This document shows, piece after piece, positions 1 to 64,000 of a stretch of DNA of 64,000 bases (its first letter is position 1; each line of letters opens with the position of its first letter). Under the pieces are notes generated by a model. That model saw nothing but the letters and a program-made list of their open reading frames with translations, did no database searches and was not told the origin of the DNA. The stretch spans positions 2,178,977 to 2,242,976 of the forward strand of contig OZ244974.1 of NCBI GenBank assembly GCA_965222955.1. The letters run 5' to 3'. Origin of the DNA: Hyphomicrobiales bacterium (GTDB lineage: Bacteria > Pseudomonadota > Alphaproteobacteria > Rhizobiales > CBDCVD01). The position numbers were made by a program, and so were the translations under genes.

Positions 1-229
1 GTCGCTCGACCATTGCCAATGTCAAAGGCACGGAACGGGGCGCGCTTACAAAGATATTCACCAGCGGCCTGCCGTCGTCGCCACCCACCTCGATCGTTGC
101 GAGATCGTGATACCGCACACACGCACCGTCGTTGATCGCAATGCCATGAGCGCCGGCCGTCTCTATAACCTGGCCGTATGGGGCAAAAGCGGCTCGTGTG
201 AGAGGCTCGATAATAATCGGATCGCGCAC
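1..229 (-). CDS. allA: ureidoglycolate lyase (AllA family), N-terminal part; gene runs past window start
   Basis: Not in the ORF track because it runs off the edge. My own minus-strand translation from GTG at 229 gives [76 protein letters not shown]. This follows the AllA N-terminal pattern (EPLT..AF.PYG.VIET ... IN.G...RYHDLA ... PLT...ER). Confidence 0.6.
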
Positions 230-388
230 CGCCCGTGTCCCGTCAACTATCGCGAAGCGACTCGATTTTGTTGAGCTTCGCGGCTATTTTGCTCACGACT
301 ATTGGGGCCTTACGGCCCGATCCCTGCGAGGGCGGCGCGAAGCACCGGTCGCACTTTGCTCCTGAAGACATAATCAACATGTAGTCGA

Positions 389-559
389 CTTGAGCGTGGT
401 TCGCCTCGCCAATCGAGAAACAGAATTGCTTCTATTAATACCAGCGGTATTGGCGTTTTGTACACGCTGACTTGTGTGTCGTGCTGATAAGACAACGGTT
501 TTAGACCAAGCCAGGAGTCAAACGCAAAGCCCCCTGGTATAAGACCTGACACGCTATAG
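389..559. repeat. family A hairpin repeat (long form) split by family B MITE copy B1
   Basis: 389..438 (..GTTCGCCTCGCCAATCGAGAAACAGAATTGCTTCTATTAA) matches the 52290..52327 part of copy A7. 540..559 (TAAGACCTGACACGCTATAG) is the matching right arm. The 101-bp B1 lies between them, flanked by TAA on both sides. Confidence 0.8.
439..539 (+). mobile_element. family B MITE-like element, copy B1 (101 bp)
   Basis: TACCAGCGGTATTGGCG...CAAAGCCCCCTGGTA. Terminal inverted repeats are TACCAG(C/G)GG. It is flanked by TAA (436..438) and TAA (540..542), and removing element plus one TAA restores the family A stem CTATTAAGACCTGAC. About 85-90 percent identical by eye to the copies at 33782, 46430 and 56874. 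Confidence 0.8.
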
Positions 560-562
560 CTG

Positions 563-654
563 TGTAACTTCAACAGGTTGTTCCAAATACAGGCAAGCCC
601 GAAGGTACATCTCTTGCGTCCTTGCTGCCAGGGAGGCCATACCGGACCATCCAC
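563..654 (+). repeat. family E repeat, half element (copy E1)
   Basis: GTGTAACTTCAACAGGTTGTTCC...CTCTTGCGTCCTTGCTGCCAGGGAGGCCATACCGGACCAT aligns with 28397..28490 and 18520..18605. It overlaps the 3' end of the dehydratase CDS. Confidence 0.75.
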
Positions 655-1610
655 GGCAGCCTGTCAAGATCAACATTGCCGCCGCTGATGATAACTCCGA
701 CGCGCTTGCCCGCAAAGCGCTCACGATGTTTCAGTATCACCGCAATCGCCACCGCACTTGACGGCTCAATGATAATCTTCATACGCTGCCATATCACATA
801 CATCGCCGCGATAATCTCCTCTTCGCCGGCCAGGAGAATATCGTCCACATATCGTGAGACAAAATGCCAGGTTAAGTCCTTTAGCGGCGCTCGCAGGCCA
901 TCCGCGATCGTATCCGCAGCCTCGATAACAATACGCTGACCGGCCTTTAAAGAGCGATAGGCATCGTCGGCGTTCTCCGGCTCAGCGGCAATGATGCGGG
1001 TGCGCGGGGAGAGTTCGCCACGCGCCAGGCACGAACCCGATACCAGACCGCCCCCGCCAACGGGAAGCACCAGCGCATCAAGCGCCGTCACATCCTCGAA
1101 CAACTCCTTGGCGCAGGTGCCCTGGCCGGCGATCACGCGTGCATCGTCGAAGGGATGCACGAACGTTGCCTTGTGCGCCGCAACAATCTGCGCAACCGCC
1201 GCCTCGCGCCCGGCCATGGTCGGCGCGCATTCTATAATGCCTCCGCCATAGGCGCGCACGGCATCCTTTTTGGCACTTAACGCGTTGTGGGGCATAACGA
1301 CCGTCACCGCAATACCGCGCCGGGCGCCGGCGTAACTCAAGCAAAGGCCATGATTGCCGGAAGAATGGGTTACCAGACCGGCCCGTGTCCGATCCTCGCC
1401 AAGGCCGAAGACGGCGTTGCAGGCCCCGCGCGCCTTGAACGCACCACCCTTTTGAAAATTCTCGCATTTGAAAAACAGCGCGGCGTCTGTGCGTACATCC
1501 AGGGACTGCGCCGTGAGTACCGGCGTGCGGTGAATGTAGGGGGCAATGCGCTCATGCGCCATGCTAACATCGGCATAAGTGGGAATAGCGTTTGTTGTCG
1601 TATCGCCCAC
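570..1610 (-). CDS. PLP-dependent serine/threonine dehydratase family enzyme (serine racemase / threo-3-hydroxyaspartate ammonia-lyase-like) with repeat-derived C-terminal tail
   Basis: Track ORF 570..1649. Fold-type II PLP motifs are present: GAFKARGA (PLP lysine), HSSGNHG, LPVGGGGL glycine loop, ISGGNVDL. I set the start at GTG 1610 (..GDTTTNAIPTYADV) because ATG 1649 adds an Arg-rich leader; the start is uncertain. The last ~27 codons and the TGA stop lie inside repeat E1. Confidence 0.8.
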   Translation of the reverse strand: MGDTTTNAIPTYADVSMAHERIAPYIHRTPVLTAQSLDVRTDAALFFKCENFQKGGAFKARGACNAVFGLGEDRTRAGLVTHSSGNHGLCLSYAGARRGIAVTVVMPHNALSAKKDAVRAYGGGIIECAPTMAGREAAVAQIVAAHKATFVHPFDDARVIAGQGTCAKELFEDVTALDALVLPVGGGGLVSGSCLARGELSPRTRIIAAEPENADDAYRSLKAGQRIVIEAADTIADGLRAPLKDLTWHFVSRYVDDILLAGEEEIIAAMYVIWQRMKIIIEPSSAVAIAVILKHRERFAGKRVGVIISGGNVDLDRLPWMVRYGLPGSKDARDVPSGLPVFGTTC

Positions 1611-1669
1611 GATGATCCACCGGTATTTTGCTCTGCGCCGGCGATCCACCTGCGATGGCCGAACGGTCC

Positions 1670-1725
1670 CTGGAGCATGTCAGGTCTTAATAGAACTGGT
1701 TCTATTAAGACCTGACATGCTCTGG
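1670..1725. repeat. family A hairpin repeat, copy A1 (short-loop variant)
   Basis: CTGGAGCATGTCAGGTCTTAATAGAACTGGTTCTATTAAGACCTGACATGCTCTGG, with ~23-bp complementary arms. It is followed by ACACGCTAG, a partial extra arm ending in CTAG at 1731..1734. Confidence 0.85.
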
Positions 1726-1730
1726 ACACG

Positions 1731-2183
1731 CTAGACAGCCGAGATGTAAGAACGCATGGCTTCTGATTCTTCCTGCGCCGCGGCGATCTTGGCCTTTACC
1801 ACATCGCCGATTGAAACGATACCCGCAAGCTCGCCGTCCTCCGCTATGGGCATATGGCGAAAGCGCGCCTGGGACATACGCCCCATGACGGTATCAATGG
1901 TATCGTTGCGCGATGCGGTGACAACGTCCTTAGTCATGAAGTCGGCCACCGGGCGGTTCAGAATTTCACTGCCCTGCTGGCCGATAGCCCGTACAATATC
2001 GCGCTCGGAAATAATCCCGACGATCTTCCTGGCGCTATCGAGAATAACCACCGCGCCGATGCGGTGTTTGGTAAGCAGCGCGCATAAGCCGGCGGCCGTC
2101 TGATCCGGTGTGGCGGTCACGACGTCCTCGCCCTTCACACTCAGAATCGAACCAACTGTCATAACGCCCTCCACGTTCGCCAT
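1731..2183 (-). CDS. CBS domain-containing protein (tandem CBS pair)
   Basis: 150-aa ORF with two CBS-type segments (HRIGAVVILD..GIISERDIV and ARFRHMPIAEDGELAGIVSIGDVV). The TAG stop is part of the CTAG at 1731..1734 beside hairpin A1. Confidence 0.85.
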   Translation of the reverse strand: MANVEGVMTVGSILSVKGEDVVTATPDQTAAGLCALLTKHRIGAVVILDSARKIVGIISERDIVRAIGQQGSEILNRPVADFMTKDVVTASRNDTIDTVMGRMSQARFRHMPIAEDGELAGIVSIGDVVKAKIAAAQEESEAMRSYISAV

Positions 2184-2286
2184 CGTTTAACCGAATTGCC
2201 GGCACGATGCGCCCTGAGGGTTCGCGCGCATGCGCGCTGCGGCAAATGTTGCTTGCCCGTCAGCTTAATCGGGCAATGACGGCAGG

Positions 2287-2955
2287 TCAAGGCGATCGCT
2301 TAAGCGGATCGAACGCTGCAAACGCAAACAATCCGGCAAAGAAGCCGCCTAAATGCGCCTGCCAGCCGATAATCCCGCCAAACGCCGATCCATCAAGCAA
2401 GGCGATAAAAGCGTTCAGGGCAAGCCAGAAAACAATCAGACTCAATGATGGTTTAAAGGCAAACGTCTGCGCGATCGTCAACCGCTTGCCGCCATAGTGC
2501 AACGCGGGATCGGCCGGATCCCGGCGCGGGACGCCTCGCCCCAGGGCGAAGCGGCACGCACCGCCCATCAAGCCGGCAATGGCACCGGAGGCGCCGATCA
2601 ACCCGGGCATGGTGGCAAAGCCGAACCAGGCGGCGTGGGCAAGAGCAGCCGCCACGGCGCAGAAAAGAAACAGGGCAATACATCTGGTCGCTCCCAGCCG
2701 CCATGCCACCGGACTGCCAAAGGCGATCAACCAGATGGCGTTCATGCCCACATGGGCCCAGCCCCCATGCAGTGCCGCATATGAGACCCCTGACCATGGT
2801 CGTTGTGATGTAAAGCCGTCGAAAGCGAAGGTCGCCGTCCACCAGTAATATTGGGCGAAATCCATGAACCAGTCGCTTATGGCGTGCACACCGAGCAATA
2901 TCGCGCCGATGACCGCCACCGGCGTCGGAATGTTAAAAGCCCGCGATTGAGACAT
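2287..2955 (-). CDS. rhomboid family intramembrane serine protease
   Basis: Multi-TM ORF with HGGWAHVGMN (rhomboid His region) and the GASGAIAGLMG catalytic Ser motif. I moved the start to ATG 2955 (MSQSRAFNIP..); the upstream part of the track ORF is Arg/His-rich and non-membrane. Confidence 0.8.
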   Translation of the reverse strand: MSQSRAFNIPTPVAVIGAILLGVHAISDWFMDFAQYYWWTATFAFDGFTSQRPWSGVSYAALHGGWAHVGMNAIWLIAFGSPVAWRLGATRCIALFLFCAVAAALAHAAWFGFATMPGLIGASGAIAGLMGGACRFALGRGVPRRDPADPALHYGGKRLTIAQTFAFKPSLSLIVFWLALNAFIALLDGSAFGGIIGWQAHLGGFFAGLFAFAAFDPLKRSP

Positions 2956-3168
2956 GGAGATTTTCCGGCGATGGGTTGATCGATTGGCCCGGCCGTGGCT
3001 GTGACCTTTCAGCAGGTTGCGGCCATGGTCGCGGCAGAGCCGGTTCGGGCGATCCACCTGCACCCGATGGCATTTTTGAGAGCACCCTATTGCAGGATCA
3101 TATTTGGCACGTGGAACGTGATTCGATTATGGGCAGAAAATCGTAAAGGCTTGTTACCAAGGATGTTT

Positions 3169-3810
3169 TCACTTCCGTTCAAGCGCGCGCCCAGGCAGTG
3201 GACGTAACGCCTGAAGCGGTGCGCCGGCGATCCCCGATACAATCTCTTCATCCCCTTGAGGCCCTTCGTCGAACCCCACATGAATGAGATAGGCCAGGCG
3301 GTTGTTGTCGCGCGGGACCAGCATGATACCGGTGCGCTCATGAACAAGCCGGTCCTGCCCGGCGGCCAAATCCAGCTTTACCTGCGCTAGGTGCGAATAC
3401 CGCACCCTGCCCTGCGCCGTTGTCACAGCGATGCGAAGGGGAAGCCGATGAATACCCGTATCCGCACCATCGCCGCGCTTTAGTTGCATTTCCACACGCA
3501 CTTTAACGCTCAGGGTATCGTCCGTTATCGTACATTGCGGCGCGGCGTGCACAATTGTCACAAGATAAGATTGCTCGCCAGTATCCTTGCCGATGGTACC
3601 CGTGTCATCGCGAACCTTAAGACGAGGGCAATTGATACGGCGAACACCGGTGCTGCCAGTCACCAATGCCCTGGTATCGCTGACACTTTTAGTGCTGGTG
3701 CGTTGGGACGGAGCCAGGCTGGCGCAACCGGCAATCATGAAAAGTGCTGGCACGATAGCCATCCATGCGCACGTTCCGACAAAACGCGGCATGGGGCGGT
3801 TCCGGTACAT
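3169..3810 (-). CDS. hypothetical lipoprotein
   Basis: Signal peptide plus lipobox (..AIVPALFMIAGC ASLAP). I recognise no family. Start is either ATG 3810 or 3792. Confidence 0.55.
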   Translation of the reverse strand: MYRNRPMPRFVGTCAWMAIVPALFMIAGCASLAPSQRTSTKSVSDTRALVTGSTGVRRINCPRLKVRDDTGTIGKDTGEQSYLVTIVHAAPQCTITDDTLSVKVRVEMQLKRGDGADTGIHRLPLRIAVTTAQGRVRYSHLAQVKLDLAAGQDRLVHERTGIMLVPRDNNRLAYLIHVGFDEGPQGDEEIVSGIAGAPLQALRPLPGRALERK

Positions 3811-3924
3811 GTTCCTATTCACCATGTCGGTACCCATTTGCAGTACAGTACGGCACGGCGTTATCGGCCGCAGATGATAGCCGGCCCCTTGCCCATGCCA
3901 CCGTCCAGGGGGTATTCCATGTTC

Positions 3925-4428
3925 TCATGTCATTGCCCTAAGAAGTTGCGCGGCACTGGATACATCCACCTGGGCGGCCTGGTCCTCCACATGACATATC
4001 CTGACAACGCCATCATCAACAAGCATGGCATAGCGTTTTGAGCGAATGCCCATGCCGTGGTCATTCAGATCGACATCCATGCCGATGGCGCGCGCGAACG
4101 CAGCACTGCCGTCGGCCAGAAAGGTGATCCTGCCAGCGGCCTCGCTTGTATGCGCCCAGGCGTTGATGACATGAACATCGTTCACGGCGGTGCATACAAT
4201 TTCATCCACACCTTTTGCGCGAAACGCATCGGCTGTCTCCAGAAATCCGGGAAGATGCGCACGATGGCACGTGGGCGTAAACGCTCCCGGCACGGCAAAC
4301 AGGACAATTTTCCTGGCTGAAAAAATCTCGGACGTGGTCTTTGCTACCGGCCCGTGCGCTGTCATGGTGATAAAGGTGGCACTCGGCAAACGATCACCGA
4401 CGCCAATCGCCTGTTTTGCCTGTGTCAC
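3925..4428 (-). CDS. peroxiredoxin (Prx5-like / AhpC-TSA family)
   Basis: 167 aa. Has FAVPGAFTPTCH (peroxidatic Cys motif), the typical Prx5 length, and VNDVHVINAW. Confidence 0.9.
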   Translation of the reverse strand: MTQAKQAIGVGDRLPSATFITMTAHGPVAKTTSEIFSARKIVLFAVPGAFTPTCHRAHLPGFLETADAFRAKGVDEIVCTAVNDVHVINAWAHTSEAAGRITFLADGSAAFARAIGMDVDLNDHGMGIRSKRYAMLVDDGVVRICHVEDQAAQVDVSSAAQLLRAMT

Positions 4429-4509
4429 GTCTTTAACTTCCTCTACGCAAAACCGTTTGCTACGTCATCGCCGCCGCGACAAAAAGTACCCACAATATCG
4501 CAGCACTAG

Positions 4510-4660
4510 ATGTGTCATTTCAACAGGTTGTTCCCGGGACGGACAAATCTGGCGTGATACCTATTGCGGCCGTCGCCGCGATAGAGCCAGTTCGGGCCAT
4601 TTGTCTGATGATGGCCACCTGCACCCGACAGGTTTGCAAGAACAAACTGCTGAATTGACG
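4510..4660 (+). repeat. family E repeat, full-length copy E2
   Basis: Starts right after CTAG (4506..4509). Left end ATGTGTCATTTCAACAGGTTGTTCCCGG; right end CAAGAACAAACTGCTGAATTGAC (degenerate inverted terminus). The interior holds both internal modules (..GGCCATTTGTCTGATGATGGCC..GCACCCGACAGGTTT). Confidence 0.7.
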
Positions 4661-4706
4661 CAACGGACTAATACCACGCAATTGCGTCCGAGAAAACCCT
4701 CAGAAC

Positions 4707-5681
4707 TCACCGATCAAACGCCGCCAGTTCGACAAGAAACGCGCCTAACGTGGCCGCAACTTCCAATCCACCGCCATCGGTTGCCAGGGTCAGCCGGATG
4801 GATTGCGTGGGATCGAATTGCCCGGGGTTTTCCCTCCAACTGCGATACAATCTGTCCAGAGGAACCGCAAAAACGGCGCGCTTGCCATGGCGCTCGTGCA
4901 ATACGGGAAGCGGCAGATAATGGGGGCTGGGCCATTCAATGAACAAATCCGGCACCACATTCGATACGGGTGTTGTCGCCTCAACGCGCAATACCGGAGC
5001 CGGTGTTTTGACAATCGACCAGCTTAAAGCCAATCGGTCCGATGTTTGCACCGGCACACGCGCACGGAACATTTCCAGACGATGGGCATTGACCGGATCA
5101 AAAGGCAGCACAACCGGAACATCCAGGGAAATCCTGCCATCTACGGGTACACAAATGTCGGCGCAGATTCCAAGTTGCGCCGTCATGCGTAACCGCGTTG
5201 GCGCGTTCCGGTCAATGCGCTCAATATCAACGGGAAAAACCACCGCATCCGTATAGCCAATGGCATGGCCACCGCCACTGCCAAAGCGCCGGGGAACCGG
5301 CCAGTGAACGTGCGCCGCGCTTATGTTTTTGGAGGCGGAAAAATCGAACACCGGCGCAATGCCGCTGTCACCGGGCATACGCCAGTACGTTTTCCACCCT
5401 TTTTTCAAGAGCACGTCAACGCCCACCCGAAGCGTATCGTTGCCAGTCGCCTCGTTTCGCTCCGGCGCTTCTTCAACGGCGATCATTTTGATCACCGCCC
5501 CTTCCACAAGCAATGGCAGACTCTCGATCGCCTGTACAGCGTCGACAGGCAGCACCAGCGCACCGACAAGCCCCCAAACCGCGCGCCGCAATCCGCATCG
5601 GCGCCAATAGCGCTGCCCCTTTTCGTCCCTGTCGCGCCCGCCATTAGCGCACTGCCGCAATATTCCCTGACAGTTTTTCAT
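4707..5681 (-). CDS. DsbD N-terminal-domain-like (DsbC/ScsB-type) thiol-disulfide protein
   Basis: 324-aa ORF with the pattern GWKTYWRMPGDSGIAP.FDF and a later ICADICVP segment, typical of periplasmic DsbD-alpha-like domains. It lies next to a peroxiredoxin. Start uncertain. Confidence 0.55.
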   Translation of the reverse strand: MKNCQGILRQCANGGRDRDEKGQRYWRRCGLRRAVWGLVGALVLPVDAVQAIESLPLLVEGAVIKMIAVEEAPERNEATGNDTLRVGVDVLLKKGWKTYWRMPGDSGIAPVFDFSASKNISAAHVHWPVPRRFGSGGGHAIGYTDAVVFPVDIERIDRNAPTRLRMTAQLGICADICVPVDGRISLDVPVVLPFDPVNAHRLEMFRARVPVQTSDRLALSWSIVKTPAPVLRVEATTPVSNVVPDLFIEWPSPHYLPLPVLHERHGKRAVFAVPLDRLYRSWRENPGQFDPTQSIRLTLATDGGGLEVAATLGAFLVELAAFDR

Positions 5682-5735
5682 AAATGGTTAACCCTCGATT
5701 GAACCCGGTTGTCCCGACTCCGCGACCCGATCCGC

Positions 5736-5830
5736 TGAATGGTGCTGCTGGCCATCCCTGAAGGCAAGGGCGCAAGAGATGTCACTTCCGGTTTGCCTGT
5801 CTCGGGGAACAACCTGCTGAAAGATCACAT
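5736..5830 (-). repeat. family E repeat, half element (copy E3)
   Basis: ..GGTGCTGCTGGCCATCCCTGAAGGCAAGGGCGCAAGAGAT..CCGGTTTGCCTGTCTCGGGGAACAACCTGCTGAAAGATCACAT is the reverse complement of the module seen in E1, E5 and E9. Confidence 0.75.
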
Positions 5831-5917
5831 CCAGTATTTCCATATTAAGGCCTTTTCCCTATTATAGTCTCAAGCACAAGGCAACCGTATACGAACACCA
5901 TAACACGGCAAATCATC

Positions 5918-6517
5918 ATGAGCGATCGCAGCGGTAAATATCTGAATGGCCAGATGCTCGTAGCCATGCCGGGCATGGCGGATATGCGCTTTGCCCGCAG
6001 CGTCATCTTTATATGCGCCCATTCACCCGATGGCGCCATGGGCCTGATTATAAACCAGCCGGCAAAGGATATTGCTATTGAAGATGTCCTGGCGCAAATG
6101 GACCTGGGAGATAAAGACGAGGAGATCCGCCTGCCCCCGGAACGGGCGCGGGATCCTATTACGATTCTGCGGGGCGGTCCTGTTGAGACGAGTCGCGGCT
6201 TTGTGCTACACACACCCGATTTCGGTCTTGCCGACAGTACCCTGGAAATAAACCGCGATTTCAGTCTAAGCGCCACAACGGAAGTATTACGTGCCGTACT
6301 GGGCGGCGCCGGTCCGAAGCAGGCGGTCCTGGCGTTCGGTCATGCGGGCTGGTCTCCTGGCCAACTTGAGCGAGAGATTGTGGATAACGGCTGGCTTTAC
6401 TGTCCGGCGGACAGCGAACTTGTTTTTGGCGCCGATTCCCATACCAAATACGAACGCGCCTTCGAAAAAATCGGCGTCGATCCGGCCGCCCTGTCGCAAA
6501 CCGGCGGCCATGCGTGA
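5918..6517 (+). CDS. YqgE/AlgH family protein (UPF0301)
   Basis: 199 aa. GQMLVAMPGMADMRFARSVIFICAHSPDGAMGLIINQP is the hallmark N-terminus of this family. Confidence 0.85.
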   Translation: MSDRSGKYLNGQMLVAMPGMADMRFARSVIFICAHSPDGAMGLIINQPAKDIAIEDVLAQMDLGDKDEEIRLPPERARDPITILRGGPVETSRGFVLHTPDFGLADSTLEINRDFSLSATTEVLRAVLGGAGPKQAVLAFGHAGWSPGQLEREIVDNGWLYCPADSELVFGADSHTKYERAFEKIGVDPAALSQTGGHA

Positions 6518-6535
6518 TAACCGGAAGCCTGGCGA

Positions 6536-6588
6536 GTTGAGTGTGAAAAGTCCCTCGGCTTCGCCTCGGTCTACTTTTTCCATTCGAC
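6536..6588. repeat. family C hairpin repeat, copy C1
   Basis: GTTGAGTGTGAAAAGTCCCTCGGCTTCGCCTCGGTCTACTTTTTCCATTCGAC. The arms GTTGA.TGTGAAAAG / CTTTTTC.ATTC.AC enclose CCCTCGGCTTCGCCTCGG. It fills the gap between convergent yqgE-like and EAL genes. Confidence 0.8.
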
Positions 6589-9500
6589 TATTCAGCCGCC
6601 TCAATTGCGCTGGCATAGTTGATCAGATACCGCTCCGCCTCATCACACGACATGGGCCGTGCATAGAGAAATCCCTGTGCGTATTCCGCCCCCAGCTTCG
6701 CGATTTCCTGGGCATCCGCCTGAGTCTCGATACCGCCGGCGACCACCTCCATACCAAGATCGTGCGCCAGAGCAACGATTGAGCGCAAAATATGCGAGCG
6801 TACACCGCTGGCGGAATGAATGAAGGTGCGATCGATCTTCAACATATCAAAGGGAAACTGCTGCAAATAACTCAGCGATGAATAGCCTGTGCCGAAGTTA
6901 TCGAGACTTAGGCGAATATCGAGATCGCGCAACCGCGCGATAATATGCATCGCCAGTTCCGGATTTTCGATCATCAGGGATTCGGTGATTTCCAGATTAA
7001 ACGTGTTCGGCCTGATGCCATCGCGCGAGAGGACCGCCTTGATTTCGCGAACAAGGTCCTGGCGCAACAACTGCTTGTTGGAAATATTGACATGCATGGT
7101 CATGGGCTTGTTGAGCGTGTACTTGCGTTGCCAGGCGCCCAACTGCCGGCTGGCGTGACTGAGAACGTAAAACCCCAGATCGACAATCATCTCGGAGCGT
7201 TCCGCAACGGGGATAAACTCCCCTGGCAGGATCATGCCACGGCGCGGATGAGCCCAGCGCGCCAGCGCCTCAAAACCACGTAACGTATTGTCTTTCAAGG
7301 AAATAATCGGTTGAAAATACAACTCGATTTCCTTGCGTTTGAGCGCCTCGCCAAGATCACTCTCGCGCAGCATGGGATTGCCCTGGCGCAACGCCGGACG
7401 AAACGCCTCGATCCGCCCACCGCCAAGGCCGCGCGCATGGTACATCGCCAACTCCGCATCGCCCAGCAACGTCGCCGCTTCCAGGTGCTCGCTCTGCGCA
7501 CCGGGCTGAACAACCCCGATGGAGCACGACAGTTTCAGTTCGTGAACCGAAAACGCGATCGGTTCGGCGACGATATTGCGCACCCGTCTGGTAAACTGCG
7601 CGATGGCCTTGGCATCCGTGTACGATAAAAGCAAAATGCCGAAACAGTCCCCGCTGATACGAGCCAACGTATCCTGCGGCTGCAAAAGCCGCGCCATGCG
7701 CCGCGACAGGGTAAGCAGAATCGCATCCCCCATCGACAGGCCGAACTCCTCGTTTATGGCACGAAAGCGATCCACATTGACAACGAGCAGCGTCGGTCTG
7801 GAACCCTTTCCAGGTTCGAGCCGGGTGAGAATCCGCGAAAGACGGTCCAGAAAGAGTTGCCTGTTCGGCAGTCCGGTCAGATTGTCGTTTACGGCATCAT
7901 GCAGCAGCCTCTCCTGGCTCAGGCGGGCTTCCGTCACATCGGCCAAGGTGCCCACACAGCGCACGACGGCATTCGCGGCACTGATAACCGGCCTGGCGCG
8001 CAGTAAAAATATGAAATAGTGCCCATCACAGGCCCGCAGGCGAAACTCCTGCGCAATATGATCGCGCTGACGGGTGACAATGGCATCGAGCGCCTCACGA
8101 TAGATGTCCCGATCACTGGGATGGAGTTGATCCAGCCACTTGTACGCCGGACCGCACAGGGCCCCATAGGCAAGACCCAGCAAATGCTCCACTTTCGTAC
8201 TGGTAAACAACTGGTCGCGATCGACGTCCCAGTCCCAGATCAGATCGCCGGACCCCATCAGCGCCAGGGCGCGACGCTCACGATCCTTGCTTTCGTCGTG
8301 AAGCATTGAGCTTCCTGTGACCGCGTGCTGAAGCACGGTAAAGCCGATCAGCAGGGCGATCAGCACCAGCCCGCCGACCAGCGCCGGCGACGCTATATCG
8401 TTATTCAACCGCCCCGTCGCAACAAGTGCGGCGCCGCTCAGCCACGCCAACAGCAATATCCAGGTCGGCACCAGCATAATCGCGCGATCAAAGCGGCGCA
8501 CGGCAAAGAACCCGATAACGCCCGTACCCGCAACGGCGATCGCTGCCAGCGCCAAACGTGCCAGACCGGACGCAACCGGCGCATTATAAATCGACAGGGC
8601 AATCAGGCCGCCAAGTGCCACAATACAAAACAGCGCTACATGAAAAAAACCCGCATGCCAGCGATTGAGATGCAGGTAACTGTAAAGAAACAGCCACAGT
8701 GTTGCCGCCAGGAGCGCCTCGGCGCCGGCCCGGTAGATTTGATGCTGCCCGATCGTTGCGCCGAATACTTGTCCCCAGAAACCGAAATCGACGACCAGAT
8801 ACCCCAGTACCGCCCAAGCCAGCGCACTAACGGCAACAAATACCAGCCCGCCGCGAATAATCGTCAGCACGCTTAAAAAAAGCACCAGCAGACCGGCTAT
8901 ACCCAGCACAATGCCCTCATAAAAGGTCAGGCGGTTGACACTGTCCTTATAGGCGTCTGGCTCCCACAGATAGAGTTGCGGCAATCGCGTGCCATTCAGT
9001 TCGGCGACAAACGTGACCACCGCGCCAGGATCAAGGGTCAGGCGGAAGATATCCGCATCGACGCGCGCCAGACGCTCCGGCGCAAACCCCTGGCTGGGGG
9101 TAATCGCCCGAATGCGCGAGGCGCCCAGATCGGTCCACAGCACCCCGGAACCGCTAAGGCGGTAATGGGGCGCCACAAGAAGGCGATCCAGTTGCTCATC
9201 CGAGCTGTTGGACAGCGCGAATACGACCCAATCGCCGCTGCCACCGGCGTCGCGCGGCTGCACTTCGATACGGCGCACAATACCATCCGCGTCCGCGGCT
9301 GCGGTAAGCTGAACGCCGCCCGAGCGGTTGCGATGCCACTCCAGCCCTGGCGCCAGGTCCAGCGCCGGCGCCGCGATGTCCACTTCCATGGGCGTTACCC
9401 CTATGGCGGCACCTGGAGCCTGAAGCATCGCCCAGACGAATGCAACCAGATATACCCATAACGGGCATTGCCCGCCCCTGGCTTGCAAGGGGCGGGACGG

Positions 9501-9623
9501 CCGGGCCGCAGCCTGTTGCACATCATGGAAGCAGCGCGCCTGTACGGGCAGCACTGATCCTGAAAAACGCTTTGTTTGCTGATATTTCGCGCAACGTATC
9601 ACGCGCATTCGTCCTTTACTCAT
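6588..9623 (-). CDS. membrane sensor with 7TM region, PAS-like segment, degenerate GGDEF domain and intact EAL domain (c-di-GMP phosphodiesterase-type)
   Basis: 1011-aa ORF with a periplasmic N-region plus about 7 TM helices (7TMR-DISM-like). The GGDEF signature position reads SGDCF (RISGDCFGILL). EAL motifs are intact: FEALARW, DNFGTGYSSLSYL, KIDRTF, GIETQ, QGFLYARP. Start uncertain; the signal-like PLWVYLVAFVWAMLQAPGAA suggests an internal start, e.g. TTG near 9488. Confidence 0.85.
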   Translation of the reverse strand: MSKGRMRVIRCAKYQQTKRFSGSVLPVQARCFHDVQQAAARPSRPLQARGGQCPLWVYLVAFVWAMLQAPGAAIGVTPMEVDIAAPALDLAPGLEWHRNRSGGVQLTAAADADGIVRRIEVQPRDAGGSGDWVVFALSNSSDEQLDRLLVAPHYRLSGSGVLWTDLGASRIRAITPSQGFAPERLARVDADIFRLTLDPGAVVTFVAELNGTRLPQLYLWEPDAYKDSVNRLTFYEGIVLGIAGLLVLFLSVLTIIRGGLVFVAVSALAWAVLGYLVVDFGFWGQVFGATIGQHQIYRAGAEALLAATLWLFLYSYLHLNRWHAGFFHVALFCIVALGGLIALSIYNAPVASGLARLALAAIAVAGTGVIGFFAVRRFDRAIMLVPTWILLLAWLSGAALVATGRLNNDIASPALVGGLVLIALLIGFTVLQHAVTGSSMLHDESKDRERRALALMGSGDLIWDWDVDRDQLFTSTKVEHLLGLAYGALCGPAYKWLDQLHPSDRDIYREALDAIVTRQRDHIAQEFRLRACDGHYFIFLLRARPVISAANAVVRCVGTLADVTEARLSQERLLHDAVNDNLTGLPNRQLFLDRLSRILTRLEPGKGSRPTLLVVNVDRFRAINEEFGLSMGDAILLTLSRRMARLLQPQDTLARISGDCFGILLLSYTDAKAIAQFTRRVRNIVAEPIAFSVHELKLSCSIGVVQPGAQSEHLEAATLLGDAELAMYHARGLGGGRIEAFRPALRQGNPMLRESDLGEALKRKEIELYFQPIISLKDNTLRGFEALARWAHPRRGMILPGEFIPVAERSEMIVDLGFYVLSHASRQLGAWQRKYTLNKPMTMHVNISNKQLLRQDLVREIKAVLSRDGIRPNTFNLEITESLMIENPELAMHIIARLRDLDIRLSLDNFGTGYSSLSYLQQFPFDMLKIDRTFIHSASGVRSHILRSIVALAHDLGMEVVAGGIETQADAQEIAKLGAEYAQGFLYARPMSCDEAERYLINYASAIEAAE

Positions 9624-9710
9624 GTCGATCCGACCAAGACAGATAATATAGATGGAAAGTGCGGCGCGCCACCGAATAAATTAATTAAACGTTAACGCTG
9701 GACATCTTCG

Positions 9711-11114
9711 CTACACCAGACGGCTGTGGGCGAGAATATGCGCCTCAATGGCCTTTTGCTCATTGGCAACTACCGTATATTGCTCGGCAACACCCATCAA
9801 ATCAGCCAGTACCGGGGGCATCGGCGGAGGAAATCCCGTTGCTTTCTCAACCGCAGCAGCAAACTTGGCCGGATGCGCCGTCGCCAGAACGATATTGGGA
9901 ACCCCTTCGACGCCGTTGGCGTCCGCCCGCGCTGCAACCCCGACCGCTGTGTGCGGATCGAGCAGATAGCCGCTTGTCTCAAGGGTTTGCCCGATGGTCC
10001 GCGCGACATCATGTTCGCTGACGCGCACAGCCGAAAAATCACGTTGAATGGCGTGCAGCACCTCATCGTCAAGCTGATACGTCCCCGATTGCACCTGGCT
10101 TGCCATCAACCCCTCTACATAGGTTGCATCGCGCTTGCACGCCTCGAACAAAAGGCGCTCAAAGTTGGACGATATCTGAATGTCCATACTTGGACTGCTT
10201 GTGGCGATAACGGCCCGCCGTTCGTGAACTCCGTCCCGGATGGTGCGCACGAGAATATCGTTCTCGTTTGTTGCAGCGATCAGGCGCGATACGGGCAGTC
10301 CCATGCGCCTGGCGCAATAGCCGGCGAAAATATCACCGAAATTGCCGCTCGGCACAACAAATCTCATCGGCCGGTGTGGCGCCCCAAGCGCCGTCGCGGC
10401 GACGAAGTAATAGACGATCTGCGCGGCAATACGCGCCCAGTTGATGGAATTGACCCCGGCCAGGTTCAACTGTGCCCGCAGGCCCGGATTATTGAACATC
10501 GCCTTTAACGCCGCCTGGCAGTCGTCGAATGTTCCCTGCACGGCGATATTGTGCACGTTCTGCGCCGCAATCGCCGTCATTTGCCGGCGTTGCACCGGAC
10601 TGACCCGTTCATGGGGGTGAAGCACAAAGAGATCCACCGCATCCTTGCCGGCAAAGGCGTTTACCGCAGCACCGCCGGTGTCGCCAGAGGTCGCGGTAAC
10701 GATGGTGATCCGCTGCGCGCGCTGGCCAAGAACATGATCCATCAGCGGCGCCAAAAGCTGCATCGCCATATCCTTGAACGCCAGCGTCGGGCCGTGAAAC
10801 AATTCCAGGATAAACGTATCGGGCGAAATCTGTACAAGGGGGGTGCGCGCCGGATGAGAGAAATTCTCATAAGCCGCAGCGATCATGGCGCGTAAACGGG
10901 TATCGTCAATGCCGTCTTGCGCGTCAATAAAGGCGCGCAGCACCGTAAAGGCGACATCTTCATAGGGTTTACCGGCCATTTGCCCGATTGTCCCGGCGCT
11001 GAAGGCGGGCCACGTCTCAGGCATGTACAGACCACCGTCGCGGGCCAGCCCGGCAAGGAGGACATCCCCGAACCGAAGCTCGGGCGCGGTTCCGCGCGTA
11101 CTCACATAGCGCAC
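9711..11114 (-). CDS. thrC: threonine synthase
   Basis: RYVSTRG N-terminus, FHGPTLAFKDMAMQ (PLP lysine region), PSGNFGD. I moved the start to GTG 11114, which is preceded by GGAGAG. The upstream part of the track ORF reads through repeats C2/E4. Confidence 0.9.
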   Translation of the reverse strand: MRYVSTRGTAPELRFGDVLLAGLARDGGLYMPETWPAFSAGTIGQMAGKPYEDVAFTVLRAFIDAQDGIDDTRLRAMIAAAYENFSHPARTPLVQISPDTFILELFHGPTLAFKDMAMQLLAPLMDHVLGQRAQRITIVTATSGDTGGAAVNAFAGKDAVDLFVLHPHERVSPVQRRQMTAIAAQNVHNIAVQGTFDDCQAALKAMFNNPGLRAQLNLAGVNSINWARIAAQIVYYFVAATALGAPHRPMRFVVPSGNFGDIFAGYCARRMGLPVSRLIAATNENDILVRTIRDGVHERRAVIATSSPSMDIQISSNFERLLFEACKRDATYVEGLMASQVQSGTYQLDDEVLHAIQRDFSAVRVSEHDVARTIGQTLETSGYLLDPHTAVGVAARADANGVEGVPNIVLATAHPAKFAAAVEKATGFPPPMPPVLADLMGVAEQYTVVANEQKAIEAHILAHSRLV

Positions 11115-11131
11115 CGGCTCTCTCCTTTTTA

Positions 11132-11184
11132 GTTGAATGTGAAAAAGCCCCCTCGGCTTCGCCTCGGTCTGCTTTTTCCGAATA
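11132..11184. repeat. family C hairpin repeat, copy C2 (right arm degenerate)
   Basis: GTTGAATGTGAAAAAGCCCCCTCGGCTTCGCCTCGGTCTGCTTTTTCCGAATAA. Confidence 0.7.
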
Positions 11185-11188
11185 AAAT

Positions 11189-11214
11189 AAGGACAACCTG
11201 TTGAAAGATCACAT
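11189..11214 (-). repeat. family E terminus fragment (E4)
   Basis: AAGGACAACCTGTTGAAAGATCACAT followed directly by CTAG (11215..11218). Confidence 0.65.
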
Positions 11215-12063
11215 CTAGCGCACAGCGCCGCGCGCCTGGCGTATGGCTCCGTACAGCCAAACGCCATAAACCAGGACCAACGCCGCGGCAAGGCCAAACC
11301 AGGTTAATGCATAAGCCAGATGATTGTTCGCGAAAACAAGTCGCGTCTCGCCGCCCTGGGGCAAGGCACCGGAAGGACCTGCCATTGCATCAACGTAAAA
11401 CGGCGCCACTCGAATGCCAACGCGGTTCAGACCGTGAGCGCGCGCAAAGGCTGCCGGATCGCGTGTATACCAGACATTGCCGGCGATATCCGCCTCCGGG
11501 CTCGCCCAGTCCGCCCGATGCGCGGAACGAACGATCCCCTCAATCGTCTGCGCGGACACGGTAATGCTCTCGGCGCGCGTATGGGACGCCTTGCGCTCAA
11601 GCGGCACAAAGCCGCGATTCACATAAACAATCGCCTCCCGGGCACCTTCATGGCGCGGCGCCCTCATGCCATCGGCACAGTCAGACGCGTTCAGGCGCAG
11701 AGGCGTCAGAACCCAGTATCCCTGCCCCCCAAACCGGCCCCTCGGCTCGCTGAGAGCGGTATAAACATGGGCTTCGAGATCATGCAGAAAACACCCGCGT
11801 AGCTGCACGCGCGTATAAGCCGACAACGCTTCCTCCACGCCACCCAATGAACGTGGCACCGTTGCCATCCGCGTCTCGATTGCAGCCAGCAACCCGGTTT
11901 TCCATTTCAGCCGGTGTAACTGCCAACGCCCCAGCGCGAGCAGCACCAGCAAGGCGGCAAGCGCAAAAACCGTGAAAATAACAACGCGGGGGTGGCGTAG
12001 CATTTCAGGAACGGACAAATTCGCCGGATTCCAGCGTGCGCTGTCATGCCTGGTGTTCATCAT
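11215..12063 (-). CDS. SURF1 family cytochrome oxidase biogenesis protein
   Basis: N-terminal TM followed by LGRWQLHRLKWK (the SURF1 hallmark), and a C-terminal TM with YALTWFGLA. It lies in the cta cluster. Start may be a downstream ATG (12003). The TAG stop lies in a CTAG abutting E4. Confidence 0.85.
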   Translation of the reverse strand: MMNTRHDSARWNPANLSVPEMLRHPRVVIFTVFALAALLVLLALGRWQLHRLKWKTGLLAAIETRMATVPRSLGGVEEALSAYTRVQLRGCFLHDLEAHVYTALSEPRGRFGGQGYWVLTPLRLNASDCADGMRAPRHEGAREAIVYVNRGFVPLERKASHTRAESITVSAQTIEGIVRSAHRADWASPEADIAGNVWYTRDPAAFARAHGLNRVGIRVAPFYVDAMAGPSGALPQGGETRLVFANNHLAYALTWFGLAAALVLVYGVWLYGAIRQARGAVR

Positions 12064-12421
12064 ACAGATCGGCGTGAAACTGGTGCGCCACCAAAATCCC
12101 CTTCAGCGGGCGCAGAACAAAAAACGTCAGCACGATGATCAACGGCACCCATAACACCACATGAACCCATAACGCCGGTCCGGCACTCAGCTCCAACAGC
12201 AGCGCAGCCCCGACGACGATAAAACCGATGATGAAAATGGCGAATACCATGGGGCCATCGCCGGAATCGGCAAAGGAAAAGTCAAGATCGCAAATCGTGC
12301 ACCGGTTACGCAGCCGCAGGAGATTTTCGAACATCGGGCCCGCACCGCAGCGCGGGCAACGGCCCTTCAGACCTGCCGCCGTCGGCGTAATCTGCGGAAT
12401 ATCACCTGGCGTATAAGCCAT
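12044..12421 (-). CDS. DUF983 domain-containing membrane protein
   Basis: 125 aa. Zinc-ribbon-like CPRCG..CTICD followed by two TM helices. The position between ctaE and SURF1 is typical for alphaproteobacteria. Confidence 0.75.
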   Translation of the reverse strand: MAYTPGDIPQITPTAAGLKGRCPRCGAGPMFENLLRLRNRCTICDLDFSFADSGDGPMVFAIFIIGFIVVGAALLLELSAGPALWVHVVLWVPLIIVLTFFVLRPLKGILVAHQFHADLYDEHQA

Positions 12422-12520
12422 ATGGCCAAACCTCTATGCTGCGCGCCAAAGCCCCCTGCCTTCACAGCTAGAGCGTGTTATGTCTTGACAAAACCAATCT
12501 AACGGAGTGCAAATTCACCG

Positions 12521-13372
12521 TCAGTGCCCACCGATCGGTCCTGCCCCCCAAATGTAAATGGCGGCGAACAGAAACAACCAGACGACATCCACAAAATGCC
12601 AATACCAGGCCGCCGCCTCGAAACCGAAATGCTGCTCGGGACGAAAGTGGCCGCGCATGGCGCGCATCAGGCAGACAAACAGGAATATGGTGCCGATAAT
12701 AACATGGGCGCCGTGAAAGCCGGTTGCCATGAAAAACGTCGAACCGTAGATGTTGCCGTTATAATCGCCATCGCGATTAAATCCGAACAGCGCATGGGAA
12801 TACTCATAGGCCTGTAGGGTGGTAAACAACAGCCCCAGGACAACCGTCAGGGCCAGCCCCCAGATCAGTCCCTTGCGATTGTCTTCAAGCAGGCAATGGT
12901 GCGCCCAGGTCACGGTCGTGCCCGAAAGCAACAGAATTACCGTATTGAGAAGCGGCAAGTCCCACGGATCAAAGGTGCTGGTGCCGGCCGGCGGCCACAC
13001 CCCGCCTGTCGCGGCGGTACGCGATGTCTGGATGGCTTCGTTGGCAAACAGCGCCGCATCGAAATACGCCCAGAACCAGGCGACGAAAAACATCACCTCG
13101 GAGAAAATAAACAGGATCATGCCATAGCGCAGATGCAACTGTACGACCCGCGTGTGGTCTCCCCCATTGGCCTCGCGAATCACGTCACGCCACCAGCCGA
13201 ACATCGTATACGCCACAATCACCAAACCTGGAAGCAGATACCAAAAGGACGCGCCGTGCATAAAGCCGATCGCGCCCACAGCGAGAACAAACGCGCCCGT
13301 TGCGCCGATAATCGGCCAGGGACTCGGATCGACAAGATGATAATCGTGGTTTTTCGCGTGGGTATCAGCCAT
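12521..13372 (-). CDS. ctaE: cytochrome c oxidase subunit III
   Basis: 283 aa. [13 protein letters not shown]-terminus, 7 TM helices, [25 protein letters not shown]. Confidence 0.95.
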
Positions 13373-13545
13373 GTTTGCTTCTCTTATCCTGCTCTTTTAA
13401 CCGTAATTTTATCCCGTTCCTGCCGCCTCACAGCTTACCGGTTACGCTCATTCCGCCACCCGGCACCACTCCTACGCCGGTTTCATGCCCAGTCTACCAT
13501 ACGTCTCTATGGCGCACAAAAGAGCGCTTGTAAACGCCAAACATT

Positions 13546-14103
13546 CTAAACAGGCGCCCCGGAACCGGTATAGAACGTATATGTCAGCATAACCGTATCG
13601 TTGCCATGAAAGTCCTTGTCCCTTTGCAGATCGGGGCTGACAAAGAACGTAACCCCCATGTCCCTGCTCTCCCCTGGCGCCAGGGTTTGCTCGGTAAAAC
13701 AAAAACAGTCTATTTTGTTGAAATAGGCCCCCATCTCATCGGAGGCCACACTGTACAAGGACGTTCCCGAGACCGGCCGGTTGCTTAGATTGGTGGCCCG
13801 GTAGAAGACGGTTTTTGTCTCGCCAAGACGCACCTGCACTTTCTTGCGCAAAGGTGCCACATGCCACGCCAGATCGGGGGCCACCATTGCATCGAAGCGA
13901 ACCGTGATGGTGCGATCCAGAATGGTCCCCGGCGCCGCGGCCGCCCGCTGCGTCGTTCCCGCAAAACCGGTCAGTTGACAAAACAGCTTATACAGCGGCA
14001 CCGCCCCATAGGCCGCTCCCAGCATGGCCAGCACACCGCACACGCAAAGCGCCGCACTTAAGCGCCGACGGTTGATATTTGACGGCATTACCGTATCAGA
14101 CAT
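13546..14103 (-). CDS. ctaG: cytochrome c oxidase assembly protein CtaG/Cox11
   Basis: 185 aa. N-terminal TM, YKLFCQLTGFAGT, IDCFCFTEQTL (copper-binding CFCF motif). Confidence 0.9.
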   Translation of the reverse strand: MSDTVMPSNINRRRLSAALCVCGVLAMLGAAYGAVPLYKLFCQLTGFAGTTQRAAAAPGTILDRTITVRFDAMVAPDLAWHVAPLRKKVQVRLGETKTVFYRATNLSNRPVSGTSLYSVASDEMGAYFNKIDCFCFTEQTLAPGESRDMGVTFFVSPDLQRDKDFHGNDTVMLTYTFYTGSGAPV

Positions 14104-14127
14104 GATAACAGGCGCTCCCTGTCATTC

Positions 14128-14307
14128 CTAAAGCGGTCGGTTCAGAACATTACTTCCGAGGCGAACCAGCGTTACCCCGTAAATCATAGCCATAACAAGA
14201 GCAATCGTACAAGCGATGGCAAGGGACCGCATACGGCGCCGACGCTGCTGCTGCGCGCTGCTTTCCGTCTGGTGTCCGGTATCGTTATCGGGTGGCGAAA
14301 CTTCCAT
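14128..14307 (-). CDS. small single-TM protein in cta cluster (hypothetical)
   Basis: 59-aa reading MEVSPPDNDTGHQTESSAQQQRRRRMRSLAIACTIALVMAMIYGVTLVRLGSNVLNRPL, with a polar N-terminus, an Arg cluster and one TM. It fills the ctaB-ctaG gap. The longer track ORF 14128..14655 overlaps ctaB and I reject it. Confidence 0.45.
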   Translation of the reverse strand: MEVSPPDNDTGHQTESSAQQQRRRRMRSLAIACTIALVMAMIYGVTLVRLGSNVLNRPL

Positions 14308-14366
14308 CACGATCGCGCTCTCACACACATATTCCGGCCGTTTTCCCCGGGTATTCCCGATTGCAT

Positions 14367-15337
14367 TCAGCCGGATATTCCGGGGACGGCAATATACGCA
14401 CCCGGCATCCAGCTCTCGATTATAATCGCGGCAAAGAGCATAAACAAATACACAATCGAGAATGAAAAGCACGCGCGCGCCCGCTGGCGCATCTGATCGC
14501 GTCCCTCGGCGTAAAGCAGAGCAAACGCGCGAACCACAAATATCGCTCCCAAACCAATCGCCGTCAGGCCGTACAGCGCACCGGATGTCGCCAAAAATAC
14601 CGGCGCCAGCGCCACCAACGCCATAAGAAGTGTATAGGCGACGATATGACGACACGTTGTTTTAACCCCTGCGACATTGGGCAGCATCGGCACGCCGGCG
14701 CGGGCGTAATCGTCGGTACGGACCAGCGCCAGAGCCCAGAAATGCGGCGGCGTCCAGAGAAAAATAATGGCAAACAGCGCCAGCGGTTCAAGTGTGACCG
14801 TCCCCGCAGCGGCGGCCCAGCCGATCACCGGCGGCAAGGCCCCGGCGGCACCGCCAATAACGATATTCTGCACCGTAGAGCGCTTCAGACCCATGGTATA
14901 GATGACCGCATAGAAGAAAATCGTAAACGCAAGCAGGCCTGCCGCCAGCCAGCCGATAAGCATTCCCAGTAACAGCACCGACATCAGCGCCAGCACGATA
15001 CCAAACATCAGCGCCTCTTCAGCCTCAATGCGCCCCCGGGGCAACGGCCGGCCTGCGGTGCGCGCCATTTTCCCATCGATATCGGCGTCATACCACATGT
15101 TCAGAACGCCGGCGGCGCCCGCCCCCGCCGCGACCAGAACAATCGCCACGACAGCCAGCACAGGATGCATTGCGCCAGGCGCAGCGACCATGCCGGCGCC
15201 GGCGGTAAACACCACCAGGGACATCACACGCGGCTTTAAAAGGGTGAAATAATCGCCAAGAGCTGGCTGGTTTGCGGACACGATCGCCGCATCGGCAGCC
15301 GGCCACGGGCCCACTGCATTGGATACCTCACCCGCCA

Positions 15338-15338
<1 letters not shown>
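14367..15338 (-). CDS. ctaB: heme o synthase (protoheme IX farnesyltransferase)
   Basis: 323 aa polytopic protein of the UbiA family: [34 protein letters not shown]. The GTG start shares one base with the ctaD stop (TAGTG). Confidence 0.9.
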
Positions 15339-17068
<1,730 letters not shown>

Positions 17069-17143
17069 CTACACGGATCAGCTTGTCGATACAACGCCTG
17101 CCGCCGGTATTCCATCTGCCAGACAAAATGCGCCAGGCGCAAA

Positions 17144-18187
17144 TTACCGCTCGGCGACGACAGTCCTCTGCCCGAGGGGCGCCTGGGCGCTGAATTGGGT
17201 TTTCGCCGTATTGAGCCAGTCGGCAAACTGGGCCTCGGTCACCACCTTGACGGCGATGGGCATATAGGCGTGATCCTTGCCGCACAGCTCCGAACACTGG
17301 CCATAAAACATGCCGGTGCGCGTGGCCATGAACCAGGTCACATTCTTGCGCCCCGGAACAGCATCGATTTTCAACCCGAACGCCGGCACGGCAAAACCGT
17401 GGATCATGCCAATGGGATCTGCGGTGACATAGAGCCGGACCACTTTGTTGACGGGCACGACGAGGGGATTGTCGACCGCCAGCAGGCGCGGGTCCCCTGC
17501 CTTGCGTTCGTTGTCCTGCAGCATGAGGGAATCGAATGCAATGTCATGATCCGCATACTGATACGTCCAGCTCCAACTGGGATTACCGACCGCGGTGATG
17601 GTAAGAGCGGGCGCCGGCAGGACTTCACCGCTTGAGCGGCTGGCAAATATATTCGCCGCCAGATAGCGCCGCTCGCCGTTGGGGGTGAGCAACTGCTCCG
17701 GCAGCAGGCGAAACGAGGGAACCGCTATTACAAACAGGATAATAATCGGCACCACCGTCCAGATCACCTCAATGAGGGTATTGTGCGATGTCTTCGCCGG
17801 CTCCGGATTGGCGCGCGCGTTATAGCGAACAATGCACCAAAGGACCAACAGGCAGACAAAGGCAAAAATCGCCCCGATGATGTACAGTGTAAAGGTGTTA
17901 AAGACGCTGATCCCTTCCATGATCGGCGAGGCAGCTGCCTGCAAACCAATCCCCCCCGGTGTGGGTTGGCCGTAGACGACCTCGGCCGTCTCTTGTGCGT
18001 TCGCCGGCATCTGCCAAAGGCCGAAAAGCGTCGCCGTGGCGGCAAAAGTCCGGAGCCGGTGCGCGCCCCTGTCGGCAAAGGCCCGACAGCTTACGCCCAC
18101 CGCATGTGTTGCTTGATCAAAATCCACCGATTTCACTGGCAGTTTCCCTAAATTTCCGAGTTCGAGATGACAGCGCAACAAATACAA
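17144..18187 (-). CDS. ctaC: cytochrome c oxidase subunit II
   Basis: Two TM helices, then a cupredoxin domain with the CuA site HGFAVP...CSELCGKDHAYM. Start uncertain, as the track ORF has a long non-conserved N-terminus. Confidence 0.9.
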   Translation of the reverse strand: MYLLRCHLELGNLGKLPVKSVDFDQATHAVGVSCRAFADRGAHRLRTFAATATLFGLWQMPANAQETAEVVYGQPTPGGIGLQAAASPIMEGISVFNTFTLYIIGAIFAFVCLLVLWCIVRYNARANPEPAKTSHNTLIEVIWTVVPIIILFVIAVPSFRLLPEQLLTPNGERRYLAANIFASRSSGEVLPAPALTITAVGNPSWSWTYQYADHDIAFDSLMLQDNERKAGDPRLLAVDNPLVVPVNKVVRLYVTADPIGMIHGFAVPAFGLKIDAVPGRKNVTWFMATRTGMFYGQCSELCGKDHAYMPIAVKVVTEAQFADWLNTAKTQFSAQAPLGQRTVVAER

Positions 18188-18511
18188 TCACATTATCGCA
18201 CGTATTGCCGCACATATAATCGCATATTCTCGCCCGCTGACGTGCATTGGCTGGCCGCGGGGATGCGAATACAACCCCTGACACACCCTGGCCTGCCCTG
18301 ACCTGCCCTGACGCGTTTCCCACAACGAGGCGGTTCGCAAGCACACCCGAGCCCACCAGGGGAATCATCCGGTTTCGACTCGATACCCCGTCCCGCGGTT
18401 CTAACAAAGCATATCATGGCGGCGGCATCAATTCCCTTTTCGGTCCATGGATGCGGCATTTTTTCCGAACCGGCGTCCATTGATGCCAAACACCAGCGCC
18501 CATGCATTCAG

Positions 18512-18650
18512 GTGTGATCTTTCAGCACGTTGTTTCCAGGACAGGCAAACCGGATGGGATCCCTCTTGTGCCCTTGCCGCCAGGGAGGCCATATCGGGCC
18601 ATCCATCTGCACCCGACGGGTTTACCAGGAACAACCTGTTGAAATTACAT
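18512..18650 (+). repeat. family E repeat, full-length copy E5
   Basis: GTGTGATCTTTCAGCACGTTGTTTCCAGGACAGGCAAACCGGATGGGAT..CCCTTGCCGCCAGGGAGGCCATATCGGGCCATCCATCTGCACCCGACGGGTTTACCAGGAACAACCTGTTGAAATTACAT. Both termini and both internal modules are present. A family A one-arm fragment follows at 18653..18668 (TTAGAGCGTGTCCAGG). Confidence 0.85.
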
Positions 18651-18837
18651 ATTTAGAGCGTGTCCAGGCCGGACAACAAGTGCGGTTCGCGGCCATCACG
18701 GAAACGAATTCGCCCCGGTACCATGATTCGCGTGATATTCCATGATATTCATTGTACCGTTGTTGTGCTGCTGTGATTTGACCCTGTGGGATGACGGGAT
18801 GGCTTGAGGTAAACGTTGCTCATTTTATAGACTCCAG

Positions 18838-18904
18838 ATGTGATCAGATCGACGGCCAGCAGCACCCGACGGGATTTTCGCGAACAACCTGTTGAAAGAT
18901 CACA
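18838..18904 (-). repeat. family E repeat, short copy E6
   Basis: ATGTGATCAGATCGACGGCCAGCAGCACCCGACGGGATTTTCGCGAACAACCTGTTGAAAGATCACA. The left terminus is truncated; the right terminus is complete. Confidence 0.75.
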
Positions 18905-18969
18905 ACCAGCCATTATAACATTCCACTGGAAGGTTGAATTTGACATTCGAGAACGCACCCGGTGGCAAA

Positions 18970-18998
18970 CGGGACTCAAATGTCAGGTGCGTTCCATT
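18970..18998 (+). repeat. 29-bp repeat G1 (second copy at 35386)
   Basis: CGGGACTCAAATGTCAGGTGCGTTCCATT versus CGGGACTCAAATGTCAAATTCGTTCCATC: 25 of 29 identical, same strand. Confidence 0.5.
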
Positions 18999-19019
18999 AA
19001 CCGCGAAAGGCCCTGCCTG

Positions 19020-19601
19020 ATGATAAACTCCCCCGCACACTGGCGCGATGGCGCGCGGTTTGTTTTGCGATTGTGGCTTGCAATGTATTTTTCAGGGGCA
19101 CGGCGCCCGGGTCTGTACCGGGCAATCGTTACCGTGTTTGCCTTTGCATTTGCGCTCCCGGCGGCGCAGGCGCAGAGCGCAACGCAAAAGACCTTCGGCG
19201 CCTGGGAAATGCGTTGCGAGCAACCGAGCGGCGCGCGTAATACCGAATGCGCCCTTGTTAACAGCGTTACATCCAGCGACGACAATGGTGTCGCGCTGAC
19301 CGTTCTGGCGCTGAAGACGGCCGACAACAAGGTACATCTTTTGCGCGTATTGGCGCCCCTTGGTGTTCTTCTGCCGCCCGGGCTGGGCCTGAAAATCGAT
19401 GACACGGACGTGGGTAGCGCCGAATTCGCCAAGTGTTTGCCGAACGGTTGTCTGGCCGAGGTGATTTTGAGCGAGACCCAGATCGCGCGCTTTAAAACCG
19501 GAAAGTCAGCGCTGTTCATTATTTTTAAATCTCCTAATGAAGGGATCGGAATTCCCATTGATTTGAATGGCTTTGCTCAGGGTCTTGAAGAATTGCCTTA
19601 G
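19020..19601 (+). CDS. invasion associated locus B (IalB) family protein
   Basis: Signal peptide (..FAFAFALPAAQAQ), then TFGAWEMRCEQP..ECALV..LRVLAPLGVLLPPGL.LKIDD..CLPNGCLAEV, typical of the IalB family. Start is ATG 19020 (GAAAGG 12 nt upstream) or ATG 19083. The TAG stop lies in TTAG at the edge of E15. Confidence 0.8.
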   Translation: MINSPAHWRDGARFVLRLWLAMYFSGARRPGLYRAIVTVFAFAFALPAAQAQSATQKTFGAWEMRCEQPSGARNTECALVNSVTSSDDNGVALTVLALKTADNKVHLLRVLAPLGVLLPPGLGLKIDDTDVGSAEFAKCLPNGCLAEVILSETQIARFKTGKSALFIIFKSPNEGIGIPIDLNGFAQGLEELP

Positions 19602-19650
19602 AGCCAGGTGTGTAAATGCAACAGATTGTTCCCGGTGAATCCAGCGGATG
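19602..19650 (+). repeat. family E terminus fragment (E15)
   Basis: AGCCAGGTGTGTAAATGCAACAGATTGTTCCCGG.. (compare E14 CCAGGTGTGTAATTTCAGCAGGTTGTCCCTG). It is followed by a family A one-arm fragment, CTGGAGCGTGTCAG, at 19651..19664. Confidence 0.6.
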
Positions 19651-19685
19651 CTGGAGCGTGTCAGTTTTTAGCTGAAAGGCTCTAG

Positions 19686-21130
19686 CAGTGTGTCGGGTTT
19701 AAGGAGTTGTTTGTCAGTGTATCGGTCATGGATATGTGTTGGCGAGGGCTTTGCTGAACCTGCCTTAGCCGCTCAGCATGTTGCTCAGACGTTTGCAGTT
19801 GTACGCCAGCGCTACAAGACACCATTCCCGTGAAACCTTCTCAAGACCGCGAAGATGAAAATGCCTGAAACCAAGTACCGATTTGATTATGCCAAAAACA
19901 GGCTCAACGCTGCTCTTTCGTCTTTTGTATTTGTCTTTTGCCGACCGGGATCGAAATCTCTCCAGCATCTGTAAGCGCCACGGCTCTCTAACACGAGGCG
20001 GCGGCTTGCTGCGCGCCTTCGGCGGCCGGAAATCATAAGGGCGCCGTGCCTGTTCACGCTCTAACGCTATCAAAGGTTCAATGTCACGCTCATCAAGCGC
20101 CTCAACAACAGTCTTACCAGCATAACCCGTATCCGCTATAAGCGTCTCGGGCTTGCCAACACGCGCGCACAAGTCATCAACAAAGATATCCAAATCCTGA
20201 CGATCATTCGTCGTGGTAAGAACTTGCGTACCCAAAACCAATTGGCTGCCATCCGCATCCACAAAAGCTTGCGCATTATAAGCCTGACGGTATTCGTGGC
20301 GTGACGACCGGCGCATGATAGAACTGTCCGGATCGCTCAGATTAATCTGGTTCTCAGGACAAGGCCGTGGCGGATTGCCCCCATCATCCTGATCTTGCCC
20401 ATCACAACGCGCCGCCGCCTCAAGTTGTGCGGCTGCCACGTCCAACTTCGCCTTTAACGTTTGCCGCCGCGCTATCTCGTCGGGGAGAGACAAACCATCA
20501 TCCGTATCCTGTTCATCTGCCGCCTCGGCCCTGTCCATCAACGCCGCAATGTCCTCTGCAAGCTTCGCCCGTAACGCCTGGATACGATCATAACGTATCG
20601 ACTTGATCTTTGAAGCATTCGCATCAATCTGCGTGCCGTCGAGGGCGACCGTGCCCACCCTTAAAAGACCCATCTGTTTGGCCAGCAACAGGATATGCGT
20701 AAACGCCGCCTCAAAGGCAGGACCGTTGTCACGCCGGAACTTGGCGATCGTGTCATGGTCCGGATGGCTGTTGGCGGCGATAAAGCGGACAGAAACATTG
20801 CGATACGTTGCCTGCTCTATCTTGCGCGAGGAAAAAACACCAATGGCGTAACTATAAATCAACAGGGCCACCATCATGCGCGGATGATATTGTGCTTTTC
20901 CTGAGCCGGTGCGGCTGACGTGAAAGGCGTTCATATCTATGCGTTCGACGGCTTCCACGATAAAATGGGCCAAGTCGTCATCTGCCACCCAGTCTTTGAG
21001 ATCAGGAGGCAAAAGCAGCCGCTGAGAGCGGTCATAATTGCGAAAATTGTTCATACAAATCCGTAGCACAAATCCAAAAACCCCTGTATGCAAACTTAAC
21101 GAATAACCACAGCATAAATCCGACACACTG
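19686..21130 (-). mobile_element. IS1182-family insertion sequence, apparently intact (1445 bp)
   Basis: Terminal inverted repeats are CAGTGTGTCGGGTTTAAGG (19686->) and CAGTGTGTCGGATTTATG (reverse complement of ..21130). The first 11 nt are identical and about 15 of the first 17 match. Direct CTAG at 19682..19685 and 21131..21134 is consistent with a 4-bp target duplication. It carries a single transposase ORF. Confidence 0.85.
19765..21054 (-). CDS. IS1182-family (IS5-like DDE) transposase
   Basis: N-terminus MNNFRNYDRSQRLLLPPDLKDWVADDDLAHFIVEAVERIDM and C-terminal VEPVFGIIKSVLGFRHFHLRGLEKVSREWCLVALAYNCKRL are characteristic of IS1182-group transposases. An acidic coiled middle is present. 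Start set at ATG 21054. Confidence 0.85.
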   Translation of the reverse strand: MNNFRNYDRSQRLLLPPDLKDWVADDDLAHFIVEAVERIDMNAFHVSRTGSGKAQYHPRMMVALLIYSYAIGVFSSRKIEQATYRNVSVRFIAANSHPDHDTIAKFRRDNGPAFEAAFTHILLLAKQMGLLRVGTVALDGTQIDANASKIKSIRYDRIQALRAKLAEDIAALMDRAEAADEQDTDDGLSLPDEIARRQTLKAKLDVAAAQLEAAARCDGQDQDDGGNPPRPCPENQINLSDPDSSIMRRSSRHEYRQAYNAQAFVDADGSQLVLGTQVLTTTNDRQDLDIFVDDLCARVGKPETLIADTGYAGKTVVEALDERDIEPLIALEREQARRPYDFRPPKARSKPPPRVREPWRLQMLERFRSRSAKDKYKRRKSSVEPVFGIIKSVLGFRHFHLRGLEKVSREWCLVALAYNCKRLSNMLSG

Positions 21131-21162
21131 CTAGAAGTTTCACCTCAGATTTATCCGTCTTG

Positions 21163-21188
21163 TACACAACCTGCTGAAAAATCACACT
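21163..21188 (-). repeat. family E terminus fragment (E7)
   Basis: TACACAACCTGCTGAAAAATCACACT, a degenerate match to GAACAACCTG(C/T)TGAAAGATCACAT. Confidence 0.5.
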
Positions 21189-21352
21189 TGGCGATCTTGC
21201 GATCTGTACGGCAATTTGCGTCGAATCACTTCAGTGCTTATTTATACAGCCACTTAAGCAGCCACGGTTGTTGCAGGAAGGCCAATCGATGCGATCCTGC
21301 GCCGGCCCGAACCCGATGTCCAACAAACAGGACAAGAAAGCGAATACGACTT

Positions 21353-21976
21353 ATGATTTCCATGATACGCGATCTTTTCGACCGCCCGCGTGGTCGGCGA
21401 AGGCGTGCCATACCGACGCTGAATGATCGCATAATCATCATTCTACTCGCTCTTGTGCCGCTGGGCGCATGCGTCGCCCCGAGGCCCGGCGCCGGTGGCG
21501 CTTTTTCCTACGATACCAACGCCTGGCGGCAAGAGCGCATGGCGAACGGCGATCCTGCGTTTGTTTGCGATCCCGGTGTTTGCGGAGAGCCGGTGCGGGT
21601 CGAGACCTATGTGGAAGACCTCTCCCAGGCCGCCGCCCTGCAAAGCTCCCAACAGGGGCTGGAATTCGTCCAGGCCTATCTGCCGCAATTCAGCCGGCAG
21701 TTCGTAGCCGATTATACCCGCAATGGATTTCGCGTCGATCGCGTGATCGGCCCCCGCCAGACCCGTTTTCGCCAATCGCCGGCCTTCTATTGGCGTTTCG
21801 AACTCACCCACACCGATACCGGCAAGCACTTTAAGGACACGACAGCCGTTGTCGTCCTGCCCGGCAAAATGCTGGGCGTTACCGCGCATGCGTCGCGCTT
21901 TTCCGTCTCCGATAAATACATGCGGCAATTCATCAACGGCTATCACGGCATACTGATGCCCGCTGGAGACACATGA
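21353..21976 (+). CDS. hypothetical lipoprotein, translationally coupled to purQ
   Basis: Start at ATG 21353 (MISMIRDLFDRPRGRRRRA..IIIILLALVPLGAC, with lipobox LGAC). I recognise no family. Its stop overlaps the purQ start (ATGA at 21973..21976). Confidence 0.55.
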   Translation: MISMIRDLFDRPRGRRRRAIPTLNDRIIIILLALVPLGACVAPRPGAGGAFSYDTNAWRQERMANGDPAFVCDPGVCGEPVRVETYVEDLSQAAALQSSQQGLEFVQAYLPQFSRQFVADYTRNGFRVDRVIGPRQTRFRQSPAFYWRFELTHTDTGKHFKDTTAVVVLPGKMLGVTAHASRFSVSDKYMRQFINGYHGILMPAGDT

Positions 21977-22656
21977 AGAGCTGCGTTATTGTCTTTCCCG
22001 GCTCCAATCGCGAGGACGATGCGATACGCGCCATCGCAGGTACCGGCGCCCGCGCCCCCCTGCCCGTCTGGCATGCGGATACGCACCTGCCCCGGTGCGA
22101 TCTGGTTGTCCTGCCCGGCGGGTTTTCCTATGGCGACTATTTGCGCCCCGGCGCCATCGCCGCGCGCGCGCCCATTATGCGCGCTATCGCCGATCATGCC
22201 GCTCAGGGCCGCCTGCTTTTGGGGATCTGTAACGGTTTTCAGATTTTGACCGAGTGCGGGCTGCTTCCCGGCGTATTGCAGCGCAATCGCGCCCTGCGTT
22301 TTATCTGCAAACAGGCACATGTACGCGTGTGCCGCACCGATACGCCCTTTACCCATCGCTATCGCAATGACCAGGTGATGCGGGTGCCCATCGCCCATCA
22401 CGATGGCAATTACTTCGCCGATGCCGATACCCTGGCGCGCCTTGAGGACGAGGCCGGTGTTGTCCTTCGCTATTGCAACACCGATGGCCAGGTGACCGCC
22501 GCTGCCAACCCGAACGGCTCGCGCAACAATATCGCCGGAATTATCAACAAGAACGCCAACATACTCGGGCTGATGCCCCACGCCGAGAACGCCGTCGACC
22601 ATCGCCACGGCGGCACCGACGGCCAGGCCCTGTTCGCCGCGTTGTACCAGCGCTAG
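21973..22656 (+). CDS. purQ: phosphoribosylformylglycinamidine synthase subunit PurQ (glutaminase)
   Basis: 227 aa. VIVFPGSNRE, LPGGFSYGDYLR, GICNGFQIL (catalytic Cys), MPHAENA. The TAG stop is part of the CTAG that opens hairpin A2. Confidence 0.95.
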   Translation: MKSCVIVFPGSNREDDAIRAIAGTGARAPLPVWHADTHLPRCDLVVLPGGFSYGDYLRPGAIAARAPIMRAIADHAAQGRLLLGICNGFQILTECGLLPGVLQRNRALRFICKQAHVRVCRTDTPFTHRYRNDQVMRVPIAHHDGNYFADADTLARLEDEAGVVLRYCNTDGQVTAAANPNGSRNNIAGIINKNANILGLMPHAENAVDHRHGGTDGQALFAALYQR

Positions 22657-22714
22657 AGCGTGTCAGGTCTTAATAGAAACAGAATTGCTTCTATTAAGAC
22701 CTGACACGCTCTAT
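22653..22714. repeat. family A hairpin repeat, copy A2
   Basis: CTAGAGCGTGTCAGGTCTTAATAGAAACAGAATTGCTTCTATTAAGACCTGACACGCTCTAT, with ~25-bp arms. Confidence 0.9.
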
Positions 22715-22772
22715 ATGTGTAGTTTCAACAGGTTGTTCCCGAAAAACCCATCGGGTGCTGCTGGCCATCCCC
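22715..22772 (+). repeat. family E repeat, half element (E8)
   Basis: ATGTGTAGTTTCAACAGGTTGTTCCCGAAAAACCCATCGGGTGCTGCTGGCCATCC. It directly abuts A2. Confidence 0.75.
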
Positions 22773-23003
22773 CACGAAACAGTTTCTTTACCATAGCGAT
22801 TTACACTGCCTTCACCGTAAACCGGTTTTGGCCGGTTTTGGCGTTTGTAATACCAACGGCTCTTATGGTTGACTCATAAAGCCGTTGGCAAGGCCGACTG
22901 GCCGCCGCGCCTTATGGCGCGTAAGCCTTAGTGGCGTTTGAACGATAACGGTCATTCTTTATGACCGTTAGTATAAGTCAGTTGTGTTTTGTTGGAGTAG
23001 TTT

Positions 23004-23753
23004 ATGCGTGCGCTTGCTGTTATCGTACCTCTTGTGGGAGCCTTGGCGGTTTCCGGGTGTATGAAGACCGGACTTGGCGGATTTCCCTGGATTGGCGGGC
23101 AGGTCTCGCAAGACTACAAACGCGCATCGCACACAACAACGCACAATTCGCGCAAGGTCGCCAACCAGGTCACCCATGACTTCGTTCGCATGAAGCGCCG
23201 CCTCTCCCACGAGTACGATAAACTCACCGATCGCGTCAACGACACCTGGGATGCCCATTCCATTGATGCCGCGCGCGAGGCGATGGAGGACGATCGTATT
23301 CCCTACAACGAATACGTCGTCGCCCGCCTGAACATGCGCAACCAGCCCCCAAGCATCGCCATGCCCGGCATAACCAACTCCGCCTTTAGCCCACAAGCGC
23401 TATCGGAGGCGCCGGGGCCACGCGAGGTGATTGCGGTTAATAACCTCACCCTGATGCGTCACGATATCATGGCCCAGCATGTCGCCCGCTACGCGCAGCA
23501 ATGCTGGAGCCAGGACGCCGATTTCGCCAGCCGCTACCGCTTTAGCGGCCTTGAAGATTCACCGAGCGGCACGCAAAAGCTGTATTTTGTCGATCAGTCC
23601 GATGCCCCCGCCCTGACCCTGTATGTCAATCATGGAACGGTGATGATGGGCTATGTGATCAGCGCCAGCGGCCGCTACGACTTCGAAGCACTGGCCGCCA
23701 AGGTGCACGCCGCCGAATACGCCCTGAAAAACCGCATCTATGACTGCGCCTGA
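23004..23753 (+). CDS. hypothetical lipoprotein
   Basis: MRALAVIVPLVGALAVSGC (signal peptide plus lipobox). 249 aa, no family recognised. GC-rich third-position codon pattern. Confidence 0.6.
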   Translation: MRALAVIVPLVGALAVSGCMKTGLGGFPWIGGQVSQDYKRASHTTTHNSRKVANQVTHDFVRMKRRLSHEYDKLTDRVNDTWDAHSIDAAREAMEDDRIPYNEYVVARLNMRNQPPSIAMPGITNSAFSPQALSEAPGPREVIAVNNLTLMRHDIMAQHVARYAQQCWSQDADFASRYRFSGLEDSPSGTQKLYFVDQSDAPALTLYVNHGTVMMGYVISASGRYDFEALAAKVHAAEYALKNRIYDCA

Positions 23754-23756
23754 GTT

Positions 23757-23817
23757 CTGGAGCGTGTCAGGTCTTCACAGAACCAATTCTGTTTATATTA
23801 AGACCTGACACGCTCTC
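23757..23817. repeat. family A hairpin repeat, copy A3 (divergent loop)
   Basis: CTGGAGCGTGTCAGGTCTTCACAGAACCAATTCTGTTTATATTAAGACCTGACACGCTCTCG. Confidence 0.85.
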
Positions 23818-23842
23818 GTTACAATTGGGAACGCGACAGGCC

Positions 23843-24118
23843 ATGAAATATCATATGATCCTGCGATCCTGGCGGATACCCCGTGCACACCGGTGCTGTC
23901 GCCGGCCGTTCAGCAAGCACTGCTGGCGCGCTGGCGCCCTGCTTGGTGTGTATATCGCCGCTCTGGCTGTACCCGGCGGCTGCGCGAGCATTTATCCGGG
24001 AAAGGACCCCCTCGCCGAGACCGACGCCGACTATATCACCGTCCGGGAGTACGAGGCACAAAGGCATATATACCGCAAGAACCGTATGGAACCCGCGAAC
24101 AAAAGGGATGCCGAATAG
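23843..24118 (+). CDS. small hypothetical (possible lipo)protein
   Basis: 91-aa reading with a hydrophobic segment ending ..ALAVPGGC ASIYPGKDP. Third-position GC bias favours this frame over the overlapping ORFs 23883..24245 and 23819..24142(-). Start uncertain. Confidence 0.4.
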   Translation: MKYHMILRSWRIPRAHRCCRRPFSKHCWRAGALLGVYIAALAVPGGCASIYPGKDPLAETDADYITVREYEAQRHIYRKNRMEPANKRDAE

Positions 24119-24205
24119 ACGACGGCGCATCGACCGGCGCACAAGATTTCAACAGTTGCGGCAAAATGCGTTCACAAGCGCCCAAATGGGCGCTACAAGC
24201 CCTGC

Positions 24206-26455
24206 ATGTCCTACAATGAGCCAACGATCACCCCTGAGCTTGTAGCCGAACACGGTTTGAGCGATGACGATTATGCCAAAATCCTGAGCCTTCTGGGGCG
24301 CCCGCCGCGCTTTACCGAATTGGGCATCTTCTCCGCCATGTGGAACGAGCATTGTTCCTATAAGTCGTCGAAAAAATGGCTGCGCACCCTGCCTACGCAA
24401 GGTAGACGGGTGATCACGGGTCCGGGAGAGAACGCCGGCGTTATCGACATCGGCGACGGGCTGGCGGCGGTGTTCAAGATCGAGAGCCACAATCACCCCT
24501 CGTTTATTGAGCCCTATCAGGGCGCGGCGACTGGAGTCGGCGGCATCCTGCGCGATGTCTTTACCATGGGCGCGCGCCCCATCTGCGCCATGAATGCGTT
24601 GCGCTTTGGCGATCCCGATCACGAGAAAACACGTCACCTGCTGAACGGCGTCGTTGCCGGCATCGGCGGCTACGGGAATTCGTTTGGCGTACCGACCATC
24701 GCCGGCGAAATCGGCTTTGACAAGCGTTACAACGGGAATATCCTGGTCAATGCATTTGCCTGTGGGATCGCGCCCGCCAACAGGATATTCTATGCCAGGG
24801 CAAGCGGCGTTGGATTGCCGGTGGTCTATCTCGGCGCCAGGACGGGGCGCGACGGCATCCATGGCGCGACCATGGCGTCGGCTGAATTCACCGATGACGT
24901 GCACGCTATTGATGCGAAACGGCCAACGGTGCAGGTGGGCGATCCGTTTACCGAAAAGCGCCTGATGCAGGCCTGTCTGGAACTGATGCAGGCGGGCGCA
25001 GTAGTCGCCATTCAGGACATGGGAGCAGCCGGACTGACGTGCTCGGCGGTTGAGATGGGGGCCAAGGGCGATCTCGGAATCGCGCTTGATCTTGATCGCG
25101 TGCCGTGCCGCGAAGAGGCCATGAGCGCCTATGAAATGATGCTCTCGGAGAGCCAGGAGCGCATGTTGATGGTCCTTGATCCGGCCAGGCAACAGACCGC
25201 CGCCGGTATCATGGAAAAATGGGGGCTTGATTTTGCTGTCATTGGCGAGACCACCGATGATTTGCGCTTTCGTATCCAGCACGGGGGCGAGTGTGTCGCC
25301 GATCTGCCCATCAAGGCCCTTGGCGATCAGGCGCCGGAATATGACCGGCCCCATGTACCCACGCCGTCGCGCCCCGATGTAAAATCGCCCCAGGTACCCG
25401 AGCCGGACGATTTTGCCGGGGTGCTGGTCGCGATGATGGGTTCGCCGCATTTGTGTTCGCGCCGCTTTGTGTGGGAGCAGTACGATCACTATATTCTGTC
25501 CAACACTGTTCTGCCGCCGGGCGCCGATGCCGCCGTTGTGCGCATCGGCGACAGCAATCGCGGCCTGGCCTTTTGCGTCGACACAACACCGCGCTATTGC
25601 GCCGCTGATCCGTATCAGGGCGGCAGGCAGGCAGTGGCGGAGGTCTGGCGCAATCTCAACTGCGTGGGCGCGCAGCCCCTGGCGATCACCAATTGTCTTA
25701 ATTTCGGCAATCCGGAACGGCCCGAAATCATGGGCCAGTTGGTCGATTGTATCCGCGGCATCAGCGCCGCCTGTACAACCCTTGAGATGCCTGTCGTCTC
25801 GGGCAATGTATCCCTCTACAACGAGACCGAGGGCGTCGCCATTCCGCCGACGCCAACAATCGCCGGTGTGGGTCTGATCGCGGATCTGGACGTGATGGTC
25901 ACACCCGCCTTCAAACGGGCGGGCGATTCTCTCTATCTCGTGGGACGCGATACGGGCCTGCTCAATCAATCGCTCTACCTGCGCGATATCGCCGGTATCG
26001 AGGATAGCGCCGCGCCCGGCGTCGATCTTGAGCAGGAGAGGCGCAATGGCGACTTCGTGCGGTCCCTCATTGAGGCCCGCGCCATCAACGCCTGTCACGA
26101 TATTGCCGATGGCGGCCTTCTTGTCGCTGTAGCGGAGATGGCCCTTGCCGCCGGTATGGGGGCCACCCTTCGCCTCGATCCGGCCCCTGGGTATCGTCTT
26201 GCGGCATATTTTGGCGAAGCCCAGGGGCGCTATGTGATCGCCAGCGCCACTCCTCTTGAGGCACTTGCGGCTCAATATAACGCCCGATCGGAAGCCGATG
26301 GCGCCCCGTCAATCGATCTGATGCATATCGGTCGCGTGGGCGGCGAGATGCTTCTGGTGGATACGGTACTGGCGGTGGCCCTGGAGGTGCTTCGCCGCCC
26401 CCATGAGACCTGGCTTGCCGATTACGCCGATGGCGCCGGCGCCTCAAGGGACTAG
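24206..26455 (+). CDS. purL: phosphoribosylformylglycinamidine synthase subunit PurL
   Basis: 749 aa. [35 protein letters not shown] and duplicated AIR-synthase-like domains. The TAG stop is part of the CTAG that opens hairpin A4. Confidence 0.95.
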
Positions 26456-26513
26456 AGCGTGTCAGGTCTTAATAGAAACAGAATTGCTTCTATTTAGACC
26501 TGACACACTCTGG
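26452..26513. repeat. family A hairpin repeat, copy A4
   Basis: CTAGAGCGTGTCAGGTCTTAATAGAAACAGAATTGCTTCTATTTAGACCTGACACACTCTGG. Confidence 0.9.
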
Positions 26514-26526
26514 AAAAGCCGCGGCA

Positions 26527-27141
26527 TCAAAACGGATTCCACGTCGGCGCCGACGTAAACTTCAAATATCCCAGATTAAATCCGGCGCGCATGCCAATCC
26601 CCGTTCTGATGGGAACAACGTATACAGGGCCGCGGCGCAGCGCCGTCATTCCAAAGCCGCCGACAAAGTACAACGAACCCTCAACCCCCCCATAGCGGCT
26701 GTATATGGCGTCCACCGAGGGCAGGTTATACACCAGCATCATGGTACGCGCGCCATCGGCTCCCATATCCAGACCCAGGGTGGGGCCCTGCCAGAACACC
26801 TTGTGATTGCCGGCGTTCTTGGTGTAAAGCACACCCTCACCGTAGCGCAACCCGCCGAAGAAGGCACCGCTTCCCTCCTCTCCAAGAAGATAGCCGTTTG
26901 GCAATCCATGGTTTGAGGCGGCGCGCTCCACCATGCTCGCCAGGGCGCTCGAGGTGGAGCCGAAAAACCTGTGCGCCGCATTCGTCAGTTCGTTTGTTGA
27001 ATAGGTCTGGTCTTGCGCCCTGGCGCCAGCCGCAAGCCCGCCGCTCAAAACAGTAGCCAGACCCAGTATGGCAATCAGATAGCACAAGCCGGATACTCGC
27101 GCCCCCCGCCTGATACTCCTGAACAACAAATCGAGGCGCAT
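26527..27141 (-). CDS. DUF1134 domain-containing secreted protein
   Basis: Signal peptide, then EGSGAFFGGLRYGEGVLYTKNAGNHKVFWQGPTLGLDMGADGARTMMLVYNL ... YLKFTSAPTWNPF, the pattern I associate with DUF1134. Start set at ATG 27141, preceded by GGAGAGAGAG. Confidence 0.65.
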   Translation of the reverse strand: MRLDLLFRSIRRGARVSGLCYLIAILGLATVLSGGLAAGARAQDQTYSTNELTNAAHRFFGSTSSALASMVERAASNHGLPNGYLLGEEGSGAFFGGLRYGEGVLYTKNAGNHKVFWQGPTLGLDMGADGARTMMLVYNLPSVDAIYSRYGGVEGSLYFVGGFGMTALRRGPVYVVPIRTGIGMRAGFNLGYLKFTSAPTWNPF

Positions 27142-27409
27142 CTCTCTCTCCATCCTTGCGCCAATCAGCAGAACGATCGGCGTTACACAACTATTGCGAT
27201 TATATTTCCGTTTACCAAAATTATCCGCACTTTCTTTACAGACTGTTAGGGATGTGAACACCAGCGCTTATTTGGAAAAGCAACGTTGTGTTATGGTTAA
27301 CCACCGGTGAAGAGCGAATGGCGAGGGTAATTGTGGCGCGAATCAGGTATGCAATCACGATAGGCAACGTCATCGGCTGGACCGCAGCAGATAAACGGGG
27401 AGAGAAACT

Positions 27410-28042
27410 ATGAGCGGAGAGCTTGGAACCCTGGAATTAAGCGCACTACTATGCTCACGTGTTTGCCACGACATCATCAGCCCCGTCGGCGCCGTCATCA
27501 ACGGCCTTGAGGTTCTGGAGGAGGACAACAGCGAGGAAATGCGCGCTTTTGCCGACGATCTTATCCGCAAAAGCGCCAACCAGGCCTCGGCCAAACTGCA
27601 GTTCGCCCGCCTCGCCTTTGGGGCGGCCGGCTCGGCAGGCGCCGAAATCGATACCCGTGATGCGCAAGCCGTCGCCGCCGCCTATGTGGGTAACGAGAAA
27701 ACCCGTCTGGAATGGAACATCGCGCCGCTCCTGATGGCCAAGAACAAGGTCAAACTCCTGCTCAATCTGATTATTATCGGCGGTCATACGATCCCGCGCG
27801 GTGGCACCATTGCGGTTTCCATGCAAGGGGATGCGCAAGGCCCCGCCTTTGTGCTGGCGTGCACGGGAACGGGGGCACGTATTCCCGATGACACCAAGGC
27901 GCTTCTTGCGGCAAAAGCGGATCCGGATACGATCGATGCCCATCGTGTACAGGCTTATTACACCGGCTTGCTGGCGCGTGCGAGCCACATGGAGATCGAT
28001 CTGACCCTGCACGATGAGTGCGTCACCATCAGCGCCCACTAG
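27410..28042 (+). CDS. chpT: histidine phosphotransferase ChpT (CtrA phosphorelay)
   Basis: 210 aa. LLCSRVCHDIISPVGAVINGLEVLEE (HisKA-like His box without a kinase ATP lid), typical of alphaproteobacterial ChpT. The TAG stop is part of the CTAG that opens A5. Confidence 0.85.
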   Translation: MSGELGTLELSALLCSRVCHDIISPVGAVINGLEVLEEDNSEEMRAFADDLIRKSANQASAKLQFARLAFGAAGSAGAEIDTRDAQAVAAAYVGNEKTRLEWNIAPLLMAKNKVKLLLNLIIIGGHTIPRGGTIAVSMQGDAQGPAFVLACTGTGARIPDDTKALLAAKADPDTIDAHRVQAYYTGLLARASHMEIDLTLHDECVTISAH

Positions 28043-28393
28043 AGCGTGTCAGGTCTTAATGGAAGCAATTCTGTTTCTCGATTGGCGAGGCGATACCCAC
28101 GCTCAAGGCGATCGAAGAGCGATGGCGACCCATCTCTCGAGAGCGGCTTGGGCGTGGGCGTCCGCCAATCGGAAACCCGAAGGGACGGGCGATTTTGCTA
28201 TAGATTTCAGGGCGATCAGCTTTATGCGTTTCGCATTACCCTTGGCAAAATGGGTACAGCGAAACGCATGCTGATCTAATATGAACCTTAAGTCTCTTGA
28301 AAATAGCCCCACTATATCCTGCGAGACTTAAGGCCCATCTTGTCGCAAAAGTGCTCCGTCAGAATGGTTCTATTAAGACCTGACACGCTCTAG
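28039..28393. repeat. family A hairpin (copy A5, long form) split by a ~285-bp nested insert of further palindromes
   Basis: The left arm at 28039..28078 (CTAGAGCGTGTCAGGTCTTAATGGAAGCAATTCTGTTTCTCG) and the right arm at 28362..28393 (GAATGGTTCTATTAAGACCTGACACGCTCTAG) are separated by three units. These are palindrome CGATTGGCGAGGCGATACCCACGC/GCGTGGGCGTCCGCCAATCG (28079..28171), family D copy D1 (28214..28276) and hairpin CCTTAAGTCTC/GAGACTTAAGG (28286..28333). Confidence 0.75.
28214..28276 (+). repeat. family D hairpin repeat, copy D1
   Basis: GATCAGCTTTATGCGTTTCGCATTACCCTTGGCAAAATGGGTACAGCGAAACGCATGCTGATC. The reverse complement of the 37303..37365 copy matches at most positions. Confidence 0.8.
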
Positions 28394-28490
28394 AGCCTTT
28401 CAGCAGGTTGCTCCCGGGACACGCAACCCTGAATGTATATCTCTTGCGCCCTTGCCGCCAGGGACGGCCGGCAGAAAGGCCATACCGGGG
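28394..28490 (+). repeat. family E repeat, half element (E9)
   Basis: AGCCTTTCAGCAGGTTGCTCCCGGGACACGCAACCC..CTCTTGCGCCCTTGCCGCCAGGGACGGCC..GGCCATACCGGGG. It directly abuts A5. Confidence 0.75.
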
Positions 28491-28633
28491 AGGCGCTGTC
28501 CGTCGCCCAGGGCGCCATGAGCGCCGCACCGAAGTGGCATCCTGATCGTATTGCGACAGATTTTTGCGCTTTTACAACCCACAGAAAACGCGGTAAAGAT
28601 GCCACATACATGTCCGCTGGGAGCATCAGAACC

Positions 28634-30001
28634 ATGACCGGAAACCTCACATTCGATCAGTTGAAAGCGCAGGTGGCCGACGGCGCTATCGATACCGTCC
28701 TCGTCTGTCTGGTTGACATGCAGGGCCGCCTGATGGGCAAGCGCTTTCACGCCAGGACGTTTGTCGACAGCGCCTATAAGGAAACCCACTGCTGCACCTA
28801 CCTTCTGGCGACCGATCTGGAAATGGCGACCCCCCACGGCTACGCCGCCAGCAGTTGGGAAAAGGGCTATGGTGATTACGTGATGCGCCCTGATCTCGAT
28901 ACGTTGCGATCGGTCCCGTGGCTGGAGGGCACCGCCATGGTATTGTGCGATGTCCTTGATCACCACAATCATGAGGACGTCCCCCATTCTCCCCGAGCGG
29001 TCCTGAAGCGCCAACTGGCGCGGCTTGAGGATTTGGGATATACGCTAAAGGCGGCAACGGAACTGGAATTTTTCCTCTTCGCCAAAAGCTATGAGGAACT
29101 GCGCCGCAACGGCTATCGCGATCTGGAGCCCGTCAGCGGCTATAACGAAGACTATCATATACTGCAGACCAGCCGCGAGGAAGGGGTGATGCGGCGCGTA
29201 CGCAATCATCTGTTCGACGCCGGTATTCCTGTCGAGAACTCCAAGGGTGAAGCGGAGAGCGGACAGGAGGAACTCAATATTCGCTATAGCGACGCAATGC
29301 TGTGTGCCGATTATCACGCCATTGCCAAACACGCCATCAAGGAGATCGCCTGGCAGCAGGGGCACGGAGCGACGTTTCTGTCCAAATGGGACCACCGCCG
29401 GGTGGGCAGTTCGGCCCATATTCATCAATCCCTTTGGACCCGCAATGGCGATCCCGCCTTTTACGACGCCAACGGCGCGCACGCCATGGCGGACACGATG
29501 GGCCACTATATCGCCGGTCTGATGGCCTATGCGCCCGATACGACATTCTTTCTCGCGCCCTATATCAATTCCTACAAGCGCTTTGCCGCTGGCACCTTTG
29601 CGCCGACCAAGATCGTCTGGTCGATCGATAACCGTACCGCTGCCTTTCGTTTGTGCGGCGCCGATACGCGTGCCGTTCGCATCGAATGCCGCATTGGCGG
29701 CGCCGACCTGAACCCCTATCTTGCTCTTGCGGCGCAACTGGCGGCAGGCATCAAAGGATTGCAAGAAAAACGTCCCCTGCCCCCGGCGGCCACGGGAGAT
29801 ATATACACCGCACAGGACGCGCACAATATTCCGGCCAACCTGAGCGATGCGGCGCGCGCGTTGCGGCGATCGACCATGCTGCGCGAAGCGTTTGGCGATG
29901 CGGTCGTGGATCACTATGTGCGCGCCGCCACCTGGGAGATCGAGGAATTCGAGCGTATCGTGACCGATTACGAAGTAGCGCGCGGTTTTGAAAGGGCGTA
30001 A
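28634..30001 (+). CDS. glutamine synthetase family protein (gamma-glutamyl-amine synthetase type, PuuA/GlnA-like)
   Basis: 455 aa from ATG 28634 (MTGNLTFDQLKAQVADGAIDTVLVCLVDMQGRLMGKR). GS catalytic-domain motifs: ELEFFLF, NSKGEAESGQEELNI, SSAHIHQSLW, NSYKRF, IECRIGGADLNPYLA. The track ORF start at 28433 reads through repeat E9. Confidence 0.85.
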   Translation: MTGNLTFDQLKAQVADGAIDTVLVCLVDMQGRLMGKRFHARTFVDSAYKETHCCTYLLATDLEMATPHGYAASSWEKGYGDYVMRPDLDTLRSVPWLEGTAMVLCDVLDHHNHEDVPHSPRAVLKRQLARLEDLGYTLKAATELEFFLFAKSYEELRRNGYRDLEPVSGYNEDYHILQTSREEGVMRRVRNHLFDAGIPVENSKGEAESGQEELNIRYSDAMLCADYHAIAKHAIKEIAWQQGHGATFLSKWDHRRVGSSAHIHQSLWTRNGDPAFYDANGAHAMADTMGHYIAGLMAYAPDTTFFLAPYINSYKRFAAGTFAPTKIVWSIDNRTAAFRLCGADTRAVRIECRIGGADLNPYLALAAQLAAGIKGLQEKRPLPPAATGDIYTAQDAHNIPANLSDAARALRRSTMLREAFGDAVVDHYVRAATWEIEEFERIVTDYEVARGFERA

Positions 30002-30002
30002 C

Positions 30003-31382
30003 ATGACAGGGACACTGCAATGCATCTCACCCGTTGACGGATCGGTGTATGCCAGCCGGGCCGTGCTTTCAGCCGCCGCGGCAAAGGCCGCCGCCGCACG
30101 TGCCAGACACGCGCAAAGGGAATGGGCAGCCCGCCCCATAAAGGAGCGTATCGCTCTGATAAATGCAGGCATTGCGGCGCTCGGCGCCATGAACGACGCC
30201 ATCGTGCCCGAACTCGCCTGGCAGATGGGACGACCGATCCGCTACGGGGGCGAGTTCGGCGGCGTTAAGGAGCGCGCCGATTACATGGCCGGCATAGCCC
30301 ATGAGGCGCTGGCGGACCTGTCGATCGCCGATGATGCGCAGTTTCGCCGCGTTATAAAACGCCTTCCTCACGGGGTGGTTCTTGTGATCGCGCCCTGGAA
30401 CTATCCCTATCTGACGGCCGTTAACACGATTGTGCCGGCGCTGATTGCAGGCAATACGGTGCTGCTCAAACATGCAACCCAGACATTGCTTGCGGGCGAG
30501 CGTTTGGCGGAAGCATTTCACAATGCCGGTGTACCGCCAGATGTGTTTCAGAACGTGTTTCTCGATCACCAGACGACGGCCGATCTTATTGCCGCGCGCT
30601 GTTTCGATTTTATCAATTTTACCGGCTCCGTTGCCGGCGGCGCCGCCATGGAGCGGGCCGCGGCCGGCACCTTCACCGGTCTTGGCCTTGAACTCGGTGG
30701 CAAGGATGCGGGGTATGTCATGGACGATGCGCCCCTGGAAGCGGCGGCCGAGACCCTGATCGACGGCGCCATGTATAATTCCGGCCAGTGTTGTTGCGGC
30801 ATCGAGCGCATTTATGTGGCGAAATCGCTTTTCGATGATTTTGTCGAAAAGGCGGTATCCATCGTGCACGCCTATCGTCTTGGCGATCCTCTTGACGAGG
30901 AAACGACCCTTGGGCCCATGGCGCAGGTGCGCTTTGCCAATGCGGTGCGCGGCCAGATCGAGGACGCCTTGCAAAAGGGAGCGCGGGCCCATATCGCGCC
31001 CTTTGCGGCGGATGATGGCGGCGCGTATCTGGGCCCGCAAATCCTGACAAATGTCACCCATGACATGAGGGTGATGCGCGAGGAGAGTTTTGGCCCGGTG
31101 GTCGGCATTATGGCGGTTGAGGATGACGACGAGGCGCTGCGGCTTGTCAATGACAGTCATTTCGGTTTGACAGCATCCCTTTGGGGCACTGACGTGACGC
31201 GGGTTGAAGCTCTGGCCGATGGTATTGAGACAGGCACGGTGTTTATGAACCGCTGCGATTATCTTGATCCGGCGCTGTGTTGGACCGGTTGCAAGGATAC
31301 CGGGCGCGGCGGCGGGTTATCGGTAATCGGCTATCACAATCTGACAAGACCGAAGTCTTATCACCTGAAAAAGGTAAGCTGA
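30003..31382 (+). CDS. NAD(P)-dependent aldehyde dehydrogenase family protein
   Basis: VIAPWNYP, FTGSVAGG, ELGGKD, GQCCCGIERIYV (catalytic Cys), EESFGPV. Start at ATG 30003, one nt after the upstream stop. Confidence 0.9.
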   Translation: MTGTLQCISPVDGSVYASRAVLSAAAAKAAAARARHAQREWAARPIKERIALINAGIAALGAMNDAIVPELAWQMGRPIRYGGEFGGVKERADYMAGIAHEALADLSIADDAQFRRVIKRLPHGVVLVIAPWNYPYLTAVNTIVPALIAGNTVLLKHATQTLLAGERLAEAFHNAGVPPDVFQNVFLDHQTTADLIAARCFDFINFTGSVAGGAAMERAAAGTFTGLGLELGGKDAGYVMDDAPLEAAAETLIDGAMYNSGQCCCGIERIYVAKSLFDDFVEKAVSIVHAYRLGDPLDEETTLGPMAQVRFANAVRGQIEDALQKGARAHIAPFAADDGGAYLGPQILTNVTHDMRVMREESFGPVVGIMAVEDDDEALRLVNDSHFGLTASLWGTDVTRVEALADGIETGTVFMNRCDYLDPALCWTGCKDTGRGGGLSVIGYHNLTRPKSYHLKKVS

Positions 31383-31383
31383 G

Positions 31384-32529
31384 ATGGAACTTACAGGTAA
31401 CTGGTCATATCCCACATCCATTCGCTTTGGCGCCGGGCGCATTGCCGAACTGGCGGCGGCCTGCGCTGAGGCGGGAACCGCAACCCCCCTGCTGGTGACC
31501 GATCGTATCCTTGCCAAGCTGGATATGACGAAAGGCGCATTGGCTTTGCTGGAGGAGGCGGGGCTGGGTGGCGCGCTCTTTTGCGACGTGGACGCCAATC
31601 CCACCGGGGCCAATCTTGCCGCCGGGCTTGACGTTTATCGCGCCGGCGGCCACGACGGGGTGGTGGCATTCGGCGGCGGCTCGGCCCTGGATCTGGGCAA
31701 GGTCCTGGCGTTTATGAGCGGCCAGACTCGCCCCGTATGGGACTTTGAAGACATCGGAGATTACTGGAAGCGCGCCGATAGCGCCGCCATTGATCCCATC
31801 GTTGCCGTGCCAACCACGGCGGGAACCGGCTCCGAGGTGGGCCGCGCTGCGGTGATCACCGATACCGACATAAATGTAAAGAAGATAATCTTTCACCCGC
31901 TGATGCTGCCCAAAACGGTGATTTGCGATCCGCAACTAAGTGTGGGAATGCCGCCCCCCATTACTGCCGGCACGGGCATGGACGCCCTCGCCCACTGTCT
32001 GGAGGCGTATTGTTCCGCGCATTATCACCCCCTCTCCCAGGGCATTGCGCTGGAAGGGATGCGTCTGGTGAAGGAAAATCTGTTACAGGCCTATCGCCAT
32101 GGGGATGATTTGCGCGCCCGCGCCCATATGATGGCGGCGGCGGCCATGGGGGCGATTGCGTTCCAAAAGGGCCTCGGCGCCATCCACGCCTTATCGCATC
32201 CCATCGGCGCGCTCTACCATACCCATCACGGCACGACCAATGCGGTGGTGATGCCGGCGGTGTTGCGTTTTAATCGCCCTGCTATTGAGGGGCTGATCGA
32301 ACGCGCCGCCGCCTATCTGGAAATTGCGGGGGGATTTGAGGGATTTCTCGGCTTCGTCGGTGAACTCAACGATGCCCTGTCGATCCCGAGGACCTTAAGC
32401 GCCCTGGGAGTTAGGGATGCGCCCATGGATCGTCTTGTTACGGCGGCGCTTTCCGATCCGACCGCGTCCGGCAATCCGATCGAAATGACCCGGCAGAACA
32501 CCGCCGATCTATACGCCGCCTGTATGTGA
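31384..32529 (+). CDS. iron-containing (group III) alcohol dehydrogenase
   Basis: 381 aa. FGGGSALDLGK, PTTAGTGSE, DALAHCLEAY, HALSHPIGALYHTHHG (metal-binding His cluster). Confidence 0.9.
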   Translation: MELTGNWSYPTSIRFGAGRIAELAAACAEAGTATPLLVTDRILAKLDMTKGALALLEEAGLGGALFCDVDANPTGANLAAGLDVYRAGGHDGVVAFGGGSALDLGKVLAFMSGQTRPVWDFEDIGDYWKRADSAAIDPIVAVPTTAGTGSEVGRAAVITDTDINVKKIIFHPLMLPKTVICDPQLSVGMPPPITAGTGMDALAHCLEAYCSAHYHPLSQGIALEGMRLVKENLLQAYRHGDDLRARAHMMAAAAMGAIAFQKGLGAIHALSHPIGALYHTHHGTTNAVVMPAVLRFNRPAIEGLIERAAAYLEIAGGFEGFLGFVGELNDALSIPRTLSALGVRDAPMDRLVTAALSDPTASGNPIEMTRQNTADLYAACM

Positions 32530-32563
32530 CGCCAGGTGCCACCTGGAGCGTGTCAGATAAAAG

Positions 32564-32598
32564 AAATCCCCGCTCTTTTCATGCAAAGTGCGGGGATT
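32564..32598 (-). terminator. rho-independent terminator downstream of the OMP gene
   Basis: Stem AATCCCCGC (32565..32573) pairs with GCGGGGATT (32590..32598). On the minus strand it is followed by CTTTTATCT. It lies 30 nt after the OMP stop at 32628. Confidence 0.6.
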
Positions 32599-32627
32599 CT
32601 GATTATCGCGGACGGATCGACAAAACC

Positions 32628-33392
32628 TTAGAAGTGATAGTTCACACCGGCGCGAACGATGTGCATGCTGTAGTCAGCCTCAAGTTCATCACCGCTACCA
32701 AAATCAAGTACATCGCTGCCTAAATCAACGTACAGATACTCGCCTCTTAACGAGAAATTATCGGTGACCATATATTCAGCTCCAGCCCCGATGGTCCAGC
32801 CGAAGTCTGTTCCAGTTTCCGAAGTCGATCCGGACGCCACCGGGGTAGTCAGGTTGTATGAACCGGTTATCTTGGTGCCGGCGCCCGCGAGCCCACCAGT
32901 TGCATAAAGCAGCAGGCTGTCCATAGCGAAACCTGCTCGCAAACGTGCAGTCGCCAGCCATGTTTGCTTGAATTCCAAAGAAGCCGTGCCAGTAAACTGC
33001 GGCGGGCCAGCAACAGCTATAGTAGCTCTATTGGTTTGCTTGGCGTTAAAATAATCAGCGTCCAACTCGGCACCGATAACAAAGCCGTTGCTCAACTGCC
33101 AGTTCACACCGATCTGCCCGCCAATCAGGAATCCGTCAACGTCATCGAAGTCAAGCCAGTTGGCAAATCCGGAATTAGCCAAGTTTGGTCCGCGTCCTAC
33201 AGTATCCATGCTCGACATACCGTAGCCGCCGTTGATACCCACATAAAAGCCGTTCCATTTGGGCTGCAAATACGTATCCGGCGTCATATCAGCGACAGCC
33301 GGCGTATCGTACTGGGGCATATCGGCAGCTTGTGCTGCCGCTGGAACCAGCGCCGCACCAAGCACCAGGGCTGTCAGTTTAAAATTCTTCAT
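32628..33392 (-). CDS. outer-membrane beta-barrel protein (Omp25/OmpA-like porin family)
   Basis: Signal peptide MKNFKLTALVLGAALVPAAAQA, alternating beta-strand pattern, and C-terminal ..RAGVNYHF ending in an aromatic residue. Confidence 0.85.
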   Translation of the reverse strand: MKNFKLTALVLGAALVPAAAQAADMPQYDTPAVADMTPDTYLQPKWNGFYVGINGGYGMSSMDTVGRGPNLANSGFANWLDFDDVDGFLIGGQIGVNWQLSNGFVIGAELDADYFNAKQTNRATIAVAGPPQFTGTASLEFKQTWLATARLRAGFAMDSLLLYATGGLAGAGTKITGSYNLTTPVASGSTSETGTDFGWTIGAGAEYMVTDNFSLRGEYLYVDLGSDVLDFGSGDELEADYSMHIVRAGVNYHF

Positions 33393-33781
33393 TACTGCAT
33401 CACTCCATTCCGCATAAAATTGATAACACGACTACGGCAACCGTCTACCGGAAATCGTTCACTTCGCACTGACGATAGACCACAACGCCTATTTATCCGT
33501 CCTTTTGGTTAATGAAACGTTTTTGTGGCAAAAGCAAGATAAAACCGCACGATTAAAAAAATATTCAGTATTTCCCGACTTCGCGACGAAATGACCAAAC
33601 ATACGCCTATGCCATTGAAAATAACGCGCAAATTTCAGAAAAACCTCAAATTCGGACAAGATTCCCATATACAGAAGGCTCCATGAAGGCCATGAATATT
33701 TCACAATGATGAACAGATATTTATATATGAACAGTTATTCACAAACTCATCCGCCGAATCACTCGCGATTCATACAACCAA

Positions 33782-33881
33782 TACCAGCGGTATTGGCTTT
33801 TTTACACGCTGACTTGTGTATTCTGCTGAGAAGACAACGGTTTTAAACCGGGCCAGGAGTCAAACGCAAAGCCCCCTGGTA
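33782..33881 (+). mobile_element. family B MITE-like element, copy B2
   Basis: TACCAGCGGTATTGGCTTTTTTACACGCTGACTTGTGTATTCTGCTGAGAAGACAACGGTTTTAAACCGGGCCAGGAGTCAAACGCAAAGCCCCCTGGTA. The flanks are CAA and TAA. Confidence 0.8.
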
Positions 33882-33939
33882 TAATTCTTTTACAAACACG
33901 CGGGAATCTCCCATTGAGGGATAGCAGCACGCGGCATTC

Positions 33940-34116
33940 CTAGCCGCCGGCACCATCACGGCGCCCGGTCTCAGGATCGTCATCGTCATAAAGAATACGC
34001 TGCGCGGCACCATCGAGGTCTTCGAACTGGCCATTGCGCACGCACCACAAAAACACCAGCAACCCCCCACCGCCCAGAATCAGTGCCGCTGGAATCAGTA
34101 CCATAAGAGACGTCAT
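33940..34116 (-). CDS. ccoS: cbb3-type cytochrome oxidase assembly protein CcoS (FixS)
   Basis: Absent from the ORF track because it is under 60 aa. My own translation gives MTSLMVLIPAALILGGGGLLVFLWCVRNGQFEDLDGAAQRILYDDDDPETGRRDGAGG. One TM followed by W..R(N/S)GQFEDLDG...RIL.DDDD is the CcoS signature. Confidence 0.8.
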   Translation of the reverse strand: MTSLMVLIPAALILGGGGLLVFLWCVRNGQFEDLDGAAQRILYDDDDPETGRRDGAGG

Positions 34117-34406
34117 ATCATATCGCCTGTCCGTATCCCCGTGCTACCTGACGCCGGCCCTTCTCCCAATTTCCTTTGCCGGCAACGACAATCCCGCCGA
34201 CAAGCCCATTGACCAAAAAGCGCTGGCACTGATATACTATATGACAATAACACCCGATACAAACGCCTTCTTGAAGTGAATAGCCGGGCTTAAAGCCCGT
34301 TTGCAGCATCTTGTCAGCGTCCGGCGAACAGGCAACGCGACAGCCGCCTGTACCCACACCCAGGCCGCGCCAGGTCCTTAACAACAGCGATATTCAGAGC
34401 ACCCCC

Positions 34407-34574
34407 ATGGCAAAATCCGCAACTATCAAGATCAAACTCGTCAGCACGGCCGATACGGGCTACTACTACGTCACGAAGAAAAACGCCCGCACCATGACCG
34501 AAAAAATGACGATCAAGAAATACGATCCCGTCGTGCGCAAACACGTGGAATTTCGCGAGGCGAAAATCAAATAA
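34407..34574 (+). CDS. rpmG: 50S ribosomal protein L33
   Basis: [55 protein letters not shown] (55 aa). The track ORF 34311..34574 carries a spurious N-terminal extension. Confidence 0.95.
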
Positions 34575-34618
34575 CGACGCCAGCATATTCGCGTCAGTGG
34601 GTTTTATTGAGACACGCT

Positions 34619-35236
34619 CTAGCGCGAGTAGAACTCAATCACCAGATTCGGCTCCATCTGCACCGGATACGGCACGTCGGCCAGGGCCGGAATGCGCGTA
34701 AGTGAAGCCGTCATTTTCGTGTGATCGGCGTCGATATAGTCCGGCACATCGCGCTCAGGACTCTGCAGCGCCTCAAGAACGATGATCAGGTCTTTGGAGC
34801 GCTTGCGCACCTCAACCACATCGCCCACCTTGCAGCGATAGCTCGGGATATTAACCCGGCGTCCATTAACGCGCACATGGCCGTGATTGACGAACTGCCG
34901 TGCGGCAAACACCGTAGGGACGAATTTGGCACGATAAACGATGGCATCAAGGCGCCGCTCAAGCAGGCCGATAAGATTCTCTGACGTATCCCCCTTTTGC
35001 CGTGACGCCTCACTATAGATGCGCTTGAACTGCTTTTCCGTGATATTGCCGTAATAACCCTTGAGCTTTTGCTTGGCGCGCAATTGCAGTCCGAAGTCGG
35101 AATGCTTGCCGCGCCGGCGCTGGCCGTGTTGGCCGGGACCGTAGTCGCGCGTATTGACGGGGCTCTTCGGCCGCCCCCAGATGTTCTCACCCAGACGGCG
35201 GTCGATCTTATACTTCTGTGTATGGCGTTTTGACAT
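34619..35236 (-). CDS. rpsD: 30S ribosomal protein S4
   Basis: [26 protein letters not shown]..., 205 aa, with an S4 RNA-binding domain. Start at ATG 35236. The TAG stop is part of CTAG 34619..34622 at a family A one-arm fragment (GAGACACGCTCTAG). Confidence 0.95.
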
Positions 35237-35385
35237 CGTGTCTTTCACCTCTTGGACAGCTTGCTGTGAAAACACGCCCTCCTTGCCCGCATTGCGGGCC
35301 GACAGGCAAGACAGCAAACACCATCGATGCGGCTTCACCAGTGGAGCTCTGAATTTGACGCTGCGAGAACGTGCCCGACAGCTAC

Positions 35386-35414
35386 CGGGACTCAAATGTC
35401 AAATTCGTTCCATC
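35386..35414 (+). repeat. 29-bp repeat G2 (copy of 18970..18998)
   Basis: See G1. It lies in the murI-rpsD intergenic region. Confidence 0.5.
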
Positions 35415-35506
35415 AGGGAAAACCACAGCCAAAAGCCTGAACCGCTTGCCACGGGTCGCGTGCCGGTCGTCCGGCGGCAGCTTTTTAGCGCGACTGGCGA
35501 CATTTG

Positions 35507-36376
35507 TCAAAGCGCAAATGGTAACGGCGCGCAGGCCAGCCAGTAGCGATCCAGAGCGGCGCGCAATGGCGGCGCCACGGGAGCATTCGAGGTAAAGTGA
35601 ATAACACCGGGGCGGGCATGAAGATGGTTCGTCATGAGGGGATCATCGTATTGGGTGGCCGTATCGCGGGCGCGTGCCTCATGCAACAGGGATGCGGCGC
35701 GGCGCGCGACCGCATGGGCGGGGCCCAGCCAGCGCACCGGCCACGATTGCAGGCGCACCAGTTCGCGCAGCAAAAACGGATAATGGGTACACCCCAGGAC
35801 GATGGTATCGCAGCGCCGCCCACCGTGACGGAAAAAGCACGGCGCGATATCGCTGGCGATCCTGCTCCCATTGATGGGCAGGCCTTGCAGATACGCCTCC
35901 GCCTGCGCCGCCAGATGCGCCGCCCCCACCAGACGGACCTCCCGTGCCGGCGCAAATTGATCAATGAGATTGCGCAAATAGGGCCGCTTTACCGTGGCTG
36001 GCGTCGCCAGAACGGCGATTGCGCCAGTCATCGATAACGCCGCCGCCGGTTTGATCGCCGGCACAATGCCAACAAAGGGAATGGAATACCGTGCCCGCAA
36101 CGCCGGCATGACGATCGTTGAGGCGGTGTTACAGGCAATCACGACCAGCGCCGGATCAATCGTGGCAATCGCGCGCTCCATGATCCGCTCCACCCGCGCG
36201 AGCAGTTCCCCATCCGCCATGCCGCCATACGGAAAGCGCGCATCATCAGCTATATAAATAATATCCGCATCGGGGATTTGTGCCTGGATATGGGAGAGCA
36301 CCGACAGCCCGCCGATGCCGGAGTCGAACAGCAAGACCGTATCCTGCGCGTCGTTTTTATCCCTCGCATCCGTCAT
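35507..36376 (-). CDS. murI: glutamate racemase
   Basis: LLFDSGIGGLSVL, IACNTAST and LGCTHYPFL (the two catalytic Cys motifs). Confidence 0.9.
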   Translation of the reverse strand: MTDARDKNDAQDTVLLFDSGIGGLSVLSHIQAQIPDADIIYIADDARFPYGGMADGELLARVERIMERAIATIDPALVVIACNTASTIVMPALRARYSIPFVGIVPAIKPAAALSMTGAIAVLATPATVKRPYLRNLIDQFAPAREVRLVGAAHLAAQAEAYLQGLPINGSRIASDIAPCFFRHGGRRCDTIVLGCTHYPFLLRELVRLQSWPVRWLGPAHAVARRAASLLHEARARDTATQYDDPLMTNHLHARPGVIHFTSNAPVAPPLRAALDRYWLACAPLPFAL

Positions 36377-37188
36377 GGAGACGGCTCCTGCGGTTCCATC
36401 GCACGCTCAAACGCGGCGATCACGCCGCGCAGGGCACGTACCTCGTTTTCGTTAAAGTCGGCACGCATAAACATGGTACGCAGGTTGCGCCGCATGGCGG
36501 TGCGCTTTTCGGGCGGATGGAAATAGCGCGCCGCGTCCAGGGCCCGTTCCAGATGGGCAAGCAGGGCAAGCAACTCCTCACGCGAGGCCGCCAGGGGCTC
36601 GCCCCGCACCGTGGAAGGCGCTGTGTTGTGCCGACTGGCGCTGTACCACTCATAGGCGATCAGCAATACTGACTGCGCCAGATTTACCGACGTAAATCGC
36701 GCATCGACGGGAAAATGCACCAGGCAATCGGCGGTCAGTATTTCCTCGTTGGTCAATCCCCATTTCTCCCGCCCGAAGAGGATACCGCAATGCCCCCCCT
36801 GGGCCAATTTTTGCCATAGAACCGGCATCAGCTGGCGCAGACCATACCGGGGCTTGGCCATATCGCGCCGGCGCGCGGTCGTCGCCACCACATAGTGCAG
36901 CCCCGTGACCGCCTGGGGCAGATCGTCAAATACCCGCACCCGGGAAAGGACATGATCGGCGCCGCTCGCCATGGCTGCCGCCCGCGGGTTCGGCCAGCCA
37001 TCGCGCGGCGCCACCAGACGCAGATCGCTTAGGCCGAAATTCGCCATGGCGCGCACCGCCGCACCGATATTCTCTCCCAATTGCGGCTCGACCAGGATTA
37101 TCGCCGGTTGCCGGCTTGGGGCACTGGACAGGGTACTGGACTGCTCCGTCATAGGCAGGCGAAACGGCTCCATCTCAAAATCGGCCAC
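36373..37188 (-). CDS. trmJ: SpoU/TrmH-family RNA 2'-O-methyltransferase (TrmJ-like)
   Basis: ILVEPQLGENIGAAVRAMANFGL N-terminal motif, C-terminal knot region LNLAQSVLLIAYEW, plus a TrmJ-type C-terminal extension. A 4-nt overlap (ATGA) with murI. Start may be a downstream ATG. Confidence 0.75.
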   Translation of the reverse strand: MADFEMEPFRLPMTEQSSTLSSAPSRQPAIILVEPQLGENIGAAVRAMANFGLSDLRLVAPRDGWPNPRAAAMASGADHVLSRVRVFDDLPQAVTGLHYVVATTARRRDMAKPRYGLRQLMPVLWQKLAQGGHCGILFGREKWGLTNEEILTADCLVHFPVDARFTSVNLAQSVLLIAYEWYSASRHNTAPSTVRGEPLAASREELLALLAHLERALDAARYFHPPEKRTAMRRNLRTMFMRADFNENEVRALRGVIAAFERAMEPQEPSP

Positions 37189-37302
37189 GGCAGGATCGGT
37201 GCGAATTCACGTTTATCGCTTTTCGCCCATACGCTTGTTTTATGATGATGCTGATTGATCTGTTATAATGAATTGTCAGGCGGGGCAAGCCTGTCCCGCC
37301 CA

Positions 37303-37365
37303 GATCAGCATGCGTTTAGCTTTACCGGTTTTGCCAGGGGTAAAGCGAAACGCATAAAGCTGATC
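37303..37365 (-). repeat. family D hairpin repeat, copy D2
   Basis: GATCAGCATGCGTTTAGCTTTACCGGTTTTGCCAGGGGTAAAGCGAAACGCATAAAGCTGATC. Confidence 0.8.
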
Positions 37366-37377
37366 ACCATGAAATTA

Positions 37378-37432
37378 GTTGAATGGGAAAAAGTGGACCG
37401 AGGCGAAGCCGAGGGAGTTTTTCACATTCAAC
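37378..37432. repeat. family C hairpin repeat, copy C3 (inverted core)
   Basis: GTTGAATGGGAAAAAGTGGACCGAGGCGAAGCCGAGGGAGTTTTTCACATTCAAC. Confidence 0.85.
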
Positions 37433-37437
37433 TTTGT

Positions 37438-37467
37438 AAGAACAACCTGTTGAGGTTACACAGATAG
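37438..37467 (-). repeat. family E terminus fragment (E10)
   Basis: AAGAACAACCTGTTGAGGTTACACAGATAG. Confidence 0.55.
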
Positions 37468-37499
37468 CTCCCCAATACGCACATCCCGATATATGGCGC

Positions 37500-38132
37500 T
37501 TACGAATCGGCATGATCATAAATCCAGGGGCGGTGTTGGCGGTCCGCCCTGGTAAAGTCCTCTATCCTTGCCCGGTGGCGAAGGGTAATGTCAATCGCCG
37601 AATAGCCTTTCATGAGCATGTCGCGCTCCGATTCCGACAGGCTAAATGAAATCGTGTTGCCAGCAAAGCGCACGTGGCGATCTTCCAGATTTACAACAAC
37701 GAGATTGTCCTCCGGTTGGCGCGCACACCAGTCGGCGATTTCTCTTAAGGCCCGTTGTGCAAGAGTGGCCGGAACGATCCCGTTGGCGACGCAGTTATTG
37801 CGAAAAATGGTCGCAAACCCTTGCGCCAGAATGGCGCGAAAGCCGTAGTCCCTCAGCGCCCAGACCGCATGCTCGCGCGACGAGCCGCAGCCGGTATTTT
37901 GCCCTGCAAGCAGGATTGTCGCCCGCTTGTAAGGAGGCTGGTTCAATATAAAATCGGGATTTTCCCGGCGCGGACCGTCTCGATAGCGGCGGTTTGCAAA
38001 CAGGGCGGCCGCCAGGCCTCTCTTTGAGATACGCTTCATTTCGTGAGACGGGATAATCGTATCCGTATTGATGTTGTGCTCCAGCATCGGTGCGGCGATG
38101 CCTTTGTGGGATCTGATGCCCTTTGCGCTCAT
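37500..38132 (-). CDS. leuD: 3-isopropylmalate dehydratase small subunit-like protein (LeuD family; possibly a catabolic paralogue)
   Basis: 210 aa from ATG 38132. NTDTIIP, NPDFILN, GCGSSREHAVWALRDYGF. ATGA overlap with the large-subunit stop. The upstream part of the track ORF is not conserved. Confidence 0.8.
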   Translation of the reverse strand: MSAKGIRSHKGIAAPMLEHNINTDTIIPSHEMKRISKRGLAAALFANRRYRDGPRRENPDFILNQPPYKRATILLAGQNTGCGSSREHAVWALRDYGFRAILAQGFATIFRNNCVANGIVPATLAQRALREIADWCARQPEDNLVVVNLEDRHVRFAGNTISFSLSESERDMLMKGYSAIDITLRHRARIEDFTRADRQHRPWIYDHADS

Positions 38133-39517
38133 AGGGTCACCTTGCGCACATCGCTGATTGCGCCGTTTACTGCGCTCCAGGCGACCGTTGCGGGGCTGGC
38201 GATATGGGTGCGAACCCCGGGGCCCTGACGATGTTCGAAATTGCGGTTCGTCGAGGAGAGCACCCGCGACTGCGGCGCAAACGTTTCGCCGCCGGCATGA
38301 AAACACATGGCGCAACCGGCTTCGTGCCACTCGAACCCGGCATCTGTAAACACCCGATCAAGGCCCTCGGTACGCGCTTGTGCGCCGACGGCCGTTGAGC
38401 CGGGCACGCAAATGGCACGGACACGATCGGGGACTTTCCGGCCGCGGACAATCTGTGCCGCAAGGCGCAAGTCGCTGATCCTGCTGTTTGTGCACGAGCC
38501 GATAAACGCACCGTTAATCGGCTGCCCTTGCAGAACCGTACGCGGACGAAGGCCCATATATTCATACGCACGTGCGGTATCGGCGCTGTGAACCGGCAAA
38601 GCCTCGTCAATGGCGACCGCCTGTTCCGGGCTCGTCCCCCAGCTTACGATCGGCGCGAGACCGGATACGTCGAGAGCCCGTTCGCCATCGAACCTGGCGT
38701 CCGCATCGCTGTAAAGCGACTGCCATGCTTTTCGCGCCGCGGGCCAGTCGCGCGCCGAAGGGGCAAACGCCCTGCCACAGATATAGTCGAACACCTTTTC
38801 ATCAGGGGCAACAAGCGTTGTGAATGCGGCAAATTCGACACCCATGTTGCAAAGCGTCAGACGCTCTTCCACCTCCATTTCATCGACAACAGGACCGCTG
38901 AATTCCACAACCTGATCGCGGCCAAATCCGGCCCCCCATAAACGGATCAGATGGATGACAATATCCTTGGCGGTAATCCAGGCGGATTTTGCGCCGCTAA
39001 GGCGCACCCGGGTTTGGCGATGCCGGGGCAGGCGCAACGTGCGAGTCACCATGGCGTGTTCGCAATCGCTTGAGCCGATCCCCCAGGCCAGCGCGCCCAG
39101 CCCGCCAAGGGTGCAGGTATGGCTGTCCGGACAGACCATGGTGATGCCGGGCAAGGCGATGCCCTGCTCCGGCGCGATAACATGCACAATACCCTGCCGC
39201 GGATCATCGACATCGAACAGCCTGACACCCATTTTCCGGGAAAGCCGCCGCATTTCGGTGACGAATATTTCGCCGCCCGGCATACGCACCAGATTCGGGC
39301 GCCGCGCTTGCGTATCGATGATATGATCAATCGTGGCAAAAACCATCTCCGGCGCCATGGGGGTGCGATTATCGTCGTGCATGCTGGACAGGGCGATTGA
39401 ACCGGTTCGCTCGTGCAGCATGATCCGGTCGATGTAGATCAGCGATGTGCCGTCCTCAAAGCGGTGCACCTCGTGGGGGGCGCGGATCTTGTCGTAAAGT
39501 GTGCGCGGCGAACTCAT
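38129..39517 (-). CDS. leuC: 3-isopropylmalate dehydratase large subunit-like protein (aconitase family; possibly a catabolic paralogue)
   Basis: 462 aa, collinear with LeuC: TLYDKI, YIDRIMLHE, QGIVHVIAPEQG, DSHTCTLG, GSCTNSRISDL, GCAMC, STNRNFEHRQG. Deviates from E. coli LeuC as I remember it (HERTGS versus HEVTSP; CPDSHT versus CGDSHT). Confidence 0.85.
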   Translation of the reverse strand: MSSPRTLYDKIRAPHEVHRFEDGTSLIYIDRIMLHERTGSIALSSMHDDNRTPMAPEMVFATIDHIIDTQARRPNLVRMPGGEIFVTEMRRLSRKMGVRLFDVDDPRQGIVHVIAPEQGIALPGITMVCPDSHTCTLGGLGALAWGIGSSDCEHAMVTRTLRLPRHRQTRVRLSGAKSAWITAKDIVIHLIRLWGAGFGRDQVVEFSGPVVDEMEVEERLTLCNMGVEFAAFTTLVAPDEKVFDYICGRAFAPSARDWPAARKAWQSLYSDADARFDGERALDVSGLAPIVSWGTSPEQAVAIDEALPVHSADTARAYEYMGLRPRTVLQGQPINGAFIGSCTNSRISDLRLAAQIVRGRKVPDRVRAICVPGSTAVGAQARTEGLDRVFTDAGFEWHEAGCAMCFHAGGETFAPQSRVLSSTNRNFEHRQGPGVRTHIASPATVAWSAVNGAISDVRKVTL

Positions 39518-40710
39518 CCCACCAGACGCCTGTCAAAAAGATCGCGAATCGCGTCTTGCGAATAGCCCAGTTGCGCCAGAATGGACCGGGTATCGGCGCC
39601 GGGTTCGGGCGGATTGCGGCGCAAACCTGCGCGTGCACCATCCACCTCCAGGGGAAGGGCCGGAAGCCTGACCACCTTCGCGGTGTCCGGCAATGTCACA
39701 TCATGGAGCCCACCGTTCGCCAGATGCGGATCATCCAGCAGGTCGTCAGGGGTTTGTATCGGCGCAAAGGGCAGGCCGGCCTCTTCCAGCAGGCGCGCAA
39801 GCGCCTGCGATGAGAACGTCTTAAAGAGCGCGCGAAGGCGCGGGACTATCGCGTCACGGCGGGCGACCCGGGCGGCGTTCGTCGCATAGGCAGGATCGTC
39901 GCGCCAATCGTCCAGTTCAAAGCGCTCGCAGAACGCTTTCCACTGGCCATCGCTGACCACGGCGACAAAAACCCTTCGATCGGTGGTATCAAAGACATCA
40001 TAGACCGCCCATGCGGAAACGCGTTCGGGCATGGGCGCTGCGGGCGTACCGGTTACCGCGTGCTGGGCGATGTGCTGGCCGACCAGAAATGCCGTCGTCT
40101 CGAACAGCGATGAGGTGATATGATGTCCGGCTGCCTCGCCTGCGCCGTTCGCTTTTTTGAACAGCGCAGCCAGAACGCCGATGGCGCCGGCCATCGCGCC
40201 GGTGATGTCGATCACCGAGGCGCCGGCGCGCAAGGGTCTGCCGCTGGGGCCTGTCATATAGGCGAGCCCGCCCATCATCTGCGCCACTTCATCGAGCGCG
40301 GTGCGTTCCTGGTAAGGCCCGGAAAGGAAACCCTTGCAGGATTGATAGATCAGATCAGGGTTAATCTTGTGAAGATCATCGACCCCAAGTCCGAGTTTAT
40401 CGAGTGCCCCGGCGCGAAAATTCTCGCACACGACGTCCGCCGACTTGACCAGGGCATAGGCGATTTCCCGACCCGCATCGCTTTTCAGATCGACGCAAAT
40501 GCTTTTTTTGTTGCGATTGAACATGGGGAAATATCCCGCGCCCGAGCCGCTTAAACGTCGGGTCTTGTCGCCGCCCAACGGCTCGATCTTGATGACTTCA
40601 GCGCCAAGATCGGCCAGCATCATGCCCAGGGCCGGTCCCATGACCATGTGAGAAAACTCGATCACCCGTATGCCGTTCAGAAAATCCATCGTCAATAGTC
40701 CACTCGCCAT
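39514..40710 (-). CDS. CaiB/BaiF family (class III) CoA-transferase
   Basis: 398 aa. GIRVIEFSHMVMGPALGMMLADLGAEVIKIEP N-terminus, ENFRAGALDKLG, interlocked-dimer-type length. ATGA overlap with the leuC-like start. Confidence 0.85.
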   Translation of the reverse strand: MASGLLTMDFLNGIRVIEFSHMVMGPALGMMLADLGAEVIKIEPLGGDKTRRLSGSGAGYFPMFNRNKKSICVDLKSDAGREIAYALVKSADVVCENFRAGALDKLGLGVDDLHKINPDLIYQSCKGFLSGPYQERTALDEVAQMMGGLAYMTGPSGRPLRAGASVIDITGAMAGAIGVLAALFKKANGAGEAAGHHITSSLFETTAFLVGQHIAQHAVTGTPAAPMPERVSAWAVYDVFDTTDRRVFVAVVSDGQWKAFCERFELDDWRDDPAYATNAARVARRDAIVPRLRALFKTFSSQALARLLEEAGLPFAPIQTPDDLLDDPHLANGGLHDVTLPDTAKVVRLPALPLEVDGARAGLRRNPPEPGADTRSILAQLGYSQDAIRDLFDRRLVG

Positions 40711-40814
40711 GGCTCGCTTTATGGTACGTTAACTTTATGATACGCCAATCTTATGATTTGCCAGTTTTATGATATATAAGCATATCAATATGTCAAATAT
40801 GAAGTGAATAATCC

Positions 40815-41777
40815 ATGATAACTGTCAGCGAAGTCGGCCCCAGAGACGGGCTGCAAAATCTTGATGTCGTTCTGGATCTGGAAGTCAAAAAGAACTGGAT
40901 CGCGGCGGAGGCGGCAGCCGGTGTACGGGAAATCGAAGTTGGCTCGTTCGTCGATTACCGGGCGTTGCCGCAAATGGCGGACACGTTTGAACTCGTCAGA
41001 TTTGCACGAACCCTCCCCAACCTGTGCGTGGCGGTCATGGTTCCGAACCTGCGCGGCGCGCAGGCAGCAATCGAGGCGGGGGCGCATAAACTGTCGATCC
41101 CCGTATCGGCCAGTGAGACCCATTCGCTGCGCAACGTGAACCGTACCCATAGCCAGATGCTTGATGAAGTGCGCGCCATCCGCTCCCTTATATCGCAGAT
41201 GGATGTTGGGGAGCGGCCTTATTTCGAGGCCGGGATTGCCACTGCGTTCGGATGCACCATTGAGGGACATGTGCCGCAACATACGATCGTCCGCCTTGCC
41301 GGGGAACTCCTGGCCGCCGGCGCCGAGGAGGTGGGTCTGTCGGATACGACCGGTTACGCGGATCCGAAAATGATCCGCGATCGTATCAACGCCGTCTACC
41401 GCACTGTTGGCGAGCGCTTTTTGAACGGGGTCCATCTGCACAATACCCGCGGCCTTGGTCTTGCCAATGTTGTGGCGGCCCTTGATTGCGGCATTACCAC
41501 GATTGATGCTTCACTGGCGGGGCTTGGCGGCTGTCCCCAGGCACCTGGCGCGAGCGGCAATATCGTCACCGAAGATCTGGTTTTCATGCTGAATGCGATG
41601 GGCTACGATACCGGTATCGACGTGGACCGCCTGCTTGATGTTCGCGAAATGCTGCACAGCGCGTTGAGCGATGCGCCGGTTTTCGGCTTTGTTGCCAAGG
41701 CGGGATTACCGATAGATTATGCGCTACGTTGCCTGGGCGGCGGATGGCGCAGACCGCGAGTCTCCTATGGCCGATGA
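40815..41777 (+). CDS. hydroxymethylglutaryl-CoA lyase family (DRE-TIM metallolyase) protein
   Basis: VSEVGPRDGLQN, VREIEVGSFV, HLHNTRGLGLANVVAAL, ASLAGLGGCPQAPGASGN. Confidence 0.85.
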   Translation: MITVSEVGPRDGLQNLDVVLDLEVKKNWIAAEAAAGVREIEVGSFVDYRALPQMADTFELVRFARTLPNLCVAVMVPNLRGAQAAIEAGAHKLSIPVSASETHSLRNVNRTHSQMLDEVRAIRSLISQMDVGERPYFEAGIATAFGCTIEGHVPQHTIVRLAGELLAAGAEEVGLSDTTGYADPKMIRDRINAVYRTVGERFLNGVHLHNTRGLGLANVVAALDCGITTIDASLAGLGGCPQAPGASGNIVTEDLVFMLNAMGYDTGIDVDRLLDVREMLHSALSDAPVFGFVAKAGLPIDYALRCLGGGWRRPRVSYGR

Positions 41778-42591
41778 TCCATGGACAGAATCTTCCTGTA
41801 TTGATCCCGACAGCCCGACGCCCCTGTATCATCAGTTGTATTTGCTGTATCGGCACAGGATTCTCTCGGGGGTTCTTGACTATGGCGCGCTTCTTCCCGG
41901 CGAGGAGAGGCTGGCGGCGCAGTTCGGCGTCTCGCGCATTACCGCACAACGCAGCCTGAACGAATTGGCCGAAGACGGCCTGGTCGAGCGAAATCGCGGC
42001 CGCGGAACGCGCGTCTCCTACAGGCGCGCCAGTAGAATACGGGACAACGGTTTTTCCGGCCTGGTCGAAAATCTGGTGGCGATCATCGGATCCACGACCG
42101 TCGATGTGCTGTCGTTTGACTATATGCCGGCCAGCCCCGCGGTTGCGGCGCTTTTACAACTTACGCCCGGGGCCATGGTTCAGCGCGCCGAGCGCAGAAG
42201 GTGCAGGGACGATGTCCCCTTTAGTTTCATGATCACCCATTTGCCCGAAGACATCGGCAGGAGCTTTGATCAGGGCGATCTGTCGCAAAAGCCCATCCTG
42301 CAGTTGATCGAGGAATCGGGGTGCGAAATATGCGCGGCAACGCAAACCATCTCGGCGACCGCCGCCTCGCCGGCCGTGGCCAAAGTGCTGAATATCGCCA
42401 TTGGCGCAGCGTTGTTGAAGATCGACAGAACCGTATTCGATGATACCGAACGCCCGGTACAGCATATTGAGGTGTTGTATCGGCCGGAAATGTACCAGTT
42501 TGAGATGAGTCTGCGGCGGGTGGCCGAAGATGGACGAAAAACGTGGTTCTCAGTGGAGCCGGACAAGCAGAACCTATCTGAAACCGATTGA
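41767..42591 (+). CDS. GntR family transcriptional regulator (HutC/UTRA-type)
   Basis: Start at ATG 41767 (MADDPW..). wHTH segment PLYHQLY..LPGEERLAAQFGVSRITAQRSLNELAEDGLVERNRGRGTRV, then a C-terminal UTRA-like effector domain. Confidence 0.85.
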   Translation: MADDPWTESSCIDPDSPTPLYHQLYLLYRHRILSGVLDYGALLPGEERLAAQFGVSRITAQRSLNELAEDGLVERNRGRGTRVSYRRASRIRDNGFSGLVENLVAIIGSTTVDVLSFDYMPASPAVAALLQLTPGAMVQRAERRRCRDDVPFSFMITHLPEDIGRSFDQGDLSQKPILQLIEESGCEICAATQTISATAASPAVAKVLNIAIGAALLKIDRTVFDDTERPVQHIEVLYRPEMYQFEMSLRRVAEDGRKTWFSVEPDKQNLSETD

Positions 42592-43467
42592 CTCCAGATA
42601 GGCACGGTTTTTGCGGGCATCGCCTATGGGGTCCGGGTTCAGGGCCGGATCGCAGTCCTGCTCAACGGTACACCAGCCCTTATACCCCGTCTTGAGCAGG
42701 ATCTGGCGCACCGCCGGGAAATCCACCTCGCCCTCTCCCAGTCTACAGAATATTCCCTCGCCGCACGCCTGGTAAAAACCGGTGCGGTTGGCAATCACAT
42801 GCCGTTTGACTGCGGCGCAGATATCCTTGAAATGCACATAGGCGATACGTCCCATATGCCGTTGCATGAATGCCACGGGATCGTACCCGGCATAGGCGTG
42901 GTGGCCCGTATCGAAACAGATCTTCAGCAAGTCCTCATCCACTTCATCCAGCAGGCGCTCCAGTTCAGGTTCGAAATCCATAAAACCCGCCGCATGGGCG
43001 TGAATACACGCCCTCAGGCCGTATTCCGTGGTGGCGATTCTGGCGCTTTGCGCAATTCTGTCGCGGTACGCCGCCCATTCCGCCGGGTCCATTTGCACAG
43101 CCTCGTGGGGCCGTCCCGCGGTGGGGGCGCGGCGCGCGGAGATCGAATCGATCAGCACAAGATATTGCGCCCCATGGGCGCGAAGCGCCGCCGCGGTCCG
43201 GTGCGTGGCATCAAGCACGTCCTCGTGGGCGCGCGGGTCGTGAAAGGCGCGAAAGACCACGCCCGCGATCAATGTCAGATCGTACTCGGCCAATGCCTCC
43301 GCCAGGCGGACGGGGTCTTCGGGCATAAAGCCGACGGGTCCCAGTTCGATCCCTGAATAGCCGGCAGCGGCGCATTCCCGCAGCACCGATTGCCACTGGG
43401 GATTGCGCGGATCGTCGGCGAATTCAACGCCCCATGAACAGGGCGCATTACCAATTCTGATCGTCAT
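42574..43467 (-). CDS. sugar phosphate isomerase/epimerase family TIM-barrel protein (IolE-like)
   Basis: 297 aa. N-terminal IGNAPCSWGVEFADD resembles the IolE-type G.AP..W..DD start. Xylose-isomerase-like TIM pattern. It lies in an operon with the aldolase, iolB and iolC. Confidence 0.65.
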   Translation of the reverse strand: MTIRIGNAPCSWGVEFADDPRNPQWQSVLRECAAAGYSGIELGPVGFMPEDPVRLAEALAEYDLTLIAGVVFRAFHDPRAHEDVLDATHRTAAALRAHGAQYLVLIDSISARRAPTAGRPHEAVQMDPAEWAAYRDRIAQSARIATTEYGLRACIHAHAAGFMDFEPELERLLDEVDEDLLKICFDTGHHAYAGYDPVAFMQRHMGRIAYVHFKDICAAVKRHVIANRTGFYQACGEGIFCRLGEGEVDFPAVRQILLKTGYKGWCTVEQDCDPALNPDPIGDARKNRAYLESIGFR

Positions 43468-44338
43468 GGGATGTTGTTTCCTGTTCTGCGTGGCCGGGCG
43501 CCGTATCCTCCTTCGCCTTTAGGGCGCGAAGTACCCGACGGGTGGCATCAACCAGCGGGCCATGGGTAGATTTAAGGATTTCAAGCCGGTCAAAGCGTTT
43601 CGGATCGTCGTTTAGCGTCGCGCGCAACGCCTTTCCAAAGACCATGCGCAGCTCGGTTCCGATGTTGAATTTGCAGATGTTCGAAGCGCGCGCCAGCAGG
43701 GTGCGCTGCGCCACGGGCACGCCGGAGCCGCCGTGAATGACCAGCGGCACACTGGTCAACGCCTCGATTGCGCGGATGCGGGGCACGTCCAGCCCTGTGC
43801 GCTTGCGCTGTTGCAAATGGATGTTGCCAACGGATATTGCCATGGCGTCCACGCCCGTATCACGCGCGAATTTCGCCGCCTCTTGCGGGTCGGTACCCGT
43901 TGAGTCATCGCCGTCTGAATAGCCGACGAAACCGATCTCGCCTTCGCAGGAAACCCCCGCCTTGTGGGCCATCTGTACGATCGCGCCGGTATGATCGATG
44001 TTTTGCTGCAAGGGCGCGCGCGCGCCATCGAACATCACCGATGTGAAGCCGCAATCGATGGCGATGCGGCATTCCTCGGCGGTGTATCCATGATCCAGAT
44101 GGGCGACGACGGCGACGCTTGCGTTTTCTGCCAGATGGCGAAACATGGCGGCCAGAACCGGCAGGGGCGTGTGTTCCCGGCAAGCGGGGCCGGCCTGCAG
44201 GATGAGCGGTGCCTGTTCCATTTCGGCCGCCGTCACAAAGGCGCGCATATCCTCCCAGCCCTGGGCGACGAGCCCGGCGACCGCGTAGCCCTGAAGGCGT
44301 GCCGGCTGCAAAACCTGCGAGAGCGTTGCCAGGCTCAT
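43448..44338 (-). CDS. class II (metal-dependent) fructose/tagatose-bisphosphate aldolase family protein (IolJ-like)
   Basis: VAHLDHG, CEGEIG, NIHLQ, VIHGGSG. It is adjacent to iolB and iolC. Confidence 0.8.
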   Translation of the reverse strand: MSLATLSQVLQPARLQGYAVAGLVAQGWEDMRAFVTAAEMEQAPLILQAGPACREHTPLPVLAAMFRHLAENASVAVVAHLDHGYTAEECRIAIDCGFTSVMFDGARAPLQQNIDHTGAIVQMAHKAGVSCEGEIGFVGYSDGDDSTGTDPQEAAKFARDTGVDAMAISVGNIHLQQRKRTGLDVPRIRAIEALTSVPLVIHGGSGVPVAQRTLLARASNICKFNIGTELRMVFGKALRATLNDDPKRFDRLEILKSTHGPLVDATRRVLRALKAKEDTAPGHAEQETTSHDDQNW

Positions 44339-45177
44339 TTGAACTTCGCCACCATATCCATAATGCCTGGAATGGTCTTTAGCTGGCTGGCGTGGGTTGG
44401 CTGGAAATACTGTATCAGGCCGCGCTGGCTTTGGCCGCCGAGGATGGTGAAATAATACATCTCATAGCCTGGCAGAACGGCGCAGGGATGATACCCCTTG
44501 TCGATGAGAACCGTCGAGCCGTCCATGACATGATAGGCCTCGCCCGGCTCGTTATCGTTACGCTGCAACATTTGCAGCCCCGAGCCGTAAGGGGGCCGGA
44601 AGCGAAAGTTATAGGTTTCATCGTGGCGGGTTTCATCGGGCGGGCGATCGGTATCGTGCTTGTGCGAGGGAAATCCCGACCAGCCGCCGCTGCCGACCGT
44701 ATACAATTCACTGACCAGCAGCCGGCCGACCTTTTCGTGCTGGTTCGCGCCCAGGATATGCTTGATTTTACGGTGAGTTTTCGTGTCATCGGATCCGTAT
44801 TGAACAACATCGATGGCATCGCCCCGCACATCGAACGGCTCCAGCACCCGATCGTATCTGGCGCCGGCGATAAACGTCTCGGTGGTATCGCTGGCGCATG
44901 TAATGCGTACCCTGGCACCAACGGGAACGTAGACGCCCTCGGGCTCGCCGTCCCAGACATCGAGGCCACGTGTACCCAATGCCGGGTATCGGGCGCCCTC
45001 CACATCCACATCGACGGTGCCGGTGGCGGGCACGACGCAACTCTCGTATCGCCCCACCTGGTACGTAAACACCTCGCCCCTCCTTAGCTTGACGATGTTA
45101 AAGTAGTTCAACGGAACCCGCTCGTGATCGACATCGACGATGGGCTTGTTCAGATTGTCGTGCGGGGCAATATGCAT
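44335..45177 (-). CDS. iolB: 5-deoxy-glucuronate isomerase
   Basis: 280 aa from ATG 45177. GGWSGFPSHKHDTD..ETRHDETYNFRF.P..G.G.Q cupin core typical of IolB. ATGA-type overlap with the aldolase start. Confidence 0.8.
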   Translation of the reverse strand: MHIAPHDNLNKPIVDVDHERVPLNYFNIVKLRRGEVFTYQVGRYESCVVPATGTVDVDVEGARYPALGTRGLDVWDGEPEGVYVPVGARVRITCASDTTETFIAGARYDRVLEPFDVRGDAIDVVQYGSDDTKTHRKIKHILGANQHEKVGRLLVSELYTVGSGGWSGFPSHKHDTDRPPDETRHDETYNFRFRPPYGSGLQMLQRNDNEPGEAYHVMDGSTVLIDKGYHPCAVLPGYEMYYFTILGGQSQRGLIQYFQPTHASQLKTIPGIMDMVAKFK

Positions 45178-45187
45178 AAGGAGCTCT

Positions 45188-46168
45188 CTATACTTCTGTC
45201 GGGCCCGGATGGGAGCGCAAAAAGGCATCCAGGCCGGCGGTATCGGGCATGGCGGGGGCGCAGCCCGGTTGCGATACGACAATCGATGCACATGCCGAGC
45301 CGCGCAGAACCGCTTCCCTGAGATCGCGCCCCTGCGCCAGGGACGTCAGGAAACCGGCCATGAAGCTGTCCCCCGCGCCGGTCGGCTTGAGCGCCTTGAC
45401 CGGGAAAATTCCGGTGCGCAGTTCCTTGCGGTCAGCCAGGGTGATGGCGCCCTCGGGTCCCATTTTATAGACAACAATCGCCACACCCTTGCGAGCCAGT
45501 TCGCGCGCCTTGTCCAGTCCCCTGGCGATGTCGCCGGCCATAAAGCCGAATTCCTCGTCGTTGCCAACGATCACATCGGACATGGCGCCGGCGCGTGAGA
45601 GCACCGCTTCGGCCACCTGCGGCGATGGCCAACTGTACGGACGATAGTCGACGTCGAATATGACGGGAACGCCGGCGGCCCGCGCCCTCTCAAAGGCGCG
45701 AAACGAGGCGGAGCGCGATGGCTCGGCTGCGAAAACCGTACCCGCGGCGATCACGGCGCCGTAGCGGCCGAAGTCCACCGCCTCGATATCCCCGGCGGTA
45801 ATCTGAAAATCCGCAGCATTGTTGCGATAGATAACGCTTTGGTGGTCCTGTATACGGGTCTCGTACACGGCGAGCGACGTCCGCTCCTCGCCAGCGATGC
45901 GCCGTACATGGGTCCGGTCGACGCCGTAATGATCCAGTTGCGCCTCGCAGTACCAGCCGATGGCATCATCTGAAACCGCCGTTAGCAGAGCCGCTGTGCA
46001 GTCCAGTTTCGACAGCCCGACGGCGATATTGGCGCCGCTTCCTCCCATCGATACCCTCATGGATGCGGCCTCGCAGGTGCGCGTTCCCGGCGGCTCCGGT
46101 GAGAGGTCCATGCCGACCCGGCCGATGATAAGAAAACGGCGCCGTGCGATCCCCTTCAGAACCATCAC
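45188..46168 (-). CDS. iolC: PfkB-family sugar kinase, 5-dehydro-2-deoxygluconokinase-like
   Basis: 326 aa. GGSGANIAVGL, C-terminal DPTGAGDSFMAGF. iol context. It lacks the C-terminal extension found in fused IolC forms. Confidence 0.75.
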   Translation of the reverse strand: MMVLKGIARRRFLIIGRVGMDLSPEPPGTRTCEAASMRVSMGGSGANIAVGLSKLDCTAALLTAVSDDAIGWYCEAQLDHYGVDRTHVRRIAGEERTSLAVYETRIQDHQSVIYRNNAADFQITAGDIEAVDFGRYGAVIAAGTVFAAEPSRSASFRAFERARAAGVPVIFDVDYRPYSWPSPQVAEAVLSRAGAMSDVIVGNDEEFGFMAGDIARGLDKARELARKGVAIVVYKMGPEGAITLADRKELRTGIFPVKALKPTGAGDSFMAGFLTSLAQGRDLREAVLRGSACASIVVSQPGCAPAMPDTAGLDAFLRSHPGPTEV

Positions 46169-46429
46169 ACACTGCCAATCGTCGCAGCCGTGGCGCCGAT
46201 ATCGCAGGGATCAGCGGTGGTGAGCCGGAGCGGCCGTTTTCTTCGCGGAACGCCGGATGCCGACGGGTTTATTGCGTGGCTGCGTTTGCGGAAAAGCGCG
46301 GGAAAGCGTCTGAACAACGCCTGCGCCGCAATCACTGACGTCCGGCCGGTTTTCATCATGTGCTTCGTGTACCTTGTATACTTTGTGTGCATCGCTCTCC
46401 CCGGGCATATGCGCAGATCAGGTATGTAA

Positions 46430-46528
46430 TACCAGCGGTATTGGTTTTCTACACGCTGACGTGTGCATCGTACTGACAAGACAACAGTTTTAAACCAAAC
46501 CAGGAGTCAAGCGCAAAGCCCCTTGTTA
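46430..46528 (+). mobile_element. family B MITE-like element, copy B3 (right end degenerate)
   Basis: TACCAGCGGTATTGGTTTTCTACACGCTGACGTGTGCATCGTACTGACAAGACAACAGTTTTAAACCAAACCAGGAGTCAAGCGCAAAGCCCCTTGTTA. The left flank is TAA. Confidence 0.75.
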
Positions 46529-46562
46529 TCAGATATATAATACCCGCGGCGCTAGAGCGTGT

Positions 46563-46823
46563 CATGTCAGCAGGCTGTTCTCAAGAAAACCATCGGGTGC
46601 AGGGGGCCATTCATCCGATCATTAGAGATGTTCTATTTATCCTGCGCTGTCAAGGGCGCTTCGCACCGCCCGTGGCGGTTCTTAAACCTTTGACAGTGCA
46701 GGATAAATAGAAAAAAAGCGATGATCAGATCAATGGCCCGGTATGGCCTTGCTGGCGGCAAGGGCGTATAAGGTATCCCTTCCGGTTTGCCTGTCCTGGG
46801 AACAACCTGCCGAAGGGTCGCCT
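46563..46823 (+). repeat. family E repeat, full-length copy E11 carrying a nested 82-bp hairpin
   Basis: CATGTCAGCAGGCTGTTCTCAAGAAAACCATCGGGTGCAGGGGGCCATTCATCCGATCATT ... GGCCCGGTATGGCCTTGCTGGCGGCAAGGGCG..CCGGTTTGCCTGTCCTGGGAACAACCTGCCGAAGG. It is preceded by a family A one-arm fragment (CTAGAGCGTGTCA, 46552..46564). Confidence 0.75.
46631..46712. repeat. singleton 82-bp hairpin nested in E11
   Basis: Arms TTCTATTTATCCTGCGCTGTCAA (46631..46653) and TTGACAGTGCAGGATAAATAGAA (46690..46712), with one mismatch. I saw no other copy in the window. Confidence 0.7.
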
Positions 46824-46885
46824 CTAGAGCGTGTCAGGTCTCAATAGAAGCAATTCTGTTTCTATTAAGACCTGACACGCTCCAG
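46824..46885. repeat. family A hairpin repeat, copy A6 (loop inverted relative to A2/A4)
   Basis: CTAGAGCGTGTCAGGTCTCAATAGAAGCAATTCTGTTTCTATTAAGACCTGACACGCTCCAG. It is followed by CGCCAATACCGCTGTAA, a solo family B terminus-like fragment (46886..46902). Confidence 0.9.
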
Positions 46886-46905
46886 CGCCAATACCGCTGT
46901 AACGA

Positions 46906-48111
46906 TTATACATCGAGGCCCTTTTCCGTCCAGTATACAATGATCAGCGATGCAGCGCCCAATACCGCAAAACCGCCGACGAGGGGAACGATCGTACCAT
47001 CGAACCAGGCGCCGATCGCCCAGCCAAGGGGCAGAGCGATAAAGTTGGCGCCCGAACCAACAACCGCCGCCCCCAGTCCGGCCATGTGGCCCACCGGCTC
47101 CATGGCCAGGGCGTTGAAGTTACTGAACAGGATACCAAGGCAGAAAAAGGCGCCGAACAGCCATCCCATGAACACCCACAGGGGTGGCGCTTCAATACTC
47201 TGGATCACGACAGCCAGGAAGGCGCCGGATAAAACCGTCAGGCCAATGAGCGCGCGCCATGTCAGGTATCGCATGCCGAGCCGCATCACCATGTTGGCAT
47301 TGAAGATACTTGCTGCGCCAACGGCCAGGGCGGCAGCGCCGAAATATACGGAAAACCACAAGCCGGTATCGAAAACCAATTGAAATATTTGCGCAGCGGA
47401 ACTCAGATAGCCAAGAAATGCGCCAAAAATAACGCCGGTGGCCAGGGTATAGCCGGTCATCGCCCGATAGCTTAACGCCTCGGCAATGCCGCCGGCGATT
47501 TTCGTGAGCGAGAAAGGCCGGCGTGCGTTCGACGGCAGGGTCTCCGGCTGTCGCGCGGCAAACCACAGGAACGCAACAACCGCCATCAAGAGGAGCAGGG
47601 CGAAAATCGCCCGCCAGTTTGCCACCAGCATTACCCCCTGGCCTATCGCCGGCGCAACGGCCGGTACCAGTATGAAGATGGCCATGACAACAGACATAAT
47701 GCGGGCCATGGCGCGCCCGTCATAGCCATCGCGCACAATTGCCATGCTGACAATTCGCGGCGCTGCCGCGCCAAGCCCCTGCAGCACGCGGCCGGCAAGC
47801 ATGACGGCGAGGCTCTCCGCGATCATCGACGTTACGCAACCGATGATGAATATGACGTAACCGACGTAGATTACGGGCTTGCGCCCAAAGCTGTCTGCAA
47901 GCGGACCTGCCGCAATCTGTCCGACGGCAAAGCCAAGGAACATTGCTGTAACGATATGCTGGGCGGAATTGGCATCGCCTAGGCGCAGATCGCGTGCGAT
48001 ATTTTGCAACGCCGGCAACATCGCGTCGATGGACAGGGCGAGTATCGATACCATCATCGCAATCAGGGTAACAAATTCGCCAGGGGCCAAAGGCTTCGAG
48101 GGAGCTTTCAT
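46906..48111 (-). CDS. MFS transporter, Bcr/CflA drug-resistance subfamily
   Basis: 12 TM helices. LSIDAMLPAL, GPLADSFGRKP. Start at ATG 48111 (MKAPSKPL..). Confidence 0.8.
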   Translation of the reverse strand: MKAPSKPLAPGEFVTLIAMMVSILALSIDAMLPALQNIARDLRLGDANSAQHIVTAMFLGFAVGQIAAGPLADSFGRKPVIYVGYVIFIIGCVTSMIAESLAVMLAGRVLQGLGAAAPRIVSMAIVRDGYDGRAMARIMSVVMAIFILVPAVAPAIGQGVMLVANWRAIFALLLLMAVVAFLWFAARQPETLPSNARRPFSLTKIAGGIAEALSYRAMTGYTLATGVIFGAFLGYLSSAAQIFQLVFDTGLWFSVYFGAAALAVGAASIFNANMVMRLGMRYLTWRALIGLTVLSGAFLAVVIQSIEAPPLWVFMGWLFGAFFCLGILFSNFNALAMEPVGHMAGLGAAVVGSGANFIALPLGWAIGAWFDGTIVPLVGGFAVLGAASLIIVYWTEKGLDV

Positions 48112-48379
48112 CGTCACAGAGGTAAACGATCGCAGATGGCCTCGCAAGCAGGTTCGAAGTTCCACTGGGCGGCATATGGGATCGGTCCCCCGATCCCGAT
48201 TTCAGCTTGCGTTTTTTCGAGGTCTGTGAAAAAGTCCTTACCTGTCGCGTTGGAGCGCGTCATGGTCCGTGGAACACCATATTCCCTCATCGTTGCGCGG
48301 TTGTTTTCATACATGATGCGCGGATTTTTGTGTACGATATTGATATTTCATTGATACTTCAATGCGTCTTTGGTGGCAT

Positions 48380-48456
48380 CGGAGTGTGGCGCAGCCTGGT
48401 AGCGCACCTCGTTCGGGACGAGGGGGTCGCAGGTTCAAATCCTGCCACTCCGACCA
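48380..48456 (+). tRNA. tRNA-Pro (anticodon CGG)
   Basis: Hand-folded cloverleaf: acceptor CGGAGTG/CACTCCG, D stem GCGC/GCGC, anticodon stem CCTCG/CGAGG with loop TTCGGGA, T stem GCAGG/CCTGC with loop TTCAAAT, discriminator A and encoded CCA. 77 nt. Confidence 0.95.
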
Positions 48457-48460
48457 TTCC

Positions 48461-48515
48461 GTTGAACGTGAAAAAGTCCCCCGGCTTTGCCTCGGTCTAC
48501 TTTTTCACATTCAAC
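48461..48515. repeat. family C hairpin repeat, copy C4
   Basis: GTTGAACGTGAAAAAGTCCCCCGGCTTTGCCTCGGTCTACTTTTTCACATTCAAC. It starts 4 nt after the tRNA 3' end. Confidence 0.85.
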
Positions 48516-48518
48516 GGA

Positions 48519-49256
48519 CTACCCACGACGCAGGCGCGCAAATTCCGCATTGATAATCGGCACCTGCTTCGGATCAACAGCGATCATGCCACTAAAGCCG
48601 TTGCGAGCCGCCGCCCGGGCCGCCTGGCGCAATTCATTCGTATCATCAGCAAATGGATGAGGCGCCTCCATCGCATCCACCTGTGCAGCGCGCGCCGATT
48701 CCAGACAAATAAAACGCGCCAAATCGCGAAAGCCAAAGAGCTGGCCCGCAAAAAGAGAAACCATTGGGCGCGATATCTCGGCACCGTCCGGATGAAGATG
48801 CCGCGCCCACGTTAATGCACAAAGGCGCGGCGAGGCCGCAGCATAGACATGTTGACGACCCAATGATGCGCCAACATAAATCGAGGCAATGATCGCCGTG
48901 TTGCCTTCCTCAATGCCGTTTAGGGCTTCGTGAACGTTAAGCTTCGCATCAAGCCGGGTGATCTGCGCGCCGGTGGTGACGCCGGGCATCCAGACGAGTT
49001 CCGGACCATGAGCCATCACGGCCGCAAGATCGTCATCGGTATCGGGCGTTGCCGCATTGCCGATCCGCACACCCAGTAGCGGGCATTTCCCGGCTTTCCT
49101 CACGCCGCACAACCACGCCGCCGCCTCGCGCCGGGCAGTGTTCCTTTCATCGCCGTTTATACCGGCAAGATCACAAATAACCGCATCGGCGCCGCCTTGC
49201 ACAGCCGCATTCAATAAATTCGTGCGGTTTGCGGCAATAATCAGCAAGGAGCGCAT
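48519..49256 (-). CDS. HpcH/HpaI aldolase / citrate lyase beta (CitE)-like protein, apparently degenerate
   Basis: 245 aa from ATG 49256 (MRSLLIIAANR..GGADAVICDLAG..). The overall layout resembles CitE-like TIM barrels, but the positions I expect to read DLED and IE(S/T) read DLAG and IAS. Confidence 0.5.
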   Translation of the reverse strand: MRSLLIIAANRTNLLNAAVQGGADAVICDLAGINGDERNTARREAAAWLCGVRKAGKCPLLGVRIGNAATPDTDDDLAAVMAHGPELVWMPGVTTGAQITRLDAKLNVHEALNGIEEGNTAIIASIYVGASLGRQHVYAAASPRLCALTWARHLHPDGAEISRPMVSLFAGQLFGFRDLARFICLESARAAQVDAMEAPHPFADDTNELRQAARAAARNGFSGMIAVDPKQVPIINAEFARLRRG

Positions 49257-49400
49257 GGATCTTCTGAAAGCCACGACAGCAACGCCCACGATACCCGACG
49301 ATGATGGTTATGGTGAACGAATCATTAATAAATTTTGTGCGATGGTCAAGCATCAAAACCTCCAAGCGTGATTCGAAAACAAGAATGACAGGCTTTCCAA

Positions 49401-50822
49401 ATGATCATACAGCAATTTCTTCACTGGGTACGCACCGCTCAGACTACCGATCGTGAAGAGGCGACCTATGCGCTGGTACGCGCCTATTTGCGCGGGGATC
49501 TGGCGCAGGAAACCCCGGCGCTGGTGGACGCCGCCATGACGGTTCTGCTCGATGATGAATCGGCCCTCGTGCGTCGCGCCCTGGCCCTGGCCCTGGCGGA
49601 CTCGGAAAAAGCGCCGCGCCATATCATTCTCGGCCTGGCGGCCGATCAGCCCGATGTGGCCGGACCGGTCTTGCGGCAATCGCCCAAATTCATGGATGGC
49701 GAGCTTATCGATATTGTCATTGGCCGCGAGGAAAAAATCCAGCAGGCAGTTGCCGAACGAAAAAGCCTGAGCCCCATGCTGGCACGCGCCATCGCCGAAC
49801 ATGCCGGCAGCAAGGCCTGTTTGTCATTGCTTCACAACGCCAATGTGCAAATGCCGTCTGAATGCGTCATGCTGATTGCCGAGCGCCACGGCGCCAATGC
49901 CGAAATACACAAGGCATTGCGTGTTCATTCGCGCGCCAGCATCCGCATCAGACATACGCTGGTTGCCAAACTCGCCGAGTCGTTGAAGGATATGGCGAGC
50001 AGCCGGAACTGGATGCCCCGGGAACGCTCCGAACGCGTCACGCAGGACTCGCTGGAGCAGGCAACGGTGGAGATGTTGTTCGATTGTGACGATGCGGACC
50101 TGCCCCGCTTTGTCGCGTTTCTTGGCGAGCGCCGCCATCTGACCTCGGCACTGCTTTTGCGCGCCATTACGTCGGGGCGCATATCGTTTTTTATTGTCGC
50201 GCTGTCGCTGCTGGCCGATGTACCGGAGGAGCGGGTGTATGGCTTGCTTGAGGACGGTCGGGAATCGAATTTCCACGCCATTTACGAGCGCGCCGGTCTG
50301 CCGCAGGCGGCTTATCGCGCCTTCTTTATTGCCCTTGATGTTTACAAGCAGATCGCCGAGCCCGGTTATGCCAGGGACCCGGTGGCGTTTCGCCAGCGGA
50401 TGCTGGATACGGTCATCGAGCACTACTCGCGGCAAGCGACGTTGATTGGCGACAAGATCATCGTGTTCCTGCACCGGCTGGCGGCCGAAGCGAGCCGCGA
50501 TGCCGCCCGTGTCAACGCCCAAAGCGCCCTGCAGCAACTTGCCGATGAGGAAGGCTGGCAAATCGATATGCCCTCGGTGGACACCCACGGGGATCCCGTG
50601 GCGGGCGATAGCGACATCGATGCGGACACGTATCCGGATACGTTTTACGATCAGTATGATGATCAACACTGGCCGGCGGTTGAGGATATGGATGGCTACA
50701 GCGGTTACGCCTCCGACGGTGCGACAGGCTTTGTTCCGGCCGTGCCGGCAACGGCTGCCAACCCTGCGGGTTCGGGATTTGGCAAACGCCGCCAGCGCCC
50801 GGCCATCGAAAGCGCCGCCTGA
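49401..50822 (+). CDS. DUF2336 domain-containing protein
   Basis: 473 aa. Helical-repeat pattern (..LAADQPDVAGPVLRQSPKFMDGELIDIV.. / ..LLLRAITSGRISFF..) as in alphaproteobacterial DUF2336 proteins. Acidic C-terminal tail. Confidence 0.6.
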   Translation: MIIQQFLHWVRTAQTTDREEATYALVRAYLRGDLAQETPALVDAAMTVLLDDESALVRRALALALADSEKAPRHIILGLAADQPDVAGPVLRQSPKFMDGELIDIVIGREEKIQQAVAERKSLSPMLARAIAEHAGSKACLSLLHNANVQMPSECVMLIAERHGANAEIHKALRVHSRASIRIRHTLVAKLAESLKDMASSRNWMPRERSERVTQDSLEQATVEMLFDCDDADLPRFVAFLGERRHLTSALLLRAITSGRISFFIVALSLLADVPEERVYGLLEDGRESNFHAIYERAGLPQAAYRAFFIALDVYKQIAEPGYARDPVAFRQRMLDTVIEHYSRQATLIGDKIIVFLHRLAAEASRDAARVNAQSALQQLADEEGWQIDMPSVDTHGDPVAGDSDIDADTYPDTFYDQYDDQHWPAVEDMDGYSGYASDGATGFVPAVPATAANPAGSGFGKRRQRPAIESAA

Positions 50823-50941
50823 GGGACCATTCGCCCTGAACGGCGCGGCAGAACAAGCGGCCGCACGGTACTTGCCGGCAATGCAGCCGATAGCGCACCC
50901 GGCACTGGCGGCAACCACATGTGTTCCCTGTGAGATAATCC

Positions 50942-52279
50942 ATGGCTGTCGATGAACTCGCCAAACCTCTTGTTTTTTCGCGCTACGCCAGAGTCGAGCA
51001 CAATCACCTGGACACTGTGCTGACGGGCGGCGGGCTCGTTTGCGTGGCGGCGTTTTTGCTGGTACTGGCGTGGGGCGCGCTGGTCAATGACCGTCTGGGT
51101 GGCGAACCCCATGCGATCGTTGCCCTTAGCACCATGACGCCGGCTCCTGCCCCGCCGGCAAGCTCTTCTCCACCGGGGCTGGCATCGCGGCAGATCGCGG
51201 CGCTTGGCGACGACAACGGCGCCTTGCTTGAAAATGAGACGCTGGCACCGGACCGACACACCGATGAGGCGCTTCGCGATGCCGCCGATCCTCTTGCGAC
51301 ATTATCTGATTCTGAAGATAGCGCCGACGTCGATTTATTGATTGCGCAGGCGGAGGATGAGCTCAGCGATGCGCAACTCGCCGCCCTGGATCAATTTGGC
51401 GCGCGCGTCGATGGCGGCGATCCGGACGTCAAATCGACCGGCTCCGTTAGCAAGGCGCCGGCCTTTCGCAAGACCGCACGGCCGCTTGCCGAATTGGTGG
51501 AGGCGACGGAATACGGTCCGCTGCCGCGCATTGGACGCTCCGGCCGGCGCCCCCTCGAGGCCTATTCGCGCGCCACTTCCGCCCCGCACGGCTTTGGCGC
51601 ATTGCCGCGTATCGCCATTATGGTCGGCGGCCTGGGCATCTCGCAAACCGCGACCATGCGGGCCATCGACAATTTGCCGCCGCAGGTGACATTTGCCTTC
51701 GCGCCCTATGGCAATTCGCTTGGCCGCTGGACGGAACGGGCCCGCCAGCGCGGTCATGAATATCTGTTGCAGGTGCCGATGGAACCGATCAATTATCCGG
51801 CCAATAATCCGGGTCCCCATACCTTGCTGGCAAAGGCGCCACCGGCGCAAAACGCAAGGAAGCTGCGTTGGCTGATGGGGCGTATTCCCTCCTATACGGG
51901 GCTGGTAAACTATATGGGGGCGCGCTTCACCCAGGAGCCGGAGGCCATGGCGTCGGTTTTGAAACAAACAAGGGAACGCGGCCTGATGTATTTTGACGAT
52001 GGCAGCACCGCGGGCAGGACAACACGCAGCCTGGCGCGCAAGCTGGGGGCGCCCTATGCGCGCGGCGATCTTGTGATTGACGCCATTCCCACCAAGCGGG
52101 CCATTCGCCAGCGTCTGACGGACCTGGAGAATCTGGCGCGGCAGCGTGGCTTTGCCATTGGCATTGCGACCGGCTTGCCGGTCAGTATCGCCGAGATATC
52201 GGGATGGGCCAAGAACTTGCAGGGGCGCGGATTCTTGCTGGTGCCGATCAGTTCCATGGCGCGCGCGAGCGGCGCCTAG
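50942..52279 (+). CDS. divergent polysaccharide deacetylase family protein (YibQ-like)
   Basis: N-terminal TM and a low-complexity linker, then PRIAIMVGGLGISQTATMRAIDNLPPQVTFAFAPYG...LLQVPMEPINYP..NPGPHTLL. The TAG stop is part of the CTAG that opens A7. Confidence 0.7.
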   Translation: MAVDELAKPLVFSRYARVEHNHLDTVLTGGGLVCVAAFLLVLAWGALVNDRLGGEPHAIVALSTMTPAPAPPASSSPPGLASRQIAALGDDNGALLENETLAPDRHTDEALRDAADPLATLSDSEDSADVDLLIAQAEDELSDAQLAALDQFGARVDGGDPDVKSTGSVSKAPAFRKTARPLAELVEATEYGPLPRIGRSGRRPLEAYSRATSAPHGFGALPRIAIMVGGLGISQTATMRAIDNLPPQVTFAFAPYGNSLGRWTERARQRGHEYLLQVPMEPINYPANNPGPHTLLAKAPPAQNARKLRWLMGRIPSYTGLVNYMGARFTQEPEAMASVLKQTRERGLMYFDDGSTAGRTTRSLARKLGAPYARGDLVIDAIPTKRAIRQRLTDLENLARQRGFAIGIATGLPVSIAEISGWAKNLQGRGFLLVPISSMARASGA

Positions 52280-52344
52280 AGCCTGGGTATCGCCTCGCCA
52301 ATCGAGAAACAGAATTGCTTCTATTAAGACCTGACACGCTCTAG
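52276..52344. repeat. family A repeat, copy A7 (long form, one extended arm)
   Basis: CTAGAGCCTGGGTATCGCCTCGCCAATCGAGAAACAGAATTGCTTCTATTAAGACCTGACACGCTCTAG. Confidence 0.85.
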
Positions 52345-52428
52345 TGAAATCGAAAACCTCGAATGATCAGATGGATGGCCCGCAGAACCCGATGGGTTTT
52401 TCGAGAACAACGTGCTGAAAGATCACAT
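52345..52428 (-). repeat. family E repeat, half element (E12)
   Basis: ..GAATGATCAGATGGATGGCCCGCAGAACCCGATGGGTTTTTCGAGAACAACGTGCTGAAAGATCACAT. It is followed by CTGCAGCGTGTCCGG, a family A arm-like fragment (52429..52443). Confidence 0.75.
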
Positions 52429-52479
52429 CTGCAGCGTGTCCGGTTCTGAAAACCGGCGGCTGTCACGAAAGCGCACCAT

Positions 52480-52989
52480 ATGGCCCCGGACTCAATCGAA
52501 AACCTGCCGTATCGCAAGTGTGTCGGTATCATGTTGCTCAACCGCGACAATCGCGTATGGGTTGGCCGGCGCAAAAAGGGCAAGGGCGTTGTCGAGACAA
52601 CCGCCTGGCAGATGCCCCAGGGGGGCATCGATGGCGATGAAGCGCCGCTCGCCGCCGCCCGGCGCGAACTTTACGAAGAAACCAACGTGCGCTCCATCAC
52701 GGAACTCGATCGATCGCAGACGTGGTTTCGTTACGATCTGCCACCATCGCTGGTCGGCCTGCTATGGGGCGGGCGCTATCGTGGCCAGCAACAGCAATGG
52801 TTTGCCTTTCGCTTTGAGGGCGAGGACAGCGAGATCGATATTCATCGTCCCGGAGACGGCGTGTTCAAGGCGGAATTCGATGCCTGGCGCTGGCAGGATA
52901 TGGATACGCTGGTGGATAATATCGTCCCCTTCAAGCGCGACGTTTACCGGCGCGTGGTGGCGACCTTTTCCCATCTTCGGCATATGTAA
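52480..52989 (+). CDS. rppH: RNA pyrophosphohydrolase (Nudix)
   Basis: 169 aa. YRKCVGIMLLNRDNRVWVGRR, WQMPQGGIDGDEAPLAAARRELYEETNV (Nudix box), QQQWFAFRF. Confidence 0.9.
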   Translation: MAPDSIENLPYRKCVGIMLLNRDNRVWVGRRKKGKGVVETTAWQMPQGGIDGDEAPLAAARRELYEETNVRSITELDRSQTWFRYDLPPSLVGLLWGGRYRGQQQQWFAFRFEGEDSEIDIHRPGDGVFKAEFDAWRWQDMDTLVDNIVPFKRDVYRRVVATFSHLRHM

Positions 52990-53009
52990 GACATGACACG
53001 CTCGAAGGA

Positions 53010-53603
53010 TCAGTATCTCTCGCGGGGGTAAACGCCCCAGAGTAAATCCTGCTCGATCCAGCCGGACTGATCGGCCACATCGATCTGGCACCAGTTGTTA
53101 CGGCAACGGCGCAATGACGCCAATACGCCTGGTTCCAGACGGGCACGCACCATCGCTTGCCTGTCCGCTGCGGTGCGCAGGTCCATATACGATCCCTTCT
53201 GCCAGTCCCCCACCTGTACCGTACGCCGGCCGGAGAGCAGATTGCCGTGAACCCAGCCCTGGTTGCCGCGAATATCGCGTATTCGCCGCCAGTTGTCATG
53301 TTCCTGGATAACCTCGACGGGAAAGCCGGCGCGTACATACATCCATTTTACCCGATGCGCCAGGCTCGGCCCTTGCCGCACGTTCACCCTGGAGGATTTC
53401 AGGCTGACGAAACGCGGCAGTGCAAGGCCGCTGGGGCCCTTGCGCAAGGCGATGCTGGCCGTCTCGATTTGTCGATCAGATGCGACAAGCTGGCTCACCT
53501 GCGACATGGTCAGGACGCCGATCGCTGTTATCGCCACCGATGCAATTAGAAAACCCTTCGCCCGATGCAGAAAATCGATCCGCCCCATACCCGGATACCT
53601 CAC
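53010..53603 (-). CDS. SH3-like domain-containing protein (bacterial SH3_4 / DUF1058-type)
   Basis: N-terminal TM, then two SH3-like segments (LPRFVSLKSSRVNVRQGPSLAHRVKWMYVRAGFPVEVIQEHDNWRRIRD..GWVH and ..ARLEPGVLASLRRCRNNWCQIDV..SGWIEQDLLWGVY). Start uncertain. Confidence 0.7.
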   Translation of the reverse strand: MRYPGMGRIDFLHRAKGFLIASVAITAIGVLTMSQVSQLVASDRQIETASIALRKGPSGLALPRFVSLKSSRVNVRQGPSLAHRVKWMYVRAGFPVEVIQEHDNWRRIRDIRGNQGWVHGNLLSGRRTVQVGDWQKGSYMDLRTAADRQAMVRARLEPGVLASLRRCRNNWCQIDVADQSGWIEQDLLWGVYPRERY

Positions 53604-53627
53604 TATACTTTACACTGAACGCAACAC

Positions 53628-53687
53628 CAGATACATCTCGCCCAGATACATCTCGCCCAGATACATCTCGCCCAGATACATCTCGCA
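53628..53687. repeat. 15-bp tandem repeat, 4 units
   Basis: CAGATACATCTCGCC x3 perfect (53628..53672), plus CAGATACATCTCGCA (53673..53687). It starts 25 nt upstream of the SH3-gene ORF start, in a divergent intergenic region. Confidence 0.95.
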
Positions 53688-54084
53688 ATGAGCACCTGCT
53701 CCGCAATTTCTCTCCTTATACGTAGCATTGCCCTGCACAACCACTACGATTAGCGGCCACTGGCAGGCCCGCGATGCGACGACAAACAGCGGCCGGTTAA
53801 CCATGGGATCGCACGCCGTCGCGATGATTTCGCCTGTTTTGCCGCAAAATCGACCAGCGCCTGGTTAACAATTATGCGCCAGGAAGGTTAATGAAATCTA
53901 GCCAGGCCATGGCACTCATCAACAGAGGCTGCGCCCTTTCGCACGCCTATTGACAAATCCCCGACGGTCAGACCAAATAAACCCACGCCAAAGAAGGGGC
54001 GGTTACGTTCGCGCATCCGGTGCGCAACAGGCCGATCCCAGGTCATTACACCATCCCATAGGCGATCCTGCAGGGTTTATCGAA

Positions 54085-55107
54085 ATGACGCAAACCAGGA
54101 CCCGGGCGAGAACAAGTCTTAAAGTGCGACCCAAAGCGCGCGTCGTCGTCACCCGCCGGCTGCCGGAGCCGGTAGAGTCGCGATTGCGCGAGTTGTTTGA
54201 CGTCACCCTCAACGGCGCCGATGAGCCGATGTCACGTGATGCGTTGCTGGCGGCGGTTCGCGAGGTGGACATTCTGGTGCCGACAATAACCGATATAATT
54301 GACAAGGGAATACTCTTTCAGGCGGGCGAGCGGCTAAAGCTGATCGCGAATTTCGGCAATGGCGTCGACAATATCGATGTCGCGGCCGCCGACAGTCATG
54401 GCATCATGGTTACCAACACCCCCGATGTGCTGAGCGAGGACACAGCGGATATGACCATGGCGCTTATTCTGGCCGTACCGCGGCGCCTGAGCGAGGGGAT
54501 CCGTATCATGCGCTCCAACACATGGCAGGGCTGGTCGCCCACCTGGATGCTGGGGCGGCGCATCTGGGGCAAGCGTCTGGGCATTATTGGACTGGGGCGT
54601 ATCGGCCAGGCGGTGGCGCGCCGCGCGCGCGCCTTTGGCATGCGGGTTCACTATCACAATCGCCGCCGCGTTTCTGCCGCCCTGGAGGAAGAGCTCCAGG
54701 TGCGCTACTGGGAATCCCTCGATCAGATGCTGGCGCGGATGGATGTCGTTTCCATTCACTGCCCCCATACGCCGGCGACCTATCATTTGCTCTCGGCGCG
54801 GCGGCTGAAACTGTTGCCCCCCCATGCCTATATCGTCAACACCGCGCGCGGCGAGATCGTCGATGAGAATGCCCTGGTACGCATGTTGAACGGTGGCGAT
54901 CTGGCCGGTGCCGCGCTTGATGTGTTCGAACATGAGCCGGCGGTGAATTCCACCCTGGCGGCGTGTGAGCGCGTCCTGCTTTTGCCGCATATGAGTTCGG
55001 CCACGATGGAGGGGCGTATGGACATGGGCGAACGGGTTATTCTGAACATCAAGGCGTTTCTGGACGGCCAACGGCCGCCGGACCGGGTGGTGGCCTCGAT
55101 GCTGTAA
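54085..55107 (+). CDS. D-isomer-specific 2-hydroxyacid dehydrogenase (glyoxylate/hydroxypyruvate reductase-like)
   Basis: 340 aa from ATG 54085. GIIGLGRIGQAVARRA (NAD fold), NTARGEIVDE, HMSSAT. The TAA stop directly abuts E13. Confidence 0.85.
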   Translation: MTQTRTRARTSLKVRPKARVVVTRRLPEPVESRLRELFDVTLNGADEPMSRDALLAAVREVDILVPTITDIIDKGILFQAGERLKLIANFGNGVDNIDVAAADSHGIMVTNTPDVLSEDTADMTMALILAVPRRLSEGIRIMRSNTWQGWSPTWMLGRRIWGKRLGIIGLGRIGQAVARRARAFGMRVHYHNRRRVSAALEEELQVRYWESLDQMLARMDVVSIHCPHTPATYHLLSARRLKLLPPHAYIVNTARGEIVDENALVRMLNGGDLAGAALDVFEHEPAVNSTLAACERVLLLPHMSSATMEGRMDMGERVILNIKAFLDGQRPPDRVVASML

Positions 55108-55210
55108 ATGTGATCCTGCAGCAGCTTGTCCCTGGTAAACCCATCGGGTGCTGTTGGCCATTCATCTGCTCATTGCCTTTTTTCGAGAACACCCTGTTGA
55201 AGTTACCCAT
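55108..55210 (+). repeat. family E repeat, short full copy E13
   Basis: ATGTGATCCTGCAGCAGCTTGTCCCTGGTAAACCCATCGGGTGCTGTTGGCCATTCATCTGCTCATTGCC..CGAGAACACCCTGTTGAAGTTACCCAT. Confidence 0.8.
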
Positions 55211-55446
55211 GCAAACGCCGTCAGCCGGGCAGGTGGAGGGCGATCGCCGTCCGTGACATTTCGTCTTAACGCCAAGTTCGTTTTTTGGTTGCATGATACA
55301 TTACCCTGAAGGCATACTATGAGGCGCAAGCTGCGCAGGCGCTAACATGGCGCTCGGATTTTCCAGGCCGGTTGCACAAGGCGGGGCGCACCACAGATAA
55401 CGATAGTCAGCCACGAGGTATTATCGAACGACAGATCGGGAGGTCT

Positions 55447-56469
55447 ATGATGCCGCAATCACTTGCAAGTCAGCCGCGCGATAAAAAGAGCAAAAAGCGC
55501 AAGGCGCAAAACAAGACGCAGGCCAACGGCCATGCCAAACATGGCAGCGCGATTATCGACTATGCCGAAATGCTTGATGTGGGTCCACAGGATTCGTACA
55601 GCGCCTATGACCCGGAGGCCGTGCGCCGCGCCTTTGAGAGCGGCAAATATCCGTACAGTCATCGCATAAAGCGCAGCGAATACGAAAAACGCAAGAACGC
55701 CCTGCAGGTGGAACTGCTCAAGGCGCAGCGCTGGATTGAGGAGACCGGCCAGAAGATCGTCGTTTTGTTCGAGGGGCGCGACGCCGCCGGCAAGGGCGGG
55801 ACCATCAAGCGCTTTAACGAACATCTTAACCCGCGCAATGCACGTATTATCGCGCTCGCCAAGCCGACCGAGCGGGAAAAGTCCCAGTGGTTTTTTCAGC
55901 GCTATGTTCATCACTTGCCGGCGGCGGGCGAGATCGTCATGTTTGATCGATCCTGGTACAACCGTGCCGGTGTGGAGCGGGTCATGGGGTTTTGCACGCC
56001 CAACCAGTACCTTGAATTCATGCGCGAATGTCCCGATGTGGAGCGTATGATGGTTCGCTCGGGTATTCGCCTGTTCAAATACTGGTTTTCCGTCACCCGC
56101 AAGGAGCAATTGCGCCGCTTTCGTTCCCGCGAGGTCGATCCCCTAAAGCAATGGAAGCTCTCGCCGGTGGATATGGCCTCGCTCGACAAGTGGGATGATT
56201 ATACCGAAGCCAAGGAGGCGATGTTCTTTTACACCGATACCGCCGACGCCCCCTGGACAGTGGTCAAGTCAAACGATAAAAAACGCGCGCGACTCAATTG
56301 TATGCAACATTTTCTTTCATCATTGCATTATCCAAACAAGGACACCTCGGTTGTCATCGGTCCGGATCCGTTGATCGTCGCCTCAAGTTCCCATGTCATC
56401 GCCGATACACGCGATATTCTCGACAAAACCACGCATCCCAAAAAAAAGAAGAAAAGCAAATCCGATTGA
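55447..56469 (+). CDS. ppk2: polyphosphate kinase 2
   Basis: 340 aa from ATG 55447 (GGGAGG upstream). VVLFEGRDAAGKGGTI (Walker A-like), QRYVHHLPAAGEIVMFDRSWYNRAGVE, and a basic N- and C-terminus. Confidence 0.9.
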   Translation: MMPQSLASQPRDKKSKKRKAQNKTQANGHAKHGSAIIDYAEMLDVGPQDSYSAYDPEAVRRAFESGKYPYSHRIKRSEYEKRKNALQVELLKAQRWIEETGQKIVVLFEGRDAAGKGGTIKRFNEHLNPRNARIIALAKPTEREKSQWFFQRYVHHLPAAGEIVMFDRSWYNRAGVERVMGFCTPNQYLEFMRECPDVERMMVRSGIRLFKYWFSVTRKEQLRRFRSREVDPLKQWKLSPVDMASLDKWDDYTEAKEAMFFYTDTADAPWTVVKSNDKKRARLNCMQHFLSSLHYPNKDTSVVIGPDPLIVASSSHVIADTRDILDKTTHPKKKKKSKSD

Positions 56470-56873
56470 CGCCGCCCCTGCCCTGCGGGGCGCCTTGTCA
56501 TGGGTTTTCCATAAACATGGGTCCGCGTATTTGCATTTGACAATCAGTCTTAACTGTGATTAGTGTGTCTGCGCTACTAATCAATAAATAATTAATAGCC
56601 AACAACAACAATGTTGGGGGGCGTGCGGTGCGGTTTGCGTTTGGAGAGATTGGACAGACGAGGTCCTTTGCATTTGTTATTTGGCGCGACTCTCCGCAAA
56701 CAATAGTGCTGCCGTCCACCCGGCACTTGTAGCGAATTGATCGTGAAGAAAAGTCCTTCGCTCCGCTCAGTACACTTTTCCTTATTTGAAACAATGAGAA
56801 AACAACGCTCAAGGGGGCGTGGCGCTGTGTTTTCGCCTGGGCTTCTCGCAAGGTTTGGCGCATTTGCGCATAA

Positions 56874-56974
56874 TACCAGGGGGCTTTGCGTTTGACTCCT
56901 GACCCGGTTTAAAACCGTTGTATTATCATCACGACACACAAGCCGGCGCGTACAAAACGCCAATACCGCTGGTA
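56874..56974 (-). mobile_element. family B MITE-like element, copy B4 (inverted)
   Basis: TACCAGGGGGCTTTGCGTTTGACTCCTGACCCGGTTTAAAACCGTTGTATTATCATCACGACACACAAGCCGGCGCGTACAAAACGCCAATACCGCTGGTA. It is flanked by TAA on both sides. Confidence 0.85.
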
Positions 56975-57054
56975 TAACCTTGCGATTTCCGATCATGACG
57001 AACGGTCATGATCGACCAATATAAATGCCAAATCAGCCCGCCGGGCCGTCCCAG

Positions 57055-57181
57055 GTGTGTAATTTCAGCAGGTTGTCCCTGATAAACCCATCGGGTACAG
57101 GGGGCCATCTGCGGCAAAGGCCGCAAGAGGGGTAACGTCATCCTGGCCCGTCCCGAACACAACCTGCCATAAGATCACACC
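57055..57181 (+). repeat. family E repeat, full copy E14
   Basis: GGTGTGTAATTTCAGCAGGTTGTCCCTGATAAACCCATCGGGTACAGGGGGCCATCTGCGG...CCCGAACACAACCTGCCATAAGATCACACC. Its right terminus contains the icd stop codon. Confidence 0.8.
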
Positions 57182-58392
57182 CGGGCCATTGCGGCGCGCA
57201 GGTTCTCATCGATTTTATCAAGAAAACCGGTCGTTGAGAGCCACTTCTGCTCCGGCCCCACCAGCAGCGCCAGGTCTTTCGTCATATGACCTGAAACAAT
57301 GGTATCGACAACAACCCTCTCCAGCGTGGCCGAGAAATCCGCCAGCGGCTGGTTGGCATCAAGTTTGGCCCGATGCGCCAGGCCGCGCGTCCAGGCAAAA
57401 ATCGAGGCGGTGGAGTTGGTTGAGGTCTCCTTGCCCTGCTGGTGCAGTCGATAGTGGCGGGTGACCGTGCCATGGGCGGCCTCCGCCTCGACGGTCTGCC
57501 CGTCCGGGGTAAGAAGAACCGAGGTCATCAGACCCAGCGAGCCAAACCCCTGCGCCACCGTATCGGACTGCACATCGCCATCGTAATTCTTGCACGCCCA
57601 GATGAACCCGCCGGACCACTTTAACGCCGCCGCGACCATATCGTCGATAAGGCGATGTTCGTACGTGATATTGGCGGCGGCGAACCGATCCTTGAACTCG
57701 CTCTCATAGACTTCCTCGAACACATCCTTAAAGCGCCCGTCGTAGGCTTTCAGGATGGTATTCTTGGTGGAGAGATAAACGGGCCACTGGCGCGCCAGAC
57801 CATAATTCAGACTGGCGCGGGCGAAGTCGCGAATGGACTCGTCAAGATTATACATTCCCATAGCCACGCCGGGGCCGGGAAAATCGAAAATGTCGTGCTC
57901 AAGAACGGTGCCGTCATCGCCGACGAATTTCATACTCAGTTTTCCCTTGCCCGGCACACGGAAATCGGTCGCCCGGTACTGGTCTCCGAACGCATGACGG
58001 CCGACCACCATGGGCTGCGTCCAGCCGGGAACCAGTCTGGGAACGTTGTCGCAGATTATCGGCTCGCGAAACACCACCCCACCCAGAATATTGCGAATCG
58101 TACCATTGGGGCTGCGCCACATCTTTTTCAGGCCGAACTCCTCCACCCGCGCCTCGTCCGGCGTAATCGTCGCGCACTTTATGCCAACGCCATGGGCCTT
58201 GATCGCTTCCGCCGCCTCAATGGTGATACGGTCGTCGCTGGCGTCCCGGCTCATGATGCCCAGATCGTAATATTTCAAATCAATATCAAGATAGGGATGG
58301 ATCAGTTTTTCCTTGATAAACGCCCAGATTATGCGCGTCATTTCATCGCCATCGAGTTCGACAACGGGATTTTCCACGGGGATCTTTGCCAT
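57175..58392 (-). CDS. icd: NADP-dependent isocitrate dehydrogenase (homodimeric, eukaryote-like type)
   Basis: 405 aa. [65 protein letters not shown]. Confidence 0.95.
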
Positions 58393-58461
58393 ACGCCTGA
58401 TTCTCTCATTGGGGTTTTGCGAAGTCTGTAACCGGTCGCCTCCCGGCTGCCGCCGGGGGGA

Positions 58462-58893
58462 CTATTTCGCCTGTTTTGGCGGCATTTTTTCAAACGCCGG
58501 CAGGGTATCGTCCATCTTGTCCCAGGCGGGACGGCGGCTGGAATAGACGATCCCCTGGGGGCTGAACCAGCTGCTGTCGCCAAGGGCGCCGACAGCTACG
58601 GAGATTATCCCCTCGCGTGCCGAATTGGTGCTGAACAGACGCGATCCGCACACCGGGCAAAAGTGCCGCACCATCGTCGTTCCACTGTCCGTTTGATTCG
58701 AATAGCGCGCCGTCTCTCCCGTGATCGTCACGTCGCCATCGCGAAAAAACGCCAGGGACATGTGCCCGGTACCGCTTGCCTGCTGGCAGTCGCGGCAGTG
58801 GCACTGGGCCTGGCGAACCGGCTCGCCGCTGATATGAAAGCTGATATCCCCGCAAAGACACGTGCCCCTCGTTTCAACCATCGCACACTCCAT
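58462..58893 (-). CDS. GFA family protein (glutathione-dependent formaldehyde-activating enzyme / CENP-V fold)
   Basis: CLCGDISF, CHCRDCQQASG, FCPVCGSRLF zinc-binding Cys pattern. Start may be the internal ATG (MVETRG). Confidence 0.8.
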   Translation of the reverse strand: MECAMVETRGTCLCGDISFHISGEPVRQAQCHCRDCQQASGTGHMSLAFFRDGDVTITGETARYSNQTDSGTTMVRHFCPVCGSRLFSTNSAREGIISVAVGALGDSSWFSPQGIVYSSRRPAWDKMDDTLPAFEKMPPKQAK

Positions 58894-58944
58894 TTGTCAT
58901 AGTATCATGGTCCCATGGCGCCCCCGGCCGCGCCCCTCGCCCCG

Positions 58945-60079
58945 TCAATCGACTTCGGCACCATCACCCAACGCGCTTTCAGAGCCAATGCGATGGGCCA
59001 AAGCCGCCTCCATGAACCCATCAAGATCCCCGTCAAGAACCGCATCCGGATTGGTGTTTTCCAGATTGGTGCGCAAATCCTTGACAATCCGATACGGCTG
59101 CAAAACATACGAACGGATCTGATGCCCCCAGCCGATATCGGTCTTTGCCGCCGCCGCCCCGCTGGCCTGCTCCTCGCGCCGCTGCAACTCCGCCTCATAC
59201 AACCTGGCGCGTAACATCGTCCAGGCCGTGGCGCGGTTCTTGTGCTGGGAGCGTTCGTTCTGACACTGCACCACAATACCGCTGGGAAGATGCGTTATAC
59301 GCACCGCACTATCGGTCGTATTCACGTGCTGGCCGCCGGCACCTGAAGCACGATACGTATCGATGCGCACATCCGCTTCATTGACCTCAACAGCAATCCT
59401 GTCATCAACGACCGGATAGACCCAGACACTGGCAAAACTCGTATGCCGCCGCGCATTGGAGTCGAAAGGCGAAATGCGAACCAGCCGATGCACACCCGAT
59501 TCGGTCTTCGCCCAGCCATAGGCCTTCGATCCCTCCAGCCTGATGGTCGCCGACTTGATGCCCGCCTCCTCACCGGCGCTGATCTCCACCAAACTCACCC
59601 GGTAACCGCGGCGTTCGCCCCAGCGCATGTACATGCGCAGCAACATCTCCGCCCAGTCCTGGCTCTCGGTTCCCCCGGCGCCGGCGTGTATTTCCACAAA
59701 CGCATCATTGCCATCCGCCTCACCCGACAAAAGCGTCTGTATCTGCTCACGCGCCGCCTTGCGACCAAGCTGCCGAATGAGCGCCTCCGCTTCGTCAATC
59801 GCCGCCGTATCCTCCTCGGCAACACCAAGTTCATACAGTGTCAGTGCATCGTCCAGTTCGTCACGCAAACCCTCGATCACGGCGAATTGCGCCTGCAATT
59901 GCTGGCGTTCGCGCATCAGTTCCTGCGCCTTCGTGCTGTCGTTCCAAAGGGCCGGGTCCTCGGCCCTTTCGTTCAACACCTGCAACCGGGCCAGGGAGCG
60001 GTCCCAGTCAAAGATGCCTCCGCAGAAGGGCAAGGGAGCGTTGAATATCATCTACCAGAGTTTCGGTCTCTGCCCGCAT
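58945..60079 (-). CDS. prfB: peptide chain release factor 2, expressed via programmed +1 frameshift
   Basis: Frame 0 runs 60079..60011 (MRAETETLVDDIQRSLALLRRHL) and ends at in-frame TGA 60010..60008. Frame +1 continues from GAC 60009 (DWDRSLARL...) to 58945. RF2 motifs are SPF (RISPFDS) and GGQ (GAGGQHVN). Joined product is about 377 aa. Confidence 0.95.
60007..60022 (-). promoter_or_regulatory. prfB: prfB +1 ribosomal frameshift site
   Basis: The minus strand reads CGG AGG CAT CTT TGA C. This gives an SD-like GGAGG 3 nt upstream of the CTT-TGA-C slippery/stop motif, identical in form to the classical RF2 autoregulatory site. Confidence 0.9.
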
Positions 60080-60240
60080 CACACGCTCCTTGACAGGCTC
60101 CGCCTGTGGCTTGAAACAGTCACACTCACCCGATCCACAACGGATCATATCACAGACCAATGTATGGGGGATTATTTCGCGAAAATCAACAATGCAGATG
60201 AAAGGACGGCGGCTCAGACGCACGAGCGGCCATGGAATGA

Positions 60241-62826
60241 TCAGTACAGCCCGCCCGATCTGGCGACATCTTCCTCCCCGAGAGAAACGCCGCCGCCCGC
60301 CGGGGTGTTGCCGGTATCGGCAGGCAAGGGAAGGAAGTCGTTCGCGCCGCCGCGATTGCCGCTGTCAAGTTGCACCGGCGCGTTCTGATTGTCCTGATAC
60401 TGAAAGGCGCCCTCGCGCGGTCCCGTTCCCGGCTTGAATATTTCCCTGATAGCGCCCGCCTGGTCGGGCACGGCGTGACGGCCGGTCTTGGCATCAACCC
60501 AATAGCTGAGCATACCGTCGGGGATCGGAAACTGCACGGCCGGTTTTTCAGCCAGCGCCGCCTGCATGAATTCCTTAAACACCGGTGCCGCCAGCCTGCC
60601 GCCGGTGGCCCCCTCCCCCATGGAATGGGGCTGATCGTAGCCGATAAACACGCCGACCGCCAAATCGGGCGAATAGCCGACAAACCACGCATCCTTGTTA
60701 TCGTTCGTCGTACCCGTCTTGCCGGCGATCGGCTTGCCGATTTCGCCCACGATCCTGCCGGTGCCGCGCTGTACGACACCTTCCATCATGGAGGTGATCT
60801 GGGCGGCGGTCATGGGATCGAAAACCTGCTCGCGATTGTCGATGAGTTGCGGCTCGTCCTGGTTGTGCCATCCATCGGCAAGGCACAGGGCGCAGCCGCG
60901 CTGGTCATGCTTGTAAATGGTGCGGCCGTAGCGGTCCTGCACGCGATCGATCATGGTCGCGCGGATTTTCTTGCCACCGTTGGCGAGAATCGAATACGCC
61001 GTCGTCAGTCGCAAAACGGTGGTCTCGCCGGCGCCCAGGGACATGGGCAGATAGGGCCGCAATTCATCGTAGATACCCAAAAGCTTGGCATATTCGGCGA
61101 TCAGCGGCATACCCAGGTTCTTGGCCAGGCGCACCGTCATGGCGTTACGCGAGCGCTCGACCCCCAAGCGCAGCGTCGAGGGACCGTAATAGGACTTCGA
61201 GTAATTGCGCGGCGACCACCACTCGCCACCCGATTTCACCCAGATTTCCGCATCCAGCATAATGGATGTTGGCGTATAGCCGTTATCGAGCGCCGCCGCA
61301 TAGACAAAGGGCTTGAACGCCGATCCCGGTTGACGTGTCGCCTGGGTGGCGCGGTTAAACTGGCTGCTATGATAGCTGAAACCGCCGACAAGCGCCAGAA
61401 CGCGCCCGGTGTGCGGGTCCATGGCAACAAGGGCGCCCGAGATTTCAGGGATTTGTTCCAGACTGTAGCGTCGCCCTGCATCCGCGTTGGGCTGCACGCC
61501 AACATAAATCACATCGCCGCGCCGGATCAGATCAGCCGGCTCATCGATAGAGGCGCGGTAACGTTTGCTGTTTCGCCGTTTCATACGCGCATCCCATTTG
61601 TCCCAGGCCATATCGGCAAAGGTCATGGTGATGTTGTCAAACGCGCTGCTGCGGCGCCCGTTCGAGGTTTTTTTGGGAAACAGTGTTATCGTTGCGGTAC
61701 TGTCGCCAACCGCCGTGACCACAGCGATGGCGAAACCGGGAACGTCAATCAGTTCGTGGATTTTACCGGCCTGAATCAGTTCCTCGATTTGCCCGATCCA
61801 GTCGCCATTCAGATCGATATGCGCCGGTGCGCCGCGCCAGCCCTGGGTGCGATCGAAGGCCCGCAGGTGCTTCATCAGCACGCCGCGCGCCAGGGTCTGC
61901 ATGTCGCGGTCCAACGTCGTGCGCACCGACAAGCCGCTGCGATAAAGGCCCTTGTCGCCATAAAGTTCCAAAAGCTGGCGGCGAACCTCCTCGGCAAAAT
62001 ACTCCGCCGAGGCGCCATGGGCACCGCGTTTTCGGCGTAACTTTACCGTAAGCGGCGCCGCCTTCGCCTCCAGTGCTTCCTCGGCGCTGATACGCTTGTC
62101 TTCAAACATGCGATCAATCACCCAGTTGCGCCGCTCAATCGCCGCCGCCTTGTTGTGGATCGGGTGATAGTTGTTCGGCGCCTTCGGCAGGGCCGCCAGA
62201 TACGCCGCCTCAGGCAGCGTCAGTTCGTGTACCGCTTTATCGAAATACGCCAGGGATGCCGCCGCGATTCCGTAGGTGCGCATTCCAAAAAATATCTCGT
62301 TCAGGTACAATTCGAGGATCTGGTCCTTGCTGAACGTGCGCTCCAGGCGTCCGGCGATCAGTGCCTCGCGAATTTTACGATCAATCGAGACAGCCTTGCG
62401 GCGTTCCTCTTCGGTAAAGAAGTTCTTGGCCACCTGCATGGTGATTGTCGAGGCTCCCAGGGGCCGCTTGCCGCTGCCCCAGTTGCGCACGTTGTGAACA
62501 ACCGCCCGCGCCAGACTAAGGTAGTTGATGCCGCTGTGGCTGAAAAAGCTCTTGTCCTCGGCCGATGTGATGGCATCGACCATTACCTGCGGCACGGTCT
62601 GGATGGGTTGATACATGCGCCATTGTTCGGCGTATTCGGCCAGCAGCGCGCCATCGGAGGCGTGAAAGCGCGTCATCACCGGGGGAGCGTAGTTGCGCAG
62701 CACCGAATGATCGGGCAAATCCTTGCTGTAGTAATGCAGCACGTAAACGCCCGCGCCCGCGGCGCCGATCATCAAAATCGCGCCTACGGCGAAAATCCGT
62801 CCTGCCCTGCGCCAGAGTTTCAACAC
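60241..62826 (-). CDS. mrcA: penicillin-binding protein 1A (bifunctional transglycosylase/transpeptidase)
   Basis: 861 aa. Has an N-terminal TM. GT51 motifs: EDKSFFSHSG, RKIRE. Transpeptidase motifs: SAFKPF (SxxK), KTGTTND. Low-complexity Gly/Asn/Pro C-terminus. GTG start. Confidence 0.95.
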   Translation of the reverse strand: MLKLWRRAGRIFAVGAILMIGAAGAGVYVLHYYSKDLPDHSVLRNYAPPVMTRFHASDGALLAEYAEQWRMYQPIQTVPQVMVDAITSAEDKSFFSHSGINYLSLARAVVHNVRNWGSGKRPLGASTITMQVAKNFFTEEERRKAVSIDRKIREALIAGRLERTFSKDQILELYLNEIFFGMRTYGIAAASLAYFDKAVHELTLPEAAYLAALPKAPNNYHPIHNKAAAIERRNWVIDRMFEDKRISAEEALEAKAAPLTVKLRRKRGAHGASAEYFAEEVRRQLLELYGDKGLYRSGLSVRTTLDRDMQTLARGVLMKHLRAFDRTQGWRGAPAHIDLNGDWIGQIEELIQAGKIHELIDVPGFAIAVVTAVGDSTATITLFPKKTSNGRRSSAFDNITMTFADMAWDKWDARMKRRNSKRYRASIDEPADLIRRGDVIYVGVQPNADAGRRYSLEQIPEISGALVAMDPHTGRVLALVGGFSYHSSQFNRATQATRQPGSAFKPFVYAAALDNGYTPTSIMLDAEIWVKSGGEWWSPRNYSKSYYGPSTLRLGVERSRNAMTVRLAKNLGMPLIAEYAKLLGIYDELRPYLPMSLGAGETTVLRLTTAYSILANGGKKIRATMIDRVQDRYGRTIYKHDQRGCALCLADGWHNQDEPQLIDNREQVFDPMTAAQITSMMEGVVQRGTGRIVGEIGKPIAGKTGTTNDNKDAWFVGYSPDLAVGVFIGYDQPHSMGEGATGGRLAAPVFKEFMQAALAEKPAVQFPIPDGMLSYWVDAKTGRHAVPDQAGAIREIFKPGTGPREGAFQYQDNQNAPVQLDSGNRGGANDFLPLPADTGNTPAGGGVSLGEEDVARSGGLY

Positions 62827-62849
62827 GAACCATCCAACGGGTTATCTTG

Positions 62850-62883
62850 CCTGCGACATTGTTTTCCCTGCGACATTGTTTTC
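62850..62883. repeat. 17-bp perfect tandem duplication upstream of mrcA
   Basis: CCTGCGACATTGTTTTC CCTGCGACATTGTTTTC, lying 24-57 nt upstream of the mrcA GTG start. Confidence 0.9.
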
Positions 62884-63041
62884 TGTGCTCTTTTCGAACC
62901 GGGCACCGGCATGTTGGCACGGGACCAAACAGTGGTGCTGTACGCTTCTGACTTTACCCATTCTCAACCGTAAATGAGACGATTACGTGACACGTGCCGC
63001 AGGGTTGGGGCCGTTTTGTCAAGGGCCTTGCCTTGCGCCGG

Positions 63042-64000
63042 TTATGGCGCGCGAATATCGGCGGTGTGTTTGTTGAAATAGCCGTGTATGGCGGCGCTCA
63101 TGCCGGCGGCGACCTTGTCGCGCCAGGCGATTGACTGCAGGCGTTCTTCATCGCGGCGGTTTGACATATACCCCAACTCGATGAGTACCGAGGGGATACC
63201 GGGCGCTGAAAGGACGAAAAAATTGGCCCGTTTGTGAGGGTATTTACGAACTTTTGTAATTTTCCTGATGTTTTTAATCAATTTACGCGCTAAAAGCGTT
63301 GAAAACGCTTTAGTTTCTCGCATCATTAGGTCGTCAAGAATACTCACCACCGTCTTCGGCATATCCGATACCGACAACCCCGCAACAAGATCGGCGCGGT
63401 TCTCTTTTTCCGCATAAGCCGCCGCCTGCCGATCGGTAGCCCGACGGGAACCCGTATAGATGGTGGTTCCCCGAACGGAATTCTCGTTGAACGCATCGGC
63501 GTGAAAGGAAATGAACAGCGCCGCCTCGGCGGCGCGGGCAAATTGCAGTCTTTGCGGCAACGACACAAAGCGATCATCGGTACGCGTCATGCGTATATCG
63601 AAGCGCCCGCCGTCGCTCAAGTGCCGCTTTAACGCGTGGGCAAAAGCGAGGACGACATCTTTTTCGCGCGTCCCCAGCCGTCCGGTGGTTCCCCCATCGA
63701 TGCCACCATGACCGGGATCCAGCACGATGACCGGGCGATGGGGGGGGTGTGCGGCGTCCTGCAGGTTCCGCCCTGGCGTCCCCCTGCCTGCCTCGCCCCC
63801 GTGATCGTCGCGCCAGGGGGTACGCGATGCGCTCTGGCGCAATGCCGCCTGGCCCGCCGCCGCCTTGAACGATGCTGCATCGGACGGCGACAAAAGCAGG
63901 CTGTAGCTGAAACCGCCATTCCTGTGGACCCGGACGTGGCTGTTCTCGATCCTGACAGGCGCCGCGATGGCAAAGACGATGCGGGCGCGTCCGGGCGAAA
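63042..64000 (-). CDS. N-acetylmuramoyl-L-alanine amidase (Amidase_3, AmiC-like), C-terminal part; 5' end beyond window
   Basis: VIVLDPGHGGIDGG, DVVLAFAHAL, FISFHADA, VLIELGYMSN. The frame stays open upstream of the track start (TTG 63893) to the window end (..RARIVFAIAAPVRIENSHVRVHRNGGFSYSLL, AMIN-domain-like). The gene is therefore 5'-truncated by the window. Confidence 0.85.
   Translation of the reverse strand, partial: SPGRARIVFAIAAPVRIENSHVRVHRNGGFSYSLLLSPSDAASFKAAAGQAALRQSASRTPWRDDHGGEAGRGTPGRNLQDAAHPPHRPVIVLDPGHGGIDGGTTGRLGTREKDVVLAFAHALKRHLSDGGRFDIRMTRTDDRFVSLPQRLQFARAAEAALFISFHADAFNENSVRGTTIYTGSRRATDRQAAAYAEKENRADLVAGLSVSDMPKTVVSILDDLMMRETKAFSTLLARKLIKNIRKITKVRKYPHKRANFFVLSAPGIPSVLIELGYMSNRRDEERLQSIAWRDKVAAGMSAAIHGYFNKHTADIRAP

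Follow-up and report, generated by a model that had tools for sequence, protein, structure and literature searches.

The intergenic regions of the DNA analysed here, a stretch of 64,000 nt from a Hyphomicrobiales chromosome (the window), carry dense palindromic repeats, which are probably a guild of MITE-like, non-autonomous transposable elements, layered together with one autonomous insertion sequence (IS). Their families, target-site duplications (TSDs), nesting, target statistics and sharing across genomes, as well as the rarity of the tetranucleotide CTAG, are matters of observation. The pairing of each family with a transposase is, like continued activity in this genome, presumptive.

Census of the repeats

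Self-BLAST of the window gave 26 repeat-covered intervals, and nhmmer searches with family profiles gave 34 merged elements, namely 15 of family E (full, half or fragmentary), nine of family A, four each of B (~108 bp) and C (50-58 bp) and two of D (63-75 bp), in addition to short arm fragments. A preliminary description had reported about 40 copies and fragments of at least five families; some 35-40 are real, and its copy numbers for B to E agree with the profile count. The copies share far more than chance similarity, as exemplified by the family A arm AGCGTGTCAGGTCTTAATAGAA, which matches 13 times at ≤3 mismatches (0 expected). Repeats cover 2,877 bp, equivalent to 4.5% of the window and to roughly 25% of its about 9.7 kb of intergenic sequence. 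They are present in 22 of the 45 gaps of at least 30 bp and in about 12-13 of the 18 gaps of at least 200 bp, such that the intergenic space is dense in repeats, and its earlier depiction as saturated was an overstatement. Divergent, convergent and co-directional gaps are occupied alike. The 455 bp of repeat that overlap called ORFs are confined to over-extended ORF starts or stop codons, and conserved coding cores are spared, as had been proposed. Over all families the elements measure 55-355 bp, within the size range of MITEs.

For family A eight copies had been claimed, whose positions hold; the profile count of nine includes a weak element. Two of the eight, at 389-559 and 52276-52344, had been taken for split hairpins and instead derive by truncation or deletion from a parent element of ~275 bp (A-long). 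One-arm fragments of A near 18653, 19651, 32546, 34609, 46552 and 52429 are likewise visible in the sequence. The features of the window are compiled below.

385-559, unstranded: A-long right-end fragment, interrupted by a nested family B copy; profile match 385-443/540-559; 385-443 matches A-long 28052-28111 at 92%
436-544, plus: family B MITE, 109 bp, ends TACCAG...CTGGTA, 3-bp duplication TAA/TAA (nhmmer E=2e-37)
559-658, plus: family E half element (terminus and X module), one ATAG tetranucleotide between E and the A arm
1670-1725, unstranded: family A mini-hairpin, 55 bp, flanks CTGG...CTGG, same G>A change in both arms
3038-3102, plus: family E fragment (Y module and degenerate terminus; nhmmer E=7e-7)
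4508-4660, plus: family E long form, left flank CTAG
5705-5831, minus: family E long form with exact 26-nt terminus ATGTGATCTTTCAGCAGGTTGTTCCC
6535-6590, plus: family C hairpin, 18-bp stem, between convergent genes (nhmmer E=3e-18; fold -21 kcal/mol, z=-4.7)
11131-11180, plus: family C copy, 3' arm truncated
11190-11215, minus: solo family E terminus, CTAG-flanked
12468-12509: weak family A element (nhmmer)
18509-18652, plus: full family E long form, two 26-nt inverted termini around X and Y modules
18653-18668, plus: family A arm fragment (TTAG-AGCGTGTCC) adjoining the E end
18840-18906, plus: family E short form, 67 bp, direct repeat CCAG...CCAG at the flanks
19608-19683, plus: E-like shell, left part (terminus and A-arm fragment), split by the IS
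19684-21132, minus: IS1182-family IS, ~1.45 kb, ends GCAGTGTGTCGGG.../...CCGACACACTGC, flanks CTA-...-TAG; transposase ORF 19765-21126 (NF033551)
21133-21189, minus: E-like shell, right part, split by the IS
22653-22714, unstranded: family A mini-hairpin; junction TAG 22654-22656 is the stop of ORF 21973-22656 (fold -43.8 kcal/mol, z=-11.6)
22715-22770, plus: family E half element (terminus and Y module), one CTAT tetranucleotide in common with the A copy
23757-23817, unstranded: family A mini-hairpin, arm mutations uncompensated
26452-26513, unstranded: family A mini-hairpin; junction TAG is the purL stop codon
28039-28393, plus: full A-long (~275-bp core) with nested family D; junction TAG is the stop of ORF 27410-28042 (nhmmer E=1e-99; alignment to copies in a metagenome-assembled genome, MAG)
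28204-28277, plus: family D hairpin inside A-long
28394-28488, plus: family E half element (variant terminus and X module), one CTAG in common with A-long
33780-33887, plus: family B MITE (nhmmer E=4e-37)
37303-37375, minus: family D hairpin adjoining a family C copy
37376-37433, minus: family C hairpin
37436-37463, minus: solo family E terminus; outer flank CTAT on the matched strand, ATAG on the plus strand
46426-46533, plus: family B MITE, right end degenerate
46552-46624, plus: family E half element with the start of an A arm (CTAG-AGCGTGTCAT) in place of its terminus
46631-46712, unstranded: extra ~80-bp hairpin between two E halves (self inverted match; DNA fold -30.7 kcal/mol, z=-7.5)
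46723-46823, minus: family E half element (X module and terminus), one CTAG in common with the A copy
46824-46885, unstranded: family A mini-hairpin
48461-48516, plus: family C hairpin, 4 nt downstream of tRNA-Pro(CGG) 48380-48456
52276-52344, unstranded: A-long deletion derivative, 69 bp (left head TAGAGC fused to the right-hand ~60 nt); junction TAG is the stop of ORF 50942-52279; profile match from 52273
52362-52429, plus: family E short form; right end adjoins an A-arm fragment (CTGC-AGCGTGTCC)
55108-55208, plus: family E half element, directly after the TAA stop of ORF 53950-55107
56870-56977, minus: family B MITE, TTA/TTA duplication
57055-57181, plus: family E element (terminus and Y module, rest degenerate)

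Family A, its parent element and the CTAG target

A-long is a unit of ~275 bp with a conserved interior and with terminal inverted repeats (TIRs) of ~30 bp that are complementary at 21-25 of 25 positions. Relatives were found on 47 metagenome contigs and on plasmids of Phyllobacteriaceae (Phyllobacterium, Aminobacter). Among 31 complete A elements compared, from a MAG, plasmids and metagenomes, 26 have a length of 270-291 bp, and 27 are flanked by TA within YTAR. The flank-TA-flank tetranucleotide reads CTAG in 12 cases, CTAA in seven, TTAG and TTAA in four each and otherwise in the remaining four, with outer bases that vary independently. Family A would accordingly be described as TA-duplicating, inserting into YTAR and mostly into CTAG. 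The reading of CTAG as a 4-bp TSD was discarded, as the wider family, with outermost bases differing between the two sides, favours a duplication of TA. On a CTAG target by itself, a 4-bp duplication is indistinguishable from a 2-bp one, and it is the wider family that supports the TA reading.

The window element at 28039-28393 corresponds to the A-long consensus of the MAG plus an insertion of D, and the same composite recurs in MAG locus L002 at 89%. The sequence of the A mini-hairpin equals the left 26 nt and the right 36 nt of A-long. To judge from this match, the 62-bp hairpins that predominate in the window are probably internal-deletion derivatives of A-long, with deletions that may have occurred at short microhomologies.

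The target is scarce. CTAG occurs 19 times in the 64 kb, where 236 (mononucleotide) or 86 (Markov) occurrences are expected, an under-representation of 5-12 times, and most surviving CTAGs are element ends: 12 of the 19 mark the edge of an element or of the IS, and A fragments contain another two (34619, 46552). Of 53 A termini, 15 have a junction TAG that terminates an ORF of at least 80 codons, the corresponding share among all TAGs being 8.9%; four A copies in the window begin in a stop codon. The rarity of CTAG would explain why A copies sit exactly on C-TAG stop codons, where the first G of the inserted element would rebuild the stop.

With regard to a coding or regulatory function, A-long contains no conserved ORF, and a small-protein reading was rejected because the longest ORFs are inconsistent in frame and strand and indel lengths are not divisible by three. 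The A hairpins do not qualify as intrinsic terminators, being devoid of a T-run, and none was called terminator-like. At the gathering score Rfam returned only tRNA-Pro for the window, and at the A-long loci the element itself stayed without a match up to E≤1. Nothing relevant emerged from literature searches on the termini of A and E or on motifs of the A-long interior, and one A-long variant had no match in the plasmid search. A-long is a widespread, structurally conserved element that is apparently undescribed.

Nested insertions, the resident IS and a related genome

Family B interrupts an A arm in the form TTCTAT-TAA(B, 436-544)TAA-GACCTGACACGCT, to be compared with the intact arms TTCTATTAAGACCTG, an exact paralogous empty site. 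For D, nested in A-long at 28204-28277, the empty site is given by A-long without D, and composites of A-long and B are multicopy in the MAG. Family B, a MITE in its own right, has imperfect TIRs of ~22 nt (TACCAG...CTGGTA) and is flanked by a 3-bp direct duplication TNA (TAA/TTA/TGA) in most of its ~57 MAG copies and in two of the four window copies (the other two are imperfect). The long form of family E has two 26-nt inverted termini, and the outer flanks of E are CTAG-like. The preliminary description placed A next to E at six sites, correctly except for 52344/52345, where E begins only at 52362 and its far end adjoins the A-arm fragment 52429-52433. All six A/E junctions show exactly one tetranucleotide between the elements.

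These arrangements can be rationalized by the target itself. Each insertion would regenerate CTAG at both ends, and with CTAG nearly absent elsewhere, new insertions would land beside or inside old ones. The concentration of this rare target at element ends would lead to the A/E arrays with a single CTAG-like tetranucleotide and to the B-in-A, D-in-A and IS-in-E nests.

The IS in the window encodes a transposase that scores 325.5 bits against NCBIfam NF033551 (cutoff 270; E=6e-97), and its MAG homologue carries PF05598, PF01609 and PF13751. The best plasmid matches are annotated as IS1182 family, the nearest plasmid-borne relatives being only 54% identical; in the loci examined, the IS1182-like transposase is present only in those of the MAG. 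The left and right inverted repeats of the IS align with z=6.2. It is 92% identical to at least five MAG copies, which are 99.3-99.5% identical to one another, and the six MAG copies have identical ends and different flanks: four sit exactly at an A end, the fifth at a degenerate A end and the sixth in GCT-CTAG-AGC. The left inverted repeat is also similar to the A arm (z=3.6-4.3, equalled by 4-13 of 2000 shuffles), with about 14-15 of 21 terminal nt matching, a similarity confined to about 20 terminal nt, and both use the same CTAG/TA target. Families A to E would be mobilised in trans by DDE transposases of the IS5/IS1182 superfamily, the strongest candidate for A being the IS1182-like element resident in the window. 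No autonomous partner whose ends exactly match those of family A, B, C, D or E was detected in the window or in 0.53 Mb of related sequence, and a search of this 0.53 Mb for elements bounded by A-type arms returned only B-B or unrelated pairs. An IS5-family gene near an A-long copy of Aminobacter was dismissed as autonomous partner, as its ends do not match. Family E and the resident IS have a CTAG-like flank and the terminal motif GTGT(C/G) in common; the likeness seen by eye between the IS ends and the E terminus is not significant in a shuffle test (z=0.6).

The MAG, the only relative available for comparison, has a purL that is 70% identical to that of the window in amino acids and 72% in nucleotides. 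Families A, B and D and the IS are common to both at 85-95% identity (A-long 85-95%, IS 92%) and occupy different sites rather than identical orthologous ones; in 238 kb of the MAG, B is present in about 57 copies and A with 53 arms. The purL stop carries an A copy in the window and is empty in the MAG, a single distant orthologous comparison at 72% nucleotide identity. Elements that are 85-95% identical, next to a purL at 72%, point to horizontal spread. Families C and E are lineage-specific, and the pattern of E terminus and Y module gave 0 matches in the metagenome scan. Searches of pSym-type and other plasmids with A to E, including B, E and C plus D, found no match except the A-long relatives of Phyllobacterium and Aminobacter. 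The repeats characterize the genome as such rather than the gene neighbourhood in the window.

Known repeat systems and alternative readings

IS630 duplicates TA within 5'-CTAG-3', and the target TAG of IS870 from Agrobacterium vitis forms the stop codon of the IS870 ORF. Family A is similar in duplicating TA in CTAG and in forming TAG stops at its junctions, whereas neither the window nor the sampled loci showed a transposase of the IS630 family (DDE_3), and the one IS with this target belongs to the IS1182 family. In Brucella, which belongs to the same order, the ~100-bp palindromic intergenic repeats Bru-RS1 and Bru-RS2 are insertion hot spots of IS711, a member of the IS5 superfamily that targets YTAR and duplicates its TA (PMC2266754). 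Along these lines, four to five of the six MAG copies of the window-type IS1182-like element reside at A ends, and A duplicates TA in YTAR; compared by description, the present system differs in its IS (IS1182 family, not IS427 group) and in having at least five repeat families instead of two.

TA-flanked MITEs of the ERIC/IRU and Correia (NEMIS/CREE) types have long TIRs and stable hairpins; they are conserved across genera, often located at gene 3' ends and co-transcribed, and have no known cognate transposase (PMC3184786). A-long shares the TA flanks and the long TIRs that fold into stable hairpins, but differs in its ~275-bp core (104-157 bp in ERIC and Correia), its conserved multi-helix interior, its YTAR/CTAG target in a CTAG-depleted genome and its host clade; no sequence similarity was found (Rfam, literature).

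It is conceivable, if rather doubtful, that A-long functions in the first place as a structured non-coding RNA (or as a fold of single-stranded DNA) and that its mobility is incidental, with an interior acting for instance in 3'-UTR processing, in stability control or as an sRNA. The closing stem would then need only to pair and would drift by compensatory change; the arms do diverge about twice as fast as the interior and stay complementary at the level given above. RNAalifold, applied to 25 A-long elements from at least three clades, yields an outer stem, two long-range interior helices and two hairpins, with 72 pairs in all, both partners having changed in 37. When only the interior is considered, paired cells amount to 94.6%, 18 both-side changes compare with 12.5 in shuffles (0 of 500 as good), and the covariation score of 0.290 compares with 0.128 in shuffles and at most 0.086 in slid controls. 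The constant size, the lack of a conserved ORF, a hairpin expansion of variable length at a fixed position in some lineages and the orientation relative to co-directional genes (4 same, 14 opposite) speak for the same reading. On the other hand, this structure was derived from and scored on one alignment, its both-side changes cluster in about three clades and thus represent few independent events, further pair types are not above shuffles, and the conserved 21-mer was itself the search pattern for A-long, which entails an ascertainment bias. The left and right ends of IS ordinarily co-vary between IS species without any RNA role, and the window mostly retains mini-hairpins devoid of the entire interior. 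Furthermore, A copies of the window and the MAG carry uncompensated arm mutations, by which many of the window copies may be old and immobile. As a tentative suggestion that more probably fails than holds, A-long may represent a widespread, undescribed class of structured mobile elements in Hyphomicrobiales, characterized by a conserved multi-helix core, a fast-evolving, always complementary closing stem of ~25-30 bp and TA/YTAR insertion that often rebuilds a host stop, its conservation stemming from a folded RNA or single-stranded DNA function (e.g. its own mobilisation or 3'-end mRNA processing) and not from mere IS descent.

REP/BIME, REPIN-RAYT, Sinorhizobium RIMEs and Rickettsia RPEs (the latter insert into genes in frame) likewise form dense, lineage-specific intergenic palindromic mosaics and are possible IS targets; the comparison of the present arrays with REP/BIME, Correia and RPE expansions, drawn before, is borne out by the TSDs, the nesting and the cross-genome data. 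C and D are whole-element hairpins, and they may be REP-like rather than TIR-type MITEs because neither has a definable TSD and D evolves by compensatory change (7 pairs; score 0.163, shuffles 0.075). That C, D and perhaps the A mini-hairpins are of REP/REPIN type and were spread by a RAYT (an IS200/IS605-like Y1 transposase) recognising hairpin DNA, not by a DDE transposase, is improbable. It would agree with the high stability of the C, D and mini-A hairpins (z=-4.7 to -11.6) and with the adjoining D and C copies at 37303-37433. However, REPs are RAYT-dependent units of 20-40 bp devoid of the TIRs and flanking duplications of A, B and E; the elements considered here span 56-275 bp (56-75 bp for the C and D hairpins) and lack a head of the GTAG type. 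In many D copies the end reads ...GAT-CTAG, the target of A, and an unsystematic inspection of the 64-kb window showed no RAYT gene. Covarying stems, as found in D and in the A-long interior, are not predicted for a TIR element that is purely protein-recognised.

The notion that the repeats are cis-regulatory or terminator sites held by selection, rather than mobile DNA, has very little to commend it: it could draw on strong hairpins, on the many copies at gene 3' ends and on the four A copies that begin in a stop codon, but is at odds with the TSDs, the nested insertions into exact empty sites, the missing T-runs, the occupation of gaps of every orientation, the 85-95% identical families at unrelated loci of the MAG and its purL stop without an A copy.

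Taken as MITE-like elements accompanied by one IS, the repeats of the window add to the dense MITE and REP landscapes already known, and the phenomenon itself is not new. In practical terms, they will break short-read assemblies and can mislead predictions of sRNAs and terminators in this clade. A-long, which neither Rfam nor the searchable literature contains, is a candidate for a mobile non-coding element under structural constraint. Mobile families that are 85-95% identical between genomes with housekeeping genes at about 70% indicate a horizontal traffic of tiny elements within an unsampled clade of Hyphomicrobiales. The case shows how a scarce target shapes a repeat landscape, in that the rarity of CTAG alone can explain arrays, nesting and insertions that hug stop codons.

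Genomic setting and repeat content

The window comes from an alphaproteobacterial chromosome, has 58% G+C and carries housekeeping genes (ctaD, thrC, purL, leuC and PBP1A). A search of 5.8 billion proteins placed the closest PurL homologue, 70% identical, on OZ245032.1, a 3.5-Mb Hyphomicrobiales metagenome-assembled genome (hereafter the MAG), while the remaining homologues, from Rhodoligotrophos, Parvibaculum, Kaistia and Bauldia, were 64-67% identical; no close relative of the source genome was found in protein, genome or metagenome collections. With so low a best match, the window belongs to an unsampled Hyphomicrobiales lineage, and the MAG is a distant relative. When the genome collection was scanned with the arm of repeat family A, the MAG was the only genome among the matches listed, with at least 27 loci.

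Five families (A-E) of short palindromic, MITE-like repeats had been proposed for the intergenic gaps of the window, and their reality is confirmed by self-BLAST (26 repeat-covered intervals) as well as by searches with profiles built from the window's own copies, which gave 34 merged elements (E 15, A 9, B 4, C 4, D 2) spanning 2,877 bp. The termini read TA-GAGCGTGTCAGG in family A, TACCAGCGG in family B and ATGTGATCTTTCAGC in family E. The A arm AGCGTGTCAGGTCTTAATAGAA matched the window 13 times at ≤3 mismatches, against 0 in 100 shuffles, and was found where the preliminary description had placed family A; the short A-arm fragments reported there are also present, in addition to the 34 merged elements. 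The family E terminus gave 4 matches at ≤3 mismatches. On an approximate gene map, repeats make up about 25% of the ~9.7 kb of intergenic sequence and occur in 22 of 45 gaps of at least 30 bp, including the majority of those of at least 200 bp, so that the intergenic space is densely occupied, although the earlier claim of saturation goes too far. Overlaps between repeats and ORFs fall at over-extended ORF starts or at stop codons.

Further repeats and hairpins accompany these families. At 53627-53686, in a 346-bp gap between divergent genes, a 15-bp unit (CCAGATACATCTCGC) is perfectly repeated four times in tandem, unrelated to families A-E, and a two-copy repeat of ~77 bp (18923-18997 and 35338-35413, 78% identity), likewise outside these families, does not fold strongly (z=-1.2). 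A hairpin of ~80 bp with a stem of ~25 bp (TTCTATTTATCCTGC...GCAGGATAAATAGAA; DNA fold z=-7.5) is situated at 46631-46712, with a family E half on either side; it is a possible sixth repeat family, and its outer ends are similar to A arms at their inner ends. A family C hairpin lies 4 nt beyond a tRNA-Pro(CGG) gene (48380-48516).

Target sites, arrays and the insertion sequence

The tetranucleotide CTAG occurs only 19 times in the window, where base composition predicts 236 and a first-order Markov model 86; each of the other palindromic tetramers occurs 88-1037 times. Ten of the 19 lie at annotated repeat edges, two flank an insertion sequence (IS) and two are in A fragments (34619 and 46552). 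In the MAG, CTAG flanks the A arm in 36 of 53 cases, the rest showing TTAG, CTAA and similar sequences. The ends of 31 complete elements of the wider A family read TA-GAGC...GCTC-TA, and flank, TA and flank together give CTAG (12), CTAA (7), TTAG (4), TTAA (4) or other sequences (4). The outermost flank bases on one side vary independently of those on the other, which indicates that family A duplicates TA within a YTAR target, rather than 4 bp. The outer tetranucleotides of family E termini are CTAG-like, and its short form at 18840-18906 has CCAG...CCAG flanks. In family B, direct repeats of TAA, TTA or TGA border most of the ~57 MAG copies and two of four window copies (TAA/TAA at 436-544 and TTA/TTA at 56870-56977), the other two being imperfect. 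At 436-544 an exact empty-site comparison is available, in which TTCTAT-TAA[B]TAA-GACCTG is set against the intact A arm TTCTATTAAGACCTG.

Each insertion would recreate the target at both of its own ends, and existing element ends would thus be the main targets on offer. At all six A/E junctions exactly one CTAG-like tetranucleotide separates the two elements (ATAG, TTAG, CTAT, CTAG, CTAG and CTGC). Natural C-TAG stop codons would be the other available targets: the junction TAG terminates an ORF of at least 80 codons at 15 of 53 A termini, compared with 8.9% of all TAGs. Four window genes end in this manner, among them purL, whose stop codon in the MAG carries no element.

The IS at 19684-21132 encodes an IS1182-family transposase (ORF 19765-21126; NF033551, 325 bits versus a cutoff of 270), is bounded by CTA-GCAGTGTGTCGGG...CCGACACACTGC-TAG and is nested within an E-like shell. 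Its left end is similar to the A arm (z=3.6-4.3; 4-13 of 2000 shuffles were equally good), and its likeness to the family E terminus was not significant in a shuffle test. At least six copies reside in the MAG; four that were compared share 99.3-99.5% mutual identity and are 92% identical to the window copy. Of the MAG copies, four occupy A ends precisely, another is at a degenerate A end, and one more is in GCT-CTAG-AGC. The situation parallels that in Brucella, whose IS711 duplicates the TA of YTAR and favours the palindromic Bru-RS repeats (PMC2266754).

The A-long element

The A arms of the MAG are mostly the two ends of one element of ~275 bp (A-long), the copies of which are 90-97% identical to one another. 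The window contains A-long at 28039-28393 with a nested family D insertion, a composite that recurs in a MAG locus (L002) at 89% identity. In the 62-bp hairpins, the commonest A form in the window, the left 26 nt of A-long are followed by its right 36 nt. A different deletion gave the copy at 52276-52344, in which the left head TAGAGC meets the right ~60 nt and a GAGCGTG microhomology marks the join; the copy at 385-559 retains part of the right end, and a family B element is nested in its arm. None of the A hairpins has a T-run or is terminator-like by score. Downstream of the ORF 31384-32529, an A-arm fragment (CTGG-AGCGTGTCAG) is directly followed by a terminator-like hairpin, GAATCCCCGC...GCGGGGATTC (32543-32610, z=-5.0).

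Relatives of A-long, 74% identical, ~275-290 bp long and CTAG-flanked with different arms, are found in Phyllobacterium and Aminobacter plasmids. On plasmid pcAMD1 of Aminobacter niigataensis (L029, 2442-2777), a 58-bp hairpin, CTAA-AGCACGTCCTG...CAGGACGTGCT-CTAG, directly adjoins the local A-long with CTAG in common, a recurrence of the tandem arrangement on a plasmid of a different genus. A metagenome scan located the interior motif TTCTGTTTCTCGRWTGGCGAG at 47 loci, with arms that are lineage-specific in sequence yet complementary at 21-25 of 25 positions; divergence is roughly twice as rapid in the arms as in the interior. Where the flanking genes are co-directional (crude ORF-based calls; loci L001-L077 and window 28039-28393), the motif was on their strand in 4 cases and on the opposite strand in 14, the window copy having the minority orientation.

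For 25 elements RNAalifold gave an outer stem, two long-range interior helices and two hairpins, with double-sided changes in 37 of the 72 pairs. Taken by itself, the interior has 94.6% of its cells paired, and 18 of its pairs are changed on both sides versus 12.5 in shuffles (0 of 500 equally good), with a covariation score of 0.290 versus 0.128 in shuffles and ≤0.086 in slid controls; these changes are concentrated in about three clades, and the count of pair types did not exceed that of shuffles. Compensatory change was also seen in the family D hairpin (7 pairs; score 0.163 versus 0.075 in shuffles). Such features go beyond the predictions for a plain TIR-recognised MITE and motivate a reading of A-long as a structured functional element, which we consider conceivable, though rather unlikely. 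A-long contains no conserved ORF, matches no Rfam family even at E≤1, and its motifs appear in no paper of the searchable literature; no element of autonomous size with A-long-type arms occurs in 0.53 Mb.

Sharing between genomes and interpretation

Between the window and the MAG, nucleotide identity is 72% for purL, 92% for the IS and 85-95% for A-long. In 238 kb of the MAG, families A, B and D occur in abundance and C and E are essentially absent, and the families therefore differ in host range, as expected of mobile DNA; for family E, the metagenome collection gave no match to the exact pattern of terminus and Y-module, and plasmids gave none either. In the MAG (L005, L010, L018, L019 and L024), family B also forms head-to-tail dimers with a common TA (…CTTGGTATATGCCAGCGG…) and multicopy composites with A-long and D, including three near-identical D-B units (L019, 4887-5497).

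The MITE-like interpretation of the repeats is thus supported, and they are best explained as a guild of small non-autonomous elements with a common scarce YTAR/CTAG target, except for B with its TNA duplication, which nest in and adjoin one another and are horizontally exchanged within an unsampled Hyphomicrobiales clade. Their mobilisation would probably occur in trans, by transposases of the IS5/IS1182 superfamily. Of known systems, Bru-RS/IS711, ERIC and Correia come nearest to them (PMC3184786). Among the repeats of the window, it is the A-long family that deserves follow-up.

Follow-up and report, generated by a model that had tools for sequence, protein, structure and literature searches.

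The window, as we call the whole 64-kb stretch of Hyphomicrobiales DNA that was analysed, contains at 19686..21130 a complete insertion sequence of the IS1182 family, 1445 bp long and oriented on the minus strand. It lies between two CTAG tetranucleotides, at 19682..19685 and 21131..21134, which are read from the sequence as the putative left and right copies of a target-site duplication. The left border (19682-19704) reads ...ggctCTAG followed by CAGTGTGTCGGGTTTAAGG..., the right border (21114-21138) reads ...ATAAATCCGACACACTG followed by CTAGaagt, and homology to the copies found in a second genome, OZ245032.1, ends at these flanks. The inverted ends are 16 bp long, alike at 15 of the 16 positions, and conserved among relatives of the element; the end downstream of the transposase gene is CAGTGTGTCGGGTTTA (19686..19701, plus strand), the one that the family A repeat arm described below matches most closely, and the end upstream of the gene, located by a pattern search, is CAGTGTGTCGGATTTA on the minus strand (21115..21130). 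The pattern CAGTGTGTCGGRTTTA has two matches in the whole window, inverted with respect to each other, at 19686-19701 (+) and 21115-21130 (-). The one open reading frame inside these ends is a transposase gene of the DDE type (19765..21054, minus strand), whose 429-residue product is full length by comparison with homologues of 425–437 residues and is identical to the database protein P0001. The protein scores 325.5 bits on the NCBIfam profile NF033551 ‘IS1182 family transposase’ (cut-off 270 bits), covering profile positions 1-486 of 488, contains the Pfam domains DUF772, DDE_Tnp_1 and DDE_Tnp_1_6, and falls far under the cut-offs of the IS5, ISNCY and IS701 models (73.6 bits against 140 for IS5). 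Residues D139, D308, E384 and K391 are invariant in an alignment of eight proteins extending down to 47% identity, and from their motif context they are probably the DDE(K) residues. Single-ORF elements of the IS1182 family are about 1.3–1.95 kb long (size range as in ISfinder). An earlier note on this DNA had described an intact IS1182-family element between CTAGs, and the profile score, the inverted ends and the two flanks bear this out; taken alone, the element is a matter of routine annotation.

The same element is present in OZ245032.1, a distant Hyphomicrobiales MAG, in at least six copies that are 92% identical to the window IS over its full length and 98.5–99.9% identical to one another. 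The suggestion that each copy should lie between CTAG repeats holds for all of the complete copies in that genome. Eleven variants of the transposase protein occur in OZ245032.1 and at least three in a 3.39-Mb genome that encodes the window's exact protein, and two of these three are full length and identical at 427 of 429 positions. Because of these near-identical copies and multiple protein variants, we infer that the IS has been active recently, and it may still be so. The closest relatives of the protein are metagenome sequences with 65–72% identity; plasmid-borne homologues carry the annotations IS1182 family, ISKpn6 and ISAzo1, and the named plasmid-borne members share 31–54% identity with the window transposase.

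The genome is depleted of the tetranucleotide CTAG about 12-fold, with 19 occurrences in the window against approximately 236 expected from composition and 31 from a second-order Markov estimate, and at least 13 of the 19 are at the borders of repeats or of the IS. The flanks of related elements are CTAG/CTAG in Mesorhizobium AR07, CTAA/CTAA in the K. medellinensis plasmid pGXY010, and CTAA/CTAA and TTAG/TTAG in two further relatives (L061 and L067, respectively), and the non-palindromic direct repeats among these point to a 4-bp duplication at YTAR in this IS clade. Since CTAG is its own reverse complement, the flanks of the window copy are equally consistent with duplication of 4 bp, duplication of TA, or an inverted repeat that extends into them; a 4-bp duplication is nonetheless the probable origin of its flanks. 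Within the IS1182 family, ISPsy36 targets the 4-bp palindrome GGCC (PMC8027508), and we found no description in the literature of a target for any other member. Elements of the IS481 family and IS5-like elements, present in the same genomes, are bordered by CTAG as well; the common 4-bp flank, which had been put forward as a pointer from family A to its partner, therefore cannot identify that partner.

The IS is inserted into older repeat debris, belonging to two repeat families designated A and E. Immediately to its left (19655..19681, plus strand) is a family A tip fragment, AGCGTGTCAG (19655-19666), followed by the inverted tip of an E variant, GCTGAAAGGCT (19671-19681), and it is this E-variant tip that supplies the target CTAG of the IS (compare CTAG AGCCTTTCAGC at 28390). 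There is also an E-like copy at 19601-19661, and to the right of the IS an E right end at 21166-21186, such that the element does lie within a repeat array as previously described. In OZ245032.1, four IS copies occupy the very CTAG at which a family A arm terminates (L001 2925, L011 6193, L027 1525 and L030 2320), in keeping with the proposal that repeat borders with a CTAG serve as targets for insertion. Two solo tips at 32547 and 34618, 2.07 kb apart, were considered as the ends of a large element and rejected, as they enclose a porin-like gene and rpmG.

Family A is a real and separate non-coding element, a MITE. Its arm, AGCGTGTCAGGTCTTAA, has 17 matches in the window at up to three mismatches, against 0.04 expected, and forms six complete inverted pairs, mostly flanked by CTAG, which largely agrees with the initial description of these hairpins as bracketed by CTAG. 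From the window and 33 other loci we collected 22 complete copies ranging in size from 48 to 557 bp, and many solo tips and mosaics are seen as well. The full form is a MITE of about 272 bp with CTAG flanks and terminal inverted repeats of 22–36 nt, the 22-nt arms reaching about 32 nt in the long form. It contains no conserved ORF, the one candidate frame of 25 codons being broken in the Aminobacter copy, its interior has no similarity to the window IS, and its inner module is absent from 80 metagenome IS loci. The window has a long form of 347 bp (28043..28389, plus strand), with CTAG on both sides, in which the ~272-bp MITE carries an insert of about 79 bp and which is 89% identical to L003. 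Derivatives of 54 bp, all hairpins, are located at 22657..22710 and 26456..26509 (both minus strand), at 46828..46881 (plus strand), where the hairpin adjoins an E right end at a common CTAG, and in diverged form at 23761..23814 (plus strand), with flanks CTGG/CTCG. A 48-bp perfect palindrome with flanks CTGG/CTGG is at 1674..1721, and a truncated copy consisting of one arm and about 40 nt of the left module lies between two CTAGs at 52280..52340 (minus strand).

The 54-bp hairpin is composed of 36 nt from the left end of the ~272-bp MITE and 18 nt from its right end, with one common deletion junction at four loci, and the single junction implies that the derivative itself has been copied to further loci. 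Both hairpin sizes, 54 and 48 bp, arose from the MITE by internal deletion; they are not two IS ends joined back to back as the earlier note had supposed. Homologues of family A are found on Aminobacter and Phyllobacterium plasmids, and its arms pair in all of the sequences, with both sides changing between genera (28 pairs). The IS (92% nucleotide identity) and family A (identical arms, 89% identity in the long form) occur together in two genomes, that of the window and OZ245032.1, whose PurL proteins are only 70% identical, and in the purL region the family A copies are at non-orthologous positions. A search of 344 kb yielded no paralogous empty sites for the 22 complete copies, the nearest comparison genome being as distant as this PurL identity indicates.

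The family A tip, AGCGTGTCAGGTCTTA, appears to belong to the same end type as the IS1182 clade, which we write as (C/G)AG-Y-C-TGTCGG-R-Y-TT. The match of 10 of 12 positions after a 1-nt offset that was first reported is correct, and extends to 15 of 23 positions without gaps (14 of 17 with one gap) when the A arm is compared to the IS end downstream of the transposase gene. This exceeds chance (shuffle p≈7.5e-4, with values of 0.07–0.47 for the tips of the other repeat families), as does the anchored gapped tip test (p=0.003). The IS end upstream of the gene matches weakly (p=0.05), a 70%-identity consensus of the clade gives p=0.27, and the similarity stops at about 17–23 nt with nothing further inward. 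Local alignment of 120–150 nt of the IS ends with the A ends is not significant (p 0.09–0.87), and tip-anchored tests were used in place of these unanchored alignments. In family A the first IS nucleotide (position 0) is missing, the first G of TGTCGG is replaced by A, and TT has C in place of T; the two changed positions are constant among IS ends recovered by an inverted-repeat search that required no motif; this is the search on which the constancy rests, because in position counts from pattern searches these positions are part of the pattern and such counts cannot prove invariance alone. The variant TGTCAGG is in none of approximately 130 IS1182-clade ends.

The sister MITE of Aminobacter has the 1-nt offset of family A and is changed at the same position. 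It agrees with the end box conserved in the IS1182 clade at 19 of 23 positions, a value reached by 0 of 300 shuffles; this match concerns members from soil metagenomes, whose box seems to be subterminal, with an inverted repeat that continues further outward, and against the CTAG-flanked IS members the match is about 13 of 16. Hybrid ends are also present: one IS copy has an A-type tip, CTAG AGCGTGTC GGATTT (L011 4746, the same as L113 17552), and one A-type arm has an IS-type tip, CTAG CAGTGTGTC AGGTCTTA (L002 5822). We considered the L011 end as proof that the tips are interchangeable but did not adopt this reading, since it is explained equally well if the IS end and an A arm next to it were fused by deletion at the GTGTC that they share. 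The tip match between family A and the IS is looser than is typical of IS-MITE pairs, such as family E and an IS481-family IS (~80% over ~27 nt, counted by eye). The end resemblance appears to be real but modest.

With moderate confidence, we favor an explanation that combines the intact IS, nesting at CTAG, the MITE nature of family A, and its likely mobilisation in trans. The DDE transposase of the window IS would insert at YTAR, here CTAG, and duplicate 4 bp. Because CTAG is depleted and most of the surviving sites border earlier insertions, new insertions would tend to hit the margins of older repeats and would build up nested arrays, each adding a further CTAG. Family A, whose tip is of the IS1182-clade end type, would for that reason most likely be moved in trans by an IS1182-family transposase, with the resident IS as the best candidate seen. 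Partnership with this particular IS is plausible, if tentative, and its transposase may cross-mobilise family A. A wider reading, doubtful when taken as a whole, is of a CTAG-starved genome hosting a guild of unrelated CTAG-using insertion sequences (IS1182-, IS481- and IS5-like) together with miniatures. The site would be regenerated with each insertion, so that the elements seed one another's targets and form mosaic arrays; arrays would often sit on C-TAG stop codons, with the duplication preserving the stop; an IS1182-family transposase would move as little as 54 bp (36 + 18 nt); and the tips CAGTGTGTC and AGCGTGTC would be interchangeable, with ‘solo tips’ representing transposase footprints.

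The most substantial competing explanation, which we nonetheless regard as unlikely, is that family A has another cognate IS, probably from another IS1182-family subclade with ends of exactly AGCGTGTCAGG... (AGCGTGTCAGGTCTTAATAGAA arms), and that the window IS is only a cousin. The departures of family A at otherwise constant positions and its missing position 0 would then be accounted for, and the Aminobacter sister, in showing the same offset and the same change, points to a stable tip type peculiar to the MITE lineage. Moreover, the tips differ by host genus, in both arms jointly, as if tracking a cognate transposase, and the sample in which such an IS could be seen is a small part of each genome (~8% of OZ245032.1 and 64 kb of the window genome). 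Within about 280 kb sampled around A arms, however, the only multi-copy transposase-coding elements are the window-type IS and an IS481-family IS. The latter, in OZ245032.1, is 1057 bp long with ends ATGTGTAACGTCAAGAGGTTGTC that match the window's family E repeats, of which it is the parent, and these ends are not similar to those of family A or the IS1182 element (p 0.07). The repeats of at least 350 bp in the sample are the IS1182 element, the IS481 element, the long forms of A, and one repeat of 400–534 bp. Among approximately 45 sampled A arms in OZ245032.1 none bounds a transposase gene, and there is no common core of more than 300 bp between arms. A master element between A arms was also sought by all-against-all BLAST of the 3 kb inward of 24 lone arms and discarded; these segments contain mosaic modules and tandem units of about 103 bp, and no transposase. 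Plasmids in PLSDB have no IS with A-type ends, only sister MITEs, and the Aminobacter and Phyllobacterium sp. 628 plasmids have no IS1182 copy among the 60 tblastn matches listed. The lack of TGTCAGG among the approximately 130 IS1182-clade ends also speaks against such a cognate.

The remaining alternatives take the IS1182 likeness to be incidental or family A to have ceased to serve as substrate for a transposase. It is improbable that family A duplicates TA, as a MITE of the IS630/Tc1-mariner type or of another TA-duplicating type in the IS5 group, with an NTAN target, preferably CTAG, and ends G...C, although a 2-bp duplication of TA accounts for its flanks better than one of 4 bp. Most of them are CTAG/CTAG and are uninformative on duplication length, but the non-CTAG flanks are mirror-symmetric (CTAA/TTAG in L009, CTAT/ATAG in L019, ATAG/CTAT in L025), the only direct pair being CTGG/CTGG at window 1674, whereas the IS clade gives direct repeats. 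The element-adjacent base is almost always G and the outer base C, T or A, with fitting copies in L025 (A-TA-G...C-TA-T), L030b (CTAG/CTAA) and at window 22657 (CTAG/CTAT), and IS630 itself inserts at CTAG and duplicates TA. On the other side, the ~280-kb sample shows no multi-copy transposase gene of the IS630 type or of another such kind, family A and the Aminobacter sister both have tips significantly similar to IS1182 ends, and CTGG/CTGG at 1674 is no TA duplication. Slightly more improbable still is a host-maintained structural repeat, such as a 3′ mRNA hairpin, resembling REP or BIME and spread by recombination or simply retained. The consecutive genes purQ, purL and an HPt-domain gene each terminate at a TAG that is part of the CTAG flanking an A element (the left flanks of the hairpins at 22657 and 26456 for purQ and purL), the whole MITE folds as a long rod with nested hairpins, its inner module shows 74% conservation across distant genera, in which the stems persist and the loops vary, and the abundance of solo tips and mosaics suggests decay and recombination. 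Rfam at gathering thresholds gives no match to family A and a single tRNA only, however, and the GT[AG]G head of the REP signature is absent. Identical arms at non-orthologous sites, in genomes as far apart as their PurL proteins, argue for movement, and the occurrence of the 54-bp form with one and the same junction at four loci suggests that it was copied as a unit. Least credible of all is that the end resemblance is a coincidence arising from several families, two IS ends and several offsets. The unanchored alignments and the clade consensus would allow it, and a p of about 1e-3 weakens to about 4e-3 after allowing for some five families; against this stand the independent second match of the Aminobacter sister, the 4-bp flank common to family A and the IS, the occurrence of hybrid ends in nature, and the failure of the negative-control families in the tip test.

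An IS1182-derived MITE, as family A would be under mobilisation in trans, has already been published. MITEPye1 of Paracoccus yeei is a 159-bp element with IS1182-like inverted ends, 4-bp direct repeats and a long stem-loop, present in 1–3 intergenic copies per chromosome, for which trans mobilisation by IS1182-family transposases has been proposed, ISPye18 being in the same host (PMC11578231). Compared by description, family A is likewise alphaproteobacterial and non-coding, with IS1182-like ends and a stem-loop. It differs in size (~272 bp, with 54- and 48-bp hairpins), is far more abundant (at least six complete copies in 64 kb) and nested with other repeats, and matches the ends of the resident IS less well. 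The window IS itself resembles ISPsy36, ISKpn6 and ISAzo1 in its transposase family, single ORF and short inverted ends, and it resembles ISPsy36 in its 4-bp palindromic target, although its clade uses YTAR/CTAG instead of GGCC. IS5 has a YTAR target with a 4-bp duplication, and the Brucella element IS711 inserts at YTAR/CTAG, with the palindromic intergenic Bru-RS repeats as IS hot spots; to our knowledge, Bru-RS repeats are regarded as targets and have not been proposed as IS derivatives. The insertion at YTAR/CTAG and the use of small palindromic repeats as targets are shared with the window system, but IS5 and IS711 have IS5-family transposases and the window protein scores far below the IS5 cut-off. 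The IS481 family (NCTAGN target) and its MITEs represent a co-resident CTAG-targeting system with an rve-type integrase fold and ends unlike those of family A. Correia, ERIC and REPIN-type hairpins are also abundant short intergenic palindromes close to gene ends that can be co-transcribed; they have other ends and partners, whereas family A has a full-length MITE parent and tips of the IS1182 type. REP/REPIN units are palindromes of 20–40 nt with a GT[AG]G head and a unit-flanked Y1 transposase gene (RAYT), while the A arms start with AGCGTGTC after CTAG, without such a head, and derive from a 272-bp parent with an unrelated interior.

The useful result is a map of repeat identities in a very repeat-rich Hyphomicrobiales genome, in which family A appears as a MITE lineage with IS1182-type ends, family E belongs to an IS481-family IS, a third small element has TAA/TTAA as its insertion site, and all of these elements pile up at the few remaining CTAGs of the genome. 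If it is true that an IS1182 transposase moves the 54-bp hairpin, this would be a very small natural substrate and a handy model in which to examine the end requirements of a transposase family that has received little study, and its movement would explain the growth of mosaic intergenic repeat arrays.

The resident IS1182-family insertion sequence occupies 1445 bp (19686-21130), with a left border reading ggct-CTAG-CAGTGTGTCGGGTTTAAGG (19678-19704) and a right border reading ATAAATCCGACACACTG-CTAG-aagt (21114-21138). A pattern search finds CAGTGTGTCGGRTTTA exactly twice in the window, at 19686-19701 and, inverted, at 21115-21130, and these occurrences set the limits of the element, whose 16-bp ends match at 15 of 16 positions and are bordered on either side by CTAG. 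The sole long open reading frame is on the minus strand, from 19765, and encodes a transposase of 429 residues from an ATG at 21054, or of 453 residues from an alternative GTG at 21126. The protein scores 325.5 bits (cut-off 270 bits) against the NCBIfam model NF033551 'IS1182 family transposase' over profile positions 1-486 of 488, contains the Pfam domains DUF772, DDE_Tnp_1 and DDE_Tnp_1_6, and in the same profile search falls far under the cut-offs of the IS5, ISNCY and IS701 models. Its relatives are 425-437 residues long, and four of its residues, D139 (DGT), D308 (DxGY), E384 and K391, do not vary across an alignment that extends to proteins of 47% identity, so that the gene looks intact. 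The ends, flanks, profile score and reading frame thus bear out the earlier note's description of a CTAG-bracketed IS1182-family element, and the resident IS is confirmed as an ordinary one.

The transposase is identical to a database protein (P0001) on a 3,393,886-bp contig, in a genome with at least three transposase variants, of which two are full length and identical at 427 of 429 positions. The next relative (P0002, 87% amino acid identity) is encoded by OZ245032.1, a 3.50-Mb 'Hyphomicrobiales bacterium' MAG with 11 transposase protein variants. Among 33 OZ245032.1 loci examined there are at least six full IS copies, mutually 98.5-99.9% identical and sharing 92% identity with the window copy, and every complete copy carries CTAG on both sides; the single IS end lacking it, at L030 5149, bears a mutated tip. 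Because CTAG is palindromic, the duplication length is not readable from the window copy. The flanks of other relatives are CTAA...CTAA (Komagataeibacter medellinensis pGXY010 and metagenome contig L061), TTAG...TTAG (metagenome contig L067) and CTAG/CTAG (Mesorhizobium AR07), with a Y-T-A-G consensus over 140 collected IS ends, and this indicates that the clade would duplicate 4 bp at YTAR. IS5 likewise targets YTAR with a 4-bp duplication. A 4-bp target is also consistent with ISPsy36 of the IS1182 family, whose reported palindromic target is GGCC (PMC8027508) rather than YTAR.

CTAG is scarce in the 64-kb window, occurring 19 times where base composition predicts about 236 and a second-order Markov estimate 31; at least 13 of these sites mark the border of a repeat or of the resident IS. 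The data support the proposed preference for repeat edges as targets: the CTAG occupied by the resident IS is the terminus of an inverted tip of the E-variant repeat (GCTGAAAGGCT-CTAG; compare CTAG-AGCCTTTCAGC at 28390), and four IS copies in OZ245032.1 lie exactly on the CTAG at the end of a family A arm. Such edges would be preferred because the CTAGs are located there. We note that the TAG stop codons of purQ, purL and an HPt-domain gene are the TAG of a family A CTAG flank (22653-22656, 26452-26455 and 28039-28042), where insertion would be neutral because the flank retains the stop; the rpsD stop (minus strand) overlaps a CTAG beside a solo A tip at 34619-34622.

Family A is recognized by its arm, AGCGTGTCAGGTCTTAA, which occurs 17 times in the window at up to three mismatches (0.04 expected) and forms six complete inverted pairs. 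Most A elements in OZ245032.1 are not hairpins but 266-272-bp units with the same arms, eight of which are alignable over their full length; the single long copy in the window (28043-28389) has an extra ~79 bp. In all of the 54-bp hairpins (22657, 26456, 46828 and a diverged copy at 23761) the outermost 36 nt of the left end (...TTCTGTTTCT) are fused at a TTCT microhomology to the terminal 18 nt of the right end (ATTAAGACCTGACACGCT), and this common junction points to one deletion derivative copied to several sites. A 48-bp form (window 1674, and L009 and L019 in OZ245032.1) is a perfect palindrome. Family A is thus a MITE with a deletion series, and no similarity was found between its interior and the IS; the suggestion that the hairpin is two IS ends placed back to back therefore fails. 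Homologues that share 74% identity over ~140 bp, can be aligned along their whole length and have CTAG flanks are carried by Aminobacter niigataensis pcAMD1 and by three plasmids of Phyllobacterium sp. 628. These sister MITEs of 270-283 bp (e.g. L114 3005-3283 on pcAMD1 and L115 2985-3262 on p_2) keep an inner module in common with family A (TTCTGTTTCTCGRWTGGCGAG...) and have different tips, both arms having changed together. The whole sister MITE is predicted to fold into a rod in which an inner hairpin is nested, with small stems retained and loops varying between MITEs (e.g. CCC-GAA-GGG versus CC-TTCG-GG); a search of Rfam gave no match to the MITE.

Several other repeats lie within or beside these elements. 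In some OZ245032.1 long forms the arms enclose ~103-bp units repeated in tandem (L006 ~1450-2790, L022 ~4790-5480, L028 ~1400-1820), giving A elements as long as 557 bp as well as lone arms followed by arrays. A 400-534-bp repeat with copies 98.7% identical (L020 926-1323, L030 1510-2043, L031 6709-7243) lies directly against a family A arm, at CTAG/TTAA, at two of its three sites. A third small element, ~101 bp long and with ends TACCAG(C/G)GG...CCCCTGGTA, occurs in the window at 439-539, 33782-33881, 46430-46528 and 56874-about 56976; its first copy lies within the TTAA of a family A arm, splitting the arm with a TAA (or TA) duplication, its fourth has TAA/TAA flanks, and relatives in L113 are between NUDIX and EipA genes and between EipA and HPt genes. 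A 15-bp unit (CCAGATACATCTCGC) forms a perfect four-copy tandem repeat at 53627-53686.

The ends of family A and the IS had been said to match at 10 of the first 12 positions, and the count is correct. Without gaps and at a 1-nt offset, 15 of 23 positions match (p=7.5e-4, allowing for four ends and three offsets), whereas control tips from families E, E-variant and D6 and an IS481 element give p values of 0.07-0.47; with gaps allowed and the tips anchored, the first 20 nt give p=0.003 against the end at 19686 and p=0.05 against that at 21130. Compared with GAGCCTGTCGGACTTAGATTGAA, the end box of soil-metagenome members, the Aminobacter sister tip AGCCTTTCTGGCTTAGATTGAA agrees at 19 of 23 positions (equalled in 0 of 300 shuffles), although the inverted repeat of those members seems to extend further outward, which may make their box subterminal; with CTAG-flanked members, for example the Mesorhizobium copy, this tip agrees at ~13/16. 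Among the 140 ends, position 0 is C/G, followed by A, G, Y, C, TGTCGG, R, Y and TT, with the constancy of positions 5-14 built in by the search pattern; TGTCGG is also in every end recovered by an independent motif-free inverted-repeat search. Position 0 is absent from both MITEs, and the family A tip has A for the first G of GG and C for a T. We regard the resemblance as real, and it would place family A in the IS1182 end type.

Hybrid tips are also found. In one IS copy, which shares 99% identity with its sisters, the tip at one end is of the A type, CTAG-AGCGTGTC-GGATTTGGG instead of CTAG-CAGTGTGTC-GGATTTGGG (L011 4746, equivalent to L113 17552; CTAG AGCGTGTC GGATTT at L011 4739-4760 and L113 17552-17570), and the other end of this copy adjoins a family A arm; one A-type arm has an IS-type tip, CTAG-CAGTGTGTC-AGGTCTTA (L002 5822). 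The two tip types are therefore exchangeable in nature, and deletion or recombination at the shared GTGTC of adjacent elements would explain this as well as functional equivalence. Solo tips, in which NTAG and the 8 nt that open the A arm (AGCGTGTC) are followed by unrelated unique sequence, occur at window 18657, 32547, 34618 (minus strand), 52433 and 19655, and at L011 246, L022 1176, L007 1376 and L014 3464; the break is always directly after GTGTC, and they may be palindrome-deletion remnants or footprints.

We consider it somewhat probable that family A is an IS1182-type MITE lineage, and only tentatively, at rather less than even chances, do we take the resident IS as its helper; the main rival is that the helper is a cognate, unsampled IS. 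The CTAG flank is not able to identify the partner, because at least three transposase families use it: besides the IS1182 elements, an IS5-like fragment (DUF4096) in L001 ends at CTAG, as does a 1057-bp IS481-family IS of OZ245032.1 (L004 5963-7019 and L021 5164-6220, 99.7% identical; terminus CTAG-ATGTGTAACGTCAAGAGGTTGTC), which encodes a 344-residue protein with rve and LZ_Tnp_IS481 domains and in L021 occupies the terminal CTAG of a family A arm. The window family E repeats (e.g. 4506-4563, 11190-11218 and 18628-18656) have the termini of this IS, such as CTAG-ATGTGTCATTTCAACAGGTTGTTCC at 4506, and are most likely its MITEs; that match, roughly 80% over ~27 nt as counted by eye, is clearly closer than the one between family A and the resident IS. 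The main anatomical point against a mechanism common to both is the family A flank pattern. The flanks are mostly CTAG/CTAG, but the informative variants are mirror images (CTAA...TTAG in L009, CTAT...ATAG in L019 and ATAG...CTAT in L025), with one direct variant, CTGG...CTGG at window 1674; the base adjoining the element is nearly always G and the outer base is variable. A TA duplication around an element with ends G...C, or an inverted repeat taking in the four flank bases, would fit at least as well as a 4-bp duplication, and an IS630-like origin with TA duplication is thus a live, if improbable, alternative to the IS1182-type reading.

An IS1182-derived MITE is already known in MITEPye1 of Paracoccus yeei, a 159-bp element with 18-bp inverted ends similar to ISPye18, 4-bp direct repeats, predicted mobilization in trans and a predicted long stem-loop fold (PMC11578231). 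Family A is of the same kind in another alphaproteobacterial order, and differs in its higher copy number, hairpin-sized derivative and heavy nesting. The window PurL is only 70% identical to that of OZ245032.1 (window 24206-26455, L113 10001-12268) and does not exceed 70% identity to any entry of the protein database, though the window transposase is present there. The host genomes are thus distant, while the IS copies are 92% identical in nucleotide sequence and the family A arms identical. Both the IS and family A have evidently moved between lineages, and these mobile elements would be much younger than the split of their two hosts.

Follow-up and report, generated by a model that had tools for sequence, protein, structure and literature searches.

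An IS1182-family insertion sequence flanked by CTAG and small, probably related MITE-like elements at TAG stop codons

Small, non-coding repeats lie directly at the TAG stop codons of several genes in a 64-kb stretch of bacterial DNA, which we refer to in full as “the window”. Most of these stop codons are part of the tetramer CTAG, and the same tetramer flanks both ends of an intact insertion sequence (IS) of the IS1182 family in the window. We argue that the repeats, i.e., families A and E, their 61-nt and 347-nt variants, and solo copies of the terminal sequence AGCGTGTC, are very probably MITE-like derivatives related to this IS. A sequence-only reading of the window had described the stop codons as “supplied” by the repeat boundary. 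This is misleading, because the TAG is probably pre-existing target DNA and not element DNA. By contrast, the suggestion that the elements target CTAG and duplicate 4 bp is well supported by the IS in the window, the flanks of its homologs, direct repeats, and two genes in a related genome. The landing of such elements on stop codons is known transposon behavior, not a new mechanism.

An intact IS1182-family element

The IS, 1445 bp in length, occupies positions 19686–21130 on the minus strand, and was missed in the sequence-only reading. A single transposase gene (19765–21054, 429 aa) lies between terminal inverted repeats of the form CAGTGTGTCGG(G/A)TTTA; the ends of the 1445-bp element are CAGTGTGTCGGGTTTAAGG and CAGTGTGTCGGATTTATGC. 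The target duplication is visible as CTAG on the left (19682–19685) and on the right (21131–21134). The transposase scores 325.5 bits against NCBIfam model NF033551 (cutoff 270), and 73.6 bits against the next-best model, IS5, which is below the cutoff of 140. Its Pfam domains are DUF772, DDE_Tnp_1, and DDE_Tnp_1_6. The element is a new member of the IS1182 family. It is like ISPse1 and the copies on Komagataeibacter and Acetobacter plasmids in its DDE transposase domains, ~1.4-kb length, and short inverted repeats, and like ISPse1 in its 4-bp duplication; it is at most 54% identical to the annotated copies (those on the Komagataeibacter and Acetobacter plasmids). An IS630/Tc1-type element was considered and rejected, given that the transposase is of the IS1182 type rather than the DDE_3 type and that the flanks are 4-bp direct repeats.

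Four copies in the genome of the closest relative, an uncultured organism, have 92% DNA identity to the IS; the housekeeping proteins of this relative are only 64–73% identical to those of the window. The intact ORF and the 92% identity between such divergent genomes suggest that the IS has been active recently.

Target preference and length of the target duplication

In the closest relative, each of the four IS copies lies between two CTAGs. Two of these IS-end CTAGs form the TAG stops of genes, one transaldolase-like and the other encoding an ABC ATPase, and the other side of all four copies is a family A arm. CTAG/CTAG flanks are also found for a more distant copy (L086) and for a Komagataeibacter plasmid copy. 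One Acetobacter plasmid copy, with inverted-type flanks TTAG/CTAA, is an exception to the 4-bp duplication; for the plasmid copies, which are 54% identical, the flanks are CTAG or YTAR. In another organism (L087), represented by the left end only, the order is CTAG, a 39-nt hairpin, CTAG, and then the IS.

Homologs at 80 metagenome loci provided 69 IS ends, with CTAG at 46 and YTAR at 61. Left and right flanks are identical in 19 of 29 pairs. With a palindrome such as CTAG, identical flanks fit a 2-bp as well as a 4-bp duplication. However, the metagenome pairs include the non-palindromic CTTG/CTTG, TCAG/TCAG, CTAA/CTAA, and TTAG/TTAG, and the occurrence of such flanks as direct repeats indicates that the duplicated target is 4 bp long. 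The remaining ten pairs are mismatched between sides, and assembly chimeras may be behind some of them. A duplication of 4 bp is also known for ISPse1, a captured IS1182-family IS of Paracoccus (PMC3281130). Judging from the flanks of these copies, the CTAG target is general across this IS clade.

MITE-like elements in the window

The small elements are non-coding and 54–347 nt long, with at least 14 A-type and at least 18 E-type ends in the window. They fall into size classes of 54, 61, about 150, and 347 nt, together making up ~5% of the window, and the genome of the relative has many more copies. All have terminal inverted repeats. These form a near-perfect palindrome in family A and inverted arms in family E, and the 347-nt form has A-type sequence at both ends. 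In size, lack of coding capacity, copy number, inverted repeats, and target duplication, both families and the two variants (61 and 347 nt) have the properties of MITEs.

Target duplications are seen as CTAG/CTAG at 28039/28390, 46552/46824, and 52276/52341, and as CTGG/CTGG at 1670/1722, where there is also a paralogous empty site; in other pairs, the two sides are mismatched at one base. Family A flanks in the window are CTAG (six), CTGG (three), CCAG (two), CTAT, ATAG, and CGAG, with a similar spread for family E; in the relative, CTAG is next to 12 of the 15 ends of family A. Of 19 exact matches to the 8-mer AGCGTGTC in the window, 17 follow CTAG or a tetramer that departs from it at one or two bases. 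Solo AGCGTGTC fragments, including one at rpsD, are not accounted for by a model of insertion at CTAG.

The ends of the small elements resemble those of the IS. In one IS copy, CTAG is followed by AGCGTGTCGGATTT, in family A by AGCGTGTCAGGTCT, and in family E by ATGTGTCAT. In its first 8 nt, AGCGTGTC, family A is identical to the end of one IS copy from the relative; the common core is GTGTC and the target is shared, although the window IS starts with CAGTGTGTC instead. The resemblance is modest: the IS and the small elements have 8–12 nt in common, and the likeness fades past about 12 nt. The IS transposase may mobilize the small elements. An exact family A 22-mer had zero matches in JGI metagenomes, and families A and E had no match in plasmids. 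Rfam models, applied to the window at gathering thresholds, detected one tRNA only.

Several family A and E elements lie at sites other than C-TAG stops, all on the plus strand. A full-length family E element (18512–18652) with flanks TCAG/TTAG (18508–18656) is off any stop, and another family E copy (4506–4665), whose left CTAG (4506–4509) is intact, is intergenic. A family E copy at 46556–46823, flanked by CTAG/CTAG, adjoins a family A copy at 46828–46881 (46552–46885 overall); the CTAG at 46824–46827 is common to both, and the distal flank of the family A copy is CCAG. Three observations of the sequence-only reading on other stop codons hold. The left flank of a family E copy at 55108–55210 (GTAA/GCAA; 55104–55214) contains the TAA stop of a 2-hydroxyacid dehydrogenase gene, a family A copy at 23761–23814 (CTGG/CTCG; 23757–23818) begins 3 nt past the TGA of a lipoprotein gene, and the TAG of an EAL gene adjoins a hairpin of another family.

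Elements at stop codons

Eight genes had been proposed to end in a CTAG (once TTAG) that bounds a family A or E repeat. The eight stop positions are correct, and all seven claimed CTAGs are in the list of CTAGs for the window. The eight ORFs are real genes according to Pfam (CBS, SURF1, IalB, GATase_5/purQ, AIRS/purL, HPTransfase/chpT, S4/rpsD, and Polysacc_deac_2), and in all eight proteins the Pfam domains reach within a few residues of the C-terminus. The association with a repeat is clean for SURF1, purQ, purL, chpT, and the YibQ-like deacetylase gene, and looser for rpsD, CBS, and IalB, where it involves a fragment, an offset, or a TTAG.

The elements at purQ and purL are 54-nt family A hairpins on the plus strand. 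At purL (26452–26513), the hairpin (26456–26509) follows a proximal CTAG (26452–26455) that serves as the stop of purL, and the flank on the far side has decayed to CTGG (26510–26513). At purQ (22653–22714), the proximal CTAG is likewise the stop, the hairpin spans 22657–22710, and the distal flank, CTAT, is common to the family A copy and an adjoining family E half-copy (22715–22770). The chpT site (28039–28393, plus strand) consists of a 347-nt non-coding element (28043–28389) with A-type inverted ends and CTAG/CTAG flanks, the left of which is the stop. A chimeric arrangement of a hairpin plus a half element (28039–28110 and 28357–28393) was rejected for this site because the relative shows one 347-nt element, with many copies at 89–95% identity; the region downstream of chpT is therefore re-read as a single element. 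The YibQ-like deacetylase gene also ends in the left CTAG of a CTAG/CTAG pair (52276–52344, plus strand), here around a 61-nt A/B element (52280–52340). At SURF1 (11190–11218, minus strand), a family E right-end fragment extends to 11214, next to the CTAG at 11215–11218 that is the stop.

The remaining sites are less complete. At rpsD (34609–34622, minus strand), a solo 8-nt terminal fragment, AGCGTGTC on the minus strand, directly follows the stop CTAG (34619–34622), with the full repeat and hairpin absent. The CBS site (1670–1734, minus strand) comprises a family A copy (1674–1721), a solo fragment ACACGCT, and the CTAG at 1731–1734 that is the stop. This CTAG overlaps the solo fragment (CT-AGCGTGTCCAG); the family A copy is further out and has CTGG/CTGG direct-repeat flanks of its own on the plus strand (CCAG in the orientation of the gene). 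The paralogous empty site of this copy (A1) is AGCGTGTCCAGG at 18657–18668. At the IalB-like gene (19598–19650, plus strand), the TTAG stop (19598–19601) is followed by AG, a CCAG flank, and a left-end fragment of family E that begins at 19608, such that the TTAG is 2 nt away from the CCAG flank.

Occupancy of C-TAG stops is far higher than that of other stops. CTAG is rare in the 64-kb window, which has 19 CTAGs as opposed to 30.6 expected from a Markov estimate, with 15 of the 19 accounted for by element ends. In control genomes CTAG is also rare, at 0.41 per kb. Elements occupy 7 of 8 C-TAG stops in the window vs 1 of 46 other stops (Fisher p = 3.5e-7). Under a random model with 42 termini and 10.2 kb of non-coding DNA, 0.11 termini are expected on a stop, as compared to 8 seen (P about 5e-13). 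The sole unoccupied C-TAG stop (CTAG at 33940–33943) belongs to fixS/ccoS (33940–34116, minus strand; Pfam PF03597, E = 6e-21), and serves as a natural empty target. In the closest relative, an element end is found directly after five of six C-TAG stops and 21 nt from the sixth, whereas none of seven C-TAA stops is occupied. For the window and the relative together, 12 of 14 C-TAG stops are directly occupied, and nine C-TAA stops across the window genome and the relative are unoccupied.

A point against the model of insertion at CTAG is the high frequency of C-TAG, which makes up 8 of 54 stops in the window, as compared to 5 of 81 purL orthologs and 1 of 64 purQ orthologs elsewhere. In control genomes, which, like the sequences for C-terminal comparisons, were 60–65% identical relatives from a purL scan of reference genomes, CTAG closes a long ORF about twice as often as other stop-containing tetramers. 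Flanks of metagenome IS copies end an ORF of ≥60 codons in 8 of 29 cases; this test is uninformative because 34% of control-genome CTAGs do the same in one orientation, and both figures are inflated by long spurious ORFs in GC-rich DNA.

How orthologs end bears on whether the stops pre-date the insertions, and matching ends are seen for some genes but not for others. Orthologs of purQ, purL, and chpT end 2–5 residues away, mostly with TGA or another stop. In the nearest relative, purL ends two residues later with A-TAG and chpT three residues later with TGA; most of the 64 purQ orthologs end 2–5 residues later, mostly with TGA, and the listed ones close on a common ..AA motif that is not found in the purQ of the window. 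On the other hand, rpsD stops at the universally conserved end of S4, where its C-terminal EFYSR aligns with the final residue of S4 proteins of solved structure, and the EAL gene of the relative ends at the identical residue, also with TAG, but has no hairpin there. The mismatched ends are not decisive because the nearest relative is so divergent in protein sequence, and the C-termini of purQ, purL, and chpT are variable among orthologs generally. The EAL gene is the only orthologous site comparison; in the relative, SURF1 is not found beside thrC, whose neighborhood was examined.

Proposed mechanism and alternatives

We propose that the transposase would cut a 4-bp target for which CTAG is optimal, with YTAR and variants differing at one base being tolerated, and that repair of the staggered cut would duplicate the tetramer on either side of the element. 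CTAG is strongly depleted in the genome, and insertions in genes or regulatory sites would presumably be lost. The CTAGs that could be hit and retained would mainly be those at C|TAG stop codons and those made by earlier insertions; because earlier insertions create new CTAGs, elements would abut and nest. At a stop codon, which was probably C-TAG before each insertion, the duplicated target would keep the in-frame TAG in place, and the protein would therefore be unchanged, with the element becoming the first 3′ untranslated sequence.

Much of this evidence bears on two other ways of generating the flanks. If only the central TA were duplicated, as for an IS630-like element at CTAG, the outer C would come from the target and the G...C from the element. 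Insertion into TAA or TAG would then leave xTA+G, always giving TAG, and a C-TAA could be converted to C-TAG. The TTAG/CTAA flanks of the Acetobacter plasmid copy are exactly those expected for such an insertion at TTAA, the conversion could explain why C-TAG stops are commoner here than elsewhere, and palindromic CTAG/CTAG flanks fit equally well. Nevertheless, duplication of TA alone is quite unlikely. Positions 1 and 4 are part of the direct repeats, both in metagenome pairs and in the window pairs CTGG/CTGG and GTAA/GCAA. Several left flanks have A as their final base, which could not arise in this way. In addition, the repeats made by the family member ISPse1 are 4 bp long (PMC3281130), and C-TAA stops in two genomes are unoccupied. 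It is very improbable that CTAG is instead part of the element ends, with near-random insertion at gene 3′ ends, survival of those elements that supply an in-frame TAG, and trimming or extension of the proteins. Such trimming would fit the displaced ends of purQ, purL, and chpT and the loss of the conserved terminal AA from purQ, but flank tetramers co-vary as direct, not inverted, repeats, and are therefore target DNA. Moreover, rpsD stops precisely at the conserved end of S4, Pfam domains reach within a few residues of every C-terminus, the C-TAG stop of fixS exists without an element, and C-termini vary among orthologs in any case.

Two further alternatives start from the hairpins. IS1272, also of the IS1182 family, is reported to target inverted-repeat structures without target duplication (PMC5678879). 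With this precedent, and with all four IS copies in the relative adjoining a family A hairpin, the elements might be drawn to pre-existing hairpins or terminators downstream of genes, CTAG being incidental. This is extremely improbable, given that CTAG/YTAR is found at 88% of IS ends in many unrelated contexts, that the L086 IS and several family E copies are not beside hairpins, and that insertions are on the stop codon itself rather than in a downstream terminator; a common CTAG left by an earlier insertion suffices for abutment. Finally, the extragenic palindromes of family A are short and almost free of mismatches, as would be expected if the hairpins were REP-like sequences moved by a RAYT tyrosine transposase, or else local terminators, unrelated to the IS. 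We find this hardly credible: the flanks are duplicated, the terminal inverted repeats resemble those of a DDE-type IS, and a T-run is absent after the hairpins. In addition, copies are 89–95% identical between genomes whose housekeeping proteins are 64–73% identical, which indicates mobile DNA rather than products of local evolution.

Hairpins at gene ends

The sequence-only reading had also proposed that a long, stable hairpin is placed at the stop of many of these genes. This is the case for purQ and purL, as judged by folding, and for CBS, as judged by sequence, but not for rpsD, SURF1, chpT, the YibQ-like gene, and IalB, meaning that the proposed consequence was overstated. The purL hairpin has a folding energy of −37.1 kcal/mol (z = −7.8), with the UAG paired inside the stem, and the purQ hairpin one of −46 kcal/mol (z = −11.7); the hairpin of the 61-nt element at the YibQ-like gene is not significant (z = 0.35). 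The purL and purQ hairpins were rejected as intrinsic terminators because there is no T-run directly 3′ of these family A hairpins, which are followed by GGAAAAGCC and ATATGTGTA, respectively.

Where present, the hairpins may affect the mRNA. It is possible, though unlikely, that the elements or the host exploit the stable, UAG-pairing stem (−37 to −46 kcal/mol) at gene ends. In core genes, the stem could then modulate translation termination, the release of ribosomes, or the stability of the 3′ end, and the near-complete occupancy of C-TAG stops in the window and the relative would result from gene ends being actively preferred or selected for.

Relation to known systems and significance

Palindromic, CTAG-type targets that contain TAG are known from other IS families: IS5 has a YTAR target and a 4-bp duplication, IS630 targets CTAG and duplicates TA, and IS481 has an NCTAGN target. 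The transposases of these families differ from that described here, and the length of the IS630 duplication is at odds with the direct 4-bp flanks. REP, ERIC, and Correia elements are likewise small palindromes that occur in large numbers at the 3′ ends of genes and give stable stem-loops in the transcript, and elements of this type affect mRNA stability in other bacteria. However, they have other ends, targets, and mobilizing enzymes, and most of the eight sites considered here are without a strong hairpin.

A precedent in the passages of PMC3189936 on Pseudomonas syringae is MITEPsy1, a 100-nt non-coding element with inverted ends like those of ISPsy2 (IS5 family), which inserts at CTAG or YTAA with a 4-nt duplication. 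As described there, MITEPsy1/ISPsy2 differ in IS family and end sequences, and the window has several size classes and a much higher local density; a stop-codon association is not reported in those passages. The literature searched yielded no paper in which IS1182 is connected with CTAG or with MITEs, or MITEs with stop codons, which is not proof of novelty.

With the autonomous element identified, the repeats gain a concrete mechanism. A CTAG-targeting transposon in a CTAG-poor genome would be steered to C-TAG stops and to its own earlier sites, resulting in harmless insertions exactly at gene ends and in arrays of abutting elements. For annotation, TAG stops inside repeat ends are to be expected. 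The elements are also convenient markers of recent horizontal spread, considering the identity of the IS DNA relative to that of housekeeping proteins. If hairpins alter the fate of mRNA, the copies at purQ and purL are natural test cases, with a stem that starts inside the stop codon.

Element ends at stop codons

The sequence-only reading held that the TAG stop codons of at least eight genes are supplied by the tetramers that bound repeats of two families, A and E. On re-checking, all eight listed positions were correct, the stop being the TAG of CTAG in seven genes and of TTAG in one (the IalB-like gene). Pfam searches identified all eight ORFs as real genes: CBS, SURF1, IalB, a purQ-type amidotransferase, purL, a ChpT-type phosphotransferase, ribosomal protein S4 and a divergent, YibQ-like polysaccharide deacetylase. 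A gene map built from codon usage and corrected by hand has 54 genes in the window, of which 17 end in TAG, eight of these in C-TAG. Repeat terminal sequence directly contacts seven of the eight C-TAG stops; the eighth, that of fixS (33940–34116; PF03597, E = 6e-21; CTAG at 33940), lacks an element. Among the 46 other stops, such contact occurs once, at the G-TAA of a hydroxyacid dehydrogenase gene (Fisher p = 3.5e-7 for C-TAG versus other stops). Random placement of the 42 element ends in the 10.2 kb of non-coding DNA would put 0.11 on a stop, compared with eight observed.

The window has a G+C content of 58% and contains 19 CTAG tetramers versus 30.6 expected (Markov estimate), with element ends accounting for 15 of the 19. 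The four free copies are that of the fixS stop, two inside genes (3387 and 47979) and one (53898) a short distance upstream of the likely start of the hydroxyacid dehydrogenase gene. Across 80 control-genome loci (1.49 Mb), CTAG has a density of 0.41 per kb, and it closes ORFs of at least 100 codons about twice as often as other stop-containing tetramers do, consistent with the earlier suggestion that CTAG can persist at gene ends.

An IS1182-family insertion sequence and associated repeats

A complete insertion sequence (IS), overlooked in the sequence-only reading, occupies 19686–21130. Its 429-aa transposase matches NCBIfam NF033551 (IS1182 family) at 325.5 bits, above the cutoff of 270, and has DUF772, DDE_Tnp_1 and DDE_Tnp_1_6 domains; the IS terminates in inverted repeats, CAGTGTGTCGG(G/A)TTTA, with CTAG on both sides (19682 and 21131). 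By all sequence-level tests, it belongs to the IS1182 family.

Self-comparison of the window yielded ~29 repeat-bearing segments covering roughly 5% of its length, and the small elements have the structure that defines a MITE. Element ends were read outward from internal-sequence anchors. The 14 ends of family A (terminus AGCGTGTCAGGTCT) are flanked by CTAG (six), CTGG (three), CCAG (two), CTAT, ATAG and CGAG; the 18 ends of family E (terminus ATGTGTCAT or GTGTGATCT) are flanked by CTAG (five), then CTGG, CCAG, CTAT, ATAG, CTAA, GCAG, GTAA, TCAG, CCAA and TGCA. Non-canonical flanks (1670, 1722, 23757, 26510, 46882, 5831, 18906, 19604 and 57051) are mostly CTGG or CCAG, i.e., single transitions from CTAG that represent one change read on either strand. 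This pattern could reflect mutational bias against CTAG, or secondary targets. Solo 8–12-nt termini of family A or the IS (AGCGTGTC, often AGCGTGTCCAGG) also stand by themselves, without further element sequence, beside CTAG-like tetramers, at 34611–34618, 1726–1733, 18657–18668, 52433–52443, 32547–32556 and 19655–19664, and at ~21176 of L084, a locus from the closest relative genome; these may be deletion remnants.

Because families A and E co-occur with the IS and have its target and end core in common, they were plausibly mobilized by its transposase. In an unrelated organism (GCA_034669645.1; loci L087/L088), a 39-nt perfect hairpin, GTCGTATGGACTCTTGGGATTCCCAAGAGTCCATACGAC, has CTAG on both sides (~2900–2940 of L087) and directly abuts the CTAG that ends a 68%-identical IS1182-family IS. 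Thus, a CTAG-flanked mini-palindrome beside such an IS recurs outside the window genome and its relative.

The flanking tetramer as a duplicated target

Because CTAG is palindromic, CTAG/CTAG flanks do not distinguish a duplicated target from tetramers belonging to the element, whereas non-palindromic flanks do. We collected 80 metagenome loci with transposases 38–74% identical to that of the window, and analyzed flanks in the 43 with at least 43% identity. Of 69 ends, 46 are flanked by CTAG and 61 by YTAR; left and right flanks are identical in 19 of 29 pairs, including the non-palindromic direct pairs CTTG/CTTG, TCAG/TCAG, CTAA/CTAA and TTAG/TTAG, and none of the 29 is exactly inverted. In the window, the family A copy at 1674–1721 has CTGG/CTGG flanks, and its reconstructed empty site, AGCGTGTCCAGG, is intact at 18657–18668; two family E copies have the flanks TCAG/TTAG and GTAA/GCAA. 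Moreover, 4-bp repeats are generated by ISPse1, an IS1182-family member obtained by experimental capture in Paracoccus (PMC3281130). Together, these cases indicate that the tetramer is duplicated target, as the sequence-only reading had proposed; the duplication is most likely 4 bp long, with CTAG as the optimum. Exceptions are an Acetobacter plasmid copy flanked by TTAG/CTAA and 10 metagenome pairs with unequal sides, the latter of which could arise from chimeric assembly or recombination between copies.

IS5, IS630 and IS481 elements use CTAG-type targets, and the window elements resemble IS5-family elements and their MITEs in this respect. The literature search returned no paper linking IS1182 elements to CTAG, or placing MITEs on stop codons, and the MITE reviews examined do not mention stop codons. 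MITEPsy1 inserts into CTAG or YTAA, duplicating 4 nt of target (PMC3189936). Both the IS and the set of MITE families are new, and of a known kind.

Comparison with the closest relative genome

The best purL match (70% identical) and the best thrC match (64%) are both on one 3.5-Mb metagenome-assembled contig, ERZ25072999; the collections searched contain no close relative of the host. We sampled ~99 kb of this contig (loci L081–L085). It contains four copies of the window IS, all with CTAG/CTAG flanks; one flanking CTAG doubles as a gene's TAG stop in two of the loci, L081 (transaldolase-like gene) and L084 (ABC ATPase gene). A family A arm adjoins the other side of the IS in all four copies, one of which ends in CTAG followed by AGCGTGTCGGATTT, whose first 8 nt are common to family A. 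In this genome, CTAG also borders 12 of the 15 family A ends. Five of its six C-TAG stops run straight into an IS or MITE end and the sixth lies 21 nt from one; its seven C-TAA stops are all unoccupied.

Window 19672–21134 and the IS copies of L081–L084 share 92% DNA identity, and the 347-nt element at 28039–28394 matches many sites in L081–L085 at 89–95%. By comparison, purL, thrC, chpT and EAL proteins are only 64–73% identical between the two genomes, suggesting that the elements have spread horizontally in recent times.

For the seven C-TAG stops, the comparison provided no true orthologous empty site. The orthologue ends suggested earlier as a check gave a mixed answer. The relative's purL runs two residues further, to A-TAG, and its chpT three residues further, to TGA. 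Window purQ (21973–22656) is 2–5 residues shorter than most of 64 orthologues, which mostly end on TGA; all 27 listed orthologues end in ..A* (nearly all ..AA*), and window purQ lacks the ..AA. By that check, the mismatches count against insertion at pre-existing stops but are not decisive, given the 64–73% protein identity and the variability of protein tails. In favor of such insertion, the EFYSR end of the rpsD product aligns with the final residue of solved S4 proteins. The window and the relative also share the residue at which the EAL gene ends (..AAE-TAG), with a hairpin after the stop in the window only; since that hairpin is of a different family, this case shows only that insertion beside a pre-existing TAG stop occurs here.

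A possible route to stop codons

Under the model we favor, a CTAG-seeking transposase would act in a CTAG-scarce genome. Insertions within genes would be lost, and the survivors would be those at C-TAG stops and at CTAGs left by earlier insertions. Use of the latter as targets would account for arrays such as gene-CTAG-A-CTAT-E (purQ), E-CTAG-A (46824) and gene-CTAG-IS-CTAG-A (L084). Duplication would retain an in-frame TAG, such that the protein would be unchanged. Distal flanks have often drifted (CTGG, CCAG, CTAT) and stop-side flanks are intact; we infer that the proximal copy is maintained by selection on the stop. The link to stop codons is clean but predictable from the target.

Hairpins at mRNA ends

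A long stable hairpin had been predicted at the end of many mRNAs, that of a ribosomal-protein gene included. This holds for at most three of the eight genes: the family A copies at purL (−37.1 kcal/mol; z = −7.8) and purQ (−46 kcal/mol; z = −11.7) fold with the UAG paired in the stem, and that at CBS was judged from its palindromic sequence alone. Folds are not significant for chpT (z = −1.25), YibQ-like (z = 0.35), rpsD (z = −1.6) or SURF1 (z = 0.36). No hairpin is followed by a T-run, arguing against classical terminators.

Other repeats in the window

A third family of ~101 nt has ends TACCAG...CTGGTA and is TAA-flanked, on both sides in two copies. It occurs at 439–539, 33782–33881, 46430–46530 and 56874–56974, and also in the relative (L081 ~14711, just after the chpT stop); one copy is nested in a family A arm, splitting TTCTATTAA from GACC. 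Its flanks form a 3-bp TNA-type duplication, which points to a different transposase.

A hairpin family, GTTGAATGTGAAAAAG...CTTTTTCACATTCAAC, has four copies (6535–6590, 11131–11190, 37400–37440 and 48458–48518), and immediately beyond one end of each lies a TAG. In two, this TAG is a gene stop (EAL protein, 6588; HpcH-type aldolase, 48519), and the 48458 copy spans the whole gap from a tRNA 3′ end to the aldolase stop. A 74-nt sequence forms an inverted pair (28204–28277 and 37302–37375; 89% complementary); one copy lies within the 347-nt element downstream of chpT, and related copies occur in the relative at 83–88% identity. This 74-nt sequence probably represents a separate small mobile element, nested in the larger one. 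Lastly, a 15-nt unit, CCAGATACATCTCGC, is present in four perfect tandem copies (53627–53686) within a small minus-strand ORF (53610–53804).
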